Shown here: in pieces, positions 1 through 64,000 of the stretch | Layout: every line of letters begins with the position of its first letter | How positions within the stretch are numbered: position 1 is the first letter of the stretch | Origin: a virus | DNA: 64,000 nt | Reading direction: 5' to 3' (one strand) | IMG/VR virus record: IMGVR_UViG_3300027777_000001 | Location: 1 to 64,000 of that record | Notes under the pieces: generated by a model | Told to the model about the DNA's origin: nothing | Seen by the model: the letters and a program-made list of their open reading frames with translations, nothing else | Database searches by the model: none | Made by a program: the position numbers and the translations under genes

Positions 1-22
1 GAAACTTCAGATCCAAGATGCC

Positions 23-553
23 ATGCTAACGGCAGCTCTTCAACGTACAGAAGTAACAGCTCAAATTGCACAGATCAATGCACAAACTATTGGGGTGACC
101 CGACAGAACGATAACTTGTTAATTCAAGGTGCTCAGGTTACACAACAAACTTTGTTGTTAAACCAACAGACAGCGAATGCGTTGATCGAACATGACAACC
201 TGATTAAACAGGGTTGTGTCTTGGCTTCACAGTTTGATATGAATATGGGTACTGTGGCTCGGGTTGCAGCAGAGACCTTGTTGCTAACCCAGAAGAAGAT
301 CACGGAAGCCGCACAAACCACCGCACAGTCGGTAGACGATAGCAGCGTTGTGGGTTGTCAGAAAGCTCTGTACAAAGCCCAGACAGCAGGCTTTGCACGG
401 AACTCTGAGCAGGCCGCAACCAAGCTCCTGATTGATACCTGGTCGATTCGTCGTACCACGGACACAGGCACCTTGGCGGATGGAACCAATCAATTAAATG
501 ATGCCACCATTGGTCGGGCAGTCTCCAAGATGCTTGCAGGTGTTGGGGCATAG
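23..553 (+). CDS. Virion structural protein, N4 gp54-like (C-terminal part; frame probably begins before the window)
   Basis: Q/T/A-rich ORF in the position preceding the gp53/gp52/gp51/vRNAP run of N4-like phages. Confidence 0.6.
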   Translation: MLTAALQRTEVTAQIAQINAQTIGVTRQNDNLLIQGAQVTQQTLLLNQQTANALIEHDNLIKQGCVLASQFDMNMGTVARVAAETLLLTQKKITEAAQTTAQSVDDSSVVGCQKALYKAQTAGFARNSEQAATKLLIDTWSIRRTTDTGTLADGTNQLNDATIGRAVSKMLAGVGA

Positions 554-574
554 CCTCTTTAAATAGGGGGATGT

Positions 575-2914
575 ATGGGGTTCTTTCAGGGGCGGGAATA
601 CACCACTGTTGGAACCACCATGTCTCGAGTTATCGAGGACAAGATCCTTCCTGACTCAGGCAAGAATGGGGCGATTAAGTCTCTCTTTCAAGGTGGCAAT
701 GTCACCGACTATATCCAAGATGAATTAACCAATTCCTTGGGCATTCGTGCTAAGCGAATGTATGAGTACGCTGAGAAAGAGTATGCCTTTGGAATGCCCT
801 CAGGGGAATTCTATCTAGCCTCCCAAGGGGTGCCTGAAGTCAAGGCGATCTTGGATGCACAGACAGGCACCGATACTCAACCCGATTACACCCATTTAGG
901 GCCCATGAATACGCTGCACATGGCGTGGATCGCTTTGGTGCGTGATTATGGCTATGACTCCTCTAAGAACGAGCTCACGACCCTCTCAGCTCGAACAGGT
1001 AAGAAGTGTTATCTCACCGATATGCAGGTCATTATTCCTGCAGCAACTTTTGATATTCTGAATCCAAAGGCAATCGAGCAATGGGGAATTTCACCCAAGG
1101 CAGGGTTCATTCCGAGCAATAGCCAAGTCCCTTACTTGCCAGAGATTGGGGCATTGGTTGATCACACGCCTGTTAAGCGAGACACCACAGTTACCTTTGA
1201 ACAGGTGTTGGTGAAGTATGTCACCATCCTCTCTGACCCAGAGATCAATGTGTACACAGGGCTTTATGACGAGGAACTGGTCACAGAAGAGTTAGAACTC
1301 ACAATGCCTATTGTGGGGTTCAGTTCCTCAGCGGATTACTTTCACGCCATGTACGAGATCAGTGGGCGTAGGTATTATTGGATGTATCAACTTGGCACGG
1401 GTGGATATCCACAGTTGGATGCCATCTTCAATGTCCCACCTTCAGTAGCAGGGGAGTTCTATCCCTTTGGTTACTTTAGGTTTAATAAATACAACATATC
1501 AAACGATAAGAACTCGCCATTATATAAAACCAGTAAGGCGATGTTTAAGCATTTGCAGCTCAATTATGATGCGATTAGCAAGGCCGTGGAGGAGAATCCA
1601 AGTATTGGGGACATCGAGCAAGCCATGATGATGAGCATGGTTCCAGCCAATACTGAGAACCATGACGAGCAAGAGTATCTGTATACCTTCTTTGAACGTC
1701 TACGGCTAAACCAAGATAACACCACGGGTTCATTTACGTTAGAGAGCATTCTCTCAAGCCTGACTCGAGGAGGCGTAGGAGAAGTGGCTTCTGCCATCGT
1801 CATCCAAGATAAGATTTTCAAACTATCCGTGAGTAATTCAGGGATATTTAAGAAACGTATGGGTGGCTCGATTGGGAAACGAGGAACCTATAACAGCAGG
1901 TTCGCAGAGAGACGGGGAAGCTTTCCCGCAATAGATGGGGGTGGTGAGAAGTATCAACGGGAATACATTATCCCGTGCCACTACTACCAGTACCAAGTCT
2001 CGGACTCGATGTATGACGAGATTGAAGTCATTAATCTAACCACCCAATACTTCATCTTTGAGCGTTATACGACCATTGGCTTTGGTGTGAATACGCTTGT
2101 CATGGTGCCTCTTGATCGAAGCATTATGACGGATTATTCAATCCCTCATGCAGAGAGATTATTTTCACGATCTTTATATTATGTTTTTAATAGTCGAGTA
2201 GACACATCCCTGCCTTGGTATAGCTCGGATGCAGTGTCATTAGTATTATTTATTATTGCTGCCGTAATGATGTATTTTGGTATTGCAGAAGGAATGGAAG
2301 CATGGATTGGATTAATGGCAACTTACACAGCCATTCAAGTTGTTATTAATATTCTGATTAAATTACTGGTGGCAATTGTTATTCAATTTGCCATTCGTAA
2401 AGCCATCGAAGCAGTCGGCCCAGAGTTTGCAATTGCCATAGCAGTCTTGGCTGCAGCAGTAGCCTTATATGGTGGCTTTGGTAATACAGGCTTTGGCTCC
2501 AATATGTGTAGCGCCCCATTACCTTTTGCAGAGCAAGTATTAGCAGTGGCGACGAGTTTAGTTTCCCCTGGCAATATTGCTCTAAGTATGGCAAATGGAG
2601 TATCTGAGTATTATTCGGATAAAATAAAAGATATAGATACTGAGTTTGAAGAATTAAATATTCGAGCCTTTAAAGATAATGAATTATTTAATAATGCAGA
2701 ACAGTTATTAGCGACATCAACATTACTTTCCCCATTAACTATTATGGGTGAAGAGCCAGAAGATTATTATCGACGTACCGCACAATCTGGCAATGTTGGG
2801 GTAGCAGCGATTAATGGGATTAATAATTATGTGGAACGGGCTTTGACTCTACCCACGTTTGCACAAACGCTATACGGTGTAGACGCCAGCTTGGATGTTG
2901 AACAGACAGTTTAA
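575..2914 (+). CDS. Virion structural/ejection protein, N4 gp53-like
   Basis: 779 aa with a cluster of hydrophobic helices near the C-terminus; synteny upstream of vRNAP. Confidence 0.65.
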   Translation: MGFFQGREYTTVGTTMSRVIEDKILPDSGKNGAIKSLFQGGNVTDYIQDELTNSLGIRAKRMYEYAEKEYAFGMPSGEFYLASQGVPEVKAILDAQTGTDTQPDYTHLGPMNTLHMAWIALVRDYGYDSSKNELTTLSARTGKKCYLTDMQVIIPAATFDILNPKAIEQWGISPKAGFIPSNSQVPYLPEIGALVDHTPVKRDTTVTFEQVLVKYVTILSDPEINVYTGLYDEELVTEELELTMPIVGFSSSADYFHAMYEISGRRYYWMYQLGTGGYPQLDAIFNVPPSVAGEFYPFGYFRFNKYNISNDKNSPLYKTSKAMFKHLQLNYDAISKAVEENPSIGDIEQAMMMSMVPANTENHDEQEYLYTFFERLRLNQDNTTGSFTLESILSSLTRGGVGEVASAIVIQDKIFKLSVSNSGIFKKRMGGSIGKRGTYNSRFAERRGSFPAIDGGGEKYQREYIIPCHYYQYQVSDSMYDEIEVINLTTQYFIFERYTTIGFGVNTLVMVPLDRSIMTDYSIPHAERLFSRSLYYVFNSRVDTSLPWYSSDAVSLVLFIIAAVMMYFGIAEGMEAWIGLMATYTAIQVVINILIKLLVAIVIQFAIRKAIEAVGPEFAIAIAVLAAAVALYGGFGNTGFGSNMCSAPLPFAEQVLAVATSLVSPGNIALSMANGVSEYYSDKIKDIDTEFEELNIRAFKDNELFNNAEQLLATSTLLSPLTIMGEEPEDYYRRTAQSGNVGVAAINGINNYVERALTLPTFAQTLYGVDASLDVEQTV

Positions 2915-2945
2915 ATACTCTCGATGAGAGATACGGAGTTTTATT

Positions 2946-3434
2946 ATGAATATGCGTGTAAATGGAAATCAAGGGTTGCGTCTACCCGATAGTTATAGCC
3001 AACCCATTGCTACTGGATCCTTTTTGGATTCGGGAACATCCTCGGATATGAGTAGCTATTTAGACTTTGGTGGCTCGAGTGGTGGAAATGGAAACGGTAT
3101 CCGTTCAGGCCCTGTTGAAAACTATCTTCCTTCGGTAGCTGCTCCTGCAGGTGGAGGAGGAATGGGTTGGCTATTTGGTGATGCCACTCAAACAGGCCAA
3201 ATGGGGAACATTCTAGGTGGTATTGGCGCAGCAGGAAAGATGTACATGGGTATGCAGCAATACGGCTTAGCCAAGGATGCCCTGGCTCAATCCAAAGAGC
3301 AATACGCCAAGAACTATGCAGCGCAGCAGAGCATGACTAATGCCTCGCTCTCGGATCGACAGATTGCACGCAACGCAGCAGGCCCCGGCTATCAAGATAC
3401 AGCGGGCTATATGGCTCAATACGGGATTAAATAA
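2946..3434 (+). CDS. Small Gly-rich virion protein, N4 gp52-like
   Basis: 162 aa, Gly-rich, no Cys, GGAG RBS, synteny. Confidence 0.6.
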   Translation: MNMRVNGNQGLRLPDSYSQPIATGSFLDSGTSSDMSSYLDFGGSSGGNGNGIRSGPVENYLPSVAAPAGGGGMGWLFGDATQTGQMGNILGGIGAAGKMYMGMQQYGLAKDALAQSKEQYAKNYAAQQSMTNASLSDRQIARNAAGPGYQDTAGYMAQYGIK

Positions 3435-3436
3435 TC

Positions 3437-4861
3437 ATGGCTAACCCAATCACATGGCAGAACGTAGACACGGGTACAGGGGCAGCAACAGCCGCCTATG
3501 GTGCAGGACGGTTAATGGATTCAGCTACCACAGGTATTACAGGTGGCATGGATCAGATTAAAGGTGTTTATGACCAGTACCAAAAGGATCGCAAGGTTGA
3601 CAATACCGCAGCGTATGAAGCTGAGATTGCTAAGTACACCACCCCAGAGGCTTTGAAAGCCGCACAGGATAGTGGCGTATTGGCTAATCTAGGTAAGCAA
3701 TTTGGCTTACAGATGAATCAAGACGTACTGAAGAACGGTGTAAGGAATGCACAAACCAGTCTCCGTGGTGATGTCACTGCAGATAACGCATACACAGATA
3801 TGCTGGGTATCCGTAAAATTGAAAACCCTGTTGATACATTTGCCCGAGAAAGAATAGATGCTATTGATAATCAAAGAGTAAGAATTCGTGCAGCCGACGA
3901 TACAAGTGCAACGTCAGGATTAACACGGCAAGGGTTGCAAAATACGTTAACTGAATATGCATTGAATGCACCCTTACGTGCAATTACTAGAACAGGTCTA
4001 GAAGGTACAGCAGCTGGCGTAGTTCGAGATAATGCTTACGATTTAACGCCACAAGGTATAAAAGATAAAGCAACTAAACGTAGGGTAGCGGGCGGTATAG
4101 ACCAAGCTACAGAAGTAAAACAGAATGATGTTGTTCAGGATCGAGCTGGATTGAATTTTATGAATCAAGCCTATGCACAATTAGCAACTGATTTGCGGAG
4201 TGGTGTAGGTACCCCTGAAAGTATGAATTTAGCTGTATTGAAAGTTAAATCTGATTTAAGGGCTCAAGGTTTTTCGGATGCAAAAATTGAAGAGTTTCAC
4301 GCCGCCAATGCAGAAGGGCTCTATCCAACGACTCATTTTGCGGGAGACGCTGCTCGTCGCACCCTCGCGGCTGCTAAGGTAGTAGCACAGGATACTGTTG
4401 AAGAGCAAAAAAATCCTGTTTGGAAAGCATCGATTAATACTAAATCCAATACGGAACAAGCAGGTGATGTGCTTGCAGGATTCATGCCCAAACCTAAACC
4501 AATGGAAGGAATTGGTCAGAATGAAACTTCAGATGAGAGAAAGGGTCGCCATAATTACGAAGCTGCACAATCATTTATAACTGGTTTAATTGGTACAACG
4601 TACACTTTTGGTGGCAAAACAATGACTGTCACTTCTTACGATGTTCAAAATGCACTTGCAACCGGAGGCGCACACGATAAAGGATTATGGCAATTGTTTA
4701 CTAACCCGCTTGCCAATGAAGGTATTCAGGTTTATAAAAAAGATACTGAAGCGGCCCTTAAAAAGATAATGATGTCACCTGAACGAGTTAAGCAGCAAAC
4801 TTGGTATGACAGAAAGAATGAGGGTAATGTCCGAGCTATTACTGGGACTCCTAATAAATAA
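3437..4861 (+). CDS. Internal virion protein, N4 gp51 position
   Basis: 474 aa, no Cys, begins MANPITWQNV, immediately upstream of vRNAP. Confidence 0.55.
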   Translation: MANPITWQNVDTGTGAATAAYGAGRLMDSATTGITGGMDQIKGVYDQYQKDRKVDNTAAYEAEIAKYTTPEALKAAQDSGVLANLGKQFGLQMNQDVLKNGVRNAQTSLRGDVTADNAYTDMLGIRKIENPVDTFARERIDAIDNQRVRIRAADDTSATSGLTRQGLQNTLTEYALNAPLRAITRTGLEGTAAGVVRDNAYDLTPQGIKDKATKRRVAGGIDQATEVKQNDVVQDRAGLNFMNQAYAQLATDLRSGVGTPESMNLAVLKVKSDLRAQGFSDAKIEEFHAANAEGLYPTTHFAGDAARRTLAAAKVVAQDTVEEQKNPVWKASINTKSNTEQAGDVLAGFMPKPKPMEGIGQNETSDERKGRHNYEAAQSFITGLIGTTYTFGGKTMTVTSYDVQNALATGGAHDKGLWQLFTNPLANEGIQVYKKDTEAALKKIMMSPERVKQQTWYDRKNEGNVRAITGTPNK

Positions 4862-4903
4862 TAACTGGCATTATAAGTATTAATAATTGTTAGTTTAAAG
4901 ATA

Positions 4904-4955
4904 ATCCCTATACAGTATAAAATAGTAATAATTAAAAACTATTCTGTATAGGGAT
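4904..4955 (+). promoter_or_regulatory. Inverted repeat covering the vRNAP ribosome-binding site
   Basis: ATCCCTATACAG (4904-4915) and CTGTATAGGGAT (4944-4955) form a perfect 12-bp stem; the 3' arm holds AGGGA just before ATG 4960. Confidence 0.55.
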
Positions 4956-4959
4956 ATTA

Positions 4960-7900
4960 ATGGCTACCTTTGATATTGACCAATATCTTGCAGACCAACA
5001 TAATGCCTCGCTAGAAGCCTCTAAGCTTGCTGCGAATATCCCAAAACCAGTTGAACCAGTTAATACTGTTCCAGAGTTTCCTGATAATTCTATATTCGGA
5101 AGTAGCCCTACCAATATTAAAGATAAATTGGCAGAAGTATATCGAGCCAGTAAACAAAAGGTTGAGCAATTAGCAACTGATATTGGCAATATTAAACTAG
5201 CTCAAAATCCTGAGACGGTCACGCTGACCGATCAATTTAAAGCATCATTAGCTGGAGTTCAGAAAGATTTAAATGGCTCGCTAACTGCACCGCTTGATCC
5301 TGATCCACAGAAAAATACGCTTGCGTATAAAAACTGGGTGGCTAACGGTAGCCCCGGATTTGAGTACGATCCCGAAAGTACGGCAGCTCAATTTAATAAT
5401 GGAGTAGCTCGAGTTGATTCTGGTATCGCTCGGTCTATTGGAAATATTAAAGCTGGGTTACTGGCTCCGGGTCTTGTGCTTGCCGATAATGCAACGACTG
5501 AACAAGAGAAAGCTGCATATAACCGTCGAGCTGCAGGGTTTGAATACGGCGATGGTCAACGTGCAAATCCAGGGGACGACGCACTATTGAACGCCCCATC
5601 TAGTGTGAACTTGTCTGCCATCACAGGGGTCGGAGACAATCCCAATTACCAGTTAGGTACTTCAGGAGGTTCTCTTAAAGAGCGAGCCACACAGATTGTT
5701 CCTGAACGTAAGGCAACCATCCTTGAATTACTGGATCATTCGAGAGCGACAAGCAAACAGATTGATGACATTGCCACTTCCCATGATCTTGGGTCTCTGG
5801 TAGATCATGCTGCGGAGGATCGAGTAACAGCGGCACAGAAAGACTGGGTTCCTCAGAATTTAAAAATGAGAGACAGTTTTAGTATCAACAGAAAGAGTGC
5901 TGCAAGTAATTTTGCAGAGGGTAATTTTAAAGAAGCTTTAATAAATGCAGAAAGTGCGTTAGCAGATGGCGCTTCAGTTACTGGACATTACGCTGCCAAT
6001 ACGGTTAGAGATCTATTTAATCACCCCGATATTATCGAAGCTGCGGTTCAAGATAACTCGCCTCAATTGGCGCTTGGTTTAATCCCTGTAGTTGGAGCGA
6101 CCGCTTTAGGCGTATTGAACGCAGGTTATGGAGCCCAGATGTACGCCAAGGGTGAGCAGAAATATACAAAAGAAACGGGTATACCGTTTGCACCACAAGG
6201 GGAAAGAAATGTACAAGCTGTTGCATCGGGAGCTGCAGCTGCAGCTGAATTTGTTGGAGATTTAATCCCTGTTGGGGGAATTACGAAAGCTGGGCAAGCT
6301 ATTAGTGGCTTGGGTAAAGATGCTGCTGCTGTTGCAGCTAAAGTCTCTGCTGAACAAGCTGCTAAGACTGCAGCTGAAGCTGGGTTTGTAAACCGAGTCA
6401 AGGCTGGAACCCTCGATACAGCAAAGGCTATGGCGGGGGAATTTACAACAGAGACATTCCAATCACCCTTAGAAAACATAGCTAACCGTGAGGCTTATGA
6501 CCCATATGGGCAAGCCTTGTCAAGTGTCATGGGTGCAGCTGGTGGTGCAGGAATGAATGGCCCGTCCTCAGTTGTCACACAACTTGGGAAAGCAGCTCAA
6601 GCTGTACAAGATAAGAAAGCAGTAGCAGAGCAAGCCAAAGCAGCACAACAAAAAGAAGCCATTGACTTCTACCAAGCCGCAGAGAAAAACGATGCTTCGA
6701 TCTACACAGATCCAACAAGCAAGACCTACGATCCAGTTAAAGCTGCAGGGGTATGGTTTACCCATAGCCAACAAGCTACGACAACCCCCGAGACAAAGGC
6801 GGAAAACTTAGCCAAGGTTACGGATCTTCAAGCACAGATGCAGGCTGACATTGAATCCGTCAAGGGTTCAGTTGAATCTAGCCAGCCTAAAGCCCAAGCA
6901 GCATTGCTCGATCAACAAGCCAAGTTACAGGCATCGTTGTCGATTGCTACTCCAGCACAGACGGAACAGATTAACCAAGCCTTGGGTGAGTTGCAGCAAA
7001 AGATTGATCAACCTGTCTTGGATACCCGAGGTCTTAAAGATGCGGGGTTACGTGCTACCAAGATGGAGAAGCAGCTAGAACAGATCACAGCCATGCGTAC
7101 AAGGCTTGATCTAGAAGCAGGTGCCCAAGGTAGTCAAGATGGGATCAACGCTCAGAGAGCCTCTACAGAGGTTCCTGTGGCACCTGTTGCAAGTACGACA
7201 AACAATCAAGATGGCAAGTCTAGCTATGATCCAAGTGGGTACATGGATACGAAAGAATGGCAAGCAATTGACGCACAGCATAGTCCTGTTGAAGCTCAAT
7301 GGATTGCTATGGAAAGTGGCCCTGAGTCTCAAGCGTTTTATGAAAAGAATGTTAAAGATTTGACAGCTCAAAAAGATGCAATTCGAGACGCTTGGCAAAA
7401 GAACGATCCAGCAAATGCATCTGTAAACCAAACTGTAAACCAGTCAGCTAATCAAAGTCCGTTACCTGCAAGCGCCAAAGACATTCCCCTTAATCCAGCT
7501 AGTCGTATTGGGGATTTACTGGATCTGGACAATCAAGACCATGAAGGGGTGTTCGACGCTATCAAAATATTGGCAATGGTAAGAAAAGGTCATCGAAGAG
7601 GAATGACAGCAGATCAATTAAAAAACGATACATTTATTAGAACCAGTTTAGCGGGACTTACCTTAAGAGCAAAGACTGATAAAACTGCCCAACAAGGTTT
7701 AGATTATTTTAATAAAAAGTTTGATGATATTGTTAGTCAATCTGATGAGTCTGCTGCATCTAATGCAATTGCAAAAGATCTTCTAGGAAATACAGTTCCA
7801 TTAAAGGATTTATTGCAGCATATTATTAATGAAAACAAAGACCCCGAACTTACTAAAATTGCTAAACAAATATTAAAAGTAGCGGGTGATGTTCCAGTAT

Positions 7901-10900
7901 CAACTCAGTCTGAACGAACTGAGGTAGGTGGGTTGTACGACATTATAAATCAAACTATAGAGATCACTGAAAGTTACTTAAATAATGGGGGTGTTGCTGA
8001 TCCTGATACAGCTGAAATTGTTTTACATGAAGGTGGACACGCTGCAACCATATATGCACTTGTAAAAAATCCAGCGCTTAGAAAACAGTTGTATGACTTA
8101 ATGGAGCACGTTGCTAAAACAAATCCAGAAATGCTGCAAGAGTATGGACTAACTGACACAGCTGAATTTTTAGCAGAAGGTTTTGCTAATCCAAAGTTTC
8201 GTGCAAAATTAAAAGAAATTGCCCCATCAGGGATTAACCGAGGAAAGTTTGCTAACGCTTGGGCAGAGTTTGTGGAGTTTATTCGTAAGGCACTTGGATT
8301 GCCTGTATCTACAAGATCTGCTTTGACGGAGCTCATGGAACTTGGTAATCAAGCCATGCGTGAAACTGGTAAAGCTAAAAATAAAAAGATAACAATAAGA
8401 GAATTTAACGATGCAACAGCAGAAGAAATTGCGCCAATTCAACAAGTAGTTGATCCATTAATTGCTATTAAAAATAATGTTTCTGACTCTAATATAAAAG
8501 ACCTTATAGATGAGGCGATAAAAAAAGCGTCGAGGCAAACAGTAGTAGCTGTTGCTGTTGTTGAAGCTCTAGAAAAATTACGTATTATTTCTGAAACTGC
8601 ACCTGAAACAATTACTTTAGACTCTTTTGACAAAGCTGTTGATTCAATGGTGTTTAAATTAAGTAGCCCAAGAAAAGAAGGCCAAGGTAATTCAACCGAA
8701 GCAGACACACAGACTACAGAGAAGACTCTAGAAGAACAGAATGCCTCAGTCCCTGAGGCTCCTACGAATAAAGATTCTAAGAAAGAAACTAATAAAGAAT
8801 CTAATGCTGGTGGTTTAGATGTTCTTAACCAACCTGTATCGCCTAAAGGTACAGCGTATAACTTACGCAATGTCATCACGGATTACTTTACCCAGAACGC
8901 AGGCAAGGATACCAACGGTACGCAAAGACCCTTGGTTAAGGTTCGTGACTTCTTGACATCACTCTTGGCTGAACCAACCCTTGCTGAACAGTTTGTGAAG
9001 GGTAAGGAGTTATCTGAGCGTCAACAAGAAGCTGTTGCTTTCTTTGCTAAGACAGCCATGGCATGGCTCCCAACGATTCAAGAAGCTTTGTTTAAGCGGG
9101 CAGATCCTACTTACTACGCGGATAACGATCCTTTGCAATTTCTCTATACCGAGGTCTTAGATGCCAACGGTAAACCTACAGGCAAGTTTGATGCAGATGA
9201 GAACTACAAGACTGCGATTGCTTATGCAGCATTTTCTACCATTCAAGACATGGCAGGAAATGGGGAGTTAAATAGTCAAGCCACAATCAATAAGATGCTG
9301 GGTCGTTTGGCTGACCATGAGGTTACGCCTGAGGAATGGAGAGCCTTGGGTAGGATCGGTACGCTTGAGGATCTACTGGCTAATGCAGCAGGGCAAGTAG
9401 CCTATGAAGCTCTTGGTTTACAAGTCAAGAATATGGAGACTTGGAATAACTTACCTGCTCAGATTAAGACATCGATGGGAGCTCATGTTATGAAGCTTCT
9501 CATCGAGCAAGGCTACATTGAACGCCATCTCCTTGATGCCACAGATATCAGTGCAATGAGGGGCTATAGCTCTACTGGTGGATCAGATACCACGACCAAT
9601 TACACAGGGCTTGAAAACCTGTCTTACTTTACTTTAGCGCGGGAAGGACAGCCCACAGATCTGCAGCGTCCATTAACAGGTGAGTTGCAACAGATCGTAG
9701 ACTCTGTGAAGGGTACGCAAGGTATCTTAGATAAAGTGTTCTCTATTGAATCAGCTACCAGATGGCCAAGCCTTGAGCCATTAGAACCCCACCAAGTCAA
9801 TGCTAAGAACTCTGATCAATTAGTTCCTGATACGTTGGGTACGATTATTGATAAGAAATTAAAAGAAGTGAATAAGTTACGGCAAGATGTCTGGCACGTT
9901 TTAGGGGGGTTCACTCGAGATTTTACCCTTGAGATGATGGGGAAAGAAGATAGTACCCAAGCGCAAAAAGGACGCAGGTTATCGGTTGAAGCCAAGAACC
10001 AGAGTCTAGAAAGAGAGTTTGATCAGTACAGGGAACTTGGTACGATTCTTTTAACCACAGGGACTAAGGACTTAGGGCAGCCGTACTTCTTGGATTACTC
10101 AGTGTGGAAACAACACCGAGTCGGAATTGCGACGAATGGCTTTAACCCTAACTCGAGTAAAGCTCAGCGTCAACAGTCGTACCAGCCTGATTGGGAAACC
10201 AAGATTGATAGGAATGACTCTGCACAAATGGATAATTTCTATTTGGGAGTTGCAGAGGGTTTTGGTATTGCAACAGACAATGTTCCAAATGCAGTAAGCC
10301 TCGTAACAATCAAAGATCGGTTTGCACAGGCCGATGTAGTAGAGGCGGTCGAGATATTGCGTCAACGTATGGTTAGTGTTGATCCAGAACCGTTTACCGA
10401 TGCTGAGCAACAGAAGATAGTTTCACTGGTTAAGAAAGGCAAAGAGAATCTTCATTCTCTGAATTCATTAATTGCTTTGGCTCATTTCTCTGAAGCGGTT
10501 AAGACTAATTCAGATACATTCACGGTTCAGATCCCCGCAGAGCGTGATGGTAAGACGAATGGCCCAATGCTGGCTAATGCCTTCTTTGGTGTGGGATCAA
10601 GCCCTGCAGAGCTCTTTAAGACCCTCAATCGTGGGGGATTCTTTGAAGTCGGTAATCCAGATACACAGTTCAATATCTGGAAAGGTAAAGGCAATCTAGA
10701 CCTGTACGAAAAAGGTACAGGGAATTTGCTTAGGACTCTTCAATGGTTGATCACAGAAAAGAAAGTCTTTGGTTTTATTAAGGATACCGTTCAGGTATTC
10801 ACCAAGAGTTTGACCGACCCTAAAACAGGGGGTGTCAATTCTGTCGGTCGAAACATGATGAAGAAGCCTACCCAAGAGGTGGTCTATGGCTCGTCTTCTA

Positions 10901-13900
10901 AAACCACCGTGGATAACATGGCACAGGTTTTCATTGAAAGCGTCTACGCCCGTATCGAGGAAGTGGCTAAAGACGATCTCTCTCACATGACGTTGGCTAA
11001 GTTGATCAAAGAATTAAACAGTCTTTTGTACGGAACAGACACAAAGTTTAACTCGAACGATACCGCACAAACAATCTTGGATAAAGACTTCAGTAGTGCG
11101 GATATAGCAGCAATGAAGGACAAGTTTATAAAGACTCTTGGCAAAGCAGTCAAAGAGACTGTGAAGAGTGACTTCCATGCATTCACATTTAGGACACAGA
11201 TCTTTACAGCCACAGCTGGCTTGACCTTTTCAATCTATAAGGCAGTCTACGATACGGCTCGCAAAGACTACATCAAGGAGCTGACTGAGCTTGGGGAATT
11301 TGATGTTAATCCCGCCTTTGAACGTAGGGGTAAGAATGGGAAAATGTCTCAAATCTCTGCTAGGCAAACACACGATTTGAATGCTGCTCAGGAAAAGGTA
11401 TTAAAAGAACGTGTCTTAGCAGTCTACCCAATCGTACATAGTTTGTTCTCTAAAGAAAGCAATCAACTAGAGGCAGGATTGTTTATTAGTAAGACTGAAA
11501 GAAAGTTATCAAAAGATCCAAACTACCAAGTTGAAGTCCAATTTGGAACCCAAATTAAAGATTTGGGTAGATCCCGCGTCAACATGGCTGCAATGCAAAC
11601 CAACCAAGTGGGCCCTGGTGTAGCAATGTTGCCTAACTTAATTCAGGCTTCAGATAGTTATATCTCGCATTCAGTACAGGCTGCGATGAATGCGCTTAAC
11701 CAACATGATGCATTGATTACAGGGCTTGGAAAGACTAAAGAAACTGCACAGCTTCTTAATGCTGCTACGTGGAAACTGTTATTGAACTATTCCCCAGCCA
11801 CAGAAATGTACGAGGCATTCGTACGTAACATTCTGGGTATGGAAAGTATGCTTGCCAAGAAGGAAGTCTCTAAAGATGTACTAGCCCTCTTTGCTGCATC
11901 TATTGTCGAGCAGACTTACCGCTTTAATGGGCCAGATACGGATGTGCCAATTGATCCCCATGAGTTTCTAGGGATCCATTTAGCCCTGATGAAGAATATG
12001 TCTTTTCGTGCTGACAGTATGAAGTTCTCTACTTTGGGTCTGACAGCATCAATTGACCAGTACACTTTTGAGGGTGGAAACTTTGCAGTGGATGAGAAGT
12101 TACGAGAAGCGGCTCTAGCCAAGAAAGCTGAGCTGGTCTCTGAGATTGATCCTGAGACACAAGCTGCTGTTGATAGTCTTGAACAACGTCTCCAAACTGC
12201 GATCACTGCAGCAACAATCGCTGCGAATAAAAAGATTGCTCAGACTCTCAATATTGAACTCGATCCTGAAGGATATGGCGTAACTGAACAACAGTTGGAA
12301 GACCTGCGTACAGAGAGCCGAGAAGATGCAAGTATCAACGACACGGTTGCTGACCATTTAACTAACGCCCAAGCCTTTGCCTTACTCTCACACGCAGTCA
12401 AGGATAAGTCTTTGGGCGAGACTGTTGTTGAGATGCTTAAAGAGGTCATGACTAAGTTGCGAGAATCCAAGGGTGCCATGAACTTGGTGACAGCCTTAAA
12501 GGTCTTACAGCCTGCTAACCGTGCAGAGATTGCTCAGTTACTCATGGATCGAGCCAGTAAGATTCCTGCTAACTTGTGGGGTATTCAAGGTACGCCAGAC
12601 ATTAAGAGTGAGGCTCACTGGGTAGACTTCTTTGAGAAACGGGGCAATGTTAAAGGCGAACAATTGGTTCGTGCTTTAAAAGATAGGTTGATTGAGCAAG
12701 GTGGCCCAAGTAACGTCAAAGACTTCAATTTGGAGATGCTTAACCGGATCAGTAAGTTGATTAGCCCAACGCTTACCATTCGTTATGTCACGCCATTCAC
12801 AGCACCTAGCCAAGTTATCCAGCAGGCCAAAGACAACGCACGGGCTTGGTACATTGCCACAACCGATGGTGTGGATACGATCTACATTCTCTCTACAGAC
12901 TTTAAACACTCTGGCTTAACCACGGAAACCCTCCTGCATGAGATTCTCCACAGTGCTGTAGCTCGAACCATTAAGTCTGAGCAAGATGCACGGAAAAGGA
13001 ATCCAACCCGTAAGACTCCATTACTTGCCATCATCGATGACTTGGAGCTTCTTCGTTATTTGGCTAAGAAACATATCGATGCTGACCCAGAGTTAGCCGC
13101 TAAATACGGGCCAGCAGTCAGTAGCATCGATGAGCTTATTGCTTGGGGAATGACAAACACAGCCTTCCAACAAGAAGTCTTAAACAAGATGCAAGGGGTT
13201 CCTTCTCGCACCAACAACAATGCAATCACTGGTTTAAAAGCCATGATTAATGCATTGGTCGCAATCCTGTTTAAGAAAACAGAAGGTCGTGAGGCAGAGA
13301 TTCTTGGTTCTGGTTTAAGTATCTTGATTACTAACGTGTCTGATTTATTTACTGAGGCCGAGAACAAGCAAAGCCAGACCATTAACGAAACCCTGAATCG
13401 AAGCCAAACCCATACGGCTCCAGATCCAGCTTTCTATACCACCGCAGAGATATACGATTCCTTGGCAGGAGTCTCTCCCGCACCCCTAGCTTTTGATAGC
13501 CAGCTGCGAGACCTACTCAGCGGGATCGTCAATAAGCTGCATGGCACAGCGGGAGTCTTGCATGAATCCTTAATGGATCGTCAAGCCTTATCTGCTCAAG
13601 ACGTATACCTCAAAGCACTGGCTACAGGACAAGCCCCCTTTGCATCAGCCACCATTGCCTCTGGCTTTCAGTTCAGCCAACAGGAAGGGTTCGTCATCGA
13701 GCAGGTTGAGGCCACAGTCAGAGCAGCGATTGATCGTAATGAGAATACCCAGAGCTTTGCCTACAAAGGCTTGGATGCTCTGTACAACGAAGCCAAAGCG
13801 AACCTTGCGCCTAAGGACTTCCATCAGGGTGACTGGAACACAGCCACGCAGGTAGAGAAGGATACAGCCCAAGAGTTGTATGACTTCTTATTTGTCATGG

Positions 13901-16900
13901 CTAAGGCTCTACCAAGCACCAACCCATCAACCGCAGGAAATACACATGCTAATTCAGATCGATTAGCCCATCTCAGCAGATTCGCTGCAATGGGTCTTGC
14001 CCATGAAGGGGTTAATAAGCTCCTGCAGGGCATGACAGGATCTGGGCTGACTACCACGGCTACCCCTGCACCAACGAGCTTTCTAGCCCGTCTGAAGGCC
14101 TTGTTTGATCAGATCTTGGCTTGGTTCAGTGACAAGCAGACTGGAATCAAACCGGGTGACAAACCTGATGCCAGGTTAGAGAAATTAGTTGATACCTTGG
14201 TTGGGATTGAAGCTAAGAAACGTGCTGCAGCCATGGCTCGACAAAATGCTCTGTTCACAGGTCTACAGAATGTGTCCAATAATGTTCTTAACGCGGCTAA
14301 CACGGGTATCAATAAAGTAGGGGCAGCCGCCGCAAGAAGCAACAATGGGGCAGTGAAAGGCGTAGGGTTTGTGATTAACGCGGTCTCTGGAGGTAGGGTT
14401 AACCAGATCATTAATAATGGCATGAACTACTACGCTACATTGAATGGTGGTAAGCCAGACCTCTTCACAGATACTGTGGCTTATGTGCGTGGGCCAACGT
14501 CTCAGATGGAGGAGTTGTTCCGTATGGGTAAGAAGCTAGAAGCGGATCGTCGAGCATTCATCGACAACACAGCTACGCTTCTCTTGGCTGCATATCGTAA
14601 TGGTGGGCAGGATCTGACACAGATCCAGAAGAAAGCCATTACTTCCTTGGTACGTTCTGATGCCCAGTCACTCTTAGCAGCAGGCTACACCATGGCTCAG
14701 TTAGCTGAGTTCTTGGGCAACGGGACACAACGCCAAGACGAGATTACGAAGCTTGAAGATAGTCTGAAATCCTTACATCCCCAGTTCTATAAACAGTTCT
14801 TGGGTCAATCCAAGCAACTTGCATTCATCTTGGCTAATGGAAAAGCCACGCATGAGAACTCTATGCTGAACGCTTTGAATATTGCACGGATGTACAACAC
14901 ACCCACAATGGGTCAGTTAACCGTAGCAGAAGAGGCTGCAGTCCAAGCCTTGGTAGATCCCTTGGTGTCTCTCTGGGCGATTGAGTATTCACCCACAGTG
15001 CTTCGTGAGACATCCAGAGATGTGTTGCTCGATGAGTCAGCACGCTCCAATGGTGAGAACGGGATTGCCGCAACCCTTGCCATGCACGCACACTTACTCA
15101 AAGATTCAAAAGATAAGCTCTTTGATGGCAGCGAGGTATTGCGTACCAAGGGCTATTTACCAGAGGTATATAACCCAAGAACAGACATCCAAGTAGCAGG
15201 TGATGTCGAGGGTCGGAACTTAATTGACAAGGGCTACTCAGTGGGGGGTGTTTTGCCCAAAGATCCTAATGACCCCGATCCTCAGACCGTAAAAAAATTG
15301 TATGTACGTGAGGACTCAGGGATGGTGGCTCATGTTACAGGGATGATTTCCTTGAAAGACATGAAAGCTAAAGGCTCTGCTCAGATTGGAAAAGAACGTA
15401 GGTTCTATAAACCTAAGGGAGATTGGAATGCCAGTGAAGTCGTAAGAGTCACTGGATCTCAAAGAAACGCCATTGCTTGGATGGCTCAAAATGGCGATAC
15501 ATTTGATCCACGAAACGTCACTGGGACGTTCATGATTCCTACACTAACAAGCGAAGGGGATATTTCTAACTATCGCTATGAAATGAGCCATGCCCGTAAG
15601 GATTCAATCCTCGAGCGAAACAATAACTTTGAACACGTACTTGGGGTATTTGCTGGCAACACATTCGATAAGATTACCTCTGCCCAACATAACGCTAAGG
15701 TTATTCAAGCCTTGCATGACCACTACTCAGTGGACTATGCAGGACGGTCTGTGTCATACGTAGAAGTAGGCCCTAATAGCCGAGACCCAGCCATGCGGGA
15801 AGTCTACCGCTTGCTTCCTGAGGCCACAAAGAAGGAGATAAGAAGAGTGTGGGGAACGGAAGCCATGCTGGTTAGAAACGACATGATGAATCTGACATTT
15901 GGGTATAGGAAATTTAGCCTGTCCGAGATGTTTGATAAAGACCCTTCTACAAGGAATGCTTATGAAGATCTGTTTGTCTCGATTGCTACCTTTGTCGTAG
16001 CAGGGTACGCTAGACTGCAACTTGGAATGGATCCAGCCCAAGCCATGCAGTATGCCAAGCGTACAGGGGTGATTGTTAAACGAGCCGAGGATGCGTGGAA
16101 GACCATCTCTGATGAAACCAAGAATGCGATTGTGGTTAAGACTGGAATCGTGATGATGGGTAATGTCTGGAGTAATGCCACGCTCTTAATGATGCACGAT
16201 ATCTCATTGGTGGATATTGCTAAGCACCATAAGACAGCATTTACCGCAGCCCGAGAGTATCAAGAGGTGAGCGAGGAGTTGTTTAAAGCTCAGACTCAAT
16301 TGGATACTAACTACAACGTGGGTAATAGGAAAGCTTTAGAACAACGGATCTTAGTCCTAAAAGACAAGATCGCCCGTAACCCAGTGACCGAACTTATGGA
16401 CTCTGGCTTGATGCCTACCATCGTGCAAGACGTTAACATTAAGGATGACACATACGCTTATGACTCTAACTTTGTGAAGAACATTAAGGCTAATGTTGCT
16501 TCCCTTAATCCAACAGTCTTAAACATCGGTAAGCAGCTCTACATGACTAAGGACACGCCACACTACAAGATGTTGGCTAACCTGACCCAGATGAGTGACT
16601 TCGTGGCTCGATACACTTTGTATCAACACTTGACCACAAAGAGCCAAGACCCCTTGAGCAAGAAAGAAGCTGCACGGGTATCTTCTGAATCCTTTGTGAA
16701 CTACGACATCCCGCTGCCTAAAGGTATCCAGTATCTAGATGACATCGGGATCTTGCCATTTACCAAGTACTTCTTATCGATGCAAAGAGTGTTGGCTTCC
16801 TTGGTTCGAGAACATCCCGTAAAGGTGCTGATGACCTTGATGGGCAATAACTATTTAAACTTAATGCCAACAGTGATGGATGGGTCAGCGTTTAGTCGCT

Positions 16901-16995
16901 TTGGGAATAACCCGTTTAGGTCAGGGCCATTACGATTCATTGGTGCGGTAGAACACATCCTACCCATCAAGTATGCGATGGGGTTATTCAGGTAA
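4960..16995 (+). CDS. Virion-encapsidated RNA polymerase (N4 gp50-like vRNAP)
   Basis: 4011 aa; single-subunit RNAP motifs ERDGKTNGP (A), RNMMKKPTQEVVYGS (B), NQHDAL (C); no Cys found on reading, as in N4 vRNAP. Confidence 0.95.
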   Translation: MATFDIDQYLADQHNASLEASKLAANIPKPVEPVNTVPEFPDNSIFGSSPTNIKDKLAEVYRASKQKVEQLATDIGNIKLAQNPETVTLTDQFKASLAGVQKDLNGSLTAPLDPDPQKNTLAYKNWVANGSPGFEYDPESTAAQFNNGVARVDSGIARSIGNIKAGLLAPGLVLADNATTEQEKAAYNRRAAGFEYGDGQRANPGDDALLNAPSSVNLSAITGVGDNPNYQLGTSGGSLKERATQIVPERKATILELLDHSRATSKQIDDIATSHDLGSLVDHAAEDRVTAAQKDWVPQNLKMRDSFSINRKSAASNFAEGNFKEALINAESALADGASVTGHYAANTVRDLFNHPDIIEAAVQDNSPQLALGLIPVVGATALGVLNAGYGAQMYAKGEQKYTKETGIPFAPQGERNVQAVASGAAAAAEFVGDLIPVGGITKAGQAISGLGKDAAAVAAKVSAEQAAKTAAEAGFVNRVKAGTLDTAKAMAGEFTTETFQSPLENIANREAYDPYGQALSSVMGAAGGAGMNGPSSVVTQLGKAAQAVQDKKAVAEQAKAAQQKEAIDFYQAAEKNDASIYTDPTSKTYDPVKAAGVWFTHSQQATTTPETKAENLAKVTDLQAQMQADIESVKGSVESSQPKAQAALLDQQAKLQASLSIATPAQTEQINQALGELQQKIDQPVLDTRGLKDAGLRATKMEKQLEQITAMRTRLDLEAGAQGSQDGINAQRASTEVPVAPVASTTNNQDGKSSYDPSGYMDTKEWQAIDAQHSPVEAQWIAMESGPESQAFYEKNVKDLTAQKDAIRDAWQKNDPANASVNQTVNQSANQSPLPASAKDIPLNPASRIGDLLDLDNQDHEGVFDAIKILAMVRKGHRRGMTADQLKNDTFIRTSLAGLTLRAKTDKTAQQGLDYFNKKFDDIVSQSDESAASNAIAKDLLGNTVPLKDLLQHIINENKDPELTKIAKQILKVAGDVPVSTQSERTEVGGLYDIINQTIEITESYLNNGGVADPDTAEIVLHEGGHAATIYALVKNPALRKQLYDLMEHVAKTNPEMLQEYGLTDTAEFLAEGFANPKFRAKLKEIAPSGINRGKFANAWAEFVEFIRKALGLPVSTRSALTELMELGNQAMRETGKAKNKKITIREFNDATAEEIAPIQQVVDPLIAIKNNVSDSNIKDLIDEAIKKASRQTVVAVAVVEALEKLRIISETAPETITLDSFDKAVDSMVFKLSSPRKEGQGNSTEADTQTTEKTLEEQNASVPEAPTNKDSKKETNKESNAGGLDVLNQPVSPKGTAYNLRNVITDYFTQNAGKDTNGTQRPLVKVRDFLTSLLAEPTLAEQFVKGKELSERQQEAVAFFAKTAMAWLPTIQEALFKRADPTYYADNDPLQFLYTEVLDANGKPTGKFDADENYKTAIAYAAFSTIQDMAGNGELNSQATINKMLGRLADHEVTPEEWRALGRIGTLEDLLANAAGQVAYEALGLQVKNMETWNNLPAQIKTSMGAHVMKLLIEQGYIERHLLDATDISAMRGYSSTGGSDTTTNYTGLENLSYFTLAREGQPTDLQRPLTGELQQIVDSVKGTQGILDKVFSIESATRWPSLEPLEPHQVNAKNSDQLVPDTLGTIIDKKLKEVNKLRQDVWHVLGGFTRDFTLEMMGKEDSTQAQKGRRLSVEAKNQSLEREFDQYRELGTILLTTGTKDLGQPYFLDYSVWKQHRVGIATNGFNPNSSKAQRQQSYQPDWETKIDRNDSAQMDNFYLGVAEGFGIATDNVPNAVSLVTIKDRFAQADVVEAVEILRQRMVSVDPEPFTDAEQQKIVSLVKKGKENLHSLNSLIALAHFSEAVKTNSDTFTVQIPAERDGKTNGPMLANAFFGVGSSPAELFKTLNRGGFFEVGNPDTQFNIWKGKGNLDLYEKGTGNLLRTLQWLITEKKVFGFIKDTVQVFTKSLTDPKTGGVNSVGRNMMKKPTQEVVYGSSSKTTVDNMAQVFIESVYARIEEVAKDDLSHMTLAKLIKELNSLLYGTDTKFNSNDTAQTILDKDFSSADIAAMKDKFIKTLGKAVKETVKSDFHAFTFRTQIFTATAGLTFSIYKAVYDTARKDYIKELTELGEFDVNPAFERRGKNGKMSQISARQTHDLNAAQEKVLKERVLAVYPIVHSLFSKESNQLEAGLFISKTERKLSKDPNYQVEVQFGTQIKDLGRSRVNMAAMQTNQVGPGVAMLPNLIQASDSYISHSVQAAMNALNQHDALITGLGKTKETAQLLNAATWKLLLNYSPATEMYEAFVRNILGMESMLAKKEVSKDVLALFAASIVEQTYRFNGPDTDVPIDPHEFLGIHLALMKNMSFRADSMKFSTLGLTASIDQYTFEGGNFAVDEKLREAALAKKAELVSEIDPETQAAVDSLEQRLQTAITAATIAANKKIAQTLNIELDPEGYGVTEQQLEDLRTESREDASINDTVADHLTNAQAFALLSHAVKDKSLGETVVEMLKEVMTKLRESKGAMNLVTALKVLQPANRAEIAQLLMDRASKIPANLWGIQGTPDIKSEAHWVDFFEKRGNVKGEQLVRALKDRLIEQGGPSNVKDFNLEMLNRISKLISPTLTIRYVTPFTAPSQVIQQAKDNARAWYIATTDGVDTIYILSTDFKHSGLTTETLLHEILHSAVARTIKSEQDARKRNPTRKTPLLAIIDDLELLRYLAKKHIDADPELAAKYGPAVSSIDELIAWGMTNTAFQQEVLNKMQGVPSRTNNNAITGLKAMINALVAILFKKTEGREAEILGSGLSILITNVSDLFTEAENKQSQTINETLNRSQTHTAPDPAFYTTAEIYDSLAGVSPAPLAFDSQLRDLLSGIVNKLHGTAGVLHESLMDRQALSAQDVYLKALATGQAPFASATIASGFQFSQQEGFVIEQVEATVRAAIDRNENTQSFAYKGLDALYNEAKANLAPKDFHQGDWNTATQVEKDTAQELYDFLFVMAKALPSTNPSTAGNTHANSDRLAHLSRFAAMGLAHEGVNKLLQGMTGSGLTTTATPAPTSFLARLKALFDQILAWFSDKQTGIKPGDKPDARLEKLVDTLVGIEAKKRAAAMARQNALFTGLQNVSNNVLNAANTGINKVGAAAARSNNGAVKGVGFVINAVSGGRVNQIINNGMNYYATLNGGKPDLFTDTVAYVRGPTSQMEELFRMGKKLEADRRAFIDNTATLLLAAYRNGGQDLTQIQKKAITSLVRSDAQSLLAAGYTMAQLAEFLGNGTQRQDEITKLEDSLKSLHPQFYKQFLGQSKQLAFILANGKATHENSMLNALNIARMYNTPTMGQLTVAEEAAVQALVDPLVSLWAIEYSPTVLRETSRDVLLDESARSNGENGIAATLAMHAHLLKDSKDKLFDGSEVLRTKGYLPEVYNPRTDIQVAGDVEGRNLIDKGYSVGGVLPKDPNDPDPQTVKKLYVREDSGMVAHVTGMISLKDMKAKGSAQIGKERRFYKPKGDWNASEVVRVTGSQRNAIAWMAQNGDTFDPRNVTGTFMIPTLTSEGDISNYRYEMSHARKDSILERNNNFEHVLGVFAGNTFDKITSAQHNAKVIQALHDHYSVDYAGRSVSYVEVGPNSRDPAMREVYRLLPEATKKEIRRVWGTEAMLVRNDMMNLTFGYRKFSLSEMFDKDPSTRNAYEDLFVSIATFVVAGYARLQLGMDPAQAMQYAKRTGVIVKRAEDAWKTISDETKNAIVVKTGIVMMGNVWSNATLLMMHDISLVDIAKHHKTAFTAAREYQEVSEELFKAQTQLDTNYNVGNRKALEQRILVLKDKIARNPVTELMDSGLMPTIVQDVNIKDDTYAYDSNFVKNIKANVASLNPTVLNIGKQLYMTKDTPHYKMLANLTQMSDFVARYTLYQHLTTKSQDPLSKKEAARVSSESFVNYDIPLPKGIQYLDDIGILPFTKYFLSMQRVLASLVREHPVKVLMTLMGNNYLNLMPTVMDGSAFSRFGNNPFRSGPLRFIGAVEHILPIKYAMGLFR

Positions 16996-17005
16996 CTAGG
17001 AATAA

Positions 17006-17030
17006 GAAAGCCCCCTTGTGAGGGGCTTTC
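17006..17030. terminator. Probable bidirectional intrinsic terminator between convergent blocks
   Basis: GAAAGCCCC-cttgtga-GGGGCTTTC hairpin. Confidence 0.8.
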
Positions 17031-17042
17031 CTCTTACCAGTT

Positions 17043-17228
17043 TTACTTCTTTTGTGATTGCATATAACCAAGAATACACAGGTAGACGATACCTCCTGCC
17101 AAGGCAATGCTTAGGATAATACGCAAGAAGAAACCGACCACAATGACGAGTGCAATGAATGCCACTCCCACTATGGTCGCTATGATGGCGAGTACAACAG
17201 CACTCGCTCCTTTAAGGGAATCCATCAT
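17043..17228 (-). CDS. Small membrane protein
   Basis: 61 aa, two hydrophobic segments. Confidence 0.65.
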   Translation of the reverse strand: MMDSLKGASAVVLAIIATIVGVAFIALVIVVGFFLRIILSIALAGGIVYLCILGYMQSQKK

Positions 17229-17238
17229 AGGGTTTTAC

Positions 17239-17577
17239 TTAACTACCGAATAAGCTGGTAGGTTTCACTGGAGGAGCATCTACTTCTGCAGGTGCATCTA
17301 GTAGGCTCTCCGCCGAGACTGCATTGTTGAAAGTATCTTGAGCAGAAGTAATGCTTCCGACCACGGTACCAACAACACCAGTTTGTACTTCTTCACTAGT
17401 GAAAACAGGAAAATCACTTGCATCATCACTGATGCACAGATCAGCACTAATTCCATTCTCTTTCCTTCCTGAAGTGAACACGATTTCAACCGAGCGACCT
17501 TGCAGGTTAATACCCTGCTTGATCACATAGTCTTTGAGGGCTGTGATGATTTCAGTTTGGTTTAATTGAATTTGCAT
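17239..17577 (-). CDS. Hypothetical protein
   Basis: 112-aa ORF tightly packed in the operon. Confidence 0.65.
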   Translation of the reverse strand: MQIQLNQTEIITALKDYVIKQGINLQGRSVEIVFTSGRKENGISADLCISDDASDFPVFTSEEVQTGVVGTVVGSITSAQDTFNNAVSAESLLDAPAEVDAPPVKPTSLFGS

Positions 17578-17595
17578 GGTTTATGTGTTTAAGGT

Positions 17596-18165
17596 TTATA
17601 GAAAGGGCATCATTTGTTTAAACTGATTGCTGGCTAGTCCGGCATAGATCGCCGCAGTTGCATCAGCCATGTGCTCTGCTTTGGATTCTGTGACGCACAC
17701 CTTTCCGTGTTGAATATAAGTAGGCCAGTCTGCTTCAGGGTGCTGAGCCATTGCCCAATGGATCATCTCCTGTTTAGTTGCAGTTTTCCTGCCTACGCTT
17801 ACCAACTTAACTTCCGTTGGGGTAACTTCAAAGAAGGGAATCCCTGTGGCACGTAATGCCCCAAGGATCCCCACGCAGATACCGTAAGAGGCCATCGCTC
17901 GAGCACTTTGGCTTCCTACTGGTACTTCTACGAATATTGCTTGAGCTCCCTGAGCCGCAGCCAAGGCACCCGCACAGAGTTGCTTGGCAGCTTCCAAGTC
18001 AACACTGTTTTGGCGCACCTGCTTGCCTTTGGGTAATTCAGGGTTAATGACATCCACACTCTGCAGAGTGAGTTTGCCTTGCCCATTCAAAGATAGAAGA
18101 CCTCTGACCACACCCCAATGTCTGAGTGACGGATCGAACCCGACTACCTGAATGGGATCACGCAT
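17596..18165 (-). CDS. RuvC-like Holliday junction resolvase
   Basis: VVGFDPSLRHWG, FVEVP and EHMADA acidic RNase H-fold motifs; start placed at MRDPIQ. Confidence 0.8.
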   Translation of the reverse strand: MRDPIQVVGFDPSLRHWGVVRGLLSLNGQGKLTLQSVDVINPELPKGKQVRQNSVDLEAAKQLCAGALAAAQGAQAIFVEVPVGSQSARAMASYGICVGILGALRATGIPFFEVTPTEVKLVSVGRKTATKQEMIHWAMAQHPEADWPTYIQHGKVCVTESKAEHMADATAAIYAGLASNQFKQMMPFL

Positions 18166-18451
18166 CAGAGGCTTCTGGTTCCAGCTCAGCCACGAAGGGT
18201 AATTTGCCAAGAATGGCTAACCCCGTGGTGATGCCGATCAAAAATCCTACTCGGACATCTCCCGTTAGTATCACGGGTTGAGACTGAGAATCGAGAGTCG
18301 CCTCTGTATCCTCGGGAATATCCATGAGCTGATTCATCTGTGCTACACGATTACCATGCCACGCTGAGAGCATCGCTACGAACTGATCAAGATCCGCAAT
18401 GCCGATCAACTCAGACTGGGCAATCTTGGTTTCTGGTATAGATTGAGTCAT
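18158..18451 (-). CDS. Hypothetical protein
   Basis: 97-aa ORF with AAGG RBS, overlaps next gene. Confidence 0.6.
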   Translation of the reverse strand: MTQSIPETKIAQSELIGIADLDQFVAMLSAWHGNRVAQMNQLMDIPEDTEATLDSQSQPVILTGDVRVGFLIGITTGLAILGKLPFVAELEPEASDA

Positions 18452-18482
18452 GGGTTTACCTTATTAAAGTGAGGGTGACTGC

Positions 18483-19235
18483 TTAGGCTGCGAAAAGGCT
18501 CTGTGAGGGCTTCTTAGCAATTGGAGTACCTGAGCCCTTCGGAGCATTTGCAACGCCTTGTCCTGAGCCAGGTTGAGCACCCTTGGCACGCTCCTTGGTT
18601 TTGCCAGTCCACTTAGCATCCCAAGTGTTAGCAAATACGGCTTCCGTAGACTTGGCACGGACTTCAGCTACAGTCATGCGATCAGCAGCACGAAAGAACT
18701 TATCGATCTCGTTTTCATCACGGGTCTCACCCGTTGCTTCGTACACACCTGTTTGATCATTCTTACGGGTCTTGTCAACATTCTGTTTAATCAGACCTGT
18801 GACAATCTCTTTACCCAATAGATCCATCAAGACTTCGACCTTGGTAGGGACTTCCGCCTTAGCTTCGTATGAATACACATTGACCACTTTGGTTTCTGTA
18901 TCCATGCCTGAGATCTCTTTACCCACAGCAAGTAGACACAAGCTGTTAGCCAAGTTAAAGCCGGGGAGATAGTGTTTGACACCATCTTTCTCGTAGTAGT
19001 TCTTGCCACCCTTGGCGGTGCCTGAGCTCATCCACAAGGTTTGACGCACTTCCTTGTTGTTCTGATCTTTCAGAGACAACACTAAGCCCATCGCACCACC
19101 TGCTGACTTATTCAAATAAGCCATGGCTACGGTATGGTTATAAAGACCCGATTCAACTGGGCCACCACTACCACCGACGGAGTCTTTCTCTTCGCCAATG
19201 GTTTCGTCTGAGGTCAGATTTGCAAGCATATTCAT
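18483..19235 (-). CDS. ssb: Single-stranded DNA-binding protein, N4 gp45-like
   Basis: 250 aa; NYYEKDG..YLPGF and ENEIDKFF segments, C-terminal SLF; synteny after ATPase. Confidence 0.8.
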   Translation of the reverse strand: MNMLANLTSDETIGEEKDSVGGSGGPVESGLYNHTVAMAYLNKSAGGAMGLVLSLKDQNNKEVRQTLWMSSGTAKGGKNYYEKDGVKHYLPGFNLANSLCLLAVGKEISGMDTETKVVNVYSYEAKAEVPTKVEVLMDLLGKEIVTGLIKQNVDKTRKNDQTGVYEATGETRDENEIDKFFRAADRMTVAEVRAKSTEAVFANTWDAKWTGKTKERAKGAQPGSGQGVANAPKGSGTPIAKKPSQSLFAA

Positions 19236-19284
19236 AGTTTGTATTTCCTGTGATTAATGTTTAAGGTTTTTGGTTAGGGGTTAC

Positions 19285-20013
19285 TTACGCGTAATAGGCG
19301 TGTAAGTGGTTCAAGGCTAATTGCATATTGTTGTCCATGTAGGTCTCTTTAGTATCGAAGAGTCCTAATGGGCCACGTAGCCTTTCGTTGACTGTGTCTT
19401 TGGTGAGCTTGCACTGGAAGACATACTTGAATCCAAGTGCTTGCTCTTCAGGGGTAATGGTCAACATACTCGAGGAGTAGTCTTTCAGAACTTTGAGCTG
19501 CACCTTCTTAGAGGCAATGACGACAGAGAAGTAACTCTCGATACCATTGTTCTTTAAAGAGCCTTTCACAGGAACCTTAGTTTCCATAATCATCTCGCCC
19601 TCATTGAGGGTGTCAGCGGTATGGGCTGTAAAGATCACGTTCTTTGTAGACTTGGCTACGTACTGTTGCATCAGGTTCTTGAAGTATTGGGAGAACTGAC
19701 CCCAAGCCTGCATCGTGTTAGCTGCACCGTTGACGTAGACCGACTCGTACATATCCATGAGAAAGGTCACACTATCGACAATGATTGTGTGGATCTCTGG
19801 CTTACTCTCAGCAGACTCAAATGCTTCATACACCTGCAATGGGTCTGTGATGACGTACTCTTTGAACTTGGATCGGAAGGGAAGCTTCTTACCAGATTCA
19901 CAGTTCAGATACATCACCCCTTCTGGATTGGCTAGATCCATGAAAGAGGCTGACTTACCTGTAGCGGATTTCCCGCACAGTAAAACTAAGTGGTCGTTAA
20001 ATTGAGTTGCCAC
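19285..20013 (-). CDS. P-loop ATPase, N4 gp44-like (Sak4-like)
   Basis: Walker A GKSATGKS, Walker B IIVDS. Confidence 0.8.
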   Translation of the reverse strand: MATQFNDHLVLLCGKSATGKSASFMDLANPEGVMYLNCESGKKLPFRSKFKEYVITDPLQVYEAFESAESKPEIHTIIVDSVTFLMDMYESVYVNGAANTMQAWGQFSQYFKNLMQQYVAKSTKNVIFTAHTADTLNEGEMIMETKVPVKGSLKNNGIESYFSVVIASKKVQLKVLKDYSSSMLTITPEEQALGFKYVFQCKLTKDTVNERLRGPLGLFDTKETYMDNNMQLALNHLHAYYA

Positions 20014-20052
20014 TAATGGACTCCTTTATAAAAGTGTTTGTATGCCACGCAC

Positions 20053-22236
20053 CTAGCGCTTGGAAAGCGCCTTCATGGTTGTCATCATGATGGTTCCGAT
20101 GATCTCTGCTTCAGGTAACTTGTCAGGGATCTTGTCGTTCAGTGCCATCACTCGAGTGCGAATCTCTTCATGGTCATAGTTGTCATCGACCAAGATCAAA
20201 GCAAAACGCAGCAACATATTGTTACGATTCCCATCGCCAATGTTGTTGATGACCCAACGCTCCAAGTTATCCATGGATTGCTGAGAGTCGTATTTAGCCT
20301 TGTATTCCTCATTTCTTGAAGTCTTAGGAATGAAGGGCAGGGCATCTAACACTTCACCATCGTTGTACTCATAGCTCCCGTTATGGGCGAGCCACTTGCG
20401 AGAACGCTGGTTGGTGGCAGTGTCTACAGCGAACGGCAACCATTGGTAGATATGCGTCATAAAACTCTTATAGTCCTTAGCATCAAGGGCTAGTTTGTAG
20501 TTAATTGGCATAATGATTCTGAATCGGTTTTCCTGATCCGTGTGACGCTTGGTGGTATGGAGTAAGAATTTGTAATCCTTGAGAGTCTCCTTAGCGGCTT
20601 TTATACTGACGCTTCCTTCTACGTCTAAGACCACCAAGTTAAATCCTGGGATTGCATTCTCTTCATTCCTGTACCCACCCGTTAGATGGTGAGATACCCA
20701 ATGCAAGCCTTGGTGTTGGGTCAACACATGGAGCTGATCAAAGGGTGCGTACTCTGCACAGTAATCAGTAGTGATATCTGTGGAGTAACCCACAACCATC
20801 TTATTAATATCAGTCTCTTTGAGAGTCTCGCCACGAAAGAACTCGATTCCATCAGAGATTGTTTTCTTGATGATGATGTTGTTCCGGTAGCCATGAGAAA
20901 TAGCTAAGGACATCATCTCAGCTCTAGCAGGGGCTGTCCCTTTATAGAAGGGCAAGTCTTCCACTAAATCTGCTTGGGTTGCATCACAACGAATGTTGGC
21001 TAAATGCTTAGCCAGTTTCATATGATTACGATCCCGAGTGAGCATCTTGTTAAAGGCTTCACCAGATTCTTCAGCCAACTTGATTGCGTTATGGATATGG
21101 TCTGGTGTGACCGAAGGAGATTCATCTACAAAGGCATAGGCTCCTGCAAGCTTTAAGACTTTGAAATAGCGATGATAAAGTTCATGGGCATGAGACTCTT
21201 GGTTGTCGCTGTACTCTGCAGATTCCCGTTCACATTTTTGCTTGTATTCAATCAACAAGATACTAGTCTCTCTCGAGATAGTCAGGTTGCGATACATATG
21301 GATTGGATCAGCAAGGTTTTCAAATATCTCAGAAATTTGATCAATGAGTGCATCATTCGCTGGGCTAGTTTGACGATCGTAGACTTCCTCAGGCGTGAGT
21401 TGATTTTGTGAATCAATACGTGGCGAGGAGCCAAAGAAACACCGTCTTGCATAGCCTGTATCTAATAGTGAGACAAAGCCTTCCTCAGTCTTACCACCAT
21501 CAAACAATCGATTAGGTACACCAAACAACAACATATTGGTAGGCGTACGATCTGCGATCTCTTCGTTCCGAGATTTGACTGCTGTTTCTAAGCGCAACCT
21601 TGGATCCATTAAACCAAGGTCATAGAGCTCTAAGAAAGAGGCCATGGCTTCGGTTTCATTAAGAAGGTGCGAACCAATCTCATCAATCTGTAGATTGACT
21701 GAACCCGCTTTAGCCATTAACAAGATGTGACGCATCTGGTCAATACCTGCACCCGTTGCTTTGTTAAAGCTAAATAGAAACTTACCGCAGGCTTTGTATT
21801 CAGCCTGTACTTTCAGAAGGGAATCGTCAAAATCAATTCCATCTCTTGCAGCACGATACAAAGCGAGCTTGTTAAGATTGGCTTCTGCTACTTGGGGTAG
21901 GGTTTTTTCTAAGAAGCGAGTTTTAAACTTACCCAAAATATCATTCTTCATAATATTGCAGGACTTGGTTTTCCCCGTACCTGAGGGGCCAAGAGCTAAG
22001 GCAAACATACTGACGGGAAGATCTCCATTACCTTTGGTGGCAATGTTGATTCGCATCTGTGCTGCTGCCATACAGAAGAAATACCCAACAATGACTCGAA
22101 AGAATAATCGGTTTGGATTATCCGTCTTGTCGCATAGCAAGGTAACTAACTTCTCAGCCATGGGATGAAAGGTCATCTGATCAGGCGGCAGTAACATCGG
22201 AATGCGTGGTGCTACAGGTGCAAGGTTAGGTAGCAT
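20053..22236 (-). CDS. DNA primase, N4 gp43-like
   Basis: 727 aa; P-loop GPSGTGKT; C-terminal primase/PriCT-like GNRNNML; synteny. Confidence 0.8.
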   Translation of the reverse strand: MLPNLAPVAPRIPMLLPPDQMTFHPMAEKLVTLLCDKTDNPNRLFFRVIVGYFFCMAAAQMRINIATKGNGDLPVSMFALALGPSGTGKTKSCNIMKNDILGKFKTRFLEKTLPQVAEANLNKLALYRAARDGIDFDDSLLKVQAEYKACGKFLFSFNKATGAGIDQMRHILLMAKAGSVNLQIDEIGSHLLNETEAMASFLELYDLGLMDPRLRLETAVKSRNEEIADRTPTNMLLFGVPNRLFDGGKTEEGFVSLLDTGYARRCFFGSSPRIDSQNQLTPEEVYDRQTSPANDALIDQISEIFENLADPIHMYRNLTISRETSILLIEYKQKCERESAEYSDNQESHAHELYHRYFKVLKLAGAYAFVDESPSVTPDHIHNAIKLAEESGEAFNKMLTRDRNHMKLAKHLANIRCDATQADLVEDLPFYKGTAPARAEMMSLAISHGYRNNIIIKKTISDGIEFFRGETLKETDINKMVVGYSTDITTDYCAEYAPFDQLHVLTQHQGLHWVSHHLTGGYRNEENAIPGFNLVVLDVEGSVSIKAAKETLKDYKFLLHTTKRHTDQENRFRIIMPINYKLALDAKDYKSFMTHIYQWLPFAVDTATNQRSRKWLAHNGSYEYNDGEVLDALPFIPKTSRNEEYKAKYDSQQSMDNLERWVINNIGDGNRNNMLLRFALILVDDNYDHEEIRTRVMALNDKIPDKLPEAEIIGTIMMTTMKALSKR

Positions 22237-22245
22237 TAAAGCTCC

Positions 22246-23229
22246 TTATAGAATGAGATCACCCTGAGCAATCAGGGCATCTTTTTGTGTACATACAGGG
22301 AAGGCTTGGCAATACTTGCAAGCCGTGACTTGACCAGGGACTTCTTTAACAATGCCCACACTTTTGTCTTCGATGTACATGAGCATGGCATCTTGGTAAG
22401 AAGTGAAATTTTTAGTGCTGCGAGTAGTCTTTGCTGGATTCTTGTAATACTTAAATACAGCTTCGCTTCGCCACAGATCTTCATCTGAGCACTGAGGAAT
22501 CTCATCCTCATCAGCATCCCAATATTGTTCAATCTTGTGGAGCTTGCCTCGCACAAATGCGTCTGTTTCACTAACAGTCTTTAAATCTAAGACTCGAGTG
22601 AGGATGTCATTTTGTGGGTAGGTTGGATCAGCCTTGGCTTTATGGGGTTCCCAGTTTTTAAATAGGAACTGAATCGCCATCTGATCTTCGGTAATGATGT
22701 CTGGCCTGAGCCAACGATAGATACTTCCTTGCAGGATGTAATTCGTATCGTTCGTATGTTTCATTGCAGTGTAGGTTTTGGTAGATTTGAAATCCTCTAC
22801 TCGTCCATCACCTACGAAGTCAAACTTACCTGATACGGTATATTTGCCGACTTGTTTATGTCCCCGTTGCTCGAGATACACAGGGATACAACCCTCAAAG
22901 AGATCATCATTACTTGGATTGATACGGACTCGATCAATTACCTTTAAGGGGAATCCTAGAGACTGCATCGCTGAGTGATGGTTGGTTAGCCAAGCACGCT
23001 CAATAGCGTCATGGATCGCTGAGCCAATGCGAGATGGTGCCATGCGTCTAAGATCCACAATCGAATCTGTAACAGGAACTCGAGCACCTAGGATGATCTG
23101 ACGTAAGGGTTTGATGAGGGTGGTAGCCGAGATCGTATTAGGATCTGGGTTGTAGTCATAGTTATCTGTGGCAAGGAATACCGCTAGTGATAGCGGCACC
23201 TCACTCACATTGGAGTAAAGCTGGGTCAT
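22246..23229 (-). CDS. PD-(D/E)XK exonuclease, N4 gp42-like
   Basis: GSAIH, GKFD, EDFKS, Q..IY motifs and C-terminal CKYC..FPVC. Confidence 0.8.
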   Translation of the reverse strand: MTQLYSNVSEVPLSLAVFLATDNYDYNPDPNTISATTLIKPLRQIILGARVPVTDSIVDLRRMAPSRIGSAIHDAIERAWLTNHHSAMQSLGFPLKVIDRVRINPSNDDLFEGCIPVYLEQRGHKQVGKYTVSGKFDFVGDGRVEDFKSTKTYTAMKHTNDTNYILQGSIYRWLRPDIITEDQMAIQFLFKNWEPHKAKADPTYPQNDILTRVLDLKTVSETDAFVRGKLHKIEQYWDADEDEIPQCSDEDLWRSEAVFKYYKNPAKTTRSTKNFTSYQDAMLMYIEDKSVGIVKEVPGQVTACKYCQAFPVCTQKDALIAQGDLIL

Positions 23230-23588
23230 TGGGTGTCCTTGCGTTGACTGTCATTGAGGTGAAGCCAACGGGTTAACGAATCCCGAGCTTCTTTGATATT
23301 TGTGTAGGTGGATTGCCCAACAGTAAGGACTCCGGATAAAAGGAGTAATTTGCTGGCGTGGTGTAAGCAGCCTGAAAAATCTTGGATTTGAAATAAGTGA
23401 TGTACGGCGAATACATCTACTTCTGTCATATCCCCCACATCCCTGTAATAGGCTGGGTAGCGTGCTGAAAGACTTCGCTCTGAGAGCGTTTCATCTGCGT
23501 TAGCAGTGTTCTCTAGGCAGGTAGTGCAGAAGTCATTGGGTGGTGTTACAGGTGTAGTACAACCCATCGATTTGCATCTGGTGGTCAT
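23226..23588 (-). CDS. Hypothetical protein with N-terminal Cys cluster
   Basis: Start placed at MTTRCK; C..C/CTTC cluster then DVFAVHHLF segment. Confidence 0.55.
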   Translation of the reverse strand: MTTRCKSMGCTTPVTPPNDFCTTCLENTANADETLSERSLSARYPAYYRDVGDMTEVDVFAVHHLFQIQDFSGCLHHASKLLLLSGVLTVGQSTYTNIKEARDSLTRWLHLNDSQRKDTQ

Positions 23589-23683
23589 TAGTGTCCCGGC
23601 GTCTTGGACGCTGTGTGGAGAGATCAGAATCGACCTCTCCCTTTGTTGTGCATACAAGCTCACGGAGTGAGCCTGTTTACTAA

Positions 23684-25411
23684 CTATGCTGCACAAGCAA
23701 TGCATTCATCTTTAACTACCACCCCGCTTCGGGAATAGATGTAATACTGACTCAAACAGTTTGGATCTAATAGAACAAGCGTCATTAGCTCGGCAATCAG
23801 ATCCTCGCTTCCATCCTCAGGCACATAGAAATTCAGTGACTGACCTTGGCAGGTATGGAGTTGGCGTTGGGATGCATGGCGTAGAAGAATCTTTTGATCC
23901 ATCTCGAATGCATTTAGAAAGACTAGTTTCTCTTCAGCGTTAAGCCAGAGAACGTGCTGCACACTTCCCAAGTGATCGATGATGTCTTGGATCGTGGCTT
24001 CGTTATAAACACCCTTGGTTTTCATCAGCTCATAAATGATGGGGGTGATTCGACGAAGCTCTCCAACTGAGGAGCCTGCATCAAAGACCATACCGGGGTC
24101 TGGGAACCACGATTCACTCACACCACCCATAAGTAGGGCTGTGGTCTTGGTCGGTGCATAGGCGGTTCTATGGGTGTTCCTGACCCCATAACCCACGCAC
24201 CATTCAGGCTCACCATGAAATCTGGCTAACCATTCACTAGCCTCAAGAGATTGAGTTTGAATATGTCGAGCCATCTCGGTAGACAAGAACTGGGCTTCTA
24301 GTCCGATGTAAGGTATGCCCTTGGCTTGGAGGTAGGTATGAAAACCCATTGCTCCTAGACCCACTGCACGACCTTTGATGGTGAACTCTCGAACCTTCTC
24401 CATGCCAGGGATATTTGCACTGGCTTGGATAAACTCTGAGCATAGGCAGTCTAGGAAGACCGTTGCTATAAACACAGAGTCTGTCTTTTTAATCCTGTCC
24501 CAATGCACTAGGTTCAGTGAGGACAGGATGCAAGAGTAAGTAAGCTCTTCGCTCGAGTGAAGCATGATCTCAGTACACAGGTTCGTAGCAACAATCTCTA
24601 AGCCATGGTCTTTGTACATCTGAGGACGATGACGGTTAGCCTTGTCTACGCAGAAGATATAACCCTTGCCTGTGATGAGCTTGACGTAGAGAGCCTTGGT
24701 GAATCGCTCCCGTGCTTCTGGATCATCGGCTAAGAGACGTTCGATAAACGTGTCTCGAACCACCCAGCCATAGTTACGACCATTGGGTTCAGCCACAAGT
24801 TTATCGATAGCTTCATGCCAGTCAGGGTGTTCAATGTCTAGGTAAGCTGCGAAGCTTCCACGACGATTCCCACCTTGGCTGATCTTGCTGGCGCAGGTAA
24901 AGAAGTCTTCGATAACTTCTACAGGGCCATTAGCAAAGCCACCATGACTAATAGGAGTGCCCCTAGCTCGAATGGAGGAGAACTCTCCACTGGTTCCAAA
25001 CGCTTGCTTAGATAGGAGCGCAGTCTCACGTAGGTTTGAATAAAAAGAGTCAACATCGTCTTCTACCTTTTGTCCAGAACATGAAACCATGAGGCCTCGA
25101 GTGGTGCCTGTGTTAGACAGTGCTGGTGAAGCTGGAGATAAGACCCCATCCCAGAGCTCACGAAAGAATCTCCCTTCCCAGAGTTCTTCCTCACCCACCA
25201 TATGGCGAGCCAGAGTCTTAGCAATAGTCTGGTGTCGGCCTTTGACTGCGGCCTCACCAACGACTGCGTACTTACTCTTAAACATCTGCCAGCCTTGGGT
25301 TGAATACCAGAGAGGTAAGTCACCCTTGGCTTGTAGTTCTTTACGTTCAATGCTTAGTCGTTCAAACTTATGAAGTGTTGCGGGATCTAGCCCTGTTGGA
25401 TCAAATGACAT
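23684..25411 (-). CDS. nrdA: Class I ribonucleotide reductase alpha subunit (short, no ATP cone)
   Basis: SPASP, VSCS, NLCTEI, APTKT, QSLN, SQYY motifs and C-terminal CIAC. Confidence 0.92.
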   Translation of the reverse strand: MSFDPTGLDPATLHKFERLSIERKELQAKGDLPLWYSTQGWQMFKSKYAVVGEAAVKGRHQTIAKTLARHMVGEEELWEGRFFRELWDGVLSPASPALSNTGTTRGLMVSCSGQKVEDDVDSFYSNLRETALLSKQAFGTSGEFSSIRARGTPISHGGFANGPVEVIEDFFTCASKISQGGNRRGSFAAYLDIEHPDWHEAIDKLVAEPNGRNYGWVVRDTFIERLLADDPEARERFTKALYVKLITGKGYIFCVDKANRHRPQMYKDHGLEIVATNLCTEIMLHSSEELTYSCILSSLNLVHWDRIKKTDSVFIATVFLDCLCSEFIQASANIPGMEKVREFTIKGRAVGLGAMGFHTYLQAKGIPYIGLEAQFLSTEMARHIQTQSLEASEWLARFHGEPEWCVGYGVRNTHRTAYAPTKTTALLMGGVSESWFPDPGMVFDAGSSVGELRRITPIIYELMKTKGVYNEATIQDIIDHLGSVQHVLWLNAEEKLVFLNAFEMDQKILLRHASQRQLHTCQGQSLNFYVPEDGSEDLIAELMTLVLLDPNCLSQYYIYSRSGVVVKDECIACAA

Positions 25412-26423
25412 CAGCGAGTTCCTTCCTGAAAGTTAGACGGTGCTTAGCCCAATTACGGCTGTACTGAAGTTGGGTGGCTGCAAAGAAGTCTGGGACTTTC
25501 ACAGAAGACAGTTGTTGGTAGAACCAGTTGGAGATGACACCATTGGTGTGATCAAACATAGGTGGCATCTCTAAGCGACCCAAGACCACATTGATTCGAT
25601 CCTCTAAGAAGTGGTTGAGTTCTTCCTTAGTCACGACTCGATTACCTGGGATCTCAAAGAGCAGATCATTGATTCGACGTTCATGGTCAGTCACGGTCTG
25701 AGCCATTTCCCAGATCTTGTCGTTCAGTAAGACGTTATCTAGAAGGCTGTGATTACCCTCTGACTTACGCTCAGCTTTGCACTGGCGATGCAGGTTGGCA
25801 GAAGCGATGGAATGAAAGTTCTCATCCTTAGCTGAGCCATCGATTCCAGCTACAAAGTGAGGGATCAGGTTGAACCCTCGACTGTTGAAACCTTTGAAGT
25901 ATCCAAAGGCTGTGAACAACACAGCACCTTCAAGGAAGGCTAGAGCTGCTGTGACTTCTAATGGATTGTTACTTCCAGCAAAGCTCTTAATGAAGTCAAT
26001 CCGATCTGAAAGGATTGGGTCTTTTTTCCATTGGGTGTAGAACTCATCGGTAGCGTTACCCATGACTTCATTGCCCAAGTTATAGAAAGGAGCGTGGCTG
26101 CCCAACTCTACGTTTGCAAAGCACGCACACATCCTTTGGATCTCTGGACGAGGAAAGAGTCGGGCAATCCTGTTACCCCACATCTCTTCGCCACCGATCA
26201 TCAGCTCATATTGGGTTAGAACAGATTGAGCTGTTAATACCCCATGACGCTCAGATTCGTTTAGCCCTACACGAAAGTCCTGCTCATCGTCCTCGACACC
26301 TAACTCCTCAGCAGGCCAGAAGATGGCTTGTTGGGAGATTGCCATTTCAGTAGCCCACGGGTATCGGGCAACATAAGAATCTGTGGGAGATTCTATTTGG
26401 CTTGGATAGATTGTTTTATTCAT
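25401..26423 (-). CDS. nrdB: Ribonucleotide reductase beta subunit
   Basis: FWPAEE, E..H...Y (ELGSHAPFY), LEG and DENFH di-metal motifs. Confidence 0.92.
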   Translation of the reverse strand: MNKTIYPSQIESPTDSYVARYPWATEMAISQQAIFWPAEELGVEDDEQDFRVGLNESERHGVLTAQSVLTQYELMIGGEEMWGNRIARLFPRPEIQRMCACFANVELGSHAPFYNLGNEVMGNATDEFYTQWKKDPILSDRIDFIKSFAGSNNPLEVTAALAFLEGAVLFTAFGYFKGFNSRGFNLIPHFVAGIDGSAKDENFHSIASANLHRQCKAERKSEGNHSLLDNVLLNDKIWEMAQTVTDHERRINDLLFEIPGNRVVTKEELNHFLEDRINVVLGRLEMPPMFDHTNGVISNWFYQQLSSVKVPDFFAATQLQYSRNWAKHRLTFRKELADVI

Positions 26424-26453
26424 ACTGCTCCTTTAGATTATTGGGTTTATTTA

Positions 26454-27191
26454 TTAATACTGTCCCTGAGTGAGGGCGTGCCAACTCACGGGATATAAAG
26501 GAGCAATAATCTCGCCTACTGAATAGGCAAGTTCTTGAATCTCTCTTTGAGCGTGGGAGTCAGTACGTTGATTAAAGAAATTAGCAAATGCGTACAGAGA
26601 ACCAGTCCAGAGCCAATTAACTTCCGTACCTTGAGGTAGGATTAATCTGGCTTGTTCTGGACAAATACCGTCTAGGATCATTTGGCTATATAGAATCAAA
26701 CTGGTTTCACAATGAGATTCATACATTTTTAAATGCCAATCACTTTGAGGGTGTATACCTGCGCTACCTTGTTTAACTGACTCGGCAGCTTGTCGAAAAT
26801 GGGTAGGAATATATATCTCTGGAGTCGAGGAAATATACCTACGACTTTCCTCAGATTCCACAAAGCCAATCTTGTGTTTAAAGGCTTGTCTAGCTATGGG
26901 AACAGGGGCTTGCATACGGATGGAGATGTGTGGATGCCCGAATGGAACCCAGTGTTCTGGGATCGATCTGAGGTACACAGCGAGCTTTCTAGCCTCGCCT
27001 TGATCATCGGTATTAACCATTTGATCAATTAATCCTTCCCAATCACCTGAAGCCATCCCTCTGGCTAGGAATCGGATTAAGTTGTTATTCTGTTTTTCTG
27101 TGAAGTTCTCAGCTAGATTAGCGAAGCTTTGCCTAGCAAAGTTAGCGACGTCGGAGTCGCTGAGATAATGATTTTGATACGTTGCTTTCAT
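26454..27191 (-). CDS. thyX: Flavin-dependent thymidylate synthase
   Basis: HWVPF, ARQAFKHK..ESEESRRY, EQARLILP, HAQREI. Confidence 0.92.
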   Translation of the reverse strand: MKATYQNHYLSDSDVANFARQSFANLAENFTEKQNNNLIRFLARGMASGDWEGLIDQMVNTDDQGEARKLAVYLRSIPEHWVPFGHPHISIRMQAPVPIARQAFKHKIGFVESEESRRYISSTPEIYIPTHFRQAAESVKQGSAGIHPQSDWHLKMYESHCETSLILYSQMILDGICPEQARLILPQGTEVNWLWTGSLYAFANFFNQRTDSHAQREIQELAYSVGEIIAPLYPVSWHALTQGQY

Positions 27192-27308
27192 GGAATTTGC
27201 TCTTGAAGATAATGCTTTGGATTATTATCGAGCGAGGTTTATTGTATATCTATTAATATAAACAGATATACTCTATTAATCGCACAAAGCGTTCGCGGAG
27301 CGAAGCTA

Positions 27309-28904
27309 ATGATTAGTCAGGGCATGGTTTGTGGTACAGGTTTAAGTAATCAACCTAAACCCGGAGACCCTAGTAATTATTCAATTCTGAGAGCCAGTCC
27401 CACATTTGGTGGGATTCATGTCTCTTGGACATTCCCTTTGCTTAATCCATTTGCAGTCGCTCATACCCTGTTATATCGGGGAACGAACGCTGACTTTAAT
27501 AATGCAGCTGAATTATCTGTAGTCGCTGGAAGTTCTTATTTAGATCAATTCTCTGGTGGGGATCCAGTTCTTTATTATTATTGGATTAAGTTTGTCTCAG
27601 TCAATGGAACCTATGGGGATGTAATAGGCCCAGCCTCTTGTTGGGCTAATCCCACGGTCGATAGCATTATGGAGTTACTCACCGATAGGATTGATAACGG
27701 AGTCTTAGCTCGGGCTTTAAAGGGTGAAATCGAACGCATTACATTCCTAGCTGATGGGTTGACGCAAGAGGTTACCTACCGTCAAGAAGAGGATGCAACG
27801 CTTGCTCACGCCTATAACGGGCTTCAAGCCAGCTTTGATCAGACTGTGTCTTTGGTACTCACTGAGACCAATCTAAGGTCTACAGCAGATAGTTCCTTGG
27901 CTCAGCAGATCACCACAGTTCAATCTCAATTGGGGGATAACTTAGCCAGTGTTCAGCAATTGATGCAGACCAATGTTCAAGTGATCAACGGGAAGCTTGT
28001 TTCCATCGGTGCTCTCTATACGGTCAAGCTTTCGGTTAATGGTTTGGTAGGTGGGTTTGGAGCCTATAACGATGGACGGACTGTTGAGGCTGGATTTGAT
28101 GTAGATCTGTTCTGGATTGGTCGAACACAGGCTGATAAACGTAAGCCTTTTATTATTAATGATGGTATTGTTTATATTGATAATGCCATGATTCATCAGC
28201 TAACGGCTGACAAGATTGATACCCGTAACCTCACGGTTAAAGATAATTCAGGCAATGTCATCCTTGGTTCTGGGATTTCACTCAATCCTACTTACGCTGC
28301 TGATGGAACTCGCAATTCCGATTTGACCTCCAGTATTGCTAGTGCAGCACAACGAGCAATCTGGGCAAATGTATCGGGAGCTAATCGCCCTGAAGATAAT
28401 GCAACATGGGGGGCTGACTTCGATAGGAATATGAAGGGCAAGATCCATGCTGGCAATATCTGGACGTATATAGATGCTGCAGTCATTGGTGGAGCGTTTA
28501 TTGGGGATGCTGCCATTTCCAATGCCAAGATTGGTAATGCCGAAATATCTACTCTCAAAATTCAAGGTAATGCAGTGAGTTTTGGTGCATCAATTGGTTT
28601 AGGTGGGGCGGCAGACTTCGGTACCTCTGTTGGAGGCACATTAGTAGTTATTGGTTATTCAGACGGATCTAACAGCGAATCAAATCTAGTAATTAATACT
28701 GACGCTGGGGGAAAGGGGGTTGCTCCGGGTGCCCCTATTATAATTTTTTATGATGATGGGTACATTCATGGGCAATATGTTGATCATTGGGGGCCATGTA
28801 CGTGTGTAGCCTCTTTTAATATGGGCCCTGGAAATCATCATATTGAATTTTCACAAGATAATAATAGAGGTGGGCAAGCAATGTGGATGTTCTTCCAACG
28901 ATGA
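27309..28904 (+). CDS. Tail/host-specificity protein (J-like, DUF1983-type region)
   Basis: Fn3-like N-terminus (YYYWIKFVS), coiled coil, YTVKLSVNGLVGGFG, PFII..G.VYID, I.NA.I repeats. Confidence 0.7.
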   Translation: MISQGMVCGTGLSNQPKPGDPSNYSILRASPTFGGIHVSWTFPLLNPFAVAHTLLYRGTNADFNNAAELSVVAGSSYLDQFSGGDPVLYYYWIKFVSVNGTYGDVIGPASCWANPTVDSIMELLTDRIDNGVLARALKGEIERITFLADGLTQEVTYRQEEDATLAHAYNGLQASFDQTVSLVLTETNLRSTADSSLAQQITTVQSQLGDNLASVQQLMQTNVQVINGKLVSIGALYTVKLSVNGLVGGFGAYNDGRTVEAGFDVDLFWIGRTQADKRKPFIINDGIVYIDNAMIHQLTADKIDTRNLTVKDNSGNVILGSGISLNPTYAADGTRNSDLTSSIASAAQRAIWANVSGANRPEDNATWGADFDRNMKGKIHAGNIWTYIDAAVIGGAFIGDAAISNAKIGNAEISTLKIQGNAVSFGASIGLGGAADFGTSVGGTLVVIGYSDGSNSESNLVINTDAGGKGVAPGAPIIIFYDDGYIHGQYVDHWGPCTCVASFNMGPGNHHIEFSQDNNRGGQAMWMFFQR

Positions 28905-29281
28905 ATAGGTACATATCTTTCTACGACCCAACTGGCAAAATCACTGGTATGACTTGGGGAAGTGACTATGTCATGGATATGCATGACAAGTTACAAGGAA
29001 CTCGAGAAGGGCAGAAGCCCTACGTCTCAGGAGAATGGCAAGATAAGCCTGTGTATGTATTGAATGGAGAAGTTACAGATCGACCTGTTAATCCAATGGT
29101 TGTTTCCAATCACTATCTATCGGGCATGGTTCATCCCTGTACGATTGCAATTAATGGTACGGAGTACCACTGTGACTCTTCTACAGCTGACTTAGAGTTA
29201 TTTCACCCCGGTGTATATAAAGTAAAAGTCACTGCTTGGCCTTATTTAGATAGGGAGTTCACAATTGAAAATCCAGCATAA
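28901..29281 (+). CDS. Tail-associated hypothetical protein
   Basis: ATGA overlap with the previous stop. Confidence 0.55.
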   Translation: MNRYISFYDPTGKITGMTWGSDYVMDMHDKLQGTREGQKPYVSGEWQDKPVYVLNGEVTDRPVNPMVVSNHYLSGMVHPCTIAINGTEYHCDSSTADLELFHPGVYKVKVTAWPYLDREFTIENPA

Positions 29282-29453
29282 AGAAGATTATCGATTATTA
29301 AGGTCTCGTAAATATCCCAATATTGGTAATCAATTAGATGCTGTTTTAAAGCTTACTCTTAGTTTAAAAGAGCAGGGAATTAGTATTCCTGTAGAAACCC
29401 AAGACTGGTTAAACCAGTGTTTATTAGTTAAATCTACCTACAAGAAAGATTAA
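29265..29453 (+). CDS. Small tail-fibre-associated protein
   Basis: R...YP.IG.QLDA..K motif seen in fibre-assembly-type proteins. Confidence 0.55.
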   Translation: MKIQHKEDYRLLRSRKYPNIGNQLDAVLKLTLSLKEQGISIPVETQDWLNQCLLVKSTYKKD

Positions 29454-29593
29454 TTAGATAATCCAAGTTTATTATTAACTTGATTATCTAGGGATTATCT
29501 TGCTTAATCGTATAGAATAAGACTATTAGATTATAAAAATCTATTATTTTATTTAATGTAGGTCTCTTTACTGATATATAAAAGGGGTTTGAT

Positions 29594-29989
29594 ATGGGTG
29601 CTTTTAGCAATTACATGGAAGAGAAGATTGTTGAGCATTTCCTGCGAAACAATGCAATCACTCCTCCCGTTACTGTGTATATGGGTTTATTTGAATCCGA
29701 TCCCGGTGAGGGTACTTCGGGTACTGAGACAGCATTCTCTGGTTATGCACGCCAATCTACCGCTTGGACTGCTCTGGATGTATCAGGTCAGACTAAGAAT
29801 GTCGCAGCCTTGACTTTCCCAGCCAATGGTAATGCTTCAGCTTCGGTCACGATCTCACACATGGCTTTGTTTGATGCGTCCACTGCGGGTAATCGATTGT
29901 TCTATGCAGCACTCTCTGCCCCTAAAACCTTGAGTCCAGGGGATGTGTTGTCGTTCGCAAGTAACGCCATTGTGTTTGGTTTGGATTAA
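29594..29989 (+). CDS. Minor tail/fibre attachment protein
   Basis: SNY.E, LF..DP, GYARQ, FP.A, D..T.GN.L pattern. Confidence 0.65.
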   Translation: MGAFSNYMEEKIVEHFLRNNAITPPVTVYMGLFESDPGEGTSGTETAFSGYARQSTAWTALDVSGQTKNVAALTFPANGNASASVTISHMALFDASTAGNRLFYAALSAPKTLSPGDVLSFASNAIVFGLD

Positions 29990-30008
29990 TTCTCACACAG
30001 GCGCTTAA

Positions 30009-31226
30009 ATGAGAACACTCAACGGCTCCTCAATTAACAGCACGCTTGCGCCTTCATGGGTTAAGCGTGCTTTGGTTGTGGCAGTCGTTGCAGCGGCCTC
30101 AGTTGTATCCACCAATTATGTACGTACAACCTTTGGGAATGTCAGCACTAGTGCTGTAGCTTCCTATGCGATTGTTCATTCCCAGACCCATCAGGCTAGA
30201 GCTTCTGGTACGGCTTCAGCTGGAGTCTCGATTGCTCCCACATTCACAATGGCAGGGCGTGTCTCAGGACAAGCCTCTGCCTATGGTGTAGCACTAGTTC
30301 GACGCAACGTATTTGGTGAGGCAGGTGGTGATGCCAGAGCCTATGGTGAAGCCTTAACAGCTCAAGCCATTGGTAATGTATCTAACCTGACTGCATCTAG
30401 CACGGTTGTCCTAGCCAATGCTCACAGGATTCGTCCTGCGAAGGGAATCAGCTATTCAATTAATAGTTCTATCCAAGCTGTGCCACATATCATAGTGGCT
30501 GCTCGGGTAGGAACCTCTTACGGACTCTCTGCTTACACACGTGCTGAAGCCAGTGTGAAGCGATCAGGCAATACTTACTTTAATCGTGATGGCTTCGTGC
30601 CTCTTGCTAAAGCAGGAGCTACTGGATACACCCTTCAAGATCGAACCAAGATCATTGCTACCTTTGGTGCCTTTGACTTTGCTCAATCAGTCGCATCGAG
30701 TCATGCTTTTGTATATCACCATGGCTTTGCGAATACGCTGTCTACCGCTACTGGAACGATTGCCTTAAGTACTCGCTTAGCCATTGGTCGAGCCAGTGGT
30801 ACGGCTGCTGCCTCAGCTTCTTGTGTGGGAGTAAAGACTCGATACTCAGGTGCAACGTCTAACGCTACCAGCACCGCATACGCTCTTAAGAGCATCGCAC
30901 GTTACTACCCTCGCCTGAGTATGTCTGCAGGAGCTACGGCTACTGTGCAGCCTCTGCGTACAGCGTATGCGTATGTGCCTATTACCCGTGGTGAGGCCAC
31001 ATCAAATACACCAGTCACAGGAAATCAATATCGAGCTACGGTTGCAAGTGCAGCTGCAGTAAGTGTTGTGGCAAAAGCAACAGCGGTACGTCTGGGTCAA
31101 GTTCGAGCAACGGCTATGGTCATTAGCACTGAGATCTTTGCAGTGGCTAACTCGGATTCACTTGCTCCCCCATCACGTTACATGAACGTGCCCTATGCCT
31201 CTCGGAGTATGGCACTCACCAGTTAG
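30009..31226 (+). CDS. Ala/Ser/Thr-rich structural (tail) protein
   Basis: 405 aa with low-complexity degenerate repeats, within the tail module. Confidence 0.55.
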   Translation: MRTLNGSSINSTLAPSWVKRALVVAVVAAASVVSTNYVRTTFGNVSTSAVASYAIVHSQTHQARASGTASAGVSIAPTFTMAGRVSGQASAYGVALVRRNVFGEAGGDARAYGEALTAQAIGNVSNLTASSTVVLANAHRIRPAKGISYSINSSIQAVPHIIVAARVGTSYGLSAYTRAEASVKRSGNTYFNRDGFVPLAKAGATGYTLQDRTKIIATFGAFDFAQSVASSHAFVYHHGFANTLSTATGTIALSTRLAIGRASGTAAASASCVGVKTRYSGATSNATSTAYALKSIARYYPRLSMSAGATATVQPLRTAYAYVPITRGEATSNTPVTGNQYRATVASAAAVSVVAKATAVRLGQVRATAMVISTEIFAVANSDSLAPPSRYMNVPYASRSMALTS

Positions 31227-31245
31227 TTTTTAAAAGGTAAGTGCG

Positions 31246-31524
31246 ATGAGACTAGGAACCTTCCCCAAGCAACCAATCGATGTATTGGATTACGACATAG
31301 ATTATGTCGCATGGTTGACTGTGGGTGACAACGTACAAAGTGCGGTGATCTTAGTTGAGCCAACAGGGTTAGTAGTGGATGCCACATTCATCAATGATCC
31401 AAGGATCAAGATCTGGCTCTCAGGTGGAGCCAACTTAGTTACCTACAAAGTCACTGTAACCATGACCACAGCTGATGGACGGATCAAGCAAGACGAGTTC
31501 CGTGTGAAAGTTAAAGACGTTTAA
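31246..31524 (+). CDS. Tail fibre adaptor protein
   Basis: KQP.D.LDYDIDY..WL, IWLSGG, T.DGR pattern. Confidence 0.65.
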   Translation: MRLGTFPKQPIDVLDYDIDYVAWLTVGDNVQSAVILVEPTGLVVDATFINDPRIKIWLSGGANLVTYKVTVTMTTADGRIKQDEFRVKVKDV

Positions 31525-31535
31525 GGATAAAGGTA

Positions 31536-32585
31536 ATGACTCAACTCTTCACCAATAACGCTACCTCGGCTCTTGCTGCTACAACAACTACGACTGCAAC
31601 AAGCCTAGTTCTTACCACTGGCTCAGGTGTTAAGTTCCCTGTGCTTGCTGGTGCAGACTTCTTCATGCTTACCTTGGTAGGATTGAACGCTGAGTTCAAT
31701 GAATCAAGTTGGGAAGTGGTTAAGGTTACAGGTAGGTCTTCAGATACTCTGACAGTTGTACGAGCCCAAGACAACACTTCTGGTGTAGCTTGGACTTCAG
31801 GTACACGGGTTGAGCTTCGTGATACAGCAAATACTTTATCTGGCTTTGCACAGAACGTAGATAACTTATCTGGCTTAGCCAGTGCAGCCTCAGCAAGGGC
31901 AAATCTTGGTTTAGGTGCAGCTTATGGATATGCTGCTCTAGACTCAGGGAATAAGGTTCCATCAGCGAACCTTCCAAGCTATGTTGATGATGTGCTTGAG
32001 TATGCCAACCTTGCAGCATTCCCTGCGTCAGGTGAGACAGGCAAAATCTACACAGCGTTGGATACCAATAAGATCTATCGTTGGAGTGGATCTGCATACA
32101 TTGTGATCTCAGATTCCCCTGGTTCAACAGACGTTGTTCCTGAGGGCTCGACCAACCTCTACTTCAGTGCTGCGAGAGCATTGGCTGCAACGGTAGCCTC
32201 TTACCTAGGTCTTGCAGGAGGCACCCTTACAGGGGCTCTGATAGGCACAAGCATTACAGCTAAGAAGAATGTGTTGACACCTGTAGCTTTGACAAGCTCA
32301 AGCGGATCCATTGCTGTAGATATGGTGGATAGTAATTTCACCCATACCCTCACAGAAAACACAGTCCTAGCCAACCCAACCAACTTAGTCGCAGGACAAT
32401 CAGGGCGCATCAAGTTTACGAACCATGCCTCTGCACCTAAGACTCTTGCATACGGTTCTTATTGGCTACCTGTAGGCGGAGTCGTGCAAGCCCTGACAGC
32501 CTCTAATAGCGCTGTCGATCTGCTTGTGTATGAAGTGGATTCGTCTACTACGATCACGTTTAAGCTGGTGAAGGATCGCAAATAA
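31536..32585 (+). CDS. Tail fibre protein
   Basis: E.VKVT....LTVVRAQ head, ARANLGL, LPSYVDDVLE..FP.GE.GKIY, EGSTNLYF modules. Confidence 0.75.
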   Translation: MTQLFTNNATSALAATTTTTATSLVLTTGSGVKFPVLAGADFFMLTLVGLNAEFNESSWEVVKVTGRSSDTLTVVRAQDNTSGVAWTSGTRVELRDTANTLSGFAQNVDNLSGLASAASARANLGLGAAYGYAALDSGNKVPSANLPSYVDDVLEYANLAAFPASGETGKIYTALDTNKIYRWSGSAYIVISDSPGSTDVVPEGSTNLYFSAARALAATVASYLGLAGGTLTGALIGTSITAKKNVLTPVALTSSSGSIAVDMVDSNFTHTLTENTVLANPTNLVAGQSGRIKFTNHASAPKTLAYGSYWLPVGGVVQALTASNSAVDLLVYEVDSSTTITFKLVKDRK

Positions 32586-34870
32586 TGACGCATCCTTTAT
32601 TCTTGGCTGATGATGGTGATACAGGGTACAAACTTGCACGCTCGCTTAGGACGAGGGCGAGTGCGTCTGCGTATTTAAATCGGACATTTGGTACGCCAAC
32701 CAATCAAGCAAAATGGACATGGAGTGCTTGGGTCAAACTTGGGCAATTAGGTTCGTCTCAGGTTTTATTAAGTGGTAATACAGGTTCGACAGACACTACT
32801 ACGTTTTATATGGCGTATGGTTCGGGCGGCAATTTATTTTTAAATGGTTCATCAACATCGTTTCGTCAAAGCAGTGCCGTTTACCGCGACCCTTCATCGT
32901 GGTATCACGTTGTTTTAGCTGTTGATACAACGCAAGCTACAGAAGCCAATAAATTATTGTTATGGATTAACGGTGTTGCTCAAACCTATGCTGCAACAAG
33001 TGCAATTACTACTTGCGGTTTAAACGCAAATGGTGCGACTGCAACTATTGGAAAATACTCGGCAGCAAGCAGCTCATACTTTGATGGCTACATCACCGAA
33101 GTCAACTTCATCGACGGTCAAGCCCTAACCCCCTCATCATTCGGCTCAACCAACGCTCTCACAGGCGTATGGCAACCCGCACCCTATACGGGAACGTATG
33201 GAACCAATGGCACCCATCTTGAGTTCAAAGACAATAGCTCGCTGACTACATCATCGAATGTAGGCTTGGGTAAAGACACTAGTGGCAATGGCAATTACTG
33301 GACTACAAATAACATCAGCATCACGGCTGGTGTGACGTATGACTCCATGCTCGATGTGCCTACGCTGACGAGTGCGAGTGCGAGTAATTTTTGTGTATTT
33401 AACCCGCTAGATAAAGGCAGCGCACTTACTGTTTCAAACGGTAATTTGTCTATAACGGGTAGTGCTTCAAACAACAGTATGGGAAAGAGTAGTTTTTGGG
33501 TTACTTCAGGAAAATGGTATTGGGAATCTACTGCTACCGCAGGAAGCCTTGGAGCAGTAGTTGGAATCGGAGGATTAACTTTTTCTCAAATTCCTTGGTC
33601 TGGTGATATGTATGGCTATGATGCAAACGGAAACAAAATTGTTAACGGAACATCATCTGCATACGGATCGACTTACGCAGTCAATGACGTTATTGGGGTA
33701 GCTTTAGATTTAACCGCTGGAACTATTACATTTTATAAAAACAATGTATCGCAAGGTGCTATTACAGGCGTGTCAACTTCTTTACTCTGGACTCCATTTA
33801 ATCATGCAAATAACGGAGTTACGGTTCATTGGAATATGGGTCAACGCCCTTTCACCTACACACCACCGTCAGGCTTCCTATCTTTAAACTCGTTTAATTT
33901 ACCTGATGCTGCCATCGTCAAGGGCAGCGATAGCATGAGCATCGCACTCGCTTCAGGTGCGACTATCAAAGCTACGACTGAAGCCCTGTACACAGGACAG
34001 TTTCTAGAGTGGATTAAAGACAGAGCAAACGCTAATAACCATCAGCTACTAGATGGTGTCAGAGGTTTATCCGCTGTCTTGCAATCCAATACCACGGCTG
34101 CTGAAACAACGTACACAGCACCATCAGGAAGCTCTGTAGGCTTCGCATGGAAAGCAGGGGCATCAGCGGTATCAAACACCAACGGCTCAATCACATCGAC
34201 TGTGAGCGTTAATGCGTCTGCGGGGTTTAGTGTTATAACTTTTAACGGCACAGGCGCAGCAGCTACGGTTGGGCATGGGTTGGGTGTTGCACCTGCGTTC
34301 TACATTGCTAAGTACCGTAGCGGTTCTGCACCAAACATTGCAGGGTGGGCTTGTTACCATAGCGCATTAACATCTGCCGCTTACCGTATTGATTTAAATT
34401 CAACAAGCGGTCAGATTAGCGACACCAACGCTTTTAACAGCACAGCCCCCACATCATCCGTATTAAGTATTGGTACAAACTTGTCGGTTAGCAGTACGCC
34501 AATGGTTGCCTACTGCTGGACACCCATAGCCGGATACTCAGCGTTTGGTAGCTACACGGGTAATGGATCGGCTGACGGTGCTTTTATATATTTAGGATTT
34601 AGACCAAAGTTTGTGATGATTAAGGCAGCAACTGCCGTATCCGGTGGTGATTGGGTGTTAATTGACACTGCTAGAAACCCCAACAACGTAGCTGTTAATT
34701 GGCAATTCCCAAATGCTTCGACAGCCGAATCAAACTATGTGAACGTAGCTGACATACTTTCCAACGGTTTCAAAATTAGAGCTACTTGGGACACAATTAA
34801 CGCACCTGGTGCGACATACATCTACATGGCGTTCGCAGAAAATCCCCTGAAGCACTCCCTCGCACGTTAA
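32585..34870 (+). CDS. Tail fibre/receptor-binding protein with LamG-like and SPRY-like domains
   Basis: WTWSAWVK and RDPSSWYH (LamG-like); SGKWYWE..VIGVALD (SPRY-like); C-terminal YIYMAFAE.P. Confidence 0.75.
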   Translation: MTHPLFLADDGDTGYKLARSLRTRASASAYLNRTFGTPTNQAKWTWSAWVKLGQLGSSQVLLSGNTGSTDTTTFYMAYGSGGNLFLNGSSTSFRQSSAVYRDPSSWYHVVLAVDTTQATEANKLLLWINGVAQTYAATSAITTCGLNANGATATIGKYSAASSSYFDGYITEVNFIDGQALTPSSFGSTNALTGVWQPAPYTGTYGTNGTHLEFKDNSSLTTSSNVGLGKDTSGNGNYWTTNNISITAGVTYDSMLDVPTLTSASASNFCVFNPLDKGSALTVSNGNLSITGSASNNSMGKSSFWVTSGKWYWESTATAGSLGAVVGIGGLTFSQIPWSGDMYGYDANGNKIVNGTSSAYGSTYAVNDVIGVALDLTAGTITFYKNNVSQGAITGVSTSLLWTPFNHANNGVTVHWNMGQRPFTYTPPSGFLSLNSFNLPDAAIVKGSDSMSIALASGATIKATTEALYTGQFLEWIKDRANANNHQLLDGVRGLSAVLQSNTTAAETTYTAPSGSSVGFAWKAGASAVSNTNGSITSTVSVNASAGFSVITFNGTGAAATVGHGLGVAPAFYIAKYRSGSAPNIAGWACYHSALTSAAYRIDLNSTSGQISDTNAFNSTAPTSSVLSIGTNLSVSSTPMVAYCWTPIAGYSAFGSYTGNGSADGAFIYLGFRPKFVMIKAATAVSGGDWVLIDTARNPNNVAVNWQFPNASTAESNYVNVADILSNGFKIRATWDTINAPGATYIYMAFAENPLKHSLAR

Positions 34871-34880
34871 GGAAAAACAA

Positions 34881-35390
34881 ATGTTCGCAATTATTAAAGA
34901 CAACGCTATCGCCCTTTTAGTACCCGCTGGCACAGCCTTCACATGGAACGATATTTCTTATCCTTCAAATTGGCTAAACCTGTCTAGCCCCGAAGAGAAA
35001 GCAAACATCGGCATGGTCGATGTAATCCATGAAGCTCGCCCTGATGATCGCTACTACTGGATCACAGAGGCTTCCCCTGCGCTTGTAGATGGAGTCGTGA
35101 GGATTGGGTACACCTCTTCACCTAAAGAGCTTGTAGGGCTTCAGAAGCAGCTTACAGACGCTATTGATGAGAAGATTTATCTCACCCTTAAAACGAGTGA
35201 CTACATCATGGTTCGTAACTTCCAAGACGCTACCTATAAACCAGAGTGGATTGTGTGGCGTGATTCAGTCTTGAGTACAGGACGCACAGCTAAAGATGAA
35301 ATCGCAGCAGCTACAACAGTAGAAGCGCTGATCGCTGTGGCTTGGGTGATTCCGAATAATCCTGATTATGTAGGGGCAGCTAATGTTTAA
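34881..35390 (+). CDS. Tail fibre assembly-like protein
   Basis: YP.NWL and L..SD..W..WR motifs; directly after the fibre gene. Confidence 0.6.
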   Translation: MFAIIKDNAIALLVPAGTAFTWNDISYPSNWLNLSSPEEKANIGMVDVIHEARPDDRYYWITEASPALVDGVVRIGYTSSPKELVGLQKQLTDAIDEKIYLTLKTSDYIMVRNFQDATYKPEWIVWRDSVLSTGRTAKDEIAAATTVEALIAVAWVIPNNPDYVGAANV

Positions 35391-36003
35391 GTCAACGGTA
35401 CTCTGGTTTGTGAAGTCGGTAGCCTTGATCGTGCTGACTATTCTGGCTTATCCCTTGGCTTATATCTTCGCCCTCTTCATCGTGAAAGAAGAAGAGAGTG
35501 AAGTGACAGGCTTTCCCGCGCTTCATGTTGGTATGCCAAGAGATTTCCTAATCCCTAGCCTTCGTATCTGGCAGACCCCTGACGCACCTGTGGATGAATT
35601 ATGGTACGCACAGGACTATGACGTATGGCCTGTTAAAGGTAAGACTCAGGCTGATTATGATTCATCTGCTTGGCTTCGTTACCTATGCCGTGTGACTTGG
35701 CTACAACGTAATGCAGCCTACGGATTTGGCTCAGCATGGGGTTATGACGTTACTGGAATGGTGCCTGTAACTACTCACGATAATGAAGCCAAGTGGAGAA
35801 CAGGTAATAACTGTTTTAGTTACTGGACGGTTATCAATGCTGCAGGGGACAAAGCATGGTGCATTCGTGCTCAGCTTTATTACTGGAAGCCTCATTGCTT
35901 GGAAATCTATCTTGGTTACAAGATCCAAGGTGACACCATGGGTGGCAAGAAGTTGGTAGCGATTCAGTTCACTCCGTTTCGTTCTTATCCAGTGACAGCT
36001 TAA
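35383..36003 (+). CDS. Hypothetical membrane-anchored protein
   Basis: N-terminal TM segment; WQTPDA..D and WL.RN.AYGF motifs. Confidence 0.6.
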   Translation: MFKSTVLWFVKSVALIVLTILAYPLAYIFALFIVKEEESEVTGFPALHVGMPRDFLIPSLRIWQTPDAPVDELWYAQDYDVWPVKGKTQADYDSSAWLRYLCRVTWLQRNAAYGFGSAWGYDVTGMVPVTTHDNEAKWRTGNNCFSYWTVINAAGDKAWCIRAQLYYWKPHCLEIYLGYKIQGDTMGGKKLVAIQFTPFRSYPVTA

Positions 36004-36016
36004 CTAGGAGATCAAT

Positions 36017-36379
36017 ATGATCGGCAAGCTAATCGGTATCTTGTTTCTAAGTCGTGAGCTTGCTCATCGTATGCATTTGGCTACCAAGTCATATGCTCAG
36101 CATATGGCTTTAGATGGATTCTATAACGCTATCGTAGAGAACGCTGACAGCATCACAGAGGCTTACCAAGGCCGACATGGAATCATTGATAACATTCCCT
36201 TGCTTAAGGATGAAAGCGTTTACAAGGAGCCTTGCGATATGTTACGCAAGCATCTCTCTTGGTTTGAGAAGATTCGTTATGAGGCTGTCGAGAAATCAGA
36301 TAGCCCAATCCAGAACCTAATTGATGAAGCAGTGCACACTTACCTAGTTGCTTTATATAAGTTAGAAAACTTGAAGTAA
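36017..36379 (+). CDS. Ferritin/Dps-like four-helix protein (DUF5856-type)
   Basis: H..HL.T.SYAQH.AL..FY and D...EAYQG motifs. Confidence 0.65.
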   Translation: MIGKLIGILFLSRELAHRMHLATKSYAQHMALDGFYNAIVENADSITEAYQGRHGIIDNIPLLKDESVYKEPCDMLRKHLSWFEKIRYEAVEKSDSPIQNLIDEAVHTYLVALYKLENLK

Positions 36380-36488
36380 TCCGCACTATCCCCAAGACAC
36401 GCTTGACACTTGGGAACCAGTAAAGATATTGCACGGAATCACAGAGATGGTCTGAGGCTTCCCAAGATGCAATTCTTACTGGAACCAT

Positions 36489-36755
36489 ATGAAATTCAAA
36501 ACTCCCCAAATTGTTTTAATTGAGTGGACAGATGCTGCCCATGAATTTGGTTGGATGGAAGGTAACGATGTCAATCCAGTTGATATTGATCTGACTTGTT
36601 TATCTGTAGGTTGGGTCTTGGCTAAGACCCCTAAGTACATTAAGTTATGCCAAACATATTCTGGCGATAACCACGCACAAACAATCGTCATTCCCCGAGC
36701 CATGGTAAAGAACATTACCTCAATGAAAAAAGAGGGAGTTCACCATGTTAAGTAA
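36489..36755 (+). CDS. Hypothetical protein
   Basis: 88 aa; IEW.DA, SVGW, IP..MV pattern. Confidence 0.6.
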   Translation: MKFKTPQIVLIEWTDAAHEFGWMEGNDVNPVDIDLTCLSVGWVLAKTPKYIKLCQTYSGDNHAQTIVIPRAMVKNITSMKKEGVHHVK

Positions 36756-37701
36756 GACTATGAAGTTACCCGTCAGTGATGAGATCTTCCTTGAAGCTTG
36801 GCAACGTCTGGGTAGCTCAGATCTTGTAGCGACTGAGCTAGGGGTAGGAAGACGCTCTGTTCAACGTAGAAAGAAAACCATGGAAGCTATTTATCCAGAG
36901 GCTCCTCGGGTTCAGACCCCTACTGTTCCTCACTTCTATCGTCGTGAGCATAATGCTCGAACAGACTGCACGTTAGAGAATGGAATCATTATTGTAGGAA
37001 GTGATGTTCATAAATGGCCGGGCCCGAATACAGTGGCTCAACAGGCATTCATAAACGTCATTGCTGAGTTACGTCCCCAGATGGTTGTCATCAATGGTGA
37101 TCTCTTTGATGGAGCTGGTGTATCACGCTGGCCTAAGTCTTCATTCGGACACAAGCTTCCAACGGTCAAAGAAGAGCTTGATGCAGTCCACAAGTATCTC
37201 TCTGAGATCGAAGCTGTAGCTCGGGGAGCTAAGCGTTGGTGGACGATAGGCAACCATGATATGCGGTTTGAATCCAGACTGGCTAACTTGGTGCCTGAGT
37301 TTGAGGGAGTCCCTGGATTCTCTTTACAAGAACAGTTCCCTCTCTGGCCTATGTCTATGTCGATGATGGTCAACGACAACGTGATGATCAAGCATCGCTT
37401 CAGGAACGGTCTTCATGCCACCTATAACAACACCTTGGTTTCAGGTAAGAACATCGTCACGGGGCATTTACACCGTCTCCAAGCCACGGTCTTTACGGAC
37501 TATGACGGAAGTAGGTGGGGTATCGATACAGGCACTCTAGGGGACACAGATGGCCCTCAGATGAGCTATGGCGAAGATAATCCTGCCAATCATTGTTCTG
37601 GTTTCGCAGTATTAACAATCGTGAATGGCAAGTTGATCCACCCTGAGTTCTGTGCAGTCCAAGGTGATCGGGCATTCTTCAGGGGCAAGGATGTGACATG
37701 A
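36745..37701 (+). CDS. Calcineurin-like metallophosphoesterase with N-terminal HTH-like segment
   Basis: SDVH, NGDLFD, GNHD, GHLH motifs. Confidence 0.85.
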   Translation: MLSKTMKLPVSDEIFLEAWQRLGSSDLVATELGVGRRSVQRRKKTMEAIYPEAPRVQTPTVPHFYRREHNARTDCTLENGIIIVGSDVHKWPGPNTVAQQAFINVIAELRPQMVVINGDLFDGAGVSRWPKSSFGHKLPTVKEELDAVHKYLSEIEAVARGAKRWWTIGNHDMRFESRLANLVPEFEGVPGFSLQEQFPLWPMSMSMMVNDNVMIKHRFRNGLHATYNNTLVSGKNIVTGHLHRLQATVFTDYDGSRWGIDTGTLGDTDGPQMSYGEDNPANHCSGFAVLTIVNGKLIHPEFCAVQGDRAFFRGKDVT

Positions 37702-38024
37702 ATGATTCCTTTAATTTTCACGAAATAGGAGTCATCAAGATCATCAGCGGAGTGGTTGGCGCTCTTGTGTCTCTACGCTTCGTGCAAGGAACTTGGCTTG
37801 AGAAATCATTTATGGCATTAGGGGGAAGTTGCTTGTCTTACTTTGCAACCAGCCCTGTTGCAGCTTGGTTAGACATCAATAATACCGAGGGTCTGATTGG
37901 ATTCATCATCGGACTCTTTGGTATGTCTATCGTAGCTAAGGGCTATGAATTGATTCAAGTTGTGGATGCAAAGCAAGCCATGGGAATCTTCCTAGACTGG
38001 CTTGCTCGTAAATGGAGAGCGTAA
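37698..38024 (+). CDS. Putative holin
   Basis: 108 aa, three TM segments, basic C-terminus, upstream of spanins and endolysin. Confidence 0.65.
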   Translation: MNDSFNFHEIGVIKIISGVVGALVSLRFVQGTWLEKSFMALGGSCLSYFATSPVAAWLDINNTEGLIGFIIGLFGMSIVAKGYELIQVVDAKQAMGIFLDWLARKWRA

Positions 38025-38290
38025 TGGATGCTGTATTTATTATCGCTTTAATCATCACCTCAGCACTGACCTTTGCAGGTGTGCTAAGTAATTACTTAAA
38101 TGATTCCTTACTTCAAAGGATTGGCTTAAGTCTGATTGGCTTGGCTTCAACAGTAAGACTCTGGGATGTGATCCAAGAAGCTCAAGAGTTTGATCTTGAT
38201 CCAATCTCAGTGACCTTCCTTGTGGGTGTCGCAGTCTACGGACTTAGCACCATGGTTAAGTTAATTCGTAGACGCAGCATTGATGGATGA
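38024..38290 (+). CDS. Membrane protein (holin/antiholin candidate)
   Basis: About three TM segments, basic C-terminus. Confidence 0.55.
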   Translation: MDAVFIIALIITSALTFAGVLSNYLNDSLLQRIGLSLIGLASTVRLWDVIQEAQEFDLDPISVTFLVGVAVYGLSTMVKLIRRRSIDG

Positions 38291-38528
38291 CACAACAGAA
38301 GTGTTGCTTGATCCAGTCATTGAAGTGGATCGTTGGAAGAACAGACGCAAGATGTCTTGGTTAGCCATGATCGCTGGTTTGTTATTCCCGCTTCTCCTGT
38401 TTACTAACTCTCCCCACTTGGGAGTCATTGCAGGGCCCTTCTATGTTTTTGTGGGGCTCGTAGTCACAGCCTACATCGGTGGTGCAGTGATCGATGATAA
38501 ATGGAGTAGAGATAATGTTCGACATTAA
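38283..38528 (+). CDS. Membrane protein (holin-like)
   Basis: W..RR.M.W then two TM segments, Y.GGA..DD. Confidence 0.55.
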   Translation: MDDTTEVLLDPVIEVDRWKNRRKMSWLAMIAGLLFPLLLFTNSPHLGVIAGPFYVFVGLVVTAYIGGAVIDDKWSRDNVRH

Positions 38529-39018
38529 GATTTTTATCATTGGCTGTGGGATTGCCTTTGTTTCCGGCACAACCCTATCTTGGTGGCTGACTGCCGACTA
38601 CAAGAATGCCAAGTTTGCAGAGACGATCTCCACCATTCGACTAGACGCTGCAGAAGCTGTACGTCTAGCAACGAATAAGGCTCGATCTATTGATGCAGAA
38701 AACTCCCGTATCGCAACCGAATTAGAGGTGGCTCATAATGAATTTAGACAGAATCTTGATACCGTTAAAGCTGACAATGCTCGTCTTGTTAGTGAGCTTG
38801 GGGGCTTGTACGACAGTCACGCCGCCGCAAGTAATAGCAACGTGCCCAGTTCCACCACCCCCTCCAGCAGCGCTCCTGTCGCCCCCACCACAGGCAAACT
38901 TTCAAGAGAACTTACGCAGCTACTTCTTTCCGAATCAGCAAGGGCAGACGAAGCTGCAGCCTACGCCCGTACCTGCTACGACTTTTTCCAAGTAAGGAAG
39001 AACAATGTACCTAACTAA
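38515..39018 (+). CDS. Rz: i-spanin
   Basis: N-terminal TM segment, coiled coil, terminal Cys; contains an embedded lipoprotein ORF. Confidence 0.75.
   Translation: MFDIKIFIIGCGIAFVSGTTLSWWLTADYKNAKFAETISTIRLDAAEAVRLATNKARSIDAENSRIATELEVAHNEFRQNLDTVKADNARLVSELGGLYDSHAAASNSNVPSSTTPSSSAPVAPTTGKLSRELTQLLLSESARADEAAAYARTCYDFFQVRKNNVPN
38738..38995 (+). CDS. Rz1: o-spanin lipoprotein embedded in Rz
   Basis: Lipobox LGAC, Pro-rich body, GAGG RBS, alternative frame inside Rz. Confidence 0.75.
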   Translation: MNLDRILIPLKLTMLVLLVSLGACTTVTPPQVIATCPVPPPPPAALLSPPPQANFQENLRSYFFPNQQGQTKLQPTPVPATTFSK

Positions 39019-39622
39019 AGAAATGTTAGTAGCAGCAGATCTATGTAGCACAGCCAATGCAGCCTTGTATGAAGCTCCACTCAATAACGTGTGTACTCGT
39101 TATGAGATCAATACTCCGTTAAGAATGGCAGGGTTCTTGTCTCAAATTGCACATGAATCTGGAGGCTTTACAGCTACGGTAGAAAACCTCTATTACCAAG
39201 CCTCAGCATTGAACCGGAGCTGGCCTCAGTTATTCCCTGGGGATGTGGCTCAACAGTACGCCATGCAGCCTGAGAGGATTGCAAATAGAGCTTACGGGAA
39301 CCGTATGGGTAACGGAGACGAAGCCAGTGGGGAGGGGTGGTTGTACAGAGGTCGGGGTCTTATTCAGCTGACTGGCAAAAATCAGTATCTCAATTTTGCT
39401 ATGTCTGAGGATGTAGATACCTTGGTTCATCCTGAACTAGTCGAGCTTCCAGAGTTGGCTGCAATGTCTGCAGGATGGTTCTGGCACACCAATGACTTGA
39501 ATACTCTGGCTGATTTGGGCTATGTAGAAGCCATGACCAGACGTATTAATGGAGGATTGAATGGGCTGGCTGATCGCCAAGCTAAGTACAACGCAGTCTT
39601 AAAAGTCTTAGCTTGGGAGTAG
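39005..39622 (+). CDS. Endolysin, glycoside hydrolase family 19
   Basis: FLSQIAHESG, ENL.Y, YRGRGLIQLTG, TRRINGG. Confidence 0.92.
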   Translation: MYLTKEMLVAADLCSTANAALYEAPLNNVCTRYEINTPLRMAGFLSQIAHESGGFTATVENLYYQASALNRSWPQLFPGDVAQQYAMQPERIANRAYGNRMGNGDEASGEGWLYRGRGLIQLTGKNQYLNFAMSEDVDTLVHPELVELPELAAMSAGWFWHTNDLNTLADLGYVEAMTRRINGGLNGLADRQAKYNAVLKVLAWE

Positions 39623-39626
39623 AACC

Positions 39627-39908
39627 ATGAAGATCTTGTTTGGATTACTGGTATTGCTTGGTTTAAATGTCTCAGCAGAGACGCTAGATAAGCCCGTACG
39701 GTGTGCATCCCTTGAGACCGTACAAGAGAAGATGAAAGAGTTTGGTGAGAGCGTACTCTGGACATCCCCAAGTGTCCTTGAGGAGTCTGATTACGCTTTC
39801 TACGGTAACCGTGAGACAGGCTCATGGTCACTGGTTCAGATCATTCATGGGATCGGTTGCTTGGTAGCTTTCGGTGAAGCAGGTAAGCAAGTCCGAGCAG
39901 GATCTTGA
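39627..39908 (+). CDS. Secreted hypothetical protein
   Basis: Signal-peptide-like N-terminus, two Cys. Confidence 0.55.
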   Translation: MKILFGLLVLLGLNVSAETLDKPVRCASLETVQEKMKEFGESVLWTSPSVLEESDYAFYGNRETGSWSLVQIIHGIGCLVAFGEAGKQVRAGS

Positions 39909-39913
39909 TTAGT

Positions 39914-39952
39914 CTGTGTGAATTGCGTGTGAATCCTGTGTGAATTCACACA
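39914..39952. repeat. Integrase arm-type repeats, left side of attP
   Basis: Three tandem 11-mers CTGTGTGAATT / GCGTGTGAATC / CTGTGTGAATT plus an inverted copy. Confidence 0.75.
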
Positions 39953-39979
39953 CCGCTTGGTACCGTTTAGTGGGGGTAG

Positions 39980-40019
39980 AAAAGAAAAACCGCTGTGCCT
40001 TCAAGGGGCTACAGCGGTT
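39980..40019 (-). terminator. Intrinsic terminator downstream of the tmRNA-like core
   Basis: Minus strand AACCGCTGT...ACAGCGGTT stem followed by TTTCTTTT. Confidence 0.75.
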
Positions 40020-40034
40020 AAAAGCGGTTTGTAA

Positions 40035-40060
40035 TGGTGGAGCCGGGGGGAATTGAACCC
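40035..40060 (-). other. attP core, a copy of the tmRNA (ssrA) 3' end
   Basis: Minus strand GGGTTCAATTCCCCCCGGCTCCACCA: T-arm, Ala-type acceptor strand and CCA; no 5' half present; lies 86 bp past the integrase stop. Confidence 0.8.
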
Positions 40061-40108
40061 TGCGGTGATTTACCTGTTTATGCGGGTCTCGAGCCAGTAA
40101 AACCTAAT

Positions 40109-40130
40109 CTGTGTGAATTCTGTGTGAATT
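40109..40130. repeat. Integrase arm-type repeats, right side of attP
   Basis: Two tandem CTGTGTGAATT copies. Confidence 0.75.
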
Positions 40131-40146
40131 CATTTTGAGAAGGGTT

Positions 40147-41364
40147 TTACGCCTCATTTCCATAGGCACTAGGCAAGGATTTCTGAAAGTTCTTGGGTAT
40201 CCATTTGCCATATCTCTTGAACACCATCTCGGCATCCACATGACCCATCTGCTGAGCCAACCAGAAAGGGTTAGCACCATTGGTCAGTAAAGTCGATGCG
40301 TAAGTATGCCTGATTTGGTAGAGGTTACGGTAGCGGATCTTAGAGCGTTCAAACAAAGGTTCCCAAAAGGTACGAACGATCTGCTGTTCTCGAGCCCATG
40401 GTTGACCGGATCGAGGGTTCATCCAGACTCTGCCATTGTCCTCATGCTCAAGCTCTTGTTGCTGAGCCAGTGCCTCAATCGCTGAGACATTCAGATCAAT
40501 CTCGCGGGCTCCTGAAGAGGTCTTAGGAGCTTTCTCAAACTGTCCCACCACATCCCCACGCCTGCCTGTGACCTCGTTGGTCGAGATCCTGACAAGCTTC
40601 TTATCCATGTCGATTGACTCCCAACGCAGAGCAATAAACTCTCCTGGTCGCAATCCTGTGGCAAACCAGAACTGAAGGGTAGAGCGTTCGTCTGACCGAC
40701 AAGCTTTAAGTAAAGCTGCAACCTCTTCATGGTCAAAGGGTTCAATGGCTCCACGTTTGGACTTGGTGCTGGTCTGGCTAAGTAGCTTCTTGAGTGCAAC
40801 ATTATCCAATGGATTGGATTCAATCAAGTCATCGTTCAGAGCATCCTCTAGTGCTGATCGAAGTGGGGTAAGCCTGTTCCTTACGGTCTTGGCAGTTACC
40901 CCAAGCCCAGCAATCCATGTTCTTAATACAGGTGCTGTCAGTTCGTTGATCGGTAGCTTGTCAAAAGCAGGGATCAAGATCGAGTTAATGATCTTGTAAT
41001 AGCCCTGATATGACGAAGGTGACAACGTATCGTTCTCAGTCTGCTTGTCATAGATCCCAAGCTGAGCCCTAAGTAAATCACCAATGGTTCGTTTGTGGAT
41101 AACCTTGACTACACCCTTAGTGACCTTGGGTGAGTCAGGGAAATACTTAGCGTATTCAAACGTACCATCAGCAATCTTTCGACGGATTTCACTTCTCAAA
41201 CTAGCTGCATAATCAATGTTTGTTTTATTGATCTTGCAGACTGGTAATAACTCACGACATTGCTGACTCTCGAAACTGAACGCAATCTGAATGCGTTGAA
41301 TCTCTCGGTCAGTCCTTATTGCTATGCCAACTGGCGTTTCAGGGGAACCTGACTCTCGACCCAT
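40147..41364 (-). CDS. int: Tyrosine integrase with N-terminal arm-binding domain
   Basis: TGLRPGE, APKT, YQIRHT, QMGH, KRYGKWI catalytic pattern; YAKYFP.S arm-domain motif. Confidence 0.93.
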   Translation of the reverse strand: MGRESGSPETPVGIAIRTDREIQRIQIAFSFESQQCRELLPVCKINKTNIDYAASLRSEIRRKIADGTFEYAKYFPDSPKVTKGVVKVIHKRTIGDLLRAQLGIYDKQTENDTLSPSSYQGYYKIINSILIPAFDKLPINELTAPVLRTWIAGLGVTAKTVRNRLTPLRSALEDALNDDLIESNPLDNVALKKLLSQTSTKSKRGAIEPFDHEEVAALLKACRSDERSTLQFWFATGLRPGEFIALRWESIDMDKKLVRISTNEVTGRRGDVVGQFEKAPKTSSGAREIDLNVSAIEALAQQQELEHEDNGRVWMNPRSGQPWAREQQIVRTFWEPLFERSKIRYRNLYQIRHTYASTLLTNGANPFWLAQQMGHVDAEMVFKRYGKWIPKNFQKSLPSAYGNEA

Positions 41365-41525
41365 TTCTCAACCTCGGTGGGATTAATCCAAATGCTACCT
41401 TCGCGTTTGACCCACTGTACTCCTTCTGTCCATTTACGGTTTCTACGCCTTGCTCGGACAGCCTCGGAGGTATCTCCTGAGAGATCACAATACTTATTGA
41501 TCTTGACCCATTTCATTGCAAGCAT
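41322..41525 (-). CDS. xis: Excisionase
   Basis: Small basic protein (KWV...YC..SG, W.EG..W, IWIN...VEKW) overlapping the int start. Confidence 0.8.
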   Translation of the reverse strand: MLAMKWVKINKYCDLSGDTSEAVRARRRNRKWTEGVQWVKREGSIWINPTEVEKWVESQVPLKRQLA

Positions 41526-41527
41526 GG

Positions 41528-41833
41528 TTATTTTCCTCGAGTGTTAGGGTTGGTACTTGAGTTAGGGTTCTGGTTTGAGTTGGTGTCAGGAGTCGTACTT
41601 GACCCTTTAGGTGCAGCAGGCTTGGCACCATCAGCAGGGGTAATGATTGAGATACCTTTGCCAGTGTTGTTGTAGATCATGCTGGAGGTATTGTCATCGT
41701 TGATGATGAGGGAGTTCTCACCCATGGGTAAGACCATCCCACTCTTGCCCGTACGTTCATCGAAGAAGAACTGGGCTTGAACCATTGATGATGCACCAAG
41801 GCTCAAAAGTATCATTAATAGAACACGTTTCAT
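41528..41833 (-). CDS. Secreted hypothetical protein
   Basis: Signal peptide ending VQA; N/S/T/P-rich tail. Confidence 0.55.
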   Translation of the reverse strand: MKRVLLMILLSLGASSMVQAQFFFDERTGKSGMVLPMGENSLIINDDNTSSMIYNNTGKGISIITPADGAKPAAPKGSSTTPDTNSNQNPNSSTNPNTRGK

Positions 41834-41839
41834 TTTTAA

Positions 41840-42085
41840 CTACCTTGAAAGATTAGACAGACGCACAGCTGCACGGTGAATCCGAGCATTGAACCAGCGT
41901 CTGATTGCGTATGATCTAGCGACTGAGATCACGGTGTAGATACCTCCCATCAATAGGTTGTCAGAAAGACTGATATGCATATTGAAGAGAGGGAAGATCA
42001 AAAGATTGGCCACATAATTAATACTGAAACCAATGGCTACGTTGATCCAAGCCTCGATAAAGCTTCCCGTCTTAGTCTGAGACAT
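41840..42085 (-). CDS. Conserved small membrane protein
   Basis: MSQTK..S.IEA..N, two TM segments, RSY.IRRWFN. Confidence 0.65.
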   Translation of the reverse strand: MSQTKTGSFIEAWINVAIGFSINYVANLLIFPLFNMHISLSDNLLMGGIYTVISVARSYAIRRWFNARIHRAAVRLSNLSR

Positions 42086-42476
42086 TGAATACTCCCTTAG
42101 GACGATCATCCCCTTCGGGATAGAACTTTTCATAATGAGCCAACATCATCACATTGCACATCATGTGTGCTGTGTGAGGTAAGCCAGACTCAGGATCTAA
42201 GTGCTCACCATTTTGCCAAGCAGTTAGATGACGTTGAAGTGAGTCGTACGGGACAGACCAATCTGCACCCTTAGCCCAGTTCCAAGCAGCGTACTTCTTG
42301 GCTCCGTATTCCCAGACCCGAGCTGTGTCCTCGAGCAGGCTCATGGGGATGAGATGAAACTTAGGCTTACCGAAGTTGTACCTAGCGCCTGATCCTTTGG
42401 CTGTGCTCGTTACGTCACCTATACCGGAACCGTGCTTCGCATTGATGTTCACAATGCCACCGTTAATGGTACTCAT
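42072..42476 (-). CDS. dATP/dGTP diphosphohydrolase-domain protein (DUF5664-like)
   Basis: GKP...LIP, YGAKKY..WNW.KG, RHL, DPESGLPH.AH. Confidence 0.8.
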   Translation of the reverse strand: MSTINGGIVNINAKHGSGIGDVTSTAKGSGARYNFGKPKFHLIPMSLLEDTARVWEYGAKKYAAWNWAKGADWSVPYDSLQRHLTAWQNGEHLDPESGLPHTAHMMCNVMMLAHYEKFYPEGDDRPKGVFNVSD

Positions 42477-42661
42477 TGTTGTTTCTTATAACGGGTTTCA
42501 TTAGCAGCAGTCTGGGTGTTAGCAAGATGCACCACAGACTGATTCAAACGAATCTGATTCACAGCAGCATCCCATCCTGCACACCAGAAGTCATACGCCA
42601 AGACTTCATTCTTGATACCCATGTGAGCATCGTAGGTCTTGCGGTAGAGTCGATCTTTCAT
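42473..42661 (-). CDS. Hypothetical protein
   Basis: ATGA-coupled ORF; W.AGWDAA. Confidence 0.5.
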   Translation of the reverse strand: MKDRLYRKTYDAHMGIKNEVLAYDFWCAGWDAAVNQIRLNQSVVHLANTQTAANETRYKKQQ

Positions 42662-42664
42662 GGT

Positions 42665-43051
42665 TTAGCTCCGGTGAACGTCTTGAGCAGCCAAACTTCT
42701 AGCGGCTGATTCAGACAGGGTTTTAAGTTTCTGGGTAACATACTCTTGAGCTTGCACCCGACTGTTATCATTAAAGAGAGCTTTAATGAGAAGCAGAAAC
42801 TGATCGGGTTCAAGAACATCTCGCAGATACTCTGCAAAGCTGTCTTGGGTGTACTCAATCAAATCGAGCATCACAGACTCACGGTTCTGAGCTGCGAGGT
42901 CTAGAAGCTCATCCTTGAGCTCCTCTTGATATACGCCCACCTGGGACTCGTAATACTTTTCCTCTGCCAAGCTAAGCTCTTGTGCATCGCCCGTGCGTGA
43001 GGGGTCATCAGGACAGGCCGAGGGGCCATCCCGTTCATATACATAGGACAT
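42665..43051 (-). CDS. Hypothetical acidic protein
   Basis: 128-aa ORF with GGAG RBS. Confidence 0.6.
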   Translation of the reverse strand: MSYVYERDGPSACPDDPSRTGDAQELSLAEEKYYESQVGVYQEELKDELLDLAAQNRESVMLDLIEYTQDSFAEYLRDVLEPDQFLLLIKALFNDNSRVQAQEYVTQKLKTLSESAARSLAAQDVHRS

Positions 43052-43079
43052 GGTGTTTCTCCGATTGGAGGGTGTGGGT

Positions 43080-43325
43080 CTAGCTAGGGATGTAACCGTC
43101 TTCTTCGTCGTAAGAGGTCACTGTGAAATCCCCTTGATTGCCAAGGATGGGATCATCATGTTGGAAGTAGTAGAAGACTTCTTCATCATCTAGGATGGGG
43201 GAACTGGATTCAGAGGCATCTTGCTTGCTATCTTTACCCCAGACTACACAGCTACGATCAAAGGATTCTGATGGATGAGTGTCGTTCCAATAACACGTAA
43301 TGTAGATAATTCGATCAGTGTTCAT
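43080..43325 (-). CDS. Hypothetical protein
   Basis: ATGA-coupled 81-aa ORF. Confidence 0.55.
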   Translation of the reverse strand: MNTDRIIYITCYWNDTHPSESFDRSCVVWGKDSKQDASESSSPILDDEEVFYYFQHDDPILGNQGDFTVTSYDEEDGYIPS

Positions 43326-43474
43326 GGTTTAAACGACTCTTGCCACGCTATAAAGATCCGATCAGCTTCAGTTAGACTCAAGCCAAACTTATTGACAAGA
43401 TATTCAGGGGCTCCCCACATATTGGTCACTCCAGAATCACGGAGCTTAACTAGGTACTCAAAATACTTATCCAT
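43322..43474 (-). CDS. Small hypothetical protein (not in ORF track)
   Basis: Hand translation MDKYFEYLVKLRDSGVTNMWGAPEYL..., 50 aa, AAGGA RBS, fills the gap. Confidence 0.6.
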   Translation of the reverse strand: MDKYFEYLVKLRDSGVTNMWGAPEYLVNKFGLSLTEADRIFIAWQESFKP

Positions 43475-43994
43475 GGTTTTTATTCCTTAATAAGAGTTCG
43501 ATGGCGTGGGCAATCAATAATTCATAATCTCCAGAAAAAATTTGAATTTCATCAATCAATTTTATGCATTCAACGTCCGTCAGCCCGACCCATTTACGCT
43601 TGGGTGGTGCAAGATACAGTGGCTTCATGTGGTGCTTGTCAAAGCTGTACTCGGTCAACCACTCAAACTTAGCCTCGTTCCAATTAAACCTAGCAACAGG
43701 CTCTTGCTCAGGCTTGGCTAACTCTGTAATGGGGTCGCACCAGCAAGGAGTACCGTCTGTGCTATGCACTCTCGGTTCTGTAAATAGCGTTTCAATACGC
43801 CTCGCAAGTTCTCTTCGACTTCGCTTTCCACTGCTGTCCCATCGGATAATGATCTCGTAAATTTGTTCTTGTGTTGGCTCAGGCTTGGCTAACGCTTCTT
43901 GATACTCAGCCCTAGTAATCGTGATGCGCTCAACTTCAACACTATTGCCTGAAGTAAATTTCTCGCTGATTAATTTCATAATTTCACGGCTCAT
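43467..43994 (-). CDS. Mosaic hypothetical protein with LAKPE/QEPVA and WVGLT modules
   Basis: ATGA-coupled start; internal 17-bp repeat. Confidence 0.6.
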   Translation of the reverse strand: MSREIMKLISEKFTSGNSVEVERITITRAEYQEALAKPEPTQEQIYEIIIRWDSSGKRSRRELARRIETLFTEPRVHSTDGTPCWCDPITELAKPEQEPVARFNWNEAKFEWLTEYSFDKHHMKPLYLAPPKRKWVGLTDVECIKLIDEIQIFSGDYELLIAHAIELLLRNKNHG

Positions 43995-44233
43995 TTCGTC
44001 ACCTCGTCTAGTGCGTAGAGTGGAATGCAATACTCAACATCTTTATCGGTAGTGCAATCCATAATTTGATCGTTTAAACCTTTAAACCCGTAGCCCACAG
44101 GCTTTAACTCCCGCAACTCACGGGCTGCGGTGAGGGCAACATCGTGGCGTAATTTTGTCAGCCCCAAAACGCCTGTGTCGTTTGTGTGATGTGCTGATTC
44201 AAACGCATTGATAATTAAATCAAGTTTGTTCAT
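43991..44233 (-). CDS. Hypothetical protein
   Basis: 80 aa; KPV..IPLY module. Confidence 0.55.
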   Translation of the reverse strand: MNKLDLIINAFESAHHTNDTGVLGLTKLRHDVALTAARELRELKPVGYGFKGLNDQIMDCTTDKDVEYCIPLYALDEVTK

Positions 44234-44391
44234 GTCAAACCTTTTTCTTTTATCTTCTCAACGTATCGATTGAGAGCTTCAAGTACAGCAGGTTCTAGTG
44301 CAATCACAATATTCGTGTGATTGTTAACTGCAAGCCATACGTGATAACCATCTGTGCTTGCATAGACTCCATCACCTAAATATGTTTCCAT
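44230..44391 (-). CDS. Small hypothetical protein (not in ORF track)
   Basis: Hand translation METYLGDGVYASTDGYHVWL..., 53 aa, GGAG RBS. Confidence 0.6.
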   Translation of the reverse strand: METYLGDGVYASTDGYHVWLAVNNHTNIVIALEPAVLEALNRYVEKIKEKGLT

Positions 44392-44394
44392 TTC

Positions 44395-44796
44395 TTACTC
44401 CAAAATTGTTTGTGCGATTAGATCTTTGTAACCAGACCAAGCAGGGTGAATACCATCAGGTTGCATGAGCTTGGTACCGATAATCTTGTCACCATAGAAA
44501 GCAGCAAGCACCATGACCATCTCTTGAATCTCTGGCTTGATGTTAGGCATGATCCAATAGACATGGTTTGATTGCACACGCTCACGGATAGCAACTAACT
44601 CAGCGTAGGTCTCAACCCCTTTATGGTCATTGGTTCCTAAGCTGATAATCACCACACCTGCTGTGAGTACGTTATTTGCGTACAGATGATTGAACTGTGA
44701 AGTGTTGATTCCAGTCTGCCCAACCAGTTGACATTGACGGGCTACCATCTGAGTACCCACAGCAATGCTGTCACCTAGGATTAAGCATTCAATCAT
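44395..44796 (-). CDS. SGNH/GDSL hydrolase
   Basis: GDSI, G, GTND and DGIHP blocks. Confidence 0.85.
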   Translation of the reverse strand: MIECLILGDSIAVGTQMVARQCQLVGQTGINTSQFNHLYANNVLTAGVVIISLGTNDHKGVETYAELVAIRERVQSNHVYWIMPNIKPEIQEMVMVLAAFYGDKIIGTKLMQPDGIHPAWSGYKDLIAQTILE

Positions 44797-45121
44797 CAGA
44801 CACCTCGTACATAGCGCTTAACTTAACTTCTCCCCTAGTTTCTCTTGTAGCAATTAAAAGCTTCCCCATACCTTCAGCTTGTTTAAATGCATCCTCTTGG
44901 TTAAGGGCATTAATTCGATAAATCTGTTTAAAACCAAAGCAAACTTCAACGGTAAATGGCTGATGATTTAACTCGGGGAATGTTGTTTCTAATCCTTGGA
45001 TAGTTATTAGATGGGCATCCCAATCATGGAATGAATCGTGATTACCTTTCTTGTAATCCTCAAGACTACCTTGCAGATCTGCATAGGCACACTTGATAGC
45101 AAACATCTGTTCTTGGTTCAT
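44789..45121 (-). CDS. Hypothetical protein with a C-terminal copy of the repeated small domain
   Basis: FTVEVCF...YRINALNQEDA. Confidence 0.55.
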   Translation of the reverse strand: MNQEQMFAIKCAYADLQGSLEDYKKGNHDSFHDWDAHLITIQGLETTFPELNHQPFTVEVCFGFKQIYRINALNQEDAFKQAEGMGKLLIATRETRGEVKLSAMYEVSDD

Positions 45122-45471
45122 TCTGAAATCTCCTCAACGCCTACGACTTGAACCAAACGAATTTCGGATTCGGTTAGTCCATCGCAATTGGCTAAGTCGT
45201 GAATACTGTTCCCAGCTGACTTTTCATCTGTGCTCACAATTTCGTAGAATTTACGTCCTACGAAATCTACTTCGACTCTAAACTTTCGTTTATCATCTAG
45301 ATCTTCCACGGCATAATGTGCGTCAGAATAAAAGTCCAACTCAAGAAGCTCCTGTTTGGCTGCAAGCTCATCACCTAAAGCGCGGGCATCACAAGCGTCC
45401 TCGGCTTCAACTTCATAAGTCGTATCAGCACTGAACGTGACATGAACGGTGTATTTCTTTTTGGTTGTCAT
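45118..45471 (-). CDS. Hypothetical protein with two copies of a DpnD/PcfM-like domain
   Basis: KYTVHVTF..YEVEAED and KFRVEVDF..YEIVSTD. Confidence 0.6.
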   Translation of the reverse strand: MTTKKKYTVHVTFSADTTYEVEAEDACDARALGDELAAKQELLELDFYSDAHYAVEDLDDKRKFRVEVDFVGRKFYEIVSTDEKSAGNSIHDLANCDGLTESEIRLVQVVGVEEISE

Positions 45472-45656
45472 CTCGTGATTTCCTGTGCGTCACCAATCTC
45501 AGTAGATACGTGAGTACCAGCAACGAAATTGATGGGGTCGTGTTGAGCTAAGTCAGCAGCAATGTCTTCAGCTTGGGTAGAGTTATCAGCCTCGATCTCA
45601 TAAGATGCATAAGCCAAGAACGTAACGTCTACTAGGTATTTCGTTTTGGTTGTCAT
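45468..45656 (-). CDS. Paralogue with one DpnD/PcfM-like domain
   Basis: KYLVDVTF..YEIEADN..QAE. Confidence 0.6.
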   Translation of the reverse strand: MTTKTKYLVDVTFLAYASYEIEADNSTQAEDIAADLAQHDPINFVAGTHVSTEIGDAQEITR

Positions 45657-45826
45657 TCTTTGACCTCATTCAATTCATAGATGTCAACGTCTGCCGTTTC
45701 AATATTGATGGGTGCGTCCTCATCCCATAATCCGTAAGCTTTCGTATCAGCTTCATTCCTATCTTCAGCTTCAAAGATAATTTCTTGATAATTTGTCATT
45801 ACCAGTACGACTTTAAATTTAGGCAC
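45653..45826 (-). CDS. Paralogue with one DpnD/PcfM-like domain (not in ORF track)
   Basis: GTG start after AAGGA; MPKFKVVLVMTNYQEIIFEAEDRNEA..., 57 aa. Confidence 0.55.
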   Translation of the reverse strand: MPKFKVVLVMTNYQEIIFEAEDRNEADTKAYGLWDEDAPINIETADVDIYELNEVKE

Positions 45827-45844
45827 GTTTTGTTTCCTTGGTTG

Positions 45845-46075
45845 TCATTCTGGTATCTCCACAACTTTGTAATCACTCAGGGAATAAGCTTCTTCCATAT
45901 CGCCATCTAAGACTGCTTGGCGTACATCGTTTAAGAAGCTACGCAGCTCAAGGGTGGCTGCTAGTCGGGTAGGGTAAGTTGATGGGCACTCTTTATCGTT
46001 GTCATCAATGTCTGACCAACAGTTAATAAACCCGTCACAGAGCGTGTACGTGTGAACCTCGAAATGGCTCATCAC
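45845..46075 (-). CDS. Hypothetical protein
   Basis: 76-aa coupled ORF. Confidence 0.55.
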   Translation of the reverse strand: MMSHFEVHTYTLCDGFINCWSDIDDNDKECPSTYPTRLAATLELRSFLNDVRQAVLDGDMEEAYSLSDYKVVEIPE

Positions 46076-46287
46076 TTCCTCGCTTTAATCGTAGAGATTG
46101 CATCAGAAACAGTTTCCCAATTGATACCATCGTTAGCGTCAAACGTCTCAACGAGGTACTCCATGACAAGGAGTACTTGTTTCTTAGAAAGCTTCACCTC
46201 ATCCAACTCTGCTTGACTGAGAATATCTTCAACATCCCAGTCATCACGAATAAAGGTGCGACCGTTTTCAGTAACAATATGTGCCAT
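46072..46287 (-). CDS. Hypothetical protein
   Basis: 71 aa, GGAG RBS; W..EDI and DA..GINW motifs. Confidence 0.6.
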   Translation of the reverse strand: MAHIVTENGRTFIRDDWDVEDILSQAELDEVKLSKKQVLLVMEYLVETFDANDGINWETVSDAISTIKARK

Positions 46288-46305
46288 ATCAACTCCAATA
46301 GACGT

Positions 46306-46330
46306 AAAAAAACCAGCAGGATGCTGGTTT
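46306..46330 (-). terminator. Intrinsic terminator after DNA polymerase
   Basis: AAACCAGCA-gga-TGCTGGTTT with a U-run on the minus strand. Confidence 0.75.
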
Positions 46331-46373
46331 GTATAAATAAGTCCCGGCCTTTCACCGGGGTGGGGCGAGTCGA

Positions 46374-48989
46374 TCAGACCAACTTATGCTCCGCCTTAGC
46401 CGCATCACAGAGCTCTCGAATGCCATCTTCGCTTGCTCCGTTAGGTAAGGTGACAGCATGAGCCCAAGAGGGCCAGTACAGGTCTAACGCTGCGCCTAGC
46501 TTGACCGTGTCATGTAAGAGCTCGGGAAGCTCTTGCCATTGCATCGATTTAATCAATTCCGTATTCGCCCAATGCACAGTTTCGGCTACATCACGAACTA
46601 GGATGTAGATAGCATCATGTATCATGGCTGTCGGTTTGATATCCAGACGATATTTAGAAGCCCAGACCTTCTGCATGAAGTCCACAGCAGCACGGTTATT
46701 CAATAAGCCATAACTCTGACCCATTGCATTACCCGCTGTGCGTCCCTCGGCCTGTGCCTCAAAAGGAATGTGAGTACTACCAAAGATCACTTGTTTAAGA
46801 AGTGGGGTACGTACTCTTAATCCAAAAGCAACTTCTACAAATCCATCTTTACTGGCTTGTTCAAGACGGGCTTGAATAAAGTCATCACTGGCTTTGTATA
46901 ACGTGTGATACCCAGCTTCGATATCTTTGGCTTTGGCTTCAGAGAAACCAAGGCTATTAACCAAGGTTCTCCAAGTGCCTTGATAAGACAATGCAAAGGT
47001 AGCAGTCTTGGATTCTTGACGAAACTCAGGATAGAGTTTCTTCATAGAATTGATTGACGCTACCGTATCCACAATGTCAGGGCACAAGTCTTTGAAGTAC
47101 GAATACGCTCTTAGACAGTGACCATCGTAGCCATCGGTATAGACCTTTAGCTTGTTTGGATCCTTGGTGGTAAGCGCAGACACATAATCCTCGAGAGAAT
47201 TAAAGTCAGCCCCTGCAAGAATCCAACCAGGTGGAGCTTGGAAACATTCCTTTACAGACTTACCAAAGGTAGAGTTTGCAGGTAGATTTTGCATATTCGG
47301 GTCTGAGCTCGATAACCTACCAGACACAGTGCCACCAAGATTGAAGCTGCCATGTAGATACCGCATCCCATCGTCTTTAACCAAGCCTCTTTCAAAGGCA
47401 GGGATAAAGGTAGACAGGATCTTAGTGACTTTCCCGTAGCCAATGATGGCTTCAAGGAGAGTCTTATAAGAAGGTATCTGTGTATGGTTCAGTAGCTTCT
47501 CAATGGTGTCAGCACCCGTAGATGGTTGCTTAGTCTCAGTCAGATCAATCACAGGTAAACGCATTTGCTCGTACAGCAAGACCTGCAGCTGAGGGTTGCT
47601 GTTAGGGTTGAACGCCACATCACTGTACTTGGACAATGGATGTTGCTTGGTCTTCAACTTAGCGTTAGCAGCTTGCATCACACTGGTTTGATGGATTAGG
47701 TTGAAAGCCTTAATCAAACCATTGTTATCAAAGACCGCTAAGTGCTTAGCCTGTTCAGCCAGCAGATCAGCTTTGACATCGATGATCGCTTGCTCAGACA
47801 TAGGCATCCCTGTGAGCTCCATCTGAATAATGAGCTTCAGACTTGGTAGCATCAAAGACTTGTACAGTTCCTCTTGGTTATCAGCTTGCATGATTGGGTA
47901 ATACTTAGCCAACACATAGTTCGTAGACAACGCATCCACCAAGTTGTATTGCAAGAGCTCAGGTAAAGGGATACGGGTGATATCTTTGATATCTTCCTTA
48001 GCCCAATTCCCTGCATACCCATGCGCCAAGGATTTCAATCCAAGCACATTACCTGCAGTAGAGTTGGTTGCAAGATAAGCCACGATCTTCGTATCATTGA
48101 AGTGTCGGGTCATAATATCTAACCCAACCAGCAAGCCTTCCGTATCCAGAGGATTCTTCATCCAAAGGGTATAAATCAGAACCTTCAAATCGTAGGTTGC
48201 ATTGTGCCAAGTGATGGTGCCTTTGTATTCGGTAAAGAACTCCTTGAGTAATCGTTTAACAGAGGGATTGTTCCAATACTCTCCGAAGCCTTGCTCTGAT
48301 GCAGCACGGACTCCAAAGTTAATATAATCACAAGCAAAGGCTATGCCATTATGTTGATCCCAAGCAAAGGCAATGGTACCAATCCCAGCCTCGTTAAATC
48401 GAAGCGAGAAGGCCTCGATGTCACAGGACAGGGATTCGTATGAGTGCAGGTGTTGCAGAGCGCTGGAGATAGCTTGGAGGGTCTCAGGGTACTGTGCAGA
48501 GTGAATGATTCCATGGCCCAACGCGACATAGGAATTATCCATGGCTGAGGCCAAGGTCGACAGACTCAGATTTAGTTTCCCAATTAAGGCTGGGTTATAA
48601 ATCAGAGCCTGATGGTTCAATCCAAGCACGACCATGAAATGTTCGTAGCCCGGATATTTACAAGGTAAGACATAGCCAAAATGTGGCTCAGTCTTGCCAA
48701 GTTTTGTGAGGATCTTAAAGTACGTGGGTTCAGCCACATAGAGGATCTTCACACCTAACCCATCGAGGACAGGCAAGAGTTGTTCAAGATAGTCTCTGGC
48801 TAACTTGTTCGGAATCGTTTTAGTCTGACCCGTTTTAAGTGTGAAAGCGATGAGTCTATTTGACGCTATCTTGGCTGCATTCAATGGCTGCACATAATTA
48901 ACCAACAGTTCATGCTGATTAAAGTTTGTATCTTTGATGAGTAAAGCAGTCTGATAAGAGGGCGCACTATCAAAGATGAAATGTCGCAT
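46374..48989 (-). CDS. Family A DNA polymerase, N4 gp39-like
   Basis: Exo motifs DIE, HNATYD, YNLVD; TVSGRLSS; motifs A DFNSLE, B RQESKTATFALSY, C IHDA. Confidence 0.95.
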   Translation of the reverse strand: MRHFIFDSAPSYQTALLIKDTNFNQHELLVNYVQPLNAAKIASNRLIAFTLKTGQTKTIPNKLARDYLEQLLPVLDGLGVKILYVAEPTYFKILTKLGKTEPHFGYVLPCKYPGYEHFMVVLGLNHQALIYNPALIGKLNLSLSTLASAMDNSYVALGHGIIHSAQYPETLQAISSALQHLHSYESLSCDIEAFSLRFNEAGIGTIAFAWDQHNGIAFACDYINFGVRAASEQGFGEYWNNPSVKRLLKEFFTEYKGTITWHNATYDLKVLIYTLWMKNPLDTEGLLVGLDIMTRHFNDTKIVAYLATNSTAGNVLGLKSLAHGYAGNWAKEDIKDITRIPLPELLQYNLVDALSTNYVLAKYYPIMQADNQEELYKSLMLPSLKLIIQMELTGMPMSEQAIIDVKADLLAEQAKHLAVFDNNGLIKAFNLIHQTSVMQAANAKLKTKQHPLSKYSDVAFNPNSNPQLQVLLYEQMRLPVIDLTETKQPSTGADTIEKLLNHTQIPSYKTLLEAIIGYGKVTKILSTFIPAFERGLVKDDGMRYLHGSFNLGGTVSGRLSSSDPNMQNLPANSTFGKSVKECFQAPPGWILAGADFNSLEDYVSALTTKDPNKLKVYTDGYDGHCLRAYSYFKDLCPDIVDTVASINSMKKLYPEFRQESKTATFALSYQGTWRTLVNSLGFSEAKAKDIEAGYHTLYKASDDFIQARLEQASKDGFVEVAFGLRVRTPLLKQVIFGSTHIPFEAQAEGRTAGNAMGQSYGLLNNRAAVDFMQKVWASKYRLDIKPTAMIHDAIYILVRDVAETVHWANTELIKSMQWQELPELLHDTVKLGAALDLYWPSWAHAVTLPNGASEDGIRELCDAAKAEHKLV

Positions 48990-48997
48990 AAATACCT

Positions 48998-49516
48998 TTA
49001 AAGGATTAGGTTCTTAGCCATACGCTGACCCATGAGACTTAAGGATTCAGAGTTCTTAGCCAGTAGGGTTTCGATCTTCTCCTCAGAGGCAGTACATACC
49101 CTACAAGGACAAGTGCTAATTAACTTGTTCAAGGGTGCGTGCATATAAGTGGGAAGCATCCGAAGGTAGTCTTTCAGACTGTCAGAGCTGTTGAGCACTT
49201 GGTTAAAGAAGTTCAAGACATAGGGCAGCTCATGGTCATTGAGTACTTTGATATCTTTAAGATATGTTTCCATCACAGAACGAAGCTCAGGCACCAAGCG
49301 ATTGAATTTCACAGGTGGTTTAGAGGTCTCTAGGGTATAGAGGTCTCCCCGATAGATAAATGACCTATGAGGGCTATTGATCAAGCCACTGTTCTGAGTG
49401 ATGAGAGCATCAATACGCTTCTTAAAATGCCTATCAATAGGAGCGTATAAGGTGTTGTAAAGCAGCTCCTTGATTTGCATCTTGGTTCTGGGGTCGTACT
49501 GTAGTGGGTCTGACAT
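48998..49516 (-). CDS. Hypothetical protein between helicase and polymerase
   Basis: 172-aa ORF; N4-like synteny. Confidence 0.65.
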   Translation of the reverse strand: MSDPLQYDPRTKMQIKELLYNTLYAPIDRHFKKRIDALITQNSGLINSPHRSFIYRGDLYTLETSKPPVKFNRLVPELRSVMETYLKDIKVLNDHELPYVLNFFNQVLNSSDSLKDYLRMLPTYMHAPLNKLISTCPCRVCTASEEKIETLLAKNSESLSLMGQRMAKNLIL

Positions 49517-49523
49517 ATATTGC

Positions 49524-50765
49524 CTAGGAGAAATCTCCGGTTAAGATCACTTGATGACGAGCACGACTGACTGAGACATACAGCATTCGAGCTATCTGAT
49601 CGCCTGAGTTACAGCGAGAGATATCATCAAGATCAATAAAGACACGGTCAAAGGTGGAACCCTGTGACTTATTAACGGTGCAGGCATACGCTGCACGTAG
49701 ATCGATCCATCTGTTCTCGATGGTTTCAATCAATGAGTAATCATCTTGTGCTCGAGCTAACTTAATTCGAGCACGTTTAGAAGCCAAGGTAATTGGACTA
49801 AACAAGGTAGCTGCGTTATCAAGGGTAAAGTAATGACCCATTACACCTGCCACTTCCTGTGGGTCTGAGATCTCAGTGATCTGAACCATTTGATCAGTCT
49901 TAAAGGATCGACTTCCATCACCCACGTATTTATTGCAGATAGCGTAATCACCAACTTGGAAATCAGGATCTCCTTTCACAGAGTCCCTGATAGCGTGGTT
50001 GTAATTAATGACACACTTGTTTGTCCAAGCCAAGACTTTGCTATCTTTGAAGTTCCAGTTTGGTTTGTTGAACTCGAGCTCCACAGCCGCATCAAAGTCT
50101 GCTCGAGACATATGGGTGATCGCTGTCCCATCAGGTTTAAAGCTAAAGAAGACCCCAGTGTTCACGGTCTCTCTGAACTTGGTTGAGAGATCGATAATGG
50201 GATGCCCCTCAGCTTGTCTAACCACTTGGCTCAAATGAGCCCCAGGGAAATTGCATTCAAAGACTGGAGTGTGGGTAGACCTCACAGGGGTAAGTTGAGC
50301 AGGATCGCCCATAAAGACAATCTTGCAATTCTTGGTGGTCTTAAAGATTAGATCCAAGAGGTTCTTATCGACGTAACTGGCTTCATCAATAAAGATGAGC
50401 GTGTCTTCCACAATAGCCTTGGTTCGGGCTACAAGGGTTGTGACGTTGGTTGTGTAGTCGGTCTTCACAATCAGCCCTAGGAAGGCATGGATCGTCTGTG
50501 CGGGCTGGCCTGTGACGTAGGCCAAGGCTTCTGCTGCCTTGTTAGTGGTAGCGGTTAAAGCCACACTCAAGGATTTAACCTTTGGGTTCAGTAGACGAGC
50601 TACTTTGAGAATCCCGTCATACTTTTCTAGGATGACACGGGTTAAGGTAGATTTCCCCGTGCCACTGTAGCCAGACAAGACCCACACAGGTTCTGTTGGA
50701 TCAACAAGAAAGGTGACAAACGAATCCAGTGCAGCTTGCTGGTCGGTGGTAAGGGTAATTGCCAT
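49524..50765 (-). CDS. SF1 (Dda/RecD-like) DNA helicase
   Basis: GYSGTGKS, IDEAS, GDPAQL, VRQ, TVNKSQGST, YVSVSRA. Confidence 0.92.
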   Translation of the reverse strand: MAITLTTDQQAALDSFVTFLVDPTEPVWVLSGYSGTGKSTLTRVILEKYDGILKVARLLNPKVKSLSVALTATTNKAAEALAYVTGQPAQTIHAFLGLIVKTDYTTNVTTLVARTKAIVEDTLIFIDEASYVDKNLLDLIFKTTKNCKIVFMGDPAQLTPVRSTHTPVFECNFPGAHLSQVVRQAEGHPIIDLSTKFRETVNTGVFFSFKPDGTAITHMSRADFDAAVELEFNKPNWNFKDSKVLAWTNKCVINYNHAIRDSVKGDPDFQVGDYAICNKYVGDGSRSFKTDQMVQITEISDPQEVAGVMGHYFTLDNAATLFSPITLASKRARIKLARAQDDYSLIETIENRWIDLRAAYACTVNKSQGSTFDRVFIDLDDISRCNSGDQIARMLYVSVSRARHQVILTGDFS

Positions 50766-50768
50766 GGG

Positions 50769-51092
50769 TTACTCCGTAGTCACTAATTCTGGTTGAGGGT
50801 TCTCGATTTGTTCCAACGCATCAATGGTGACATTTAATAATGCAGCCATCTTGCGTTTGCGATAATCAGATCGAGAAATAATGGTGACTCGGACATCATC
50901 TTTAGTTAATGGTCTTACTGGGCTACCAGAACCATAATCATCAATTTTCTCGGCATTAGATAATGTATCTAGTAATGCTAAGCCTTCTTTATAAGGCAAA
51001 ATAACGGATAGTGAGTAACCAAAGTTAATTGATAAATAGCCACTAATTGGTTTATTCTCGTCAACTATTTTTAATGCCTGTGCATAATCCAT
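50769..51092 (-). CDS. Hypothetical protein
   Basis: 107-aa ORF in operon. Confidence 0.6.
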   Translation of the reverse strand: MDYAQALKIVDENKPISGYLSINFGYSLSVILPYKEGLALLDTLSNAEKIDDYGSGSPVRPLTKDDVRVTIISRSDYRKRKMAALLNVTIDALEQIENPQPELVTTE

Positions 51093-51097
51093 AATAA

Positions 51098-52201
51098 TTA
51101 ACCTTTAATTTCGTAATGAATAACTTTCCCGAATGGGGCTTTGAATTTCTTATTATTATGTATTAACCAGATAACCTTAGATTTAATAATCGGATTATCA
51201 GCATGGAAATGAAAATGACCATCGGTGAATATTAATAATAACTGTGGTTTATTAATAACTGCCCAATTTAATAATGGGCCAATCTCTGTCCCGCCTCGTC
51301 CTTCAAAGCGAACCTTGCGTAGATCATTAATAGATTTCAATACAGAAACTTCTTTAATCTTTGTATCGAATTGGATTAATGAAATCTTGCTTGGCTTCAT
51401 GGTTTTAAATATAGAAGCGGTCTCAGTAATAATCATCGAGTAATCGTGATCTGAGACTGAGCCTGACGTATCTGTACCTACAGCGATATCGAGTAACGCC
51501 TCGCTATACAGGCTAGGCAAGTAATGGTCTGGGTAATACCTACGATTAGGCTTGGCATAGCTGTAATCATTCTTGGCTAAGCTTTTGAGGTCTCGTTTGA
51601 ATATCCGGTTCCAAGGAAGCTTCGGAGTGAGTAAGTTATCCAAGAAGATTTGAACTTCCCCAGGAATAGTCCCAGGCTTATCTTCAGCCATCTTGGATTG
51701 AATGGATGCACGGATGAGGATGTCTTTAATAGCCTCATCAAAGTCCTCAGGAGGGCTTTCTAGGTCAGGCCATGGACATCCTTTGGGAATGTCTGGATCC
51801 TCTAAGAGGAGCCTGTAGACCTCCTCTGTGGACATCCCTTTATACTTGGCATCATATAGACCCATCTTAGGCATCTTGTAGCCCAGAGAGATGAGCAAAG
51901 CATTGATCACATAATCAGCAGCAATGTTCCATAATTGTGGGTCTCGATCCGCTAAGCGGCTCATATGTACCAGTACTACATGGAGCGTCTCATGAAGGAG
52001 TAGGAATAGACGTTCTTCAGCATCCAGAGACATGAAGAAGTCGGAGTTAAATTTGATGTACTTACCATTTGTGCAAGCCGTGGCTTGGGTGTTATCCCAA
52101 AGATGCACCAAGCTAAATAAGACAGTGGTAAAGAAAGTTGAATCTGGATGCAGCATCAACTGAATCTTGGCTTTATTTAATGCAAGTTGATGGGCTTCCA
52201 T
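51098..52201 (-). CDS. Metallopeptidase-like plus vWA domain protein, N4 gp25-like
   Basis: HETLH zincin motif, WNIAADYVIN, MIDAS DTSGS, GRGGT, FTDG. Confidence 0.88.
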   Translation of the reverse strand: MEAHQLALNKAKIQLMLHPDSTFFTTVLFSLVHLWDNTQATACTNGKYIKFNSDFFMSLDAEERLFLLLHETLHVVLVHMSRLADRDPQLWNIAADYVINALLISLGYKMPKMGLYDAKYKGMSTEEVYRLLLEDPDIPKGCPWPDLESPPEDFDEAIKDILIRASIQSKMAEDKPGTIPGEVQIFLDNLLTPKLPWNRIFKRDLKSLAKNDYSYAKPNRRYYPDHYLPSLYSEALLDIAVGTDTSGSVSDHDYSMIITETASIFKTMKPSKISLIQFDTKIKEVSVLKSINDLRKVRFEGRGGTEIGPLLNWAVINKPQLLLIFTDGHFHFHADNPIIKSKVIWLIHNNKKFKAPFGKVIHYEIKG

Positions 52202-52218
52202 TATGTGCTCTTTATAAT

Positions 52219-52243
52219 AAAAAAAGAGAGCACTAGGCTCTCT
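52219..52243 (-). terminator. Intrinsic terminator
   Basis: AGAGAGC-actag-GCTCTCT with an adjacent A-run. Confidence 0.7.
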
Positions 52244-52288
52244 ACGGGATTATGTGCGGGGAGCGCACCTGATTAATATTAATAATAA

Positions 52289-52738
52289 CTAACCTGTGAT
52301 TAATCGTCTGGCTCTATATATTCTGCCATATTCGATTTGATTATCCCAAGAGGGTTCTGCAACACTTTCACTGAAGGTATTAATATAATAAATTAATCCA
52401 GCGTGATCATTCTTTAATTCTTCAAGAGTATTTAAACTTGGATAACGCTCATTTTGTAGAACCATTTTTCTAATGAGTTTACCTGTACTAGAGAACCTTA
52501 CATAATGATCTTCCCCATCCATGGATCTATCACTATCGGCAGATATATTAAATGGAATACCTAATTTACATATTCTTGTACAAAGGTCGGGTTCAAGACT
52601 TTCACTATCAGAACTAAAATAATATGTATTAATACCTTGCCATGCTTGCCAACTATCTTTTCTATCACCTAATCGACTTTTAATCATAGGAAAGATAATC
52701 GGGTGTAATACAGACAACGTAGATAATGTAGTATCCAT
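52289..52738 (-). CDS. Hypothetical protein (AT-rich)
   Basis: 149 aa, AAGGA RBS. Confidence 0.6.
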   Translation of the reverse strand: MDTTLSTLSVLHPIIFPMIKSRLGDRKDSWQAWQGINTYYFSSDSESLEPDLCTRICKLGIPFNISADSDRSMDGEDHYVRFSSTGKLIRKMVLQNERYPSLNTLEELKNDHAGLIYYINTFSESVAEPSWDNQIEYGRIYRARRLITG

Positions 52739-52804
52739 AACAATCCTTATTATTAATAATGGGGAATTAATAATCTATTATTAATATTATTAATCCCCAC
52801 TGTA

Positions 52805-53821
52805 TTAAGTAAATATGTCCACACTTGTTTTCTGAGACCATGTAATGATGGCGATGTGTCCAGCTAAAGCCACATTTCGTTTAATGGTTTCCCTCAGACA
52901 GACCACTTGAAACTCGGTAGGGAACCTATAGATGTAGCGCATCAAGGTGGTCAGGTTCTTATCCGTAGCGTTATGAGCCATGGAGCTACACATTGCCCAG
53001 ACAATTGAAGGCTCAGTTGGTACGGCAATCAGATCAGGGCTTGCCATGACTTCGATGATCGTAGGAATACTTGCGAACATCTTGCGATGGGACATGAATT
53101 CCCGTGCAGCACCCTCAGCAATGCAGCCTGAGATCAAGCGCAGCATATTGGGGTCATTGGGTACAGCAGTCTTTAAGACACGATCCACAAAGCCCCAAGT
53201 CCTTGGGCAAGCAAAGGTCTTGTCTGAGTGATCAGGATCAAAGTTATGCAGGATTCCGGGTTTGAACTTGATAAAGGAGGTAATACTTGGATCGATATGA
53301 TGGGTTGCTGCCCAATCCAACCATTCCAAGTGATTCCCTTCCAACTCAATGTGAACCAGCCTAGATTGCAAGGCTGTACTCATGGGTTCAACCAAGGCGT
53401 TGTCTGAATCCTTATTACCTGCACAGACGATGGCTACTTTGGAATGCAGACGCTTTTGCCCGACCATCTTATCCAAGACAATCTTGTAACTAGCTTTCTG
53501 TACGTTCTCGGTAGCCCCGTTGAACTCATCCAAGAAGAGCAGCCAACCTGAGTAACCCTCAGGAAGAGGATCACCTTCAAGAGGGAAGGTATCCATAGGC
53601 ACATAAGATGCACGATCTACGCCTAGCTTAGGAAAGCCATTGAGATCACTTGGATCACATTGGGAGAGCCTAAGATCGATGACCAGTAGGTTGAAATCAG
53701 CAGCGATCTGTTTGATCATGTCTGACTTACCCATCCCTGGGCTGCCTGTCATCATCGGCACCAAACCTGCTTTGATGTAGGTGACAAGCATTGATGATGC
53801 TTGGCTAATATAAGTTTCCAT
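52805..53821 (-). CDS. AAA+ ATPase (MoxR-like), N4 gp24-like
   Basis: GSPGMGKS, LFLDE, AGN, ALQSR, PRTW. Confidence 0.88.
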   Translation of the reverse strand: METYISQASSMLVTYIKAGLVPMMTGSPGMGKSDMIKQIAADFNLLVIDLRLSQCDPSDLNGFPKLGVDRASYVPMDTFPLEGDPLPEGYSGWLLFLDEFNGATENVQKASYKIVLDKMVGQKRLHSKVAIVCAGNKDSDNALVEPMSTALQSRLVHIELEGNHLEWLDWAATHHIDPSITSFIKFKPGILHNFDPDHSDKTFACPRTWGFVDRVLKTAVPNDPNMLRLISGCIAEGAAREFMSHRKMFASIPTIIEVMASPDLIAVPTEPSIVWAMCSSMAHNATDKNLTTLMRYIYRFPTEFQVVCLRETIKRNVALAGHIAIITWSQKTSVDIFT

Positions 53822-53824
53822 GGT

Positions 53825-54043
53825 TTAGTCCAGATTTAATTGATGGATAACGGGGAGCTTGAGCTTTAAATTAAGCTGCAAGAAGTTGATACTGTCGGTC
53901 TTGAATTCCATGTCTTCACGGTTGCTAAGACACTGACCGAGGTAAGTGTGTAAGCCCTCGAGGTATTCCCAAGCGAGAGCGTCTGTCTTATATTTCTCAG
54001 TAATGGCTTCGTATCTGAAGCTATGGGTTACGGGCATAATCAT
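53825..54043 (-). CDS. Hypothetical protein
   Basis: ATGA-coupled 72-aa ORF. Confidence 0.5.
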   Translation of the reverse strand: MIMPVTHSFRYEAITEKYKTDALAWEYLEGLHTYLGQCLSNREDMEFKTDSINFLQLNLKLKLPVIHQLNLD

Positions 54044-54210
54044 TCACCTGCATTAAGTTTGGTTAATCCACGATGCATGGCCTTGATTGCTTGGCGTTTC
54101 ATTCGACGCTTCGCACAGGCTGCATACTTGTTTCCTGATTGGGGAGCACAACAGTGACACTTCATTCCCCCCGGCCCCACTAGGGTGAAGCGTTTAAAGA
54201 GACCTTTCAT
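54040..54210 (-). CDS. Small basic Cys-containing protein
   Basis: ATGA-coupled start MKGLF; GPGGMKCHCC. Confidence 0.55.
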   Translation of the reverse strand: MKGLFKRFTLVGPGGMKCHCCAPQSGNKYAACAKRRMKRQAIKAMHRGLTKLNAGE

Positions 54211-54542
54211 GCTTCTTGCCTTAGTTCTTGGATCATCCATTCGATCCATGCAATGCGTCCTAGCTGAAACATGAGCTCTTTGTTTGGTGATTGGTTCAGT
54301 AATGCTGGATGGTTAACTGCAATCCAATCTACATAGGTATTTTGATCTCCAAGAGACTTTAATATCCAGTCTCGTAAATACCTGTAATCAGCTAATACTC
54401 CACTAAATTCTCTTAACTCTTGCGCTGCATAGTGGAGTGCATAGCAAATGTAGAGACCCCGATTAGCCGAAATTAACTTTTTTGAGTAGTTAAGGAGGTA
54501 AATACATACCATCCTGTCGTGCTCAATAAGCTTTCGTTTCAT
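54207..54542 (-). CDS. Hypothetical protein
   Basis: 111 aa, GAGG RBS; YIC.AL and R.AWI.W. Confidence 0.6.
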   Translation of the reverse strand: MKRKLIEHDRMVCIYLLNYSKKLISANRGLYICYALHYAAQELREFSGVLADYRYLRDWILKSLGDQNTYVDWIAVNHPALLNQSPNKELMFQLGRIAWIEWMIQELRQEA

Positions 54543-54550
54543 GGATCACC

Positions 54551-54715
54551 TCATTCAAAGAAAGCAACGATTCCAATCAGAGACAGGAATCCAAGGGCAA
54601 TCAAGATTCCCTGGCCAACACGGGCTACCCCTGTACTAATCTTGGATTCAAGATGGGTTTGTTGAGCGAGTCTGTCTAACTCATGCCAGCCTTGGCTATG
54701 GTGGCTGCGCTTCAT
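54551..54715 (-). CDS. Small membrane protein (not in ORF track)
   Basis: Hand translation MKRSHHSQG...LIALGFLSLIGIVAFFE, 54 aa, ATGA-coupled. Confidence 0.55.
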   Translation of the reverse strand: MKRSHHSQGWHELDRLAQQTHLESKISTGVARVGQGILIALGFLSLIGIVAFFE

Positions 54716-54891
54716 CGATCGATCGACTCACGACCACCCATAGAACGGGTGTAGAGCAGGCCTGTGGAGCCAATGGACATGACACTAGGTTGCGCCAGTG
54801 CAGCACGCTGGGCGTTGATCTGCATGGCTAGGTTGTGGCTATAAGCCTTTGGTGGGGAGACTGTCTGATTCAGGGCTGTGGTTGTTTTCAT
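54712..54891 (-). CDS. Hypothetical protein
   Basis: Start placed at MKTTT. Confidence 0.4.
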   Translation of the reverse strand: MKTTTALNQTVSPPKAYSHNLAMQINAQRAALAQPSVMSIGSTGLLYTRSMGGRESIDR

Positions 54892-55057
54892 CTTGGACTC
54901 GAAGTAGGGTGTTGTGATAGGTGTACAGAATCGCTGCCATGTCATTGGGCTTGGCGATAGGAAGCATGGATTGAGCAAGGTCGATCACATCTTGCAACTT
55001 ATCGAGAGTCGGATAGACTCCCATGGCATGAGGGACTGGATTAGTGCTGTGTTTCAA
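54839..55057 (-). CDS. Small hypothetical protein
   Basis: TTG start after GGAG; YPT..LPI..TYHNTLL. Confidence 0.5.
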   Translation of the reverse strand: MKHSTNPVPHAMGVYPTLDKLQDVIDLAQSMLPIAKPNDMAAILYTYHNTLLRVQDENNHSPESDSLPTKGL

Positions 55058-55472
55058 GATGGATCTGCTCCGGTGTTGATTCAGCAGGCAAGCCTTCTTG
55101 AACACGTTGAGCTTTGATCTGCTCGATGATCTTGGCAATCCCACTGGAATAGAACAAGCCAGCCAATTGACCTGAGGTGCAACTGTTTAGATACTCTTGG
55201 ACATTTGCAGGGGTTAAGGCAGGCGTTGAGAGGGCTCTGGCAAGGCCTTCTGGCTCCAAGCTGTATTCATCCACGATAGCCATGAAAGACCGGATACGGT
55301 CTGTTATACGGTTCACAGGAGGTGGTGAGATTCCAGCCTCTACGAGCACACGGTTGACAGTCCGTTTAGAGGTCTTAAACTTTTCTGCGAGCTCGGTTTG
55401 GTTGAATATATCAGCCCGAAACCAGTCGGCAAGGAGTTGCTTTTCAGCAAGGGAAATACACTTTACGGTCAT
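55041..55472 (-). CDS. HTH DNA-binding protein
   Basis: NQTELAEKFKTSKRTVNRVL helix-turn-helix. Confidence 0.7.
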   Translation of the reverse strand: MTVKCISLAEKQLLADWFRADIFNQTELAEKFKTSKRTVNRVLVEAGISPPPVNRITDRIRSFMAIVDEYSLEPEGLARALSTPALTPANVQEYLNSCTSGQLAGLFYSSGIAKIIEQIKAQRVQEGLPAESTPEQIHLETQH

Positions 55473-55583
55473 TTTGAAATCCTAGTTAGGGTATCGGTCG
55501 CTTTAGTCAAAAATCAGATTTTTGAAAAGTTAGACTATGTATTGGGGCAAAATAGAAGTCTGCTAAAACTTCTATAAATGGAC

Positions 55584-55610
55584 AAAAAAAAAGAGACCCC
55601 GAAGGGTCTC
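55584..55610 (-). terminator. Intrinsic terminator after RNAP II genes
   Basis: Minus strand GAGACCC-TTCG-GGGTCTC then T9. Confidence 0.85.
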
Positions 55611-55663
55611 AATCTATATTTCACCGACTTCCCGGAGGGAAGCTCTGTGAGTACTTCTAATAG

Positions 55664-57738
55664 TTATGACAAGGCATAGTTCCCTAGCCTGATGTGTACG
55701 CCTAGGTCTTTACTCTTCTTCATCCACTTTCCCTTGTAGCCAGTGATCTGGGTAAGAACATCGGACAAGATCTCACTCTCGGCTAGATCAGCCATCACGT
55801 AGATGTACTGTTGACGAAGATGGTTCAGGTTATTAGGGTGACACTTGAACTCATCATGGATCGTCACTAGAGGGAAGGGTGCATACATCTGCATCTGGTC
55901 GATGAGAGTAGACAACTTCTCTAAGTGTGCTGTGGATAACTGATCCACAGTCTTGGTTGTTAGATGAGGCAGGATCACCACATCAGCTAACTTGCTACGG
56001 TTGAACTGCTCGATGTAATACATTGTTTTACCTGACAAGGCAGGTGAGCTGAAGTTTGGATACATTCTTCGGACATCTAATGTGTCCTTGATTAGAGCCT
56101 GAGCATTGCTGACAACTACTGGATCGTAGTTACAACGCCTGTGCATAGCCCGTAATACGTAACCATCGATGCTATGTATACAATTCGCCGCCAGTGATAA
56201 TCCCTTCTTAGTCCCTACATTGTCATAGTAGGTATAGGTGAAGGTGGCATGATCTAACTCATCAACCTCGATGCGTGCATCGATCTTGTCCATGACTTTG
56301 ACCTTGGCATCATACCCATCGGGTAATTGCCAAGCGTGCTCCAAAGCCCATGGTTGCCATGATGCAAGCAGGTCTTGGAGAAGCTCCCAAGGCCCGGGTG
56401 CCACGATCTGAGCTGCCTGATAGAAGGCATCCAGTTCAGGACTATCCTCGCCAAATATGGCTTTGGGAGTCTTTTTACTACCGTAGAAAGCAATGTGTTC
56501 AGGATAGTTCGTTAAGCTATCCCCGCTTTATTCAAGCTGCTATGTATTCCTACATAGATCAGACTATATCTTCACCCATCACTGGGGTTCTGCGCTTCCA
56601 CCCACTTGGGTGTACTCCCTTACGGGATAGTCGTTGCACCTTTTACAACAGCTTTACACATCTGGATAAATAGTTCTTCATCCAAATCGCCTTTTGCTCT
56701 ATTAACAGCCCATGCTACCCATTGAACATTACCCTGTGTGTACCCTAATTTAGGTTGCAGTTTGTCAATTGACAATCCAGCAGGGTGTTCTTTTTCAACG
56801 AATAGTGATTGGTTGGTGTATTTACACTTCCCATTTTGCTGTTTCCAGAGGTCAAGCATATATTCCATAGTGATATTAAATGGGCGTTCGTTTCGTTTGT
56901 TGTTGGTTTTTGCTGAAGATATCCTCTGGCAAATAGCAGAAACTAACTTACGTTCGTCCCCTTTATATGGTGCAAATCGGCCTGTGCCATCGTAGCCTTT
57001 ATGTTTAGCTCGCCATTCTCTAGCTTCTTTTGCTAGACACACACGACATTCTGGTTTGAAATCAGCAATGACGTTGGCGTTGAATTGTGAGCTGTTTTTA
57101 CTTTTGGCGGGGCCGTATGCATTTAAAGGTTTAATTTCATTACAGATCCGACAGGTTTTCATCGTATTCCTATAGGTAAAGTCATAGAAGTATTTTACGA
57201 TTATTTCTACGGAATAGCTATCATAACTTGGCTCAGGATTGTCCTTATTTTTCAATAGTGGGATGTTCCCTGAGTTCACAGAATTGCGTATTTCTAGTTG
57301 CCTAGAAAGTGACCCCTTTTATTCTAAGGTCATTAGACACTTCTTGGCATCTGCTCGAGGGATTGTGATGTTGCTCCCCAAGATGGCATTCATCGTATCT
57401 GTGGTCAGGGTGTATGCGTCTGCTCGGACATTGGGGTTCGTTAAGCCCGTAGACGCAGCACCCGCAGGGCATCCTGTGATAGCAGCCATGATCTGAATGC
57501 CTGAACATACAGCATCAAATCCAACCAAGTGTCCAGAGGGTTCCCCCCTCTGTGCTGCTCGGATAGCTTGGCAAGCCTTCATGTACAAAGGCTTCTTATC
57601 AGCCTGATCTACTAGGCTCTCTAAGATATCCAAGTTAGCCTCGGCCCATGTAATACGTTCCTCGAATAGAAGTTTGTCGATACCGAATTGGTTTGCGACA
57701 TCAATGAGTAAGTACTGCCAGCCTGTGAAGGTTTGCAT
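55664..57738 (-). CDS. RNA polymerase II large subunit (N4 gp16-like), two exons: 57738-57327 and 56490-55664
   Basis: Exon 1 has FDAVCSGIQ (motif A); the join gives RADAKKCLMTSFYGS (motif B); exon 2 has IHSIDG and IHDEF (motif C); 412+827 nt = 413 codons in frame. Confidence 0.9.
56491..57326 (-). mobile_element. Group I intron (836 nt) in the RNAP II gene
   Basis: P1 UGACCU/GGGUCA with U.G at the 5' splice site; P GAACUCAGGGAA, Q AAUCCUGAGCCAAG, R GCAACGACUA, S AAGAUAUAGUC; terminal G. Confidence 0.9.
56620..57162 (-). CDS. Intron-encoded homing endonuclease (HNH/His-Me-finger-like)
   Basis: CRIC..CRVC N-terminus; SIDK..P.LGY..GNVQW....N.AK; lies between Q and R elements. Confidence 0.8.
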   Translation of the reverse strand: MKTCRICNEIKPLNAYGPAKSKNSSQFNANVIADFKPECRVCLAKEAREWRAKHKGYDGTGRFAPYKGDERKLVSAICQRISSAKTNNKRNERPFNITMEYMLDLWKQQNGKCKYTNQSLFVEKEHPAGLSIDKLQPKLGYTQGNVQWVAWAVNRAKGDLDEELFIQMCKAVVKGATTIP

Positions 57739-57748
57739 GATTAGACCT

Positions 57749-57967
57749 TTATGGGAATAGAATTGCCATGGCACGGATGTGCTTGGGTATGTTGTCGTGA
57801 TTGGGTATCCACTGCCAATCGTATCCGCCGATACCTTTATCCATACAGAGGTACCAATTTTCTCCAAATTTCTTATATGTTCCTAAAATCCGTTCGGTAC
57901 CCCAATCATCCCCATTGGGGAAGACTAGAACCTCACCGTTGGGACTGAAGTGATACTTTGATTTCAT
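57749..57967 (-). CDS. Hypothetical protein between RNAP II subunit genes
   Basis: ATGA-coupled 72-aa ORF. Confidence 0.55.
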   Translation of the reverse strand: MKSKYHFSPNGEVLVFPNGDDWGTERILGTYKKFGENWYLCMDKGIGGYDWQWIPNHDNIPKHIRAMAILFP

Positions 57968-58872
57968 GTTGGAACTCCTGTAACAACCTCTTCATTGAAG
58001 AGCTCGATGCTTGCCTTCTTGAAGGGTGTGCCTTGGGTGTTGATGTGATAGCCGCAGGAATAGATACGGCCTCTCTTGTCAACCTTGTGGGTTAACCAGA
58101 ACTTATTACCTTGGTTCACTAAGAGACTGTAGAAGCCATAAGACTGAGTCTTAAAGTCTTGCCATAGACTGATCTGCTCTTGGTTCTTGGCTACGAACGT
58201 AGGCTCCTCTTCAACACTAGATAAGAACTCAGTGTTGATCTTTAGAGGAACTTGGTTCATTAGATTCAGAACATCTAAGCAGATGTCTCCACCATGGTGA
58301 TTACCTTGACCCAGTATCAATGAATCATTGTGGGTCAAGTAACCTGAGCTGTAGTTGCTAGTGAGCTCCAGTGGACTACACACCATGGGTGGTAAGTAGC
58401 TACTGTTACGCACAAAGTCTAGAGTCTGCTTGGTTAAGAAGATCCTAGACACCACTGTTAAGCTCGCTGTCCTACCTACCTTACCAATGTCAAAGGCATC
58501 GGTTAAGCATAGTATGGCTAAGATCTCAGCGACTGTTGTGACTGCTTGTACTCGGTCACTGAACTTCAATCGACTCGCCATCTGTGCTGCAACAGAAGAC
58601 AACATCTCTTCTTTCTGGAAGTAACAGATACCTACGAAGATGTCTGTCACCAAGGTCTCGAAGTCTAGCCCTTCAAGCTGGGCTATCCTTCTATTCTTGG
58701 ATTCATAGTAGGTACCTGCTGCATACTTCTCCAGAAGTTCTACACCTTCTTGTATCTTGGCTTGAGTATCAGGGTTGTCCCTGATGTCACCAGAGATATA
58801 ACCGTCAATGAACTTACGGCTATATCTTTCCTCATTGGCTTCTTGCATGAAGATCTGCTTCAAAGTATCCAT
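57964..58872 (-). CDS. RNA polymerase II small subunit (N4 gp15-like)
   Basis: PPMV..P, SGYLT, DKRGRIY (DxxGR) motifs. Confidence 0.9.
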   Translation of the reverse strand: MDTLKQIFMQEANEERYSRKFIDGYISGDIRDNPDTQAKIQEGVELLEKYAAGTYYESKNRRIAQLEGLDFETLVTDIFVGICYFQKEEMLSSVAAQMASRLKFSDRVQAVTTVAEILAILCLTDAFDIGKVGRTASLTVVSRIFLTKQTLDFVRNSSYLPPMVCSPLELTSNYSSGYLTHNDSLILGQGNHHGGDICLDVLNLMNQVPLKINTEFLSSVEEEPTFVAKNQEQISLWQDFKTQSYGFYSLLVNQGNKFWLTHKVDKRGRIYSCGYHINTQGTPFKKASIELFNEEVVTGVPT

Positions 58873-58885
58873 GCCTACTCCAAGA

Positions 58886-59251
58886 TTAGTAATGAACTAC
58901 GTGAACGAACTTACCGAGCTTCTTCATGGTTTGAATCATGTGGGCTGTGCCTCTTGATTTTTGATCCCAAAAGGCTACGAGACCATCTGCTGCTTTACTC
59001 ATGGCATCGTTACGGATGAACCCTGCACGCTTGCCATAGGTATCCCAATCTGCAGGGAACTTAATCAAAGGTACGTGGTATTCCTCTGCGAACAGGACAC
59101 CCAATCTGTCTGCACCTCTTGCCATGCCACTGACAATGCTCACTGAGACTTCGGCTAAAGCGTGATCCCCTAAGCCTAAGAGGACTAGTTGCATAGTCGT
59201 ATAGTCCTCAAAGTCTCTACCGCCCGCTACAATCAATTTAAAGTCATTCAT
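58886..59251 (-). CDS. SLOG/YspA-like protein (DUF2493-type)
   Basis: IVAGGRDF, SGMARGAD, PADW, AG.IRN..M, FWD..S.GT. Confidence 0.8.
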   Translation of the reverse strand: MNDFKLIVAGGRDFEDYTTMQLVLLGLGDHALAEVSVSIVSGMARGADRLGVLFAEEYHVPLIKFPADWDTYGKRAGFIRNDAMSKAADGLVAFWDQKSRGTAHMIQTMKKLGKFVHVVHY

Positions 59252-59292
59252 GGTACGCACCCCTTAACTGTGAATATGGAAGGCAGGAAGGC

Positions 59293-59311
59293 CCTATACA
59301 GAGGCGTAGCC
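59293..59311 (-). promoter_or_regulatory. Putative vRNAP hairpin promoter
   Basis: CCTATACAGA-GGC-GTA-GCC on the template (+) strand. Confidence 0.65.
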
Positions 59312-59336
59312 CCCCATGCATCACCCGCAGCGAGGG

Positions 59337-59369
59337 AAAAGAACCCAGCCCTCCCGAAGGAAGACTGGA
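59337..59369 (-). terminator. Intrinsic terminator
   Basis: UUCG hairpin plus U-rich tail on the minus strand. Confidence 0.7.
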
Positions 59370-59375
59370 TTAGGT

Positions 59376-59669
59376 TTACTTTGAGCCAAGACGATTTGAT
59401 TCTTTGAGTCGGTAATAATCGTTGGTGGCAATGACTAGCTCACGTTGCAAGCTATCGACCTCTGTATTAATTATCGTGAACATCTCTTCTATGCCCAGCT
59501 GTTTGATTCTCTCAAGGCCGTAACCTAAAGTGGTTAAGATACGATGCGTACCTGTCTCAACTCGGTCATTTACCTTCCCGCATAATTCATCTACTACTTC
59601 TAGCTGGGCTTTTAAATTTGCAATAACAGCTAATGCTGTTTTGTGGTCATCGATTGCGATGTTGTTCAT
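59376..59669 (-). CDS. Early hypothetical protein
   Basis: Start MNNIAI after ATCCAAAGGAATC leader. Confidence 0.6.
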   Translation of the reverse strand: MNNIAIDDHKTALAVIANLKAQLEVVDELCGKVNDRVETGTHRILTTLGYGLERIKQLGIEEMFTIINTEVDSLQRELVIATNDYYRLKESNRLGSK

Positions 59670-59721
59670 GTTGATTCCTTTGGATTGAGCCCAATCATCT
59701 CGAAAGATGACTGGATTAGGG

Positions 59722-59934
59722 TTAAGGCGTGATGTTTCCTGCAAGTTTGAGCTCTAGCACTTCAAGACGAATCTGGTTCGCTCGGTCTTTGATGTGTGCA
59801 ACACAAGCAGGGGTGAAATCGCAAACACCAATTACCATTTCATTCTCGATCCCGAGGATGTACTCGTTGATGTATCGAATGTGTAATTTCATTGCTGAGA
59901 GATGTTCGTTCATCTGTTCGGTACGTGCGCTCAT
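59722..59934 (-). CDS. Early hypothetical protein
   Basis: Same leader; 70 aa. Confidence 0.6.
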   Translation of the reverse strand: MSARTEQMNEHLSAMKLHIRYINEYILGIENEMVIGVCDFTPACVAHIKDRANQIRLEVLELKLAGNITP

Positions 59935-59955
59935 AATGATTCCTTTGGATGTGAG

Positions 59956-60285
59956 TTACCAAATACCTCTAGTTATTAGCTTTGCAAATTCATGGTTTTC
60001 TTTTTCTAATTCTTCAGCAGTGACATCGTTTGGTGCTTGGCGACGGTAGCTTGCGTACATAGCTGCACCATCTCGTTCTTGTTGCAAGTTATCGACTTGT
60101 TCAAGGATCAAGATGAGTTTGCCCAAGGTAGTCGAATGCTCTCTGGTTTCGGCTGTGAAGTTGAGTTTGATCATGATGCGATCAATAGCTTCTTCGGTAT
60201 AGTCTCGAACAAGTGCTTCTGCTCGGTCTATCTTGGCTTGAAGACTGGCGTTAATTCGAGCTTGTTGTTCTTCGGTCAGTTTCAT
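59956..60285 (-). CDS. Early hypothetical coiled-coil protein
   Basis: Same leader; 109 aa. Confidence 0.6.
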   Translation of the reverse strand: MKLTEEQQARINASLQAKIDRAEALVRDYTEEAIDRIMIKLNFTAETREHSTTLGKLILILEQVDNLQQERDGAAMYASYRRQAPNDVTAEELEKENHEFAKLITRGIW

Positions 60286-60318
60286 GATGGTTCCTTTGGA
60301 TTGTGTAATCGGGGATAT

Positions 60319-60349
60319 AAAAAAACCTACAACCCCGAAGGGAAGTAGG
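60319..60349 (-). terminator. Intrinsic terminator
   Basis: UUCG hairpin plus U7. Confidence 0.75.
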
Positions 60350-60367
60350 CTTATCAGTGCTGAGGCA

Positions 60368-60886
60368 TTAAGCCAGACTGAATTTAGGACGGGCTGCTTT
60401 CTCTCCGGGGCGATAATCCCAGGTGAGGTTTGTTAAGAACTCAACAATGTTCTTTGGATCAGCTTCGAGATAGTGCATCAGACCTGCGTGCTGAGTGTTA
60501 TCAGCCTTCAGTTCGATAAAGCCAAGCTTCGCTGTGCCGCCGCCCTCTGCTGGAAGGTGAAAGTTCAGATAACCCGAAGTGTTGGCTTCTGTAGCAACTG
60601 CTGGTACTGGAGAAATCATCTTGATCTGTGATTTCTGGTTGCGGCGGGGCGATTGGTAATCAACCGTCACCTTAGCTGCGAAGATAGCCAAATTAGCTGG
60701 GTTCGCTTCAAGGTATTCGCGCAACATCTTCTGGTTCTCAACAGCGTCTTTGAGACCGATAAAGCCTAACTTGTACAAACTATCTTCTTGTGCAGGAAGA
60801 TAGGAATTCAGAAAACCACTTGCTTTCCAGTCTTGGTCAGAAGATGACGATGAACGTGGAGCTTTGTTGGCATAGGGAGAAGCCAT
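60368..60886 (-). CDS. N4 gp2-like ssDNA-binding RNAP II activator with an internally duplicated domain
   Basis: WKASGFLN.YLP..KLG.I.LK recalled as gp2-family-like; motif present twice; early-region position. Confidence 0.6.
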   Translation of the reverse strand: MASPYANKAPRSSSSSDQDWKASGFLNSYLPAQEDSLYKLGFIGLKDAVENQKMLREYLEANPANLAIFAAKVTVDYQSPRRNQKSQIKMISPVPAVATEANTSGYLNFHLPAEGGGTAKLGFIELKADNTQHAGLMHYLEADPKNIVEFLTNLTWDYRPGEKAARPKFSLA

Positions 60887-60928
60887 GATGATTCCAATAT
60901 GAGAGATATGACAGGCACAGGATTTGTG

Positions 60929-60947
60929 CTGTAACAGAGGCGTAGCC
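60929..60947 (-). promoter_or_regulatory. Putative vRNAP hairpin promoter
   Basis: CTGTAACAGA-GGC-GTA-GCC. Confidence 0.7.
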
Positions 60948-61561
60948 TTGGTGGAGAACACGCAGACGTACCGAACCGAAGCAAGGCTCGTGGCTATGCG
61001 GGCAGGAAGGTACTTGTTTGGATTATGTATAACGAAGCTTAAGTGCGGCGATGAGATAGATAACGATGATTTTGAGTAAATCGTTTCTTTGTGAAAACTT
61101 CTAACATTCCTTGGATTAGGTAGAAGACAAAGGCCTTGTCATTCTTACCTTTACAGAGTGTACGGAGTACACCTCAGTGTATTAAGTAGTACTTAGTATT
61201 AAGTAGTATATTTTAAACATTACTGTTTGGTAATGAAATGTAATCCTTAACCTTAAATGATGTATGTAAGTCCTTAAAACCTTACGTGTATTACCGAACA
61301 TATGATTATTGAGTCTATCTATATCCATACCTTCGGCCCTCTTATATAAGAGAACTAAACCTATAGGTAAATAAGGAGTTATATATAACTACTTGTAGGT
61401 ATCTATATATGTATAGATAAGTAGTATTAAGTATGTATATAAGTCTTATAAGACTATATATAAGATCGCAGGGTAGGGTCAGGGGTTTGGAACCGATGTC
61501 TGCAGTCTAGCCGATGGATTATTCAAACTATCTAATAGCCTATTTATATTAGGGGTATTAG

Positions 61562-61589
61562 AAAAGAAAGACATACCCCGAAGGGTATG
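61562..61589 (-). terminator. Intrinsic terminator
   Basis: Minus strand CATACCC-TTCG-GGGTATG plus U-rich tail. Confidence 0.75.
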
Positions 61590-61594
61590 CATTG

Positions 61595-61759
61595 TTAGTA
61601 CGGTGTTTGGCTTGAGAGATACCAGGTGTAAAGATGGTGTTGGTGATCCTTTTCCAAGAACCTACTCTCCTCAGTATCTTTAGCAATTATTGCTTCCCAA
61701 CGAGCATCTTGTTGACGCTCATACTCATACTCATCGAAGTCTTCTTTAGTAGTGACCAT
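61595..61759 (-). CDS. Early small acidic protein (not in ORF track)
   Basis: Hand translation MVTTKEDFDEYEYERQQ..., 54 aa, AAGGA RBS. Confidence 0.6.
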   Translation of the reverse strand: MVTTKEDFDEYEYERQQDARWEAIIAKDTEESRFLEKDHQHHLYTWYLSSQTPY

Positions 61760-61761
61760 GG

Positions 61762-61923
61762 TTATTCCTTAATTGGTTTAGAAGGCCTTAAACGGAGGCA
61801 CAAGGCGATTGCAGCTCCAAGGGTAGTAAGTAGTCCAACCCAGTAAAAGAACTGTGAGAGGGCTACTGCAAGGGCTAGGATGAGCACTAGTGTCAGTGCT
61901 CCAAGAAGGAGATAGGATTTCAT
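61762..61923 (-). CDS. Early small membrane protein
   Basis: ATGA-coupled start MKSYLL; two TM segments. Confidence 0.55.
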   Translation of the reverse strand: MKSYLLLGALTLVLILALAVALSQFFYWVGLLTTLGAAIALCLRLRPSKPIKE

Positions 61924-62105
61924 AAGGAATCCATCCAAGCATTTGCTGTAACCCAAGCTGCAAGTTCTGCATCTTGCTTGGCAAGGACACTGAGGTAATA
62001 AGCCTCAGCCTCTGCTGCATCAGCATCTGTACGATGCCAGAAGTAATGCTCCTCTCTGGAGAGGTCTTCAGCTTTAACTGTGTCGATCTCTGTGATCTGG
62101 TTCAT
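61920..62105 (-). CDS. Early hypothetical protein
   Basis: 61 aa, GAGGA RBS. Confidence 0.6.
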   Translation of the reverse strand: MNQITEIDTVKAEDLSREEHYFWHRTDADAAEAEAYYLSVLAKQDAELAAWVTANAWMDSL

Positions 62106-62108
62106 GGC

Positions 62109-62267
62109 TTAATCCTCAAGCATAGCTGTTGAGAACATGAGAGAAGTCTCACGCTCTTGACCCGATACTTCTAATTCGTAGAGATAGTTCTCGAGACTGA
62201 CGAGATCCGCACGGTCTTCAAACTCACCAGACCAGGCTTCTTGTTCGTGGTTGTATTGGCTAGTCAT
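62109..62267 (-). CDS. Early small acidic protein
   Basis: Start MTSQY after GGAG. Confidence 0.6.
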   Translation of the reverse strand: MTSQYNHEQEAWSGEFEDRADLVSLENYLYELEVSGQERETSLMFSTAMLED

Positions 62268-62298
62268 GGTGCTACTCCAGAGAAGTAGACAAAATTGT

Positions 62299-62317
62299 CT
62301 ATGACATACGCGTAGCG
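62299..62317 (-). promoter_or_regulatory. Putative vRNAP hairpin promoter (compensatory stem variant)
   Basis: CTATGACATA-CGC-GTA-GCG. Confidence 0.65.
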
Positions 62318-62328
62318 AACAGCAAGGG

Positions 62329-62482
62329 AAAAAAAACACCCAACCATCCCGAAGGATGATTGAGTGTTAGATGTCTGCTATCCCTAGCACATGAGTTGGA
62401 TAAGCCTCATGCTCGCTGTCTGCCATGCTACCGGGCAGACTCAGTTGGAATAGACGCAAATACTTCTTTCTTTTGCTATTCC
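62329..62482 (-). ncRNA. Candidate structured small RNA (about 155 nt) ending in a terminator at 62329-62368
   Basis: Own promoter motif and terminator, four stem-loops, no ORF with an RBS. Confidence 0.5.
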
Positions 62483-62499
62483 GTTACAGAGGCGTAGCC
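62481..62499 (-). promoter_or_regulatory. Putative vRNAP hairpin promoter
   Basis: CCGTTACAGA-GGC-GTA-GCC(TCT), 6-bp stem. Confidence 0.7.
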
Positions 62500-62523
62500 T
62501 CTTGGATATGTACAGGTGCATAT

Positions 62524-62554
62524 AAAAAAAGGGGATAACCCATAAGGGTTATCC
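62524..62554 (-). terminator. Intrinsic terminator
   Basis: GGATAACCC/GGGTTATCC stem plus U7. Confidence 0.8.
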
Positions 62555-62563
62555 ACTCTTGTG

Positions 62564-62758
62564 TTACCAATTCTTCATACGTTCTTCAAGACGAGCTAAA
62601 CGAAGCTCAAACTCTTTAGCGTAATGAGCCTCAGCTTCAGCACGACAAGCCTTTGTGTACTGACGATCTTTAATAAACTTAGGCATACTTACCTTAGGCA
62701 AGTTAAACTTAGGTAAAGTAATAGACTTAAACGACATCGTAGGGATAGTGATATTCAT
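62564..62758 (-). CDS. Early small basic protein, paralogue of 63061-63279
   Basis: Start MNITIP after GGAG; x-L/M-P-K repeats. Confidence 0.65.
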   Translation of the reverse strand: MNITIPTMSFKSITLPKFNLPKVSMPKFIKDRQYTKACRAEAEAHYAKEFELRLARLEERMKNW

Positions 62759-62800
62759 GTGATGCTCCGAAAGGGGAAAGAGATGTCGGGACGACATCTT

Positions 62801-62819
62801 CTATAACTGAGGCGTAGCC
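62801..62819 (-). promoter_or_regulatory. Putative vRNAP hairpin promoter
   Basis: CTATAACTGA-GGC-GTA-GCC. Confidence 0.7.
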
Positions 62820-62830
62820 AATAGCTTAGG

Positions 62831-62870
62831 AAAAAATACACACACCATCCCCTAAGAGGGATGATGTGTT
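62831..62870 (-). terminator. Intrinsic terminator
   Basis: CATCCC..GGGATG stem with extension plus U6. Confidence 0.7.
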
Positions 62871-62973
62871 TACATCTATGGTGTTGCTGGGTTGGTTTGA
62901 GAAACCGTATACATATCTGCCATATCTCATGCACAAAACAGATAAGTGAAGAGCCTCGTAATGCATTTGCTTT

Positions 62974-62992
62974 CCATTACATAGGCGTAGCC
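62974..62992 (-). promoter_or_regulatory. Putative vRNAP hairpin promoter
   Basis: CCATTACATA-GGC-GTA-GCC(TAT), 6-bp stem. Confidence 0.7.
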
Positions 62993-63013
62993 TATTAGAT
63001 GTATACGGGTATT

Positions 63014-63058
63014 AAAAAAGAAACCAACACACACCCAGTTAGGATATGTGCTGGTATC
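63014..63058 (-). terminator. Intrinsic terminator
   Basis: Long imperfect G.U-containing stem plus U6 on the minus strand, right after the ORF stop. Confidence 0.6.
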
Positions 63059-63060
63059 GA

Positions 63061-63279
63061 TTAACGAGATAACATTGACTTCAGTTCTTTGACTCGAGCT
63101 TGAGCTGATGGAGTAGACATGAACTCTTTGTACATAGACTCAGTAGTAGGAGTAACAACAGTAGCCTTAACAGTGCGAGCCTTAGTGGTACGAGTGAAGC
63201 AGCTAGGCATAGCAAGCTTAGGCAGTGTGATGTTGAATGACTTCAACGAGACTGATACAACTGGGAGTGTGATCTTCAT
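63061..63279 (-). CDS. First early gene, small basic protein
   Basis: Start MKITLP after GGAG. Confidence 0.65.
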   Translation of the reverse strand: MKITLPVVSVSLKSFNITLPKLAMPSCFTRTTKARTVKATVVTPTTESMYKEFMSTPSAQARVKELKSMLSR

Positions 63280-63317
63280 GGTGTATTGCTCCAATGATTA
63301 AGTAGATGAACATTCAT

Positions 63318-63336
63318 CCATCACATTGGCGTAGCC
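63318..63336 (-). promoter_or_regulatory. Putative vRNAP hairpin promoter
   Basis: CCATCACATT-GGC-GTA-GCC. Confidence 0.7.
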
Positions 63337-63621
63337 ATGTAGTTAACTGAACTCAACTCGCTCTGAGTTAAGGAGGCAGGAGTCGAGCTGTCCTCTCCTC
63401 CCCCAGTGGACTGGGGTAAATCCAAATAAGGAAAGGTAGGGGGGGTACTTTCCTTTTTTCGTCTTTGCTGCCTCAGCCCTACACCCGTACCCATTTTATA
63501 AATTTCCTCAAAACCCTAATTAATTTTCTCTAAAAAATTATTATAAAAATAATAGAGTATTAGTTTGGATTATGGCTTTACCATATAATGTCTTTATATA
63601 ATCCTACTGGATATAAACATT

Positions 63622-64000
63622 ATGTCGGTATTAACTGTTGAACAGTTTAAACAGGTACTTCCTGATAAAGTTAAGAAGTCTGTTAACCAAGAACTGATTG
63701 ATCAGGTTAATAACACCTTGTCTGATCCAGAGATGTTCGAGGCGTATAGGGATAATCTATTGTCCTATACCCGTGTCATGTCAGATGGCAGGTTTAAGAT
63801 TACTAGTTATATTGAAGCCATTAAGTATGTGAGCCATAAGTTAATGGGAGCCACGAATATCGAGGCTTATATTAAAACCTTTACAGATAAATATAATAGG
63901 TTCTTGGCTCAGGGTGTTACACCTAAAGATATTGCTAGTTATGTCACTGCTTATAATAAATCCAAGTTAGTGAACCTAATCTTTGAACAAACATTAATCC
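63622..64000 (+). CDS. Terminase small subunit, N4 gp69-like (truncated by the window end; not in ORF track)
   Basis: Hand translation MSVLTVEQFKQVLPDK...RDNLLSYT.V..GRFK...Y..AIKYVSHKLMG...SYVTAYNKSKLVN, open to 64000. Confidence 0.75.
   Translation, partial: MSVLTVEQFKQVLPDKVKKSVNQELIDQVNNTLSDPEMFEAYRDNLLSYTRVMSDGRFKITSYIEAIKYVSHKLMGATNIEAYIKTFTDKYNRFLAQGVTPKDIASYVTAYNKSKLVNLIFEQTLI

Follow-up and report, generated by a model that had tools for sequence, protein, structure and literature searches.

Within a 64,000-nucleotide stretch of viral DNA (hereafter the window, corresponding to bases 1-64000 of a 74,079-bp IMG/VR virus record), an excisionase-integrase gene pair adjoins a phage attachment site, attP, whose core has the form of the 3' end of a tmRNA gene (ssrA), and the last gene of the lysis cassette converges on the site from the other side. 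The features of the locus are as follows:

39005-39622, plus strand: endolysin, GH19-like, the final gene of the lysis cassette, converging on attP
39627-39908, plus strand: small moron-like protein that begins with a hydrophobic stretch resembling a signal peptide and abuts the far arm; also present in contig L163 (see below)
39914-40130, minus strand: attP, 217 bp, comprising far arm, terminator, core and near arm, ordered with respect to the ssrA/int direction
39914-39952: int-distal (far) arm, with three direct 11-bp repeats (39914-24, 39925-35 and 39936-46) and an inverted copy (39944-39952)
39978-40019, minus strand: intrinsic terminator that replaces the host's own in the rebuilt ssrA, made up of a 12-bp hairpin and then the U-run UUUUUCUUUU (centroid -18.6 kcal/mol, z -2.4)
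40035-40060, minus strand: core, 26 nt, GGGTTCAATTCCCCCCGGCTCCACCA, covering the T-loop, the 3' T-stem, the 3' acceptor strand and the CCA of tmRNA
40109-40130: int-proximal (near) arm, two direct 11-bp arm-type repeats
40147-41364, minus strand: tyrosine integrase (Int), 405 aa, with an N-terminal arm-binding domain (Pfam Arm-DNA-bind_2, PF12167, 5e-20; Phage_integrase, 1.5e-17; PHROG integrase)
41322-41525, minus strand: excisionase (Xis; recombination directionality factor), 67 aa, overlapping the int start and matching three PHROG excisionase families (2e-9 to 1e-7)
41528-41833, minus strand: small protein immediately upstream of xis, its N-terminus hydrophobic and resembling a signal peptide; no family match

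Alignment of Int with nine relatives reveals that the catalytic residues R239, K281, R352, H375 and Y385 are invariant, and an alignment to the integrase of Tn1549, the best solved relative (E 3e-10), agrees on the same catalytic set. The first histidine of the HxxR motif is replaced by a tyrosine (Y349) in 9/9 aligned family members, including integrases that adjoin the same core in non-N4 phage contigs, and since every member carries the substitution we regard it as a trait of the family and not as a defect. Whereas the Pfam match of Xis (DUF1233) is weak and falls under the Pfam cut-off, its PHROG matches together with the five invariant integrase residues bear out an earlier note on this DNA, which had described an xis-int pair with intact catalytic residues.

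The anatomy of the attachment site is equally well defined. The 26-nt core is single-copy in the genome, and the 9-mer TGTGTGAAT occurs in five exact copies, all within 39915-40129 and none elsewhere in the 64 kb, with a sixth arm copy carrying one mismatch to it. The far side of the core has three direct copies and an inverted one, and the int side has two; such an arrangement of two arms around a single core beside int indicates that the attP is unrecombined. Rfam returns only a partial tmRNA match of 13 nt and ARAGORN calls neither a tRNA nor a tmRNA gene in the window, and together these results identify the core as a tmRNA fragment rather than a gene. A promoter/terminator consensus scan made no call in the region, and the terminator assignment rests on folding, which recovers the hairpin and U-run. 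The earlier note had likewise read the site as an unrecombined attP with 11-bp arm repeats flanking the core and a replacement terminator after the CCA, and both elements stand: the 2+3 direct repeats are confined to attP and the terminator is recovered as a folded structure.

We then compared the site across viral contigs. The core is present in 27 of these, and an Int homologue is encoded at 14 of the loci. The integrases fall into six groups (54-95% identity), among which both the core and the layout are constant, with two arm repeats on the int side, then the core, the terminator and three further repeats in every group. What differs between the Int groups is the arm repeat word:

ATTCACACAG: this window and L009
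ATTCGCACAG: L162
ATTCACACC: L163
AATTCGCACCG: L150
AAATCGACG: L004, L010 and L023
AATAGCACC: L003, L013, L022 and L024

Covariation of the repeat word with the Int group is expected if the repeats are bound by the N-terminal domain of Int. The closest comparison is with contig L009, whose Int is 95% identical at the amino acid level and which is probably one of the N4-like 58-72 kb variants described below, as it carries their 316-aa form of the Metallophos protein. The two int genes are separated by a dS of 0.53 with a dN/dS of 0.066, and despite this synonymous divergence 111 consecutive nucleotides of attP (39980-40090) are identical in L009, so that gene and site are both constrained.

The target of the module is the 3' end of ssrA. 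Exact matches to the core were found in at least 120 bacterial loci, and among the matches listed the core coincides exactly with the 3' end of a tmRNA called by ARAGORN in 102/120 loci, with a further 15/120 cut by the locus edge and none (0) located in a tRNA. The earlier note had recognized the form of a proteobacterial ssrA 3' end in the core and had proposed searching the 26-mer against ssrA and tRNA genes; the search thus returned tmRNA ends and, among the matches listed, no tRNA. It had further suggested that the core could identify the host, which holds to the level of order: the core is common to more than 120 species, nearly all of them Burkholderiales and spread over genera such as Achromobacter, Bordetella, Castellaniella, Paenalcaligenes, Aquabacterium, Roseateles, Ideonella and Aromatoleum, and it therefore resolves the host to order only, whereas recombination junctions and GC content narrow it further.

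Such junctions are found among assembled contigs. In L162, a 103-kb metagenome contig that represents an attL, an ARAGORN-intact tmRNA (tag ANDERFALAA) spans the junction, and the tmRNA CCA is followed by 150 nt with 92% identity to window positions 39911-40060, i.e. the terminator and the three-repeat arm. The 5 kb of element interior on this contig has a Fic-like protein as its best family match and resembles neither this phage nor any viral locus compared. L163, a second attL on a 1.1-kb metagenome contig, opens with 56 nt of the same host ssrA as L162 and continues with the core, the far arm, the small ORF and the endolysin, at 89.6% identity over 923 nt (window 39141-40060). The corresponding empty attB is provided by L117, an Alcaligenaceae metagenome-assembled genome (MAG) with a flank 95% identical to that of L162, where the same CCA is followed by the native host terminator; comparison of the two shows the phage hairpin standing in for that terminator after insertion. 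Finally, G792:C40, a MAG contig from the same GTDB genus, represents an attR: it begins within int (the encoded C-terminus matches that of Int at 99% over 74 aa, 85% at the nucleotide level), after which come two arm repeats, a left flank of phage type, the core and the host's native ssrA terminator. The two-repeat near arm is retained in this attR and in every related attP. Elsewhere in the G792 MAG, neither further DNA from the 27-46 kb block of our phage nor a second copy of the core was found. The flanks are swapped between the two junction types, with host left and phage right in attL and the opposite in attR, which places the strand exchange inside the core.

Judged from these assembled contigs, attL and attR recombination products occur naturally in one freshwater Alcaligenaceae genus. 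The proposal that integration rebuilds the host tmRNA is thus upheld by the intact tmRNA and phage terminator of L162, and a search for attL/attR junctions, also advised in the earlier note, yielded L162 and L163 on one side and G792:C40 on the other, in each case as contigs; a lysogen-junction 23-mer joining the ssrA end to the phage flank had 0 exact matches in 185,579 species genomes. The genus is uncultured and comprises 55 species genomes, a Lake Baikal MAG among them. Its ssrA loci have a GC content of 49-53%, much nearer to the 45% of the phage than the 65-68% of Achromobacter/Bordetella, and the natural junctions taken together with the GC values narrow the host to this one genus.

The genome that carries the module is a genuine and complete N4-like phage with vRNAP, RNAPII, DNAP and portal. 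Its most distinctive gene is listed here:

4960-16995: virion RNA polymerase (vRNAP), a 4011-aa ORF (phrog_2206, 1526 bits)

Both RNAPII subunits are present (phrog_2166, and phrog_2051, which is interrupted by an endonuclease ORF), and the N4-type SSB, portal and TerL are identified in an N4-like gene order. The best matches of the DNAP, at 53% identity, are Klebsiella phage Pylas, Salmonella FSL SP-058, Escherichia phage Pollock and further N4-like isolates. The ends of the record share a 99-nt exact repeat that lies inside a gene, which identifies it as an assembler overlap and the record as a circularly closed assembly with a unit length of 73,980 bp. The backbone is collinear with G812, a complete N4-like record of 73.5 kb, apart from one variable block between DNAP and the remaining replication genes, which spans 19 kb in our phage (27.3-46.4 kb) as against 15 kb in G812. 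Within the block, one strand carries the tail-fibre and lysis genes and the other carries small genes, and the integration module sits exactly where the late lysis operon meets the early/middle operon head-on. A Pfam survey of ~30 ORFs found no CI/Cro-type or HTH/S24-type repressor, Pfam absence being no proof of absence. Separately, a weak winged-helix hint is seen at 55041-55472.

Several observations bear on where the module came from. An integrase is absent from G812, the closest complete N4-like relative, and an Int of the same family is found in only 1/26 N4-like loci around DNAP, which together mark the module as accessory. The contig L150/L166 encodes an Int with 58% identity beside the same core and has homologues of genes on both sides of our module (Metallophos, holins, DUF7220 and a dGTP diphosphohydrolase-like protein); it also encodes a 1181-aa tape measure protein and is therefore a siphovirus-type temperate phage. 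We had considered this contig as an N4-like relative and rejected it on account of the tape measure protein, its attP comparison remaining valid, and the Metallophos gene was similarly discarded as an N4 marker, as the cassette also occurs in unrelated 55-58 kb phages. No vRNAP was found in the other contigs with same-core Int relatives, which are conventional or fragmentary phage contigs. The endolysin has a copy with 93% amino acid identity in L163 and 57% identical copies beside the same core in non-N4 phage contigs, and the module DNA has no match in the phage isolate collection. Because the block is common to temperate siphoviruses of the same hosts, the module and part of the lysis cassette were most likely acquired from such a phage.

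The same similarity raises the question of assembly artefacts, as a 74-kb chimera could have arisen if the assembler had threaded an int-attP segment from a co-occurring temperate phage with near-identical flanking genes, and the siphovirus indeed shares genes that flank the module to either side (Metallophos/holins and DUF7220/dGTPase). Such an event would, however, take two crossovers, and it would have to leave GC content even throughout the window and a genome length and gene order in agreement with G812. Int, endolysin, TerL, RNAPII and SSB are moreover each represented by exact copies on four contigs. According to the 90%-identity clusters, one 58,550-bp ENA/Logan contig is listed for each of Int, TerL, SSB, Metallophos and ORF 44395, and a 72,267-bp ENA/Logan contig for Xis, TerL, Metallophos and ORF 44395, co-location on the same 58,550-bp and 72,267-bp molecules being deduced from equal lengths. 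Independent assemblies thus appear to link Int or Xis to the N4-like backbone, and we consider a chimeric record very improbable.

Taken together, the segment 39914-41525 is a lambda-type integration/excision module, built around a heterobivalent tyrosine integrase. By analogy with the mode of action of the family, the N-terminal domain of Int would bind the 11-bp arm repeats while the catalytic half binds the core, and strand exchange with the host ssrA 3' end would take place inside the 26-nt core, where the overlap region would most likely be the 7-nt T-loop TTCAATT between GGG and CCC. In the inserted state, the tmRNA would keep its own 5' part and gain an identical, phage-supplied 3' end followed by the phage hairpin terminator, and Xis would direct the reverse reaction.

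Whether the N4-like phage itself uses this machinery depends on evidence of a different kind. We consider it probable that the phage is integration-competent, i.e. temperate or at least able to insert, as the module is intact, under selection and recurrent in this phage. The designation of a temperate schitovirus, put forward in the earlier note, is accordingly backed by a complete xis-int-attP in an N4-like genome, but an inserted N4 backbone and a repressor were not found. No vRNAP was detected in 401 order-level and 401 family-level Burkholderiales genomes or in any of the 55 host-genus genomes, a search that recovered G812 as positive control; many of these genomes are MAGs, from which prophages are often lost. 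The three junction contigs all end short of any N4 hallmark gene (L163 has a length of 1.1 kb and G792:C40 begins in int), and since same-core integrases also occur in conventional phage contigs without vRNAP, the natural junctions could belong to those phages. Integration by other N4-like phages is nevertheless illustrated by L192, an IMG/VR 'provirus' with a DNAP at 61% identity, where Int is followed 56 bp on by a full bacterial ABC-F ATPase gene and GC content shifts from 0.49 to 0.60.

A less favored but appreciable possibility is that the module is functional but an idle passenger, a recent arrival with the lysis cassette in a phage that is lytic in practice, where stable lysogeny would not ensue because no immunity system came along. 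Such a reading accommodates the occurrence of the block in a tape-measure siphovirus, the endolysin-attP-int adjacency in non-N4 contigs, the lack of an int in the nearest complete N4-like relative, the negative repressor scan of ~30 ORFs and the negative vRNAP search of ~860 Burkholderiales genomes, as well as the phage-like or shorter length of every backbone-bearing contig, none of the 90%-identity cluster members of the backbone proteins being located on a contig above 74,079 bp. It is harder to reconcile with the strong purifying selection on int and an attP that is invariant between two variants (this phage and L009), with recurrence of the module in several independent genome-length assemblies of this phage and with other N4-like lineages found integrated (L192; PMC10654107). 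At the opposite extreme, the inserted copies behind the natural attL and attR could be the N4-like phage itself, in a form of lysogeny without a classical repressor, which we regard as rather unlikely. The integrated copy would then be silent because the early hairpin promoters are read only by the virion-delivered RNA polymerase, a late product, and some host-driven trigger would restart the cascade. We therefore favor integration-competence of the N4-like phage as the reading most consistent with the intact, selected and recurrent module.

N4-like phages, which have been applied or suggested as agents of therapy and biocontrol, are regarded as strictly lytic, an assumption that each well-documented integration-competent N4-like lineage weakens. 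The present case suggests a possible route to such competence, namely that a temperate siphovirus sharing its host donated a lysis-attP-int block, and raises the question of how a polymerase-cascade phage would be silenced without a visible repressor, which is testable once the host is cultured. Integrase-bearing N4-like genomes as such are not new, contrary to what the earlier note implied: a 2023 survey of IMG/VR and GenBank reported lysogeny genes in 54 N4-like genomes and a further 40 N4-like proviruses in integrated form (Zheng et al. 2023, mSystems 8:e00197-23, PMC10654107). As in our case, that survey describes N4-like backbones with an integrase from IMG/VR-type data and proposes some lineages to be lysogenic; its proviruses, however, are mostly in Moraxella and the paper contains neither att-site anatomy nor mention of tmRNA or ssrA, whereas here the attP is dissected and the target is a Burkholderiales ssrA. 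Our literature search found no description of an ssrA-targeting N4-like attP. What is added to the survey is thus a dissected attP, the tmRNA gene as a new target, a natural attL/attR/attB set that gives the host genus and the indication that the block derives from a siphovirus.

Among characterized systems, the module resembles that of lambda in the arm-binding N-terminus of Int, in an attP of about 220-240 bp with a short core between two and three arm-type sites, and in a gene order where xis precedes and overlaps int and int adjoins attP. Sequence similarity to lambda is nonetheless distant, and the module differs in that the core lies within an RNA gene rather than in an intergenic region, the two-repeat arm is on the int side and the first catalytic histidine is a tyrosine. 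The 3' end of the tmRNA gene is itself widely known as a site of integration (see, e.g., the surveys of K. P. Williams), and the ssrA-targeting prophages and islands of proteobacteria share with our phage a core that copies the ssrA 3' end, such that insertion restores the gene, and a site for which many elements compete; the carrier here is N4-like, whereas the others sampled are without vRNAP. The L192/G808 provirus, in turn, combines N4-like early and replication genes with a same-family Int in the equivalent position, ~5-6 kb past DNAP, but its Int is 28% identical, its target is the start of a protein-coding gene rather than ssrA, and it is captured as an inserted copy, whereas the phage described here is free.

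Integration is also seen in a relative of the window phage, the N4-like record G808 (locus L192; DNA polymerase 61% identical), which IMG/VR classes as a provirus. Its integrase belongs to the same family as that of the window, at 28% identity, and lies beside a full-length bacterial gene for an ABC-F ATPase (1007 bits to NCBIfam PRK15064), with GC rising from 0.49 to 0.60:

L192 18288-21093, integrase and, 56 bp further on, the ABC-F ATPase gene

L192 is an inserted N4-like phage whose target is a protein-coding gene. The ssrA site, in turn, is common to several phage types: in the 44.7-kb IMG/VR contig 3300023055_000010 (L017/L020), two direct copies of the 26-nt ssrA core flank an ordinary prophage, whose integrase (36%) is placed just inside the second copy. 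Three further loci carry an extra core copy outside any tmRNA call, and these copies are likely the far ends of islands resident at ssrA.

3300023055_000010, 84-109 and about 44,031-44,056, direct core copies
L029:1893-1918, extra core copy
L041:5293-5318, extra core copy
L142:3371-3396, extra core copy

Directly 3' of the CCA, the 11 nt at window positions 40024-40034, TTACAAACCGC, are invariant in five attP/attL variants with otherwise differing terminators. The host flank at the natural attR of G792, a freshwater Alcaligenaceae MAG, starts TTAC, so the stretch that attP shares with some hosts may be as long as 30 nt. A small ORF lies on each side of the xis-int-attP module; both have a hydrophobic N-terminus resembling a signal peptide, and neither had any match in a family search; in temperate phages, the position bracketing the int module is often occupied by morons.

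39627-39908, small ORF on one side
41528-41833, small ORF on the other side

Near-identical copies of Int, TerL, SSB and DNA polymerase occur on 4-15 kb contigs under NCBI sources (protein clusters P0004-P0006, P0035, P0052 and P0059), which suggests that deposited MAGs contain binned pieces of the window phage.

Elsewhere in the window, the homologue of the RNAPII large subunit, identified by matches to phrog_2051, is split around an HNH/endonuclease VII-like ORF, an arrangement that fits an intron or homing-endonuclease insertion:

55664-57867, minus, split RNAPII large subunit
57319-57867, minus, ORF matching phrog_2051 positions 1-139
56620-57279, HNH/endonuclease VII-like ORF
55664-56404, minus, ORF matching phrog_2051 positions 168-401

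A two-gene cassette of the window is present at 47-90% identity in 27 viral contigs, which represent several unrelated types of phage; the complete 55-58 kb phages G814 and G816 share it. In these two phages, ORFs of 3000-3700 aa match the profile of the N4 virion RNA polymerase in its N-terminal part only (positions ~170-500) and not in the polymerase proper; similarly weak matches occur in five Burkholderiales genomes.

Window 36489-37701, small ORF and calcineurin-like phosphoesterase (Metallophos)
G814:C1:24332-25357, N-terminal profile match
G816:C1:12170-13213, N-terminal profile match

Follow-up and report, generated by a model that had tools for sequence, protein, structure and literature searches.

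Genome organization and N4-type backbone

The window, meaning the whole 64-kb stretch of DNA that was analysed, is part of a circularly assembled N4-like genome of 73,980 bp. The virion RNA polymerase (vRNAP) gene (4960-16995, plus strand, 4011 aa) was identified with phmmer against the solved N4 gp50 (4e-41) and is placed in a block equivalent to the late genes of N4, beyond the region 39914-63336. A homologue of N4SSB (gp45), which in N4 activates late transcription by the host RNAP, was found by a BLAST-type match to N4 at 18483-19235 on the minus strand. Also on the minus strand are an N4 gp39-like DNA polymerase (46374-48989) and middle replication genes for a Dda-like helicase (gp37), a gp25-like protein and an AAA ATPase (gp24) (49524-53821). 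The N4 gp16-like large subunit of RNAPII (55664-57867, minus strand) is split by a group I intron candidate containing an HNH endonuclease ORF (56620-57279), and the gp15-like small subunit lies at 57964-58872 (minus strand). These subunits matched phrog_2166 (8e-97), phrog_2051 (2.5e-70) and Pfam RNA_pol, with BLAST matches to N4 gp15 and gp16. The two-subunit RNAPII is T7-like and sits behind the last hairpin promoter.

The N4 homologues present are gp15/gp16, gp24, gp25, gp37, gp39 and gp42-46. The gp42-44 replication genes and N4-type portal, capsid and terminase were all detected, the latter three at genome coordinates 65072-73052, past the end of the window. Comparison with the N4 proteins detected no homologue of gp1 or gp2 in this genome. 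In comparison to N4, a tail-fibre/lysis block, the int/xis/attP module and ThyX/RNR genes are inserted here between the gp39 and gp42 homologues. Judged by gene content, the genome is that of a complete N4-type phage of the Schitoviridae type, and all parts of the N4 cascade are encoded, namely vRNAP, a two-subunit RNAPII and an N4SSB homologue.

An integration module directed at ssrA

A tyrosine integrase with an arm-binding N-terminal domain is encoded at 40147-41364 on the minus strand. The Pfam assignment is at domain level, with Arm-DNA-bind_2 (PF12167) at 5e-20 and Phage_integrase (PF00589) at 1.5e-17. The excisionase gene (41322-41525, minus strand) overlaps the start of int by 43 nt and matched PHROG excisionase families at 2e-9 to 1e-7, with a weak DUF1233 match in Pfam. 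Beside xis, the ORF at 41528-41833 (minus strand) translates into a 101-aa protein with an N-terminal signal peptide and no family in Pfam or PHROG; it is a candidate lysogen-expressed accessory gene.

The attP core is a 30-nt segment at 40031-40060, reading GGGTTCAATTCCCCCCGGCTCCACCATTAC on the minus strand, and corresponds to the 3' end of an Alcaligenaceae-type host tmRNA gene (ssrA) plus 5 nt. Four arm-type repeats (GTGTGAAT), one of them inverted, make up the P' arm at 39916-39951 and two more the P arm at 40111-40129 (both minus strand), so that all but one of the window's seven GTGTGAAT words sit at 39916-40129, on either side of the core. An inverted repeat directly after the core (39988-40019, minus strand) forms a replacement terminator hairpin, which would terminate the rebuilt ssrA after integration. 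With one mismatch allowed, 43 of the 61 host-family genomes contained the 25-nt part of the core derived from the end of ssrA, and wherever ARAGORN was run the match lay at the 3' end of the tmRNA gene. The domain matches, the ssrA-identical core and the flanking arm repeats establish, at the level of sequence, a real lambda-style integration module aimed at the 3' end of ssrA.

Integrated forms were also traced. In four freshwater or lake runs, Logan unitigs fork precisely at positions 40031 and 40060, and the branches lead into host ssrA and its downstream terminator. One metagenomic attL contig (L037) runs from 56 nt of ssrA through the core and the P' arm into lysis-gene homologues with 87-93% amino acid identity to this phage, its source being a 90%-identical relative. 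With host ssrA and the relative's lysis genes on one contig, integration does occur in this lineage. In an Alcaligenaceae MAG, a sister integrase (L008) has an attR-type junction whose host flank is the same as that of the loose ends in the phage's own samples. The attR junction predicted for this phage itself was not found in the metagenome or viral contigs.

All eight near-complete relatives carry an integrase. Two relatives are flagged as IMG/VR proviruses, with the gene order of this genome opened at the int/tail-fibre junction, and integrase copies with 95% (L011) and 58% (L012) identity adjoin N4-like genes. The attP core stays conserved while integrase identity drops to 58% across the clade. 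A search of 401 + 401 genomes representing species of the host's family and order gave no N4-like portal; the query recovered each of the five phage relatives that served as positive control. Taken together, the genome data indicate a genuinely temperate N4-like phage with a predicted freshwater Alcaligenaceae-type host.

Predicted hairpin promoters of the early region

Seven vRNAP-type hairpin promoters were found in the early region only, in a single orientation, between 59303 and 63336. On the template strand they read C-GTA-G, a 3-nt loop being closed by a covarying stem of 3-6 bp. The word GGCGTAGCC occurs exactly six times in the window, always in this interval and in one orientation, the chance level being 6.2 matches with at most one mismatch in the whole window; a variant with a CGC/GCG stem brings the sites to seven. 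On the minus strand they lie at 63328-63336, 62984-62992 (stem ATAGGC/GCCTAT), 62811-62819, 62491-62499 (stem AGAGGC/GCCTCT), 62309-62317 (the CGC/GCG variant), 60939-60947 and 59303-59311, the last having a 6-bp stem and standing ahead of a SLOG gene and the RNAPII genes. A strong terminator after the RNAPII genes (55593-55610, minus strand) marks the end of the early unit. The early genes, RNAPII included, thus lie behind seven vRNAP-type hairpins, from whose sequence we infer promoter activity.

Strong sigma-70-like sites were scarce genome-wide, with 12 found in comparison to about 21 in shuffles, and at 39.5-46.5 kb there were 3 where 10.7 were expected. The best site of that region (TTGACA-16-AATTAT, TSS near 44204) points down the accessory block, toward xis and int.

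An earlier note on this DNA had described the int/xis/attP module, early cassettes apparently driven by hairpin promoters and structural genes (capsid, portal, terminase) outside the window, and had cited the late position of the vRNAP gene in N4. Each of these descriptions was borne out, with the hairpins regarded as putative promoters.

Search for a canonical repressor

About 90 ORFs from the whole 74-kb genome were compared with Pfam and/or PHROG, and none matched an HTH_3, Cro, CI, Peptidase_S24 or antirepressor family; six-frame searches with HTH_3 and Peptidase_S24 gave nothing above cut-off in this genome (G000) or in G402, G404, G405 and G406. No divergent repressor/cro pair was present at either divergent junction: 27191/27309 is flanked by ThyX and a tail fibre, and 63494/63622 lies between an early ORF and the gene of a phrog_2109 protein conserved in N4. 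LexA boxes were not above chance, the two exact CTGT-N8-ACAG sites both lying within ORFs. Neither an above-chance LexA box nor an S24 domain nor a lambda-type repressor/Cro pair was found here or in four related complete genomes. A lambda-type CI/Cro immunity switch was rejected on these grounds, and a prophage under the control of host LexA likewise, with LexA boxes at chance level. The earlier note had seen no CI/Cro-type pair and had proposed a whole-genome HMM search for repressors; that search has now been run and agrees with it.

The HTH protein next to RNAPII

The same note had named an HTH at 55041-55472 (minus strand) as a possible repressor, and the HTH is real. Its gene is the first after the early terminator, directly after the RNAPII genes, and encodes a clade-specific DNA-binding protein of a family that begins MTVKC...ELA...RTVNRVL. 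The N-terminal part is predicted to form a three-helix HTH with a pLDDT of 84-90. Eight of the 12 family members matched HTH_11 in Pfam (best 1.5e-7) and three matched Sigma70_r4 (8e-6), while MarR was matched in three members only, at 0.026. The protein belongs to a genuine HTH family, HTH_11/sigma-70 region 4-like. The gene follows the RNAPII large subunit in synteny in 10 relatives. The protein is absent from 50,697 cultured phage records, the family profile matched nothing in 36 kb of N4 or in the corresponding syntenic regions of LUZ7 and CB1, and the integrase-bearing relative G408 has no homologue near RNAPII. Fold and PDB searches returned generic HTH matches only.

Upstream of the gene (55484-55547, minus strand) are two copies of an ATAnnCTAAC motif, ACCGATACCCTAAC and CATAGTCTAAC, conserved in four relatives. 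An element of the ACCGATAnnCTAA type, a candidate operator-like sequence, precedes the gene in five genomes and is unique within this genome; G402 and G406 have a second copy in the early region. In half of the relatives the gene stands directly behind other ORFs, without the upstream motif. A search upstream of the gene in 10 relatives gave no sigma-70-like promoter in any of them, and because of this there is no sign that the HTH protein is produced in a lysogen. The gene is on the strand of the lytic genes. Since every near-complete clade member has an integrase, a link between HTH and integrase is inseparable from shared ancestry. Our analysis makes the protein a plausible candidate for a non-canonical regulator of lysogeny or of middle genes; a role as an RNAPII cofactor, or as a factor for middle or late transcription, would fit just as well.

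How dormancy might be maintained

To our knowledge, a dedicated repressor keeps nearly all understood temperate phages dormant. The N4-type programme starts with an injected polymerase that host cells do not have. In N4, the virion RNAP reads the hairpin promoters, followed by RNAPII and then by host RNAP activated by N4SSB. Going by N4 biology, none of these three polymerase steps could start in a prophage. The cascade would be off by default, because each step depends on a phage protein made in the step before, and the protein that opens the series enters only with the virion. From this logic the earlier note had proposed lysogeny without a repressor. Integration, hairpins, cascade and the lack of a lambda-type repressor bear out the premises of that proposal. 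Its core, that no repressor is needed, remains an attractive hypothesis, and an HTH family sits beside RNAPII. We tentatively prefer a temperate N4-like phage in which the default-off wiring would be supplemented by a phage regulator, most likely the HTH protein at 55041-55472. This protein would set or lock the decision through middle (RNAPII-dependent) transcription or through its own conserved upstream element, much as in temperate T7-like phages, where a MarR-type regulator is proposed to gate the phage RNAP.

A strictly repressor-less prophage, silent solely through the absence of vRNAP, seems rather unlikely to us. In such a circuit vRNAP would drive the early genes and RNAPII, these the middle genes and N4SSB, and these in turn the late genes and vRNAP, giving a self-starting positive feedback with a stable OFF state. 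Induction would then depend on stochastic leak, or on a superinfecting relative whose injected vRNAP acts in trans, and the clade-specific HTH protein would merely be a lytic-cycle factor. The negative repressor searches in about 90 ORFs and five clade genomes fit this circuit, as do early promoters exclusively of the vRNAP hairpin type, the under-representation of strong sigma-70-like sites, an HTH gene without a host-type promoter, and the integrase-bearing T7-like cyanophages that also have no repressor homologues (PMC8776855). However, the HTH protein exists and has a conserved upstream element, about half of the small ORFs are of no known function and leave room for an unrecognised repressor, and the circuit gives no account of how infection is halted before late genes and lysis once RNAPII and replication proteins have been made.

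That room could be filled by a regulator other than the HTH protein, either a small RNA made early or a small ORFan protein of the early region or of the accessory block at 41.5-46.3 kb. For many ORFs at 41.5-46.3 kb and 59.4-63.5 kb, Pfam and PHROG gave no function, and the best sigma-70-like site of the region, near 44204, points toward xis and int. We nevertheless find such a regulator improbable, as none of the candidate ORFs is conserved in the divergent integrase-bearing G402, G404 and G406 and family searches gave no HTH in any of them. Transient integration in an essentially lytic cycle, with no mechanism of maintenance, appears more improbable still. It would agree with the T7-like cyanophages, which integrate without stable lysogens (PMC8776855), with the portal-negative host genomes and with the predicted attR being absent from the contigs searched. 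Against it, the integrated form was abundant enough for assembly (L037), two relatives are flagged as proviruses, the excisionase is maintained, and int and attP are kept across the clade with a conserved core despite the divergence of the integrase. In addition, Zheng et al. (2023) listed 40 N4-like proviruses integrated in contigs of bacterial genomes (PMC10654107).

A temperate N4-like member raises the questions of whether a repressor is needed at all and how the cascade restarts. If the repressor-less reading is true, the OFF state owes its stability simply to the first enzyme being delivered by virions alone. The mapped attP/attB (ssrA), the defined set of hairpin promoters and the likely host family provide experimental handles, as does the one regulator candidate that can be named, with the conserved element ahead of its gene. 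The screening of phages for therapy is also affected, as N4-like phages are usually assumed to be strictly lytic.

Comparison with known systems

With N4, whose lifestyle is lytic, the phage shares the giant vRNAP, the RNAPII and replication homologues and template-strand C-GNA-G triloop hairpins confined to the early region, whereas the HTH gene after RNAPII has no counterpart in the 36 kb of N4 searched. The integrase with its arm-binding domain, the overlapping xis and the attP with arm-type sites resemble lambda, but the HTH_3 repressor, the S24 autocleavage domain and the divergent repressor/cro pair of lambda are lacking here.

LUZ100 is a temperate T7-like phage with an integrase and, beside its RNAP gene, a MarR-like regulator; a single host promoter serves this regulator and int, which are co-transcribed (Putzeys et al., 2023; PMC10134795). 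LUZ100 and our phage are both podoviruses of a 'lytic' family that need their own RNAP, and each has an integrase and, adjacent to the RNAP gene, an HTH regulator that is not of the CI type. Here, in contrast, int is 14 kb away from the gene of the HTH, which is HTH_11/sigma-70 region 4-like and lacks a recognisable host promoter, and the first polymerase is injected, whereas LUZ100 makes its own from a host promoter. The T7-like cyanophages of Shitrit et al. (2021) similarly combine an integrase and attP with a lytic-type genome without a repressor homologue, and they integrate without forming stable lysogens (PMC8776855); our phage differs in having kept an excisionase and in having relatives assembled as integrated forms or proviruses.

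Also close are the integrase-bearing N4-like UViGs that Zheng et al. (2023, mSystems) described from IMG/VR, where whole subfamilies carry integrases (PMC10654107). Our phage has the same N4-like backbone, tyrosine integrase and IMG/VR origin, and in the relative G402 int lies beside a DGR reverse transcriptase, as in their subfamily SF8. That study did not discuss repressors (the word "repressor" occurs 0 times), att sites or early promoters. Our analysis differs in mapping attP to ssrA, in the attL junction and in the clade-specific HTH beside RNAPII.

Genome organization

The IMG/VR record has a length of 74,079 bp with ends overlapping by 99 bp (the window being bases 1-64000), and an independent Logan assembly gave a 74,010-bp contig with an overlap of 30 nt. 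The two lengths agree on a circular genome of 73,980 bp. Judged by its gene content, the phage is N4-like. An ORF of 4011 aa (4960-16995) is similar to the N4 virion RNA polymerase of solved structure (vRNAP; 4e-41), and the minus strand from 58.9 to 46.4 kb carries homologues of N4 gp15/gp16 (the two-subunit polymerase RNAPII), gp24, gp25, gp37 and gp39. Those of gp42-46 are located at 17-23 kb, N4SSB among them (18483-19235), and terminase, portal and capsid lie outside the window at 65-73 kb. The nearest cultured phages (Pylas, phCDa, LUZ7 and others) are lytic N4-likes without exception, with polymerase proteins only about 46-54% identical.

The gp39...gp42 order conserved in N4 is broken here by an insert of about 23 kb, which holds accessory ORFs, xis-int-attP, a 12.6-kb tail-fibre/lysis block on the opposite strand (27309-39908), and ThyX and class I RNR genes. 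In the near-complete IMG/VR relatives G402, G404 and G406 this junction is likewise occupied, by different integrases. The gene for the RNAPII large subunit (55664-57867, minus strand) is split into an N part (57319-57867) and a C part (55664-56404), separated by an HNH endonuclease ORF (56620-57279). The match to Rfam Intron_gpI at 56540-56763 scored 33.5 bits, short of the gathering score of 50, with E 1.6e-6 in a small search. The stretch 56494-56642 shares 80-92% identity with HNH or intron segments from unrelated phages. Together these observations support a putative group I intron with a homing endonuclease at 56491-57326.

Integration module and attachment site

The int, xis and attP named in the earlier note were all recovered. 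A tyrosine integrase with an arm-binding domain (40147-41364) and an excisionase (41322-41525; PHROG 2e-9) are encoded on the minus strand, and the attP core downstream of int (40060-40031) reads GGGTTCAATTCCCCCCGGCTCCACCATTAC on that strand. The 25-nt tRNA-like part of the core was present with at most one mismatch, usually once, in 43 of the 61 genomes of an Alcaligenaceae MAG's family. In the genomes on which ARAGORN was run, it was located at the 3' end of the tmRNA gene (ssrA) with the tag ANDERFALAA. The 64-kb window contains seven GTGTGAAT words, and all but one lie on either side of the core in a stretch of 214 bp; these six are the predicted arm-type sites for the arm-binding domain of the integrase. 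Directly 3' of the core is a terminator hairpin, which would take the place of the ssrA terminator.

At exactly 40031 and 40060, the assembly graphs of four freshwater or lake runs split towards host ssrA and its downstream terminator; therefore a host with an identical 30-nt attB co-occurs with the phage. The Logan unitigs of these runs were rejected as a measure of integration frequency, as they branch at the 30-nt core and attB plus attP cannot be told from attL plus attR. The ORF directly upstream of xis (41528-41833, minus strand) encodes a 101-aa protein of no known family, in which a clear signal peptide is combined with a tail of low complexity. It is a candidate gene for lysogenic conversion or exclusion.

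Evidence for integration in the lineage

The predicted attL junction was looked for in JGI metagenome contigs and turned up in contig L037. It holds, in order, 56 nt of the ssrA 3' domain, the core, a P' arm with three AATTCACACC repeats, and homologues of the lysis-side ORF 39627-39908 (87% aa) and of the endolysin 39005-39622 (93% aa); its DNA is 90% identical to 40060-39141. The contig is 1.1 kb long and the core only 30 nt, and a chimeric join could produce such an arrangement, which we consider unlikely. L008, a MAG contig, carries the final 73 residues of an integrase identical in protein (85% nt), followed by a P arm and the core. The sequence beyond the core is that of the host terminator, exactly as it occurs in the samples of this phage, and ordinary bacterial genes follow. 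L008 is the attR of a sister element. Two IMG/VR fragments, L011 (int 95%) and L012 (int 58%), have the same int/xis/attP beside N4-like genes, the core being 89% conserved in this comparison.

The search for an integrated copy in the Alcaligenaceae MAG holding L008 gave only the last 345 nt of the sister integrase and the core, with no portal; the contig begins inside int. The attR junction predicted for this phage was not found in metagenome_contigs or viral_contigs, and no attL junction was found in viral_contigs. An N4-like portal query that picks up each of the five phage relatives had no match when run on species-representative genomes (401 + 401) from the host's family and order; therefore lysogens are not common among sequenced representatives, and the result for these roughly 800 genomes means not found in those searched, not absence.

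The 103-kb contig L036 was rejected as an N4-like integrant. Its tmRNA, core and P' arm (L036:5126-5275, 92% identical) are followed by DNA without N4-like similarity. A second, degenerate core with a P'-arm-like stretch was observed in L008 (4850-4974), 4.5 kb beyond attR, where it comes after a PhzF/ABM/cupin/DJ-1 island and adjoins a 101-aa Peptidase_S24 ORF. The att system is common to other elements, and ssrA looks to be a hotspot for several related integrases.

Integrases and proviruses in related genomes

With the gp15-like protein as query, 19 related loci were found in IMG/VR. A tyrosine integrase is encoded in all eight near-complete genomes (this phage and G402-G408), and these integrases are not all homologous. 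That of G402 is of the Arm-DNA-bind_3, P4-type and is located beside a DGR reverse transcriptase, an arrangement that fits the N4-like subfamily SF8 (Zheng et al. 2023, PMC10654107). The reverse transcriptase gene (RVT_1; L033:14805-15764, minus strand) lies between a 1212-aa putative tail-fibre gene and int (L033:11891-13120). G404 and G406 are proviruses by their IMG/VR label and by gene order, which is the order this genome would show if its circle were cut between int and the tail-fibre/lysis block. No att-type direct repeat was found at the ends of the G404 record, which ends inside int; only two copies of a hairpin-forming element were present near both ends (303-402 and 69330-69511; arms GCACCTACACAGAAGCGGC and CCCGCTTCTGTGTGGGT), and this is not an att repeat.

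Search for a repressor

The earlier note saw no CI/Cro-type pair in the window, and this extends to the whole genome and the clade. No HTH_3, Cro, CI, S24, antirepressor or Bro family was detected with Pfam and/or PHROG among about 90 ORFs of the whole genome. In six-frame searches of this genome, G402, G404, G405 and G406, no HTH_3 match passed the cut-off and Peptidase_S24 was not detected. Strong sigma-70-like sites are rarer than in shuffled sequence, with 12 vs about 21 genome-wide and 3 vs 10.7 in 39.5-46.5 kb. LexA-box control was tried, with matches at chance level only. The divergent junctions were rejected as places of a CI-like gene, the neighbours being ThyX and tail fibre at 27191/27309, and an early ORF and the N4-conserved phrog_2109 protein at 63494/63622. 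The phrog_858 'starvation-inducible transcriptional regulator' is a DUF5856 ORF (36017-36379) within the tail-fibre/lysis block and was not treated as a repressor.

Outside the window, a lone reverse-strand gene of 78 aa (67499-67735; L002:7499-7735; Pfam crAss001_48, 4e-17) is surrounded by late structural genes. Its AT-rich upstream region has a sigma-70-like site (TTCATA-18-TATAAT), and it has its own terminator. It is a moron-like unit that may be expressible by host RNAP in a lysogen; it is missing from G402, G404 and G406.

Putative hairpin promoters and the early region

The window has six exact GGCGTAGCC words, every one of them within 59303-63336 and in a single orientation; a CGC/GCG variant brings the number of hairpin sites to seven. 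They read stem-TAC-stem on the transcribed side (GTA on the template strand) with C-G as closing pair, and the stem extensions covary (AGAGGC/GCCTCT, ATAGGC/GCCTAT, TGGC/GCCA). Most come after a terminator and before a small minus-strand ORF, and the last (59303) is upstream of a SLOG-domain gene and the RNAPII genes. The seven sites, all in the early region, match the established N4 early-promoter type and would act as promoters, as the earlier note suggested.

Residues 120-168 of an early protein (60368-60961, minus strand) match the PHROG 'toxin' phrog_6271 (9e-10), and nearly all relatives have a homologue at the equivalent place in the early region. By annotation, 'toxin' genes stand immediately before the RNAPII genes in the lytic phages LUZ7 and CB1.

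The HTH protein beside RNAPII

ORF 55041-55472 (minus strand) had been named as a possible repressor that could refute repressor-less lysogeny. Its product is a real DNA-binding protein by prediction, with pLDDT 84-90 in the three N-terminal helices of the structure model. Among 12 family members, 8 matched Pfam HTH_11 (best 1.5e-7) and 3 matched Sigma70_r4 (8e-6). The family is recognized by the N-terminus MTVKC... and a recognition helix RT[IV][NQ]RVL. In ten relatives, among them the divergent G402, G404 and G406, the gene comes immediately 3' of that for the RNAPII large subunit. Close homologues are also carried on contigs of 58-74 kb. No homologue was found by tblastn in 50,697 cultured phage records, and the family profile had no match in the 36 kb of N4 that were scanned, nor in LUZ7 and CB1 at the corresponding place. 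With the HTH protein as query, Foldseek/PDB and PDB sequence searches gave generic HTH matches only (E >= 0.15), and Atlas gave only leads below 0.9.

Where a terminator precedes the gene (this genome, G402, G406 and the loci L041 and L050), a conserved ACCGATAnnCTAA-type element is found upstream of it, which could be a dedicated promoter or operator. The element is unique within this genome; in G402 and G406 it occurs once more, in the early region. The positions are 55484-55547 in the window, 29938 and 36225 in G402, 52201 and 56569 in G406, and 55320 in G404.

Against a classical maintenance role count the location of the gene on the strand of the lytic genes and the lack of a sigma-70-like promoter upstream of it in any relative. 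Its association with integrases is also confounded by shared ancestry, and in G408, where an integrase is present, no HTH homologue was detectable near RNAPII.

Discussion

N4-like genomes with an integrase, and N4-like proviruses in integrated form, were described in a 2023 paper that never mentions repressors (PMC10654107). Our literature search found no paper that proposes or tests vRNAP dependence as the basis of dormancy. New here are the mapping of attP and attB to ssrA together with an attL contig, the observation that integrases are present and CI/S24 genes absent across the clade, and the clade-specific HTH gene beside RNAPII. The phage has what looks like a functional integration module directed at ssrA, and its early genes are placed behind vRNAP hairpins. 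It encodes RNAPII and N4SSB but no lambda-type switch, and a relative is known in integrated form.

Early transcription in N4 requires the injected vRNAP, middle transcription requires the RNAPII made early, and late transcription, including that of the vRNAP gene, requires host RNAP together with the middle-made N4SSB. An integrated copy would be unable to begin any of these steps alone, so the cascade would be off by default, and it would become a positive-feedback loop once any step leaks. Lysogeny maintained strictly in this way, with no repressor, agrees with the failure to find CI/Cro-type genes. However, default-off wiring alone leaves unexplained how the phage stops short of lysis after RNAPII and the replication proteins have already been made; int and xis are distal in the middle operon. 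We therefore regard strictly repressor-less lysogeny as rather unlikely and favour, tentatively and at somewhat less than an even chance, default-off wiring combined with a non-canonical regulator, for which the clade-specific HTH protein is the first candidate. That some other, hidden regulator takes this part is improbable in our judgement. Integration without stable lysogeny has been demonstrated in T7-like cyanophages (PMC8776855), and for the present phage we consider it more doubtful still.

The favoured combination of default-off wiring with an HTH regulator beside RNAPII has a parallel in temperate T7-like phages of the LUZ100 type, in which a MarR-like regulator has been proposed to gate the phage RNAP (PMC10134795).

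Follow-up and report, generated by a model that had tools for sequence, protein, structure and literature searches.

What do seven near-identical hairpins with a GTA loop do at 59.3-63.3 kb of an uncultured virus genome, upstream of its RNAPII genes, and which enzyme would read them? The window analysed here comprises 64,000 nucleotides (positions 1 to 64,000) of the 74,079-bp record IMGVR_UViG_3300027777_000001, with the early and RNAPII genes on the minus strand. The 9-mer GGCGTAGCC occurs six times and its variant CGCGTAGCG once, all on the plus strand and starting at 59303, 60939, 62309, 62491, 62811, 62984 and 63328. The general form SGC-GTA-GCS was found seven times on this strand, within 59303-63336, and nowhere else on either strand of the record, compared with a chance expectation of 0.13-0.54 (0/100 shuffles reach seven). 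The plus strand is the template, as the RBS-bearing ORFs, an RNAPII subunit gene, a Drc-like gene and a YspA-like gene are all read leftward. The preliminary description, which had reported seven such motifs on the template strand, one CGC/GCG variant and the stem extensions AGA/TCT and ATA/TAT, is therefore accurate in these respects. The candidate promoters are as follows, together with their counterparts in L008, the closest relative, whose RNAPII small subunit is 93% identical:

59293-59311, plus strand: P1, hairpin GGC-GTA-GCC at 59303-59311, predicted +1 at template C 59293; leftward transcription predicted into the YspA-like gene and the RNAPII genes; 20 nt after the terminator at 59332-59371; L008 ortholog with a GTGA loop
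60929-60947, plus strand: P2, hairpin AGGC-GTA-GCCT, predicted +1 at C 60929, predicted to drive the tandem Drc-like gene; L008 ortholog with a GTGA loop
62299-62317, plus strand: P3, variant hairpin CGC-GTA-GCG, predicted +1 at C 62299, predicted to drive four small ORFs (62267 down to 61595); 7 nt after the terminator at 62325-62368
62481-62499, plus strand: P4, hairpin AGAGGC-GTA-GCCTCT (6 bp), predicted +1 at C 62481, heading a short unit without a convincing ORF; 23 nt after the terminator at 62523-62554; paralogue of P6
62801-62819, plus strand: P5, hairpin GGC-GTA-GCC, predicted +1 at C 62801, predicted to drive a 65-aa ORF (62564-62761); 10 nt after the terminator at 62830-62869; paralogue of P7
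62974-62992, plus strand: P6, hairpin ATAGGC-GTA-GCCTAT (6 bp), predicted +1 at C 62974, heading a short unit without a convincing ORF; 20 nt after the terminator at 63013-63055
63318-63336, plus strand: P7, the first promoter, hairpin TGGC-GTA-GCCA, predicted +1 at C 63318, predicted to drive a 73-aa ORF (63061-63282); flank CATCC as in N4 P2; conserved in L008

Core and flank of the sites follow the arrangement CC-R-TTACA-N-A-GGC-GTA-GCC. With up to three mismatches allowed, the extended 19-nt consensus recovers the seven sites only, each with zero to two mismatches, and hence is approximate rather than exact. All seven form a hairpin with a three-nucleotide G-N-A loop and a C-G closing pair (core GGC-GTA-GCC or CGC-GTA-GCG), contain the heptamer GCGTAGC, have T at the loop centre and possess a template C exactly 14 nt from it. 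The perfect stems measure 3, 4, 3, 6, 3, 6 and 4 bp from P1 to P7. An Rfam search of 59000-63700 gave no match, and scanning viral contigs for the exact 14-mer ACAGAGGCGTAGCC yielded only lone, evidently chance matches in unrelated contigs. A second hairpin family, with GGA loops, is also present in the genome, and the polymerase may therefore read more hairpins than these seven.

Pairing of the stems is supported by a compensatory change, CGC/GCG in P3 against GGC-GTA-GCC at the same site in L008, as well as by covariation. A set of 16 GTA-loop sites, drawn from five phages, gives a covariation score of 0.479 versus 0.10 for shuffles (0/500 shuffles reach 0.479), and every slid control scored below the true register. 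The inner three pairs of this set are paired by site selection and only the outer pairs are unbiased; the latter pair in 12/16, 11/16 and 3/16 sequences. Nearest-neighbour folding of the 39-nt sites placed the three with 3-bp stems no better than shuffles (z = +0.45 to -0.55). We do not hold this against the hairpin, because the measured stability of GNA mini-hairpins is not accounted for by conventional thermodynamic models (review PMC13037366). According to the same review, d(GCGNAGC) oligonucleotides, studied by Hirao and co-workers, fold for all four N into two G-C pairs plus a sheared G:A pair, with a Tm of 70 °C for N = T (PMC13037366). GCGTAGC is found in all our sites and the GTGA variants of L008 fit the related GCGNNAGC form, but the oligonucleotide work is physical chemistry, whereas in the phage the hairpin would have to extrude from duplex DNA within a cell.

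Judged by its gene content, the genome is that of an uncultured N4-like (Schitoviridae) phage with a virion RNA polymerase (vRNAP), split RNAPII subunits and a Drc-like gene:

4960-16995, plus strand: vRNAP, 4011 aa (phrog_2206 'virion RNA polymerase', E = 0)
57964-58872, minus strand: RNAPII small subunit, N4 gp15-like, downstream of P1
60368-60889, minus strand: Drc-like early gene, tandem-duplicated, 173 aa with two repeats (phrog_6271)

The vRNAP matches the C-terminal domain of N4 vRNAP in the PDB (E = 4e-41), while a PDB phmmer search with its polymerase-domain part gave no N4 match. Aligned with LUZ7 gp73 over about 2760 columns, the vRNAP shows 30.6% identity, and other vRNAPs (P0001-P0006) are 65-68% identical to it over the polymerase region. 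The Drc-like gene resembles LUZ7 gp14 (BLASTP, E = 1e-9), and no PHROGs family was found for nine small early ORFs. Megablast with the 4.6-kb region as query returned no match among 50,697 phage records, and there is no close cultured relative among them. Searching genome contigs for the RNAPII subunit revealed no relative, hence no prophage copies, and the same search of metagenomes added only distant or short loci.

The best explanation, to which we assign a probability of roughly 85%, is that the seven elements are early promoters of this phage, read by the injected 4011-aa vRNAP. Such a role had been put forward in the preliminary description and is well supported by the vRNAP homologue, by the position of the sites on the template strand of the early region and by their match in core and flank to the early promoter Pe3 of Pseudomonas phages. 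GTA-loop early promoters were predicted for LIT1, PEV2 and LUZ7 in 2010 by Ceyssens et al. (PMC3715699, Suppl. Table S2), Pe3 with a template core GGC-GTA-GCC and a TTACA flank, and Pe2 with a GTA loop too (PMC3715699). Putzeys et al. (2022) mapped the early starts of LUZ7 by ONT-cappable-seq and primer extension (PMC9163698). Nine early start sites were reported, the starts being G at 13-14 nt from the hairpin centre; the two strongest are in tandem, 33 nt apart, and Pe3 is counted among the confirmed promoters (PMC9163698). Our hairpin scan, which recovered the three known N4 promoters, located GAA and GTA hairpins in LUZ7 at 86, 797, 3669 and 3701. The last two precede the Drc gene at a spacing of 32 nt, which fits the reported tandem starts (PMC9163698).

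The window sites align in Pe3-type core and flank with LUZ7 3701, YH6 5062 and L012 6021, and P4 and P6 match Pe3 almost base for base. Shared with LUZ7 and LIT1 are the template-strand hairpin, the identical core GGC-GTA-GCC and the flank CC-R-TTACA-N-A, and transcription begins 13-14 nt away from the loop centre (a prediction here, from the template C at 14 nt). There are also more than three early promoters in LUZ7, and one copy directly precedes the gene for the Drc-like RNAPII cofactor: in LUZ7 and YH6 the GGC-GTA-GCC hairpin lies ahead of a Drc-like gene annotated 'toxin', and P2 likewise precedes the Drc-like gene here. The systems differ in that LUZ7 and LIT1 mix GAA and GTA loops on varied stems, whereas the window has one near-invariant core (7/7) on stems down to 3 bp, a much tighter packing (seven promoters and seven terminators in 4 kb) and a vRNAP 600 aa longer than that of LUZ7.

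In N4, three early promoters, P1-P3, are read by the vRNAP gp50, and a purine is required at the loop centre (-11 A/G), where it is contacted by R119 and W129 (review PMC4496689). Both phages have a C-GNA-G triloop hairpin on the early-region template strand, with G, C and G at the equivalents of N4 -10, -9 and -8 (invariant in 7/7 sites here, the CGC variant included), an injected polymerase and initiation opposite a template C (predicted here). However, the purine rule of N4 is broken by T in 7/7 sites, the predicted start lies 14 rather than 11 nt from the loop centre, the stems measure 3-6 instead of 5-7 bp, and there are seven promoters instead of three. In a 34-sequence MAFFT alignment N4 W129 falls opposite a conserved F (motif LQF) and R119 opposite T, at about 20% identity, where the mapping is too uncertain for loop-base recognition. 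The suggestion that the central T marks a different specificity consequently holds against N4, but not as a new specificity, given that GTA-loop promoters were already listed in 2010 (PMC3715699). We infer both the polymerase that reads the sites and the exact start base from these comparisons.

The heterodimeric RNAPII with its Drc-like cofactor might read the hairpins in place of the injected vRNAP. LUZ7 middle promoters are likewise GC-rich hairpins with 3-4-nt loops, located about 15 nt upstream of the start (PMC9163698), and shape alone does not identify the enzyme. Nevertheless, the genes for RNAPII and the Drc-like protein are themselves preceded by P1 and P2, and hence another enzyme must read these promoters before RNAPII is available. 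Moreover, the sequence matches Pe3, a confirmed early promoter in LUZ7, whereas LUZ7 middle promoters have stems of at least 6 bp (PMC9163698), and hairpins of that kind in the window carry GGA loops and occur mainly outside the early region. We therefore regard RNAPII as an improbable reader.

The layout of the region bears on the remaining alternatives. Terminator-like hairpins were located as follows:

63013-63055, minus strand: intrinsic terminator, end of the P7 unit (terminator scan)
62830-62869, minus strand: intrinsic terminator, end of the P6 short unit (terminator scan)
62523-62554, minus strand: intrinsic terminator, end of the P5 unit (terminator scan)
62325-62368, minus strand: intrinsic terminator, end of the P4 short unit (terminator scan)
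61561-61590, minus strand: intrinsic terminator, end of the P3 operon (terminator scan; conserved in L008)
60319-60350, minus strand: terminator-like hairpin and T-run after the Drc-like gene (read from sequence)
59332-59371, minus strand: intrinsic terminator ahead of P1 (terminator scan; conserved in L008)

The hairpin at 60319-60350 was left unscored by the scan owing to an internal stem mismatch, and is conserved in L008, where a GTGA-loop promoter comes next. These hairpins are putative terminators, and those with T-runs precede five of the seven sites (59303, 62309, 62491, 62811 and 62984), as first described. Between the end of the T-tail and the 9-mer we count 7-23 nt. Two stretches, P7-gene-terminator-P6-short unit-terminator and P5-gene-terminator-P4-short unit-terminator, are diverged tandem duplicates in which the promoter blocks are the best-conserved segments, while the surroundings of P1, P2 and P3 are unrelated.

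It is quite unlikely that the 9-mer is instead a duplex site for a regulator, for instance a lysogeny or immunity repressor, or that it acts within read-through RNA as a hairpin for processing or stability. The phage encodes a tyrosine integrase, no repressor was identified in it, the core is near-palindromic, and read-through RNA would carry a GGC-UAC-GCC hairpin. On the other hand, all seven copies point the same way, their conserved flank is asymmetric and ends with the invariant C at 14 nt, and five follow strong terminators, so that most RNA would not contain them. Both the CGC/GCG change and the GTA-to-GTGA changes in L008 preserve the mini-hairpin and not a fixed duplex sequence, and the identical element is a mapped promoter in the strictly lytic LUZ7 (PMC9163698). 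Still less credible are passive leftovers of cassette duplication without a function of their own, since, even though four of the seven copies could stem from one duplication (the P7/P6 and P5/P4 units), the promoter blocks are the best-preserved part of the duplicated units, P1, P2 and P3 lie elsewhere in unrelated surroundings, and the motif is kept in L008, LUZ7, YH6 and L012.

If the elements are vRNAP promoters, GCGTAGC on the template strand would fold into a very stable mini-hairpin when the DNA is negatively supercoiled or single-stranded, with two or more G-C pairs, a sheared G:A pair and T at the tip. The polymerase would bind this hairpin together with the conserved flank A-C-A-K-A. 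Using GTP as the first nucleotide, it would initiate at the invariant template C that lies 14 nt from the loop centre and then move leftward. Most units appear to end at a terminator, with the next promoter 7-23 nt further on, so that expression of the first 4 kb would be split into consecutive units, each with its own dose. Among them would be two short, probably non-coding units and the gene for the Drc-like cofactor, and at the end would come the RNAPII genes, which would drive the next stage.

A promoter-gene-terminator array that exchanges by recombination had also been proposed. The layout is real, and cassette turnover is supported by the internal tandem duplication and by a mosaic comparison with L008, which has five sites, three of them with a GTGA tetraloop, and a single cassette in place of the four in the window; to locate recombination at the promoters themselves would be a further step of interpretation. 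The window uses GTA only, L008 uses GTA and GTGA, and a 60% relative has T-N-T loops with no G:A pair. This pattern raises the tentative idea, which we think more doubtful than probable, that hairpin-loop identity is a fast-evolving specificity code among uncultured relatives, with the tight 7-23 nt spacing allowing a few injected polymerases to re-initiate unit by unit on separately dosed cassettes, two early non-coding RNAs among them.

On the sequence evidence these promoters do not reveal a new mechanism; the central T sets them apart from N4 but is not new, and a GTA-loop promoter is an expected feature. They do provide a clean, predicted annotation of promoters, terminators and start sites for the early region of an N4-like phage that is uncultured and carries an integrase. 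The GTA-loop promoter of LUZ7 and LIT1, initiation region included, would thereby extend well beyond Pseudomonas phages, to a vRNAP only 30.6% identical to that of LUZ7. How a vRNAP reads the loop tip has so far been answered structurally only for the -11 purine of N4, and the GTGA and T-N-T variants of the relatives, together with GTA, would form a natural panel of templates for this question.

The motif SGC-GTA-GCS is found seven times in the window between 59303 and 63336 (P1 to P7, with 9-mers starting at 59303, 60939, 62309, 62491, 62811, 62984 and 63328), always on the + strand; no further copies occur in the rest of the 74-kb genome, and about 0.5 would be expected by chance. A 19-nt pattern covering the flank as well, with up to three mismatches tolerated, retrieves these seven sites and no others. 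The + strand is their template, because the genes in question read leftward, namely the early ORFs, the Drc-like gene (Drc is a cofactor of RNAPII, the second phage polymerase), the YspA-like gene and the genes for RNAPII. This confirms the seven template-strand copies reported in the preliminary description; its CGC/GCG variant (62309) and its AGA/TCT and ATA/TAT stem extensions are likewise present. Perfect stems measure 3, 4, 3, 6, 3, 6 and 4 bp from P1 to P7. A terminator-like hairpin with a T-run precedes five of the seven sites, as had been claimed, at a distance of 7-23 nt, and an additional terminator (60319-60350) is visible in the sequence but unscored by the terminator scan. We regard the seven sites as early promoters of the virion RNA polymerase (vRNAP), with a probability of roughly 85%. 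The hairpin-promoter reading is supported by the match to the Pe3 early promoters of LIT1, PEV2 and LUZ7, by an invariant C at 14 nt and by the evidence for pairing.

The source of the window is an N4-like (Schitoviridae) phage, whose full record comprises 74,079 bp with terminal repeats, bases 1-64000 being covered here. Its vRNAP ORF matches the PHROG 'virion RNA polymerase' (E = 0) as well as the C-terminal domain of N4 gp50 (PDB), and shares 30.6% identity with LUZ7 gp73 over an alignment of ~2760 columns. Its polymerase domain is placed at roughly residues 1350-2750, and vRNAPs from other contigs are 40-68% identical to it in this region. No close phage relative was recovered by Megablast, and the nearest cultured relatives of the RNAPII small subunit, namely Pectobacterium CB1-like phages, Pseudomonas Litunavirus and Klebsiella and Kosakonia phages, are only ~49% identical.

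4960-16995: vRNAP ORF, 4011 aa
40147-41364, - strand: tyrosine integrase with Arm DNA-binding domain (Pfam PF12167 and PF00589)
55664-56404, - strand: N4 gp16-like RNAPII subunit
56620-57279, - strand: HNH / endonuclease VII-like ORF, separating two pieces of the RNAPII large subunit
57964-58872, - strand: N4 gp15-like RNAPII subunit

With an integrase inside an N4-like genome, the phage may represent a temperate schitovirus; the RNAPII query retrieved no prophage relative from genome contigs.

The window sites align without gaps to the early promoters Pe2 and Pe3. On the template strand, Pe3 of LIT1, PEV2 and LUZ7 reads CC-A-TTACA-C-A-GGC-GTA-GCC-TG, and the Pe2 loop is likewise GTA (Ceyssens et al. 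2010, PMC3715699, Suppl. Table S2); P4 and P6 are near-identical to Pe3 from the start-region CC through the core. Nine early start sites have been mapped in LUZ7, most with a hairpin of at least 4 bp in the stem and a conserved 3-nt loop, and with the start, a G, located 13-14 nt downstream of the hairpin centre (Putzeys et al. 2022, PMC9163698). This spacing fits the window sites, each of which has a template C at 14 nt from its loop centre; the predicted starts are at 59293, 60929, 62299, 62481, 62801, 62974 and 63318 (- strand). The two strongest LUZ7 sites stand in tandem, 33 nt apart, ahead of Drc (PMC9163698). Our triloop scan of LUZ7 returned four template-strand hairpins, one with a GAA loop at 86 and three with GTA loops at 797, 3669 and 3701. 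Those at 3669 and 3701 are separated by 32 nt and immediately precede gp14, taken here to be the Drc gene. P2 precedes the Drc-like gene of the window, the same position that Pe3 holds in LUZ7 and YH6.

Applied to N4, the scan yielded exactly the three promoters already known there (loops GAA, GGA and GGA). N4 vRNAP recognises -11 A/G, -10G, -8G and +1C, with R119 and W129 contacting the -11 base, and D901 and R904 contacting -9C/-10G and -8G (PMC4496689). The window sites invariably carry the equivalents of -10G, -9C and -8G, whereas the loop tip is T and the start C lies 14 nt from the tip instead of 11 nt. The proposed vRNAP of different specificity (central T) therefore holds against N4 but is not supported as a novelty, since the central T is common to LIT1, PEV2 and LUZ7. 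In an alignment of 34 vRNAPs, W129 falls opposite a conserved F and R119 opposite a T; at ~20% identity, this is no more than a lead on loop-base recognition.

Four lines of evidence support hairpin formation at the window sites. Firstly, P3 carries CGC/GCG, in contrast to GGC/GCC at its ortholog in L008, an uncultured relative with a 93% identical RNAPII small subunit, so that a double change is seen at one orthologous site. Secondly, in a set of 16 sites with a GTA loop, taken from the window, L008, LUZ7, YH6 and L012 (a further locus with the motif), four of the six stem pairs have changes on both sides, and the covariation score is 0.479 compared with 0.10 in shuffles (0/500 reach 0.479) and lower values in every slid control; the inner three pairs are paired through the selection rule, leaving only the outer pairs unbiased, and these are paired in 12/16, 11/16 and 3/16 sequences. 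Thirdly, GGC-GTGA-GCC is found in L008 at the orthologs of P1 and P2 and at one additional site (6341, 6778 and 7566, - strand of the locus), and two GGC-GTA-GCC copies are present as well. The GTGA loops keep the G...A mini-loop at a changed length, which argues for shape over sequence, and one polymerase seems to accept both tri- and tetraloops in L008. Finally, GCGTAGC is contained in all seven window sites. According to a review (PMC13037366), the mini-hairpin is formed only by G-N-A triloops, with Tm values of 76 °C (N = A), 73 °C (G), 71 °C (C) and 70 °C (T), and this stability explains how 3-bp stems can suffice and why nearest-neighbour folding underrates the sites.

Several other elements are also observed. 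A strand-specific GGA-loop family (loop centres 20063, 23665, 27298, 29162, 55635 and 61165, every candidate on the + strand) has GC-rich stems of 5-6 bp, for instance GTGTAC-GGA-GTACAC and TGGTAC-GGA-GTACCA, and is mostly located at gene junctions of the leftward replication and middle genes. The copy at 61165 is kept in L008, and in LUZ7, YH6 and Horatius GGA-loop hairpins with 6-7-bp stems occur downstream of the gene for the RNAPII small subunit. The window hairpins agree with what has been published on the middle promoters of LUZ7 and probably represent additional promoters for a phage polymerase. A perfect 8-bp hairpin, AGATGTCG-GGA-CGACATCT (62782-62800, +), lies downstream of the predicted P5 start (62801) and ahead of the start codon (62761), and would fall in the 5' UTR of the predicted transcript. 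In L009, another uncultured relative, four template-strand hairpins (~6394, 6790, 7485 and 7927, - strand of the locus) possess GC-rich stems of 5-6 bp, T-N-T loops (TCT, TTT, TTT and TAT) and a common 5' flank, TCCAG-Y-M-C. All four have an ORF downstream and three have a terminator ~65-130 nt upstream; lacking the G:A mini-loop, this promoter-like class is further from N4 than the GTA sites. A G-run element (at least seven G, then TACTT, then CC) is present in the window (63438-63454) and in L009 (6327-6344), in both cases ~50-120 nt upstream of the first promoter, and may lie near a physical genome end or packaging site.

Along the direction of transcription, the early region is arranged as follows.

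Unit 1: P7, 73-aa gene, terminator
Unit 2: P6, short unit, terminator
Unit 3: P5, 65-aa gene, terminator
Unit 4: P4, short unit, terminator
Unit 5: P3, four small ORFs, terminator
Stretch 6: 550-bp AT-rich gap between the P3 operon and P2
Unit 7: P2, tandem Drc-like gene, terminator
Stretch 8: three ORFs without their own GTA promoter, then terminator
Unit 9: P1, YspA-like gene, then RNAPII genes

Units 1-2, which extend from P7 through the terminator behind P6, and units 3-4, from P5 through the terminator behind P4, are tandem duplicates that have diverged; the promoters are their best-kept parts. The two short units (62325-62481 and 62830-62974, - strand) span ~110-150 nt from promoter to terminator and are mutually diverged paralogues; they contain no convincing ORF and no Rfam match, and are candidate early non-coding RNAs. 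The Drc-like gene (60368-60889, - strand) consists of two Drc-like repeats fused in tandem; these are 45% identical to each other (E = 3e-14) and each resemble LUZ7 gp14, which is a single 99-aa unit. The non-coding gap (61000-61560), ~85% conserved in L008, contains palindromes and iteron-like repeats (two copies of GTATTAAGTAGTA at a spacing of 17 nt, and related copies ~235 nt away), and looks like a replication origin or regulatory region.

The array was also suggested to be exchangeable by recombination. In L008 the place of the window's four cassettes is taken by just one, whose 48-aa gene is unrelated; homology breaks off at the first start codon and picks up at the terminator-P3 junction. 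In L008 the Drc terminator is also followed by a promoter that the window lacks at this place, and the promoter-gene-terminator layout recurs in L009 (60% identical in the RNAPII small subunit). Cassettes have therefore been gained and lost between conserved junctions; the layout is confirmed and cassette turnover is supported, while for recombination at the promoters themselves we can only infer that it occurs.

Follow-up and report, generated by a model that had tools for sequence, protein, structure and literature searches.

In the phages N4 and LUZ7, the early promoters are template-strand hairpins with a 3-nt loop that are used by the injected virion RNA polymerase (vRNAP), with P1–P3 described for N4 and nine early promoters mapped in LUZ7 (PMC4496689, PMC9163698). 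The early units lie at the first-injected genome end, upstream of the RNAPII genes, and are short, with intrinsic terminators; those that have been described encode proteins, namely gp1, gp2/Drc, and RNAPII. LUZ7 also has three putative small RNAs, sRNA1–3, which are shorter than 250 nt, lack coding potential, and have their own start site and terminators (PMC9163698).

We found no description in the searchable literature of a stand-alone non-coding RNA (ncRNA) made by the injected vRNAP of a member of the Schitoviridae. Most of the small RNAs known from phages come from prophages or are late or processed transcripts. The trans-acting small RNAs of bacteria and prophages, such as DicF and AgvB/AsxR, are 50–250 nt long, are transcribed from a promoter of their own, fold into several stem-loops, and end in a Rho-independent terminator whose U tail is long.

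Here, we analyze a stretch of 64,000 nucleotides (the window) that comprises positions 1–64,000 of IMGVR_UViG_3300027777_000001, a 74,079-bp IMG/VR virus record. An initial annotation of this DNA, made from the letters alone, had singled out positions 62329–62482 of the minus strand as a candidate structured early small RNA. This locus, here called unit B, appears to be a complete promoter-to-terminator unit without a gene, placed among the cassettes that are predicted to be expressed first.

Results

The phage and its early region

The window contains a giant ORF of 4011 aa (4960–16995) and a homologue of the RNAPII small subunit (57964–58872), which is 47–49% identical to its best annotated or cultured counterparts in N4-like phages; the best matches come from phages of Pectobacterium, Pseudomonas, Klebsiella, and others. 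Due to the combination of these two genes, we assign the phage to the Schitoviridae as an uncultured, N4-like member. The sequencing runs that contain it are freshwater metagenomes.

The early region occupies the minus strand and extends from about 63.4 kb to the RNAPII genes. Seven copies of the hairpin motif GGCTACGCC, all on the minus strand, are spread over the part that lies between the RNAPII genes and the genome end (59.3–63.4 kb), and the string GCTACGC is found nine times in the window against 3.6 expected, a count that none of 100 shuffles attained. The seven promoters share an invariant TGT and an invariant G that lies 14 nt from the loop centre (alignment column 48), and on the template strand the motif reads as a C-GTA-G triloop hairpin. 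The hairpins are on the same strand as the RNAPII genes and upstream of them, in a phage with a giant virion RNA polymerase, as is the case for the first-injected end of N4 and LUZ7 with its short, intrinsically terminated units.

Relatives, which were located through the conserved late gene adjoining the early region, have repeated same-strand 9-mer hairpins with other stems (GCCTACGGC, CGCTACGCG, GGCTTCGCC), which we take as comparative support for the hairpin. Across loci L012–L089, the minus strand upstream of the late gene carries clade-specific 9-mer hairpins whose loop reads T-N-C in the RNA-like orientation; besides the three just named, they include CCCTGCGGG, GGCTCCGCC, and AGCTTCGCT. 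These clade differences look like promoter specificity drifting through compensatory stem changes.

Three further features of the early region are recorded here as side observations. The stretch 61000–61600 is AT-rich (GC 0.33–0.35 vs. about 0.45 around it) and has no credible ORF. The small early proteins encoded at 62564–62758 and 63061–63279 (minus strand) are paralogous, both with the N-terminal motif M.ITIP/LP..S.KS..ITLPK. Finally, a 15-nt tandem repeat of 2.6 copies at 62674–62713 encodes a repeated LPKF-like peptide.

Promoter, predicted transcript ends, and terminator of unit B

Unit B is preceded by the hairpin promoter AGAGGC-TAC-GCCTCT (62488–62502, minus strand), which has six perfect pairs and a 3-nt loop centred on A62495. 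On the template strand, it presents a GTA loop closed as C-GTA-G, in agreement with the pattern of a vRNAP promoter, that is, a template-strand 3-nt G-N-A loop with C-G closure on a stem of 4–7 bp. The template-strand loop has T as its central base; N4 differs in requiring a purine at −11. From the promoter and the terminator, we predict a primary transcript of about 150–154 nt that ends in a U run (62329–62482, minus strand). Early starts in LUZ7 map 13–14 nt from the centre of the hairpin loop (PMC9163698), and with this spacing transcription of unit B would likely start at G62482 or G62481, a predicted G start that fits LUZ7; the N4 rule of 11 nt would instead give an alternative start at 62484. 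The intrinsic terminator (62329–62368, minus strand) has a 15-bp stem with G-U pairs, a UUCG loop, and eight T (U in the RNA), and its pair probability is 0.98. Its stem is the longest of 13 terminator-like sites in the 58–64 kb region. The proposal of a self-contained early transcription unit is thereby borne out at the level of its parts, as the hairpin promoter, about 115 nt with four stems, and the terminator are all present in the minus-strand sequence.

The window has a second gene-less unit, unit A (62830–62993, minus strand), with the promoter ATAGGC-TAC-GCCTAT (6 bp), a body of about 105 nt, and a 13-bp terminator, and a third such unit is found on L011, a 5-kb IMG/VR contig from a relative, which is described below. 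Among 13 promoters of the clade (window 59304–63335, L011 1261–2296, and L003, the locus of another relative, 5931–6181), stems of six perfect base pairs occur only before the three gene-less units, while the ten coding cassettes have 3–4 bp. The extensions of the stems covary, being AGA/TCT in unit B and ATA/TAT in unit A and L011. These 6-bp promoter stems, together with the strongest terminator, suggest that the gene-less units are built for strong, discrete expression.

The metatranscriptome run X5, from a lake, yielded a single 209-nt contig, no part of which lies on unit B: it covers only 62123–62271 and then continues into different upstream sequence. The contig matches the early gene at 62109–62264 exactly before it departs, and a contig of run X2 departs into the same different sequence at the same point. 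The shared departure implies that a phage variant without unit B directly upstream exists in the RNA library, where DNA carry-over is possible. Unit B is not covered in runs X3 or X4.

Coding potential

The initial annotation had named a 19-codon frame without a ribosome-binding site as the only ORF of the unit. The missing ribosome-binding site was confirmed, but the frame is not the only one: the 19-codon ATG frame (62426–62367, minus strand) is extended to 30 codons by a TTG start at 62459, giving the peptide MADSEHEAYPTHVLGIADI for the 19- or 30-codon version, and an 8-codon ATG frame encodes MRLIQLMC. The Shine–Dalgarno energy of these three frames is −0.9 to −2.6 kcal/mol, and that of the three gene-less units together −0.9 to −3.8 kcal/mol, not counting one trivial frame of 7 codons in unit B and, in the terminator of unit A, two of 5–6 codons. 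Real early genes have GGAG-type sites, and the anti-Shine–Dalgarno pairing is −5.5 to −6.0 kcal/mol in seven of the eight that were scored. The starts in unit A, the 5–6-codon terminator frames aside, likewise have no Shine–Dalgarno site.

Where the 19-codon frame starts with ATG, L011 reads TTG, followed two codons further on by an in-frame TAA, and the indels that separate the two units are 9, 1, 2, and 3 nt long. Conservation of the 19-codon ORF as a translated product, which had been named beforehand as an outcome that would speak against a small RNA, is absent, as the frame is broken in L011, the only diverged homologue. Searching the three gene-less units by tblastx against 87 related loci returned nothing credible (best E 0.009, on the wrong strand), and no remnant of any known cassette gene was detectable in them by tblastx against the related loci. 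Judged by Shine–Dalgarno site, start codon, and conserved ORF, unit B does not qualify as a small-protein cassette; it has no credible or conserved ORF.

A micro-peptide translated from the 19- or 30-codon frame or from the 8-codon frame is accordingly the explanation to which we give the least credence. The frames do exist, the stop of the 19-codon frame falls at the same aligned place in L011 with only a 3-nt indel inside the frame, and unit A has a short frame too, which begins MAD. Against these points stand the missing Shine–Dalgarno site and the lost start and early TAA in L011, and the amino-acid identity between the two frames is confined to a block that is conserved at the nucleotide level. 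In addition, the start codon would sit in the loop of stem 2 beside its 3′ arm, with the second codon already within the arm.

Internal structure

The four stems, the UUCG terminator, and the duplicated GCAGAC that the initial annotation listed are all found in the minus-strand sequence (all coordinates in this paragraph refer to that strand). Stem-loop 1 (62447–62482) pairs GGAAUAG (62482–62476) with CUAUUCC (62453–62447) around a purine-rich loop, with a pair probability of 0.78, and would form the 5′-terminal hairpin of the predicted transcript. Stem-loop 2 (62418–62440; pair probability 0.80) consists of GUCUGCC (62440–62434), the loop CGGUAGCAU, and GGCAGAC (62424–62418), while stem-loop 3 (62390–62411; pair probability 0.94) consists of CAUGAG (62411–62406), the loop GCUUAUCCAA, and CUCAUG (62395–62390). 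Stem-loop 4 (62376–62389), also named in the initial annotation and included in the comparison with L011 below, reads UGCUA-GGGA-UAGCA. The first GCAGAC copy (62423–62418) lies in the 3′ arm of stem 2; the second (62373–62378) overlaps the 3′ arm of stem 4 and is an alternative partner for GUCUGC.

This alternative pairing, which had also been predicted, is nearly isoenergetic with the best fold (−53.3 vs. −53.7 kcal/mol), and it raises the question of a cis-acting leader, in which read-through of the terminator, modulated by the bistable GUCUGC/GCAGAC element, would feed the operon transcribed from the 62310 promoter. Extensive, time-dependent read-through of terminators has been described for LUZ7 (PMC9163698), and in our phage the next promoter and its operon follow directly downstream. 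However, neither of the two folds involves the terminator hairpin, which keeps its pair probability of 0.98, and the downstream operon has a promoter of its own. The 3′ arm motif is present twice in L011 as well, as GACAU, but there the alternative fold is 3.7 kcal/mol worse, and a different cassette follows the homologous unit. A function as cis-leader therefore seems to us highly doubtful.

The most conserved segment of the body is the block AGCGAGCAUGAGGCU (AGCGAGCAUGARGCU; 62403–62417, minus strand), which runs from the linker through the 5′ arm of stem 3 into the beginning of the stem 3 loop. For GCGAGCAUGARGCU, 13 of 14 positions are the same in unit B and L011, compared to a difference of 39% over the aligned body, and the segment is the best candidate for an interaction site.

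The folding z-score of the whole unit is −4.4, which arises mostly from the terminator, since the body alone (62372–62484) has a z-score of −1.5, with 10 of 200 shuffles folding as well. The stems of unit B are thus not beyond chance in the single sequence, and structural support has to come from comparison with the homologue. Stem 1 is not special to unit B either: of the 13 early transcripts predicted for the clade (early starts of window 59294–63319 plus those of L011 and L003), most open with a small hairpin at or near +1, which may be a general feature of 5′-end protection or promoter escape.

Comparison with a homologous unit

The L011 contig is related closely enough for the neighbouring late gene to be 95% identical at the amino acid level, and it has a single gene-less unit, at L011:2040–1884. 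This unit joins a promoter of the unit A type, identical to the unit A promoter of the window (62985), to a terminator of the unit B type, 95% identical to that of unit B. Between these ends, 39% of the aligned positions differ from unit B. As the stems had been fixed beforehand by the initial annotation from unit B alone, and the bodies were aligned with MAFFT without structure information, the pairs could be put to a fair test in the homologue.

The stems comprise 23 pairs, 21 of which are comparable, and 19 of these 21 are kept in L011, five with changes on both sides, an outcome that upholds the predicted stems. Pairing over the four stems amounts to 95.5% of cells, compared to 23–42% in controls with slid partners, and the five both-side changes (two in stem 2 and three in stem 4) compare with 0–2 in the slid controls. 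When the 40 substitutions are placed at random, the probability of keeping at least 19 pairs is P = 0.0003, and P = 0.003 for the part after stem 1 only; under a stricter null, with the positions of change fixed and the new bases random, it is P = 0.025, and P = 0.09 for the double changes. The structure conservation index from RNAalifold is 0.645 vs. 0.13 ± 0.08 for column shuffles, none of which reaches 0.645 in 500 trials. The substitution rate is alike in stem columns (17 of 42 changed) and non-stem columns (40 of 102).

The stems contribute unequally. The GGAAU/AUUCC of stem 1 is invariant, which makes this stem comparatively uninformative. In stem 2, two pairs have changed on both sides (C-G to A-U and C-G to U-A), one has gone from C-G to U-G, and one is broken. 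Comparative support for stem 3 is weak: only four pairs align, including two as G-U, and a 3-nt gap removes two others. For stem 4, L011 has CAUG-GGGA-CAUG in the same columns, with three both-side changes, an identical loop, and one broken outer pair. Several of the kept pairs are G-U, and these would pair in the RNA of the unit strand and not in that of the complementary strand. Since it rests on two diverged sequences, the evidence for stem conservation is real but thin.

Distribution and cassette exchange

A contig from run X2, a second freshwater sample, contains unit B unchanged (62348–62507), and this run holds more than one arrangement of the early cassettes. In run X4, from a third sample, unit A follows a different first cassette and has two substitutions. 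L003/L010, which represent the closest relative as judged by RNAPII (93% aa), are without both gene-less units; in L003, one cassette encoding a 48-aa hydrophobic protein replaces about 950 nt (four cassettes) of the window. Unit B must hence be dispensable, being missing from L003. The 64-aa protein encoded upstream (62564–62758) has an 88% homologue, P0002, on a 73.8-kb contig that probably carries another homologue of the unit. In its patchy occurrence, unit B behaves like the small accessory early proteins encoded nearby.

Wider searches returned little. A scan anchored on the gene for the 64-aa protein led again to the L011 contig and to nothing further, and blastn of 62250–62600 against 50,697 phage records gave no match. 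In viral contigs, the exact pattern of stem-loop 2 was not found, and the exact patterns for the promoter with start region and for the terminator were found in the L011 contig only; the promoter and start region pattern had one chance match among metagenome contigs, on the non-phage contig L091, and was not found in prokaryote genomes. The conserved block had 39 matches in viral contigs, none recognized by the covariance model, and at least 120 matches across all phyla in prokaryote genomes, as chance predicts. The covariance model R1, built from unit B and L011, was searched in 125 sources (124 loci plus the window); beyond the training pair it returned only L084 (E 0.13) and L058 (E 1.8), and it did not recognize unit A. 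Both hits were rejected as relatives of unit B, because the matches are the ribosome-binding site and ATG of real genes.

In distant relatives and other clades, the short early cassettes that we inspected all encode small proteins with a Shine–Dalgarno site and ATG. An automated screen proposed gene-less cassettes in other clades, but all inspected candidates proved to be coding, which means that the terminator calls of the screen were false. Unit A has a hairpin resembling stem 2 (UAUCUGUU/GGCAGAUA, pair probability 0.94) and is otherwise not recognizably homologous to unit B.

Close relatives swap early cassettes as modules (window 62330–63277 vs. L003 5986–6167 and L011 1250–2300), with breakpoints in shared promoter and terminator sequences and even within genes, such that the gene for the 64-aa protein shares only its 5′ half with L011.

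The wholesale swaps just described, namely the L003 replacement and the promoter/terminator mosaic of L011, would be expected if unit B were an empty or decayed cassette, that is, a promoter and terminator left over from a small-gene cassette or from recombined modules, yielding a short RNA without function. The divergence of 39% in the body next to a terminator that is 95% identical fits this idea, as do the unremarkable folding of the body (z −1.5) and the coding nature of all inspected short cassettes in other clades. A dead cassette would not, however, be expected to keep 19 of 21 pairs with compensation or to reach a structure conservation index far above shuffles, nor does it account for the promoter hairpins of the gene-less units, which are the best in the clade and have covarying extensions; moreover, no remnant of a known cassette gene is detectable. 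We regard an empty cassette as the main rival to a structured RNA, possible and on balance unlikely.

The long promoter stems of the gene-less units also bear on a second rival, in which the act of transcription is the function and the RNA a by-product: the units would serve as loading or relay stations for the injected polymerases, pulling the genome in or feeding the next promoter 10–25 nt downstream. N4 injects only four vRNAP molecules; its first 500 bp are taken up passively, and early transcription drives further entry of the genome (PMC4496689). The likely genome end is no more than roughly 1.2 kb away from the gene-less units of the window, and the next promoter closely follows each terminator. 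The compensatory changes in the internal stems are left unexplained by such a role, L003 does without either gene-less unit, and a strong terminator after 150 nt would limit any pulling. We consider this role decidedly improbable, second to the empty cassette; the cis-leader and the micro-peptide are less likely again.

RNA classes and possible targets

Of the RNA classes that the initial annotation had offered, three found no support, and the fourth, a decoy, is kept as a candidate role. Sponges of the CsrB/RsmY/RsmZ type display numerous GGA motifs in their hairpin loops, between about 4 and more than 20, whereas the RNA of unit B would have three, with one exposed in the GGGA loop of stem 4 and the others located in stem 1 and a terminator arm; we therefore discount a Csr/Rsm sponge. 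ToxI-like antitoxin RNAs consist of tandem repeats with a unit of about 36 nt, and Tandem Repeats Finder detected no repeats in 62329–62482, which speaks against an antitoxin mimic of this kind. The suggestion of a lysogeny regulator gained nothing from the analysis; the Schitoviridae are virulent phages. Rfam, proposed as a check, gave no match in the window at gathering thresholds; in 62200–63100 there were four matches only, with E values of 5–9 and none within unit B, and unit B was not identified as a tRNA or tmRNA. The terminator resembles those of Hfq-dependent small RNAs, being Rho-independent with a long U tail (15-bp stem and U8), but it is not preceded by a U-rich tract (AGACAUCUAACAC), and we see no evident ARN module for Hfq. 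In stem-loop 2, the sequence of the stem differs among unit B, L011, and unit A, which counts against sequence-specific mimicry of a CRISPR repeat, as in an RNA anti-CRISPR.

Neither unit B nor unit A is more complementary to the phage genome than shuffled queries are. For the complement of the conserved block, there was no near match close to gene starts in the phage genome (11 matches vs. 8.8 expected), and a raw duplex scan returned trivial antisense self-matches only.

Discussion

We see an even chance that unit B is an accessory immediate-early unit that makes a structured ncRNA of about 150 nt. The anatomy of the unit, the absence of any ORF that is credible or conserved, and the base pairs kept through compensatory change are observations; to these the proposal adds transcription, stability, action in trans, and a target, which we infer. 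The injected RNA polymerase, presumably the product of the 4011-aa ORF (4960–16995), would recognize the extruded template-strand hairpin at 62502–62488, begin transcription at G62482/62481, and stop at the 15-bp UUCG hairpin followed by U8. The 5′-terminal hairpin and the 3′ terminator hairpin would cap the RNA, and both would be expected to slow attack by RNases, with three short hairpins and the conserved segment AGCGAGCAUGARGCU held between the caps. The RNA might then act in trans on a host factor, either by base pairing or as a protein-binding decoy, as the counterpart of the small host-takeover proteins made from the neighbouring cassettes; we put the prospects of such trans action at about even as part of the whole reading.

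In comparison with the described systems, unit B resembles the early units of N4 and LUZ7 in promoter architecture, genome position, and termination, but differs from the described ones in having no gene. Like sRNA1–3 of LUZ7, it is small, non-coding, and from an N4-like phage; sRNA1–3, which we set apart by their description and not by sequence, are late, mutually overlapping, and located in the orf69/orf70 intergenic region, whereas unit B is an early hairpin-promoter cassette. Its size, promoter, stem-loops, and terminator with U tail also recall RNAs of the DicF and AgvB/AsxR type. Unlike these, it has no evident Hfq module upstream of the terminator, is predicted to be the product of a phage single-subunit polymerase, and belongs to a virulent phage.

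Conclusions

Unit B is small and has clear ends, in a phage that is uncultured. Even if it should prove to be a dead cassette, it would still show how early cassettes are shuffled at promoter and terminator modules. More tentatively, and at somewhat less than even prospects, we propose that the vRNAP of N4-like phages also makes stand-alone, highly expressed structured RNAs, which would form a new class of immediate-early ncRNAs that disarm or reprogram a host factor before any phage protein is made. Unit B, unit A, and the L011 unit would then be among its first examples. As an RNA effector needs no translation, it would be the fastest possible tool for host takeover or anti-defence, made within the first minutes of infection.
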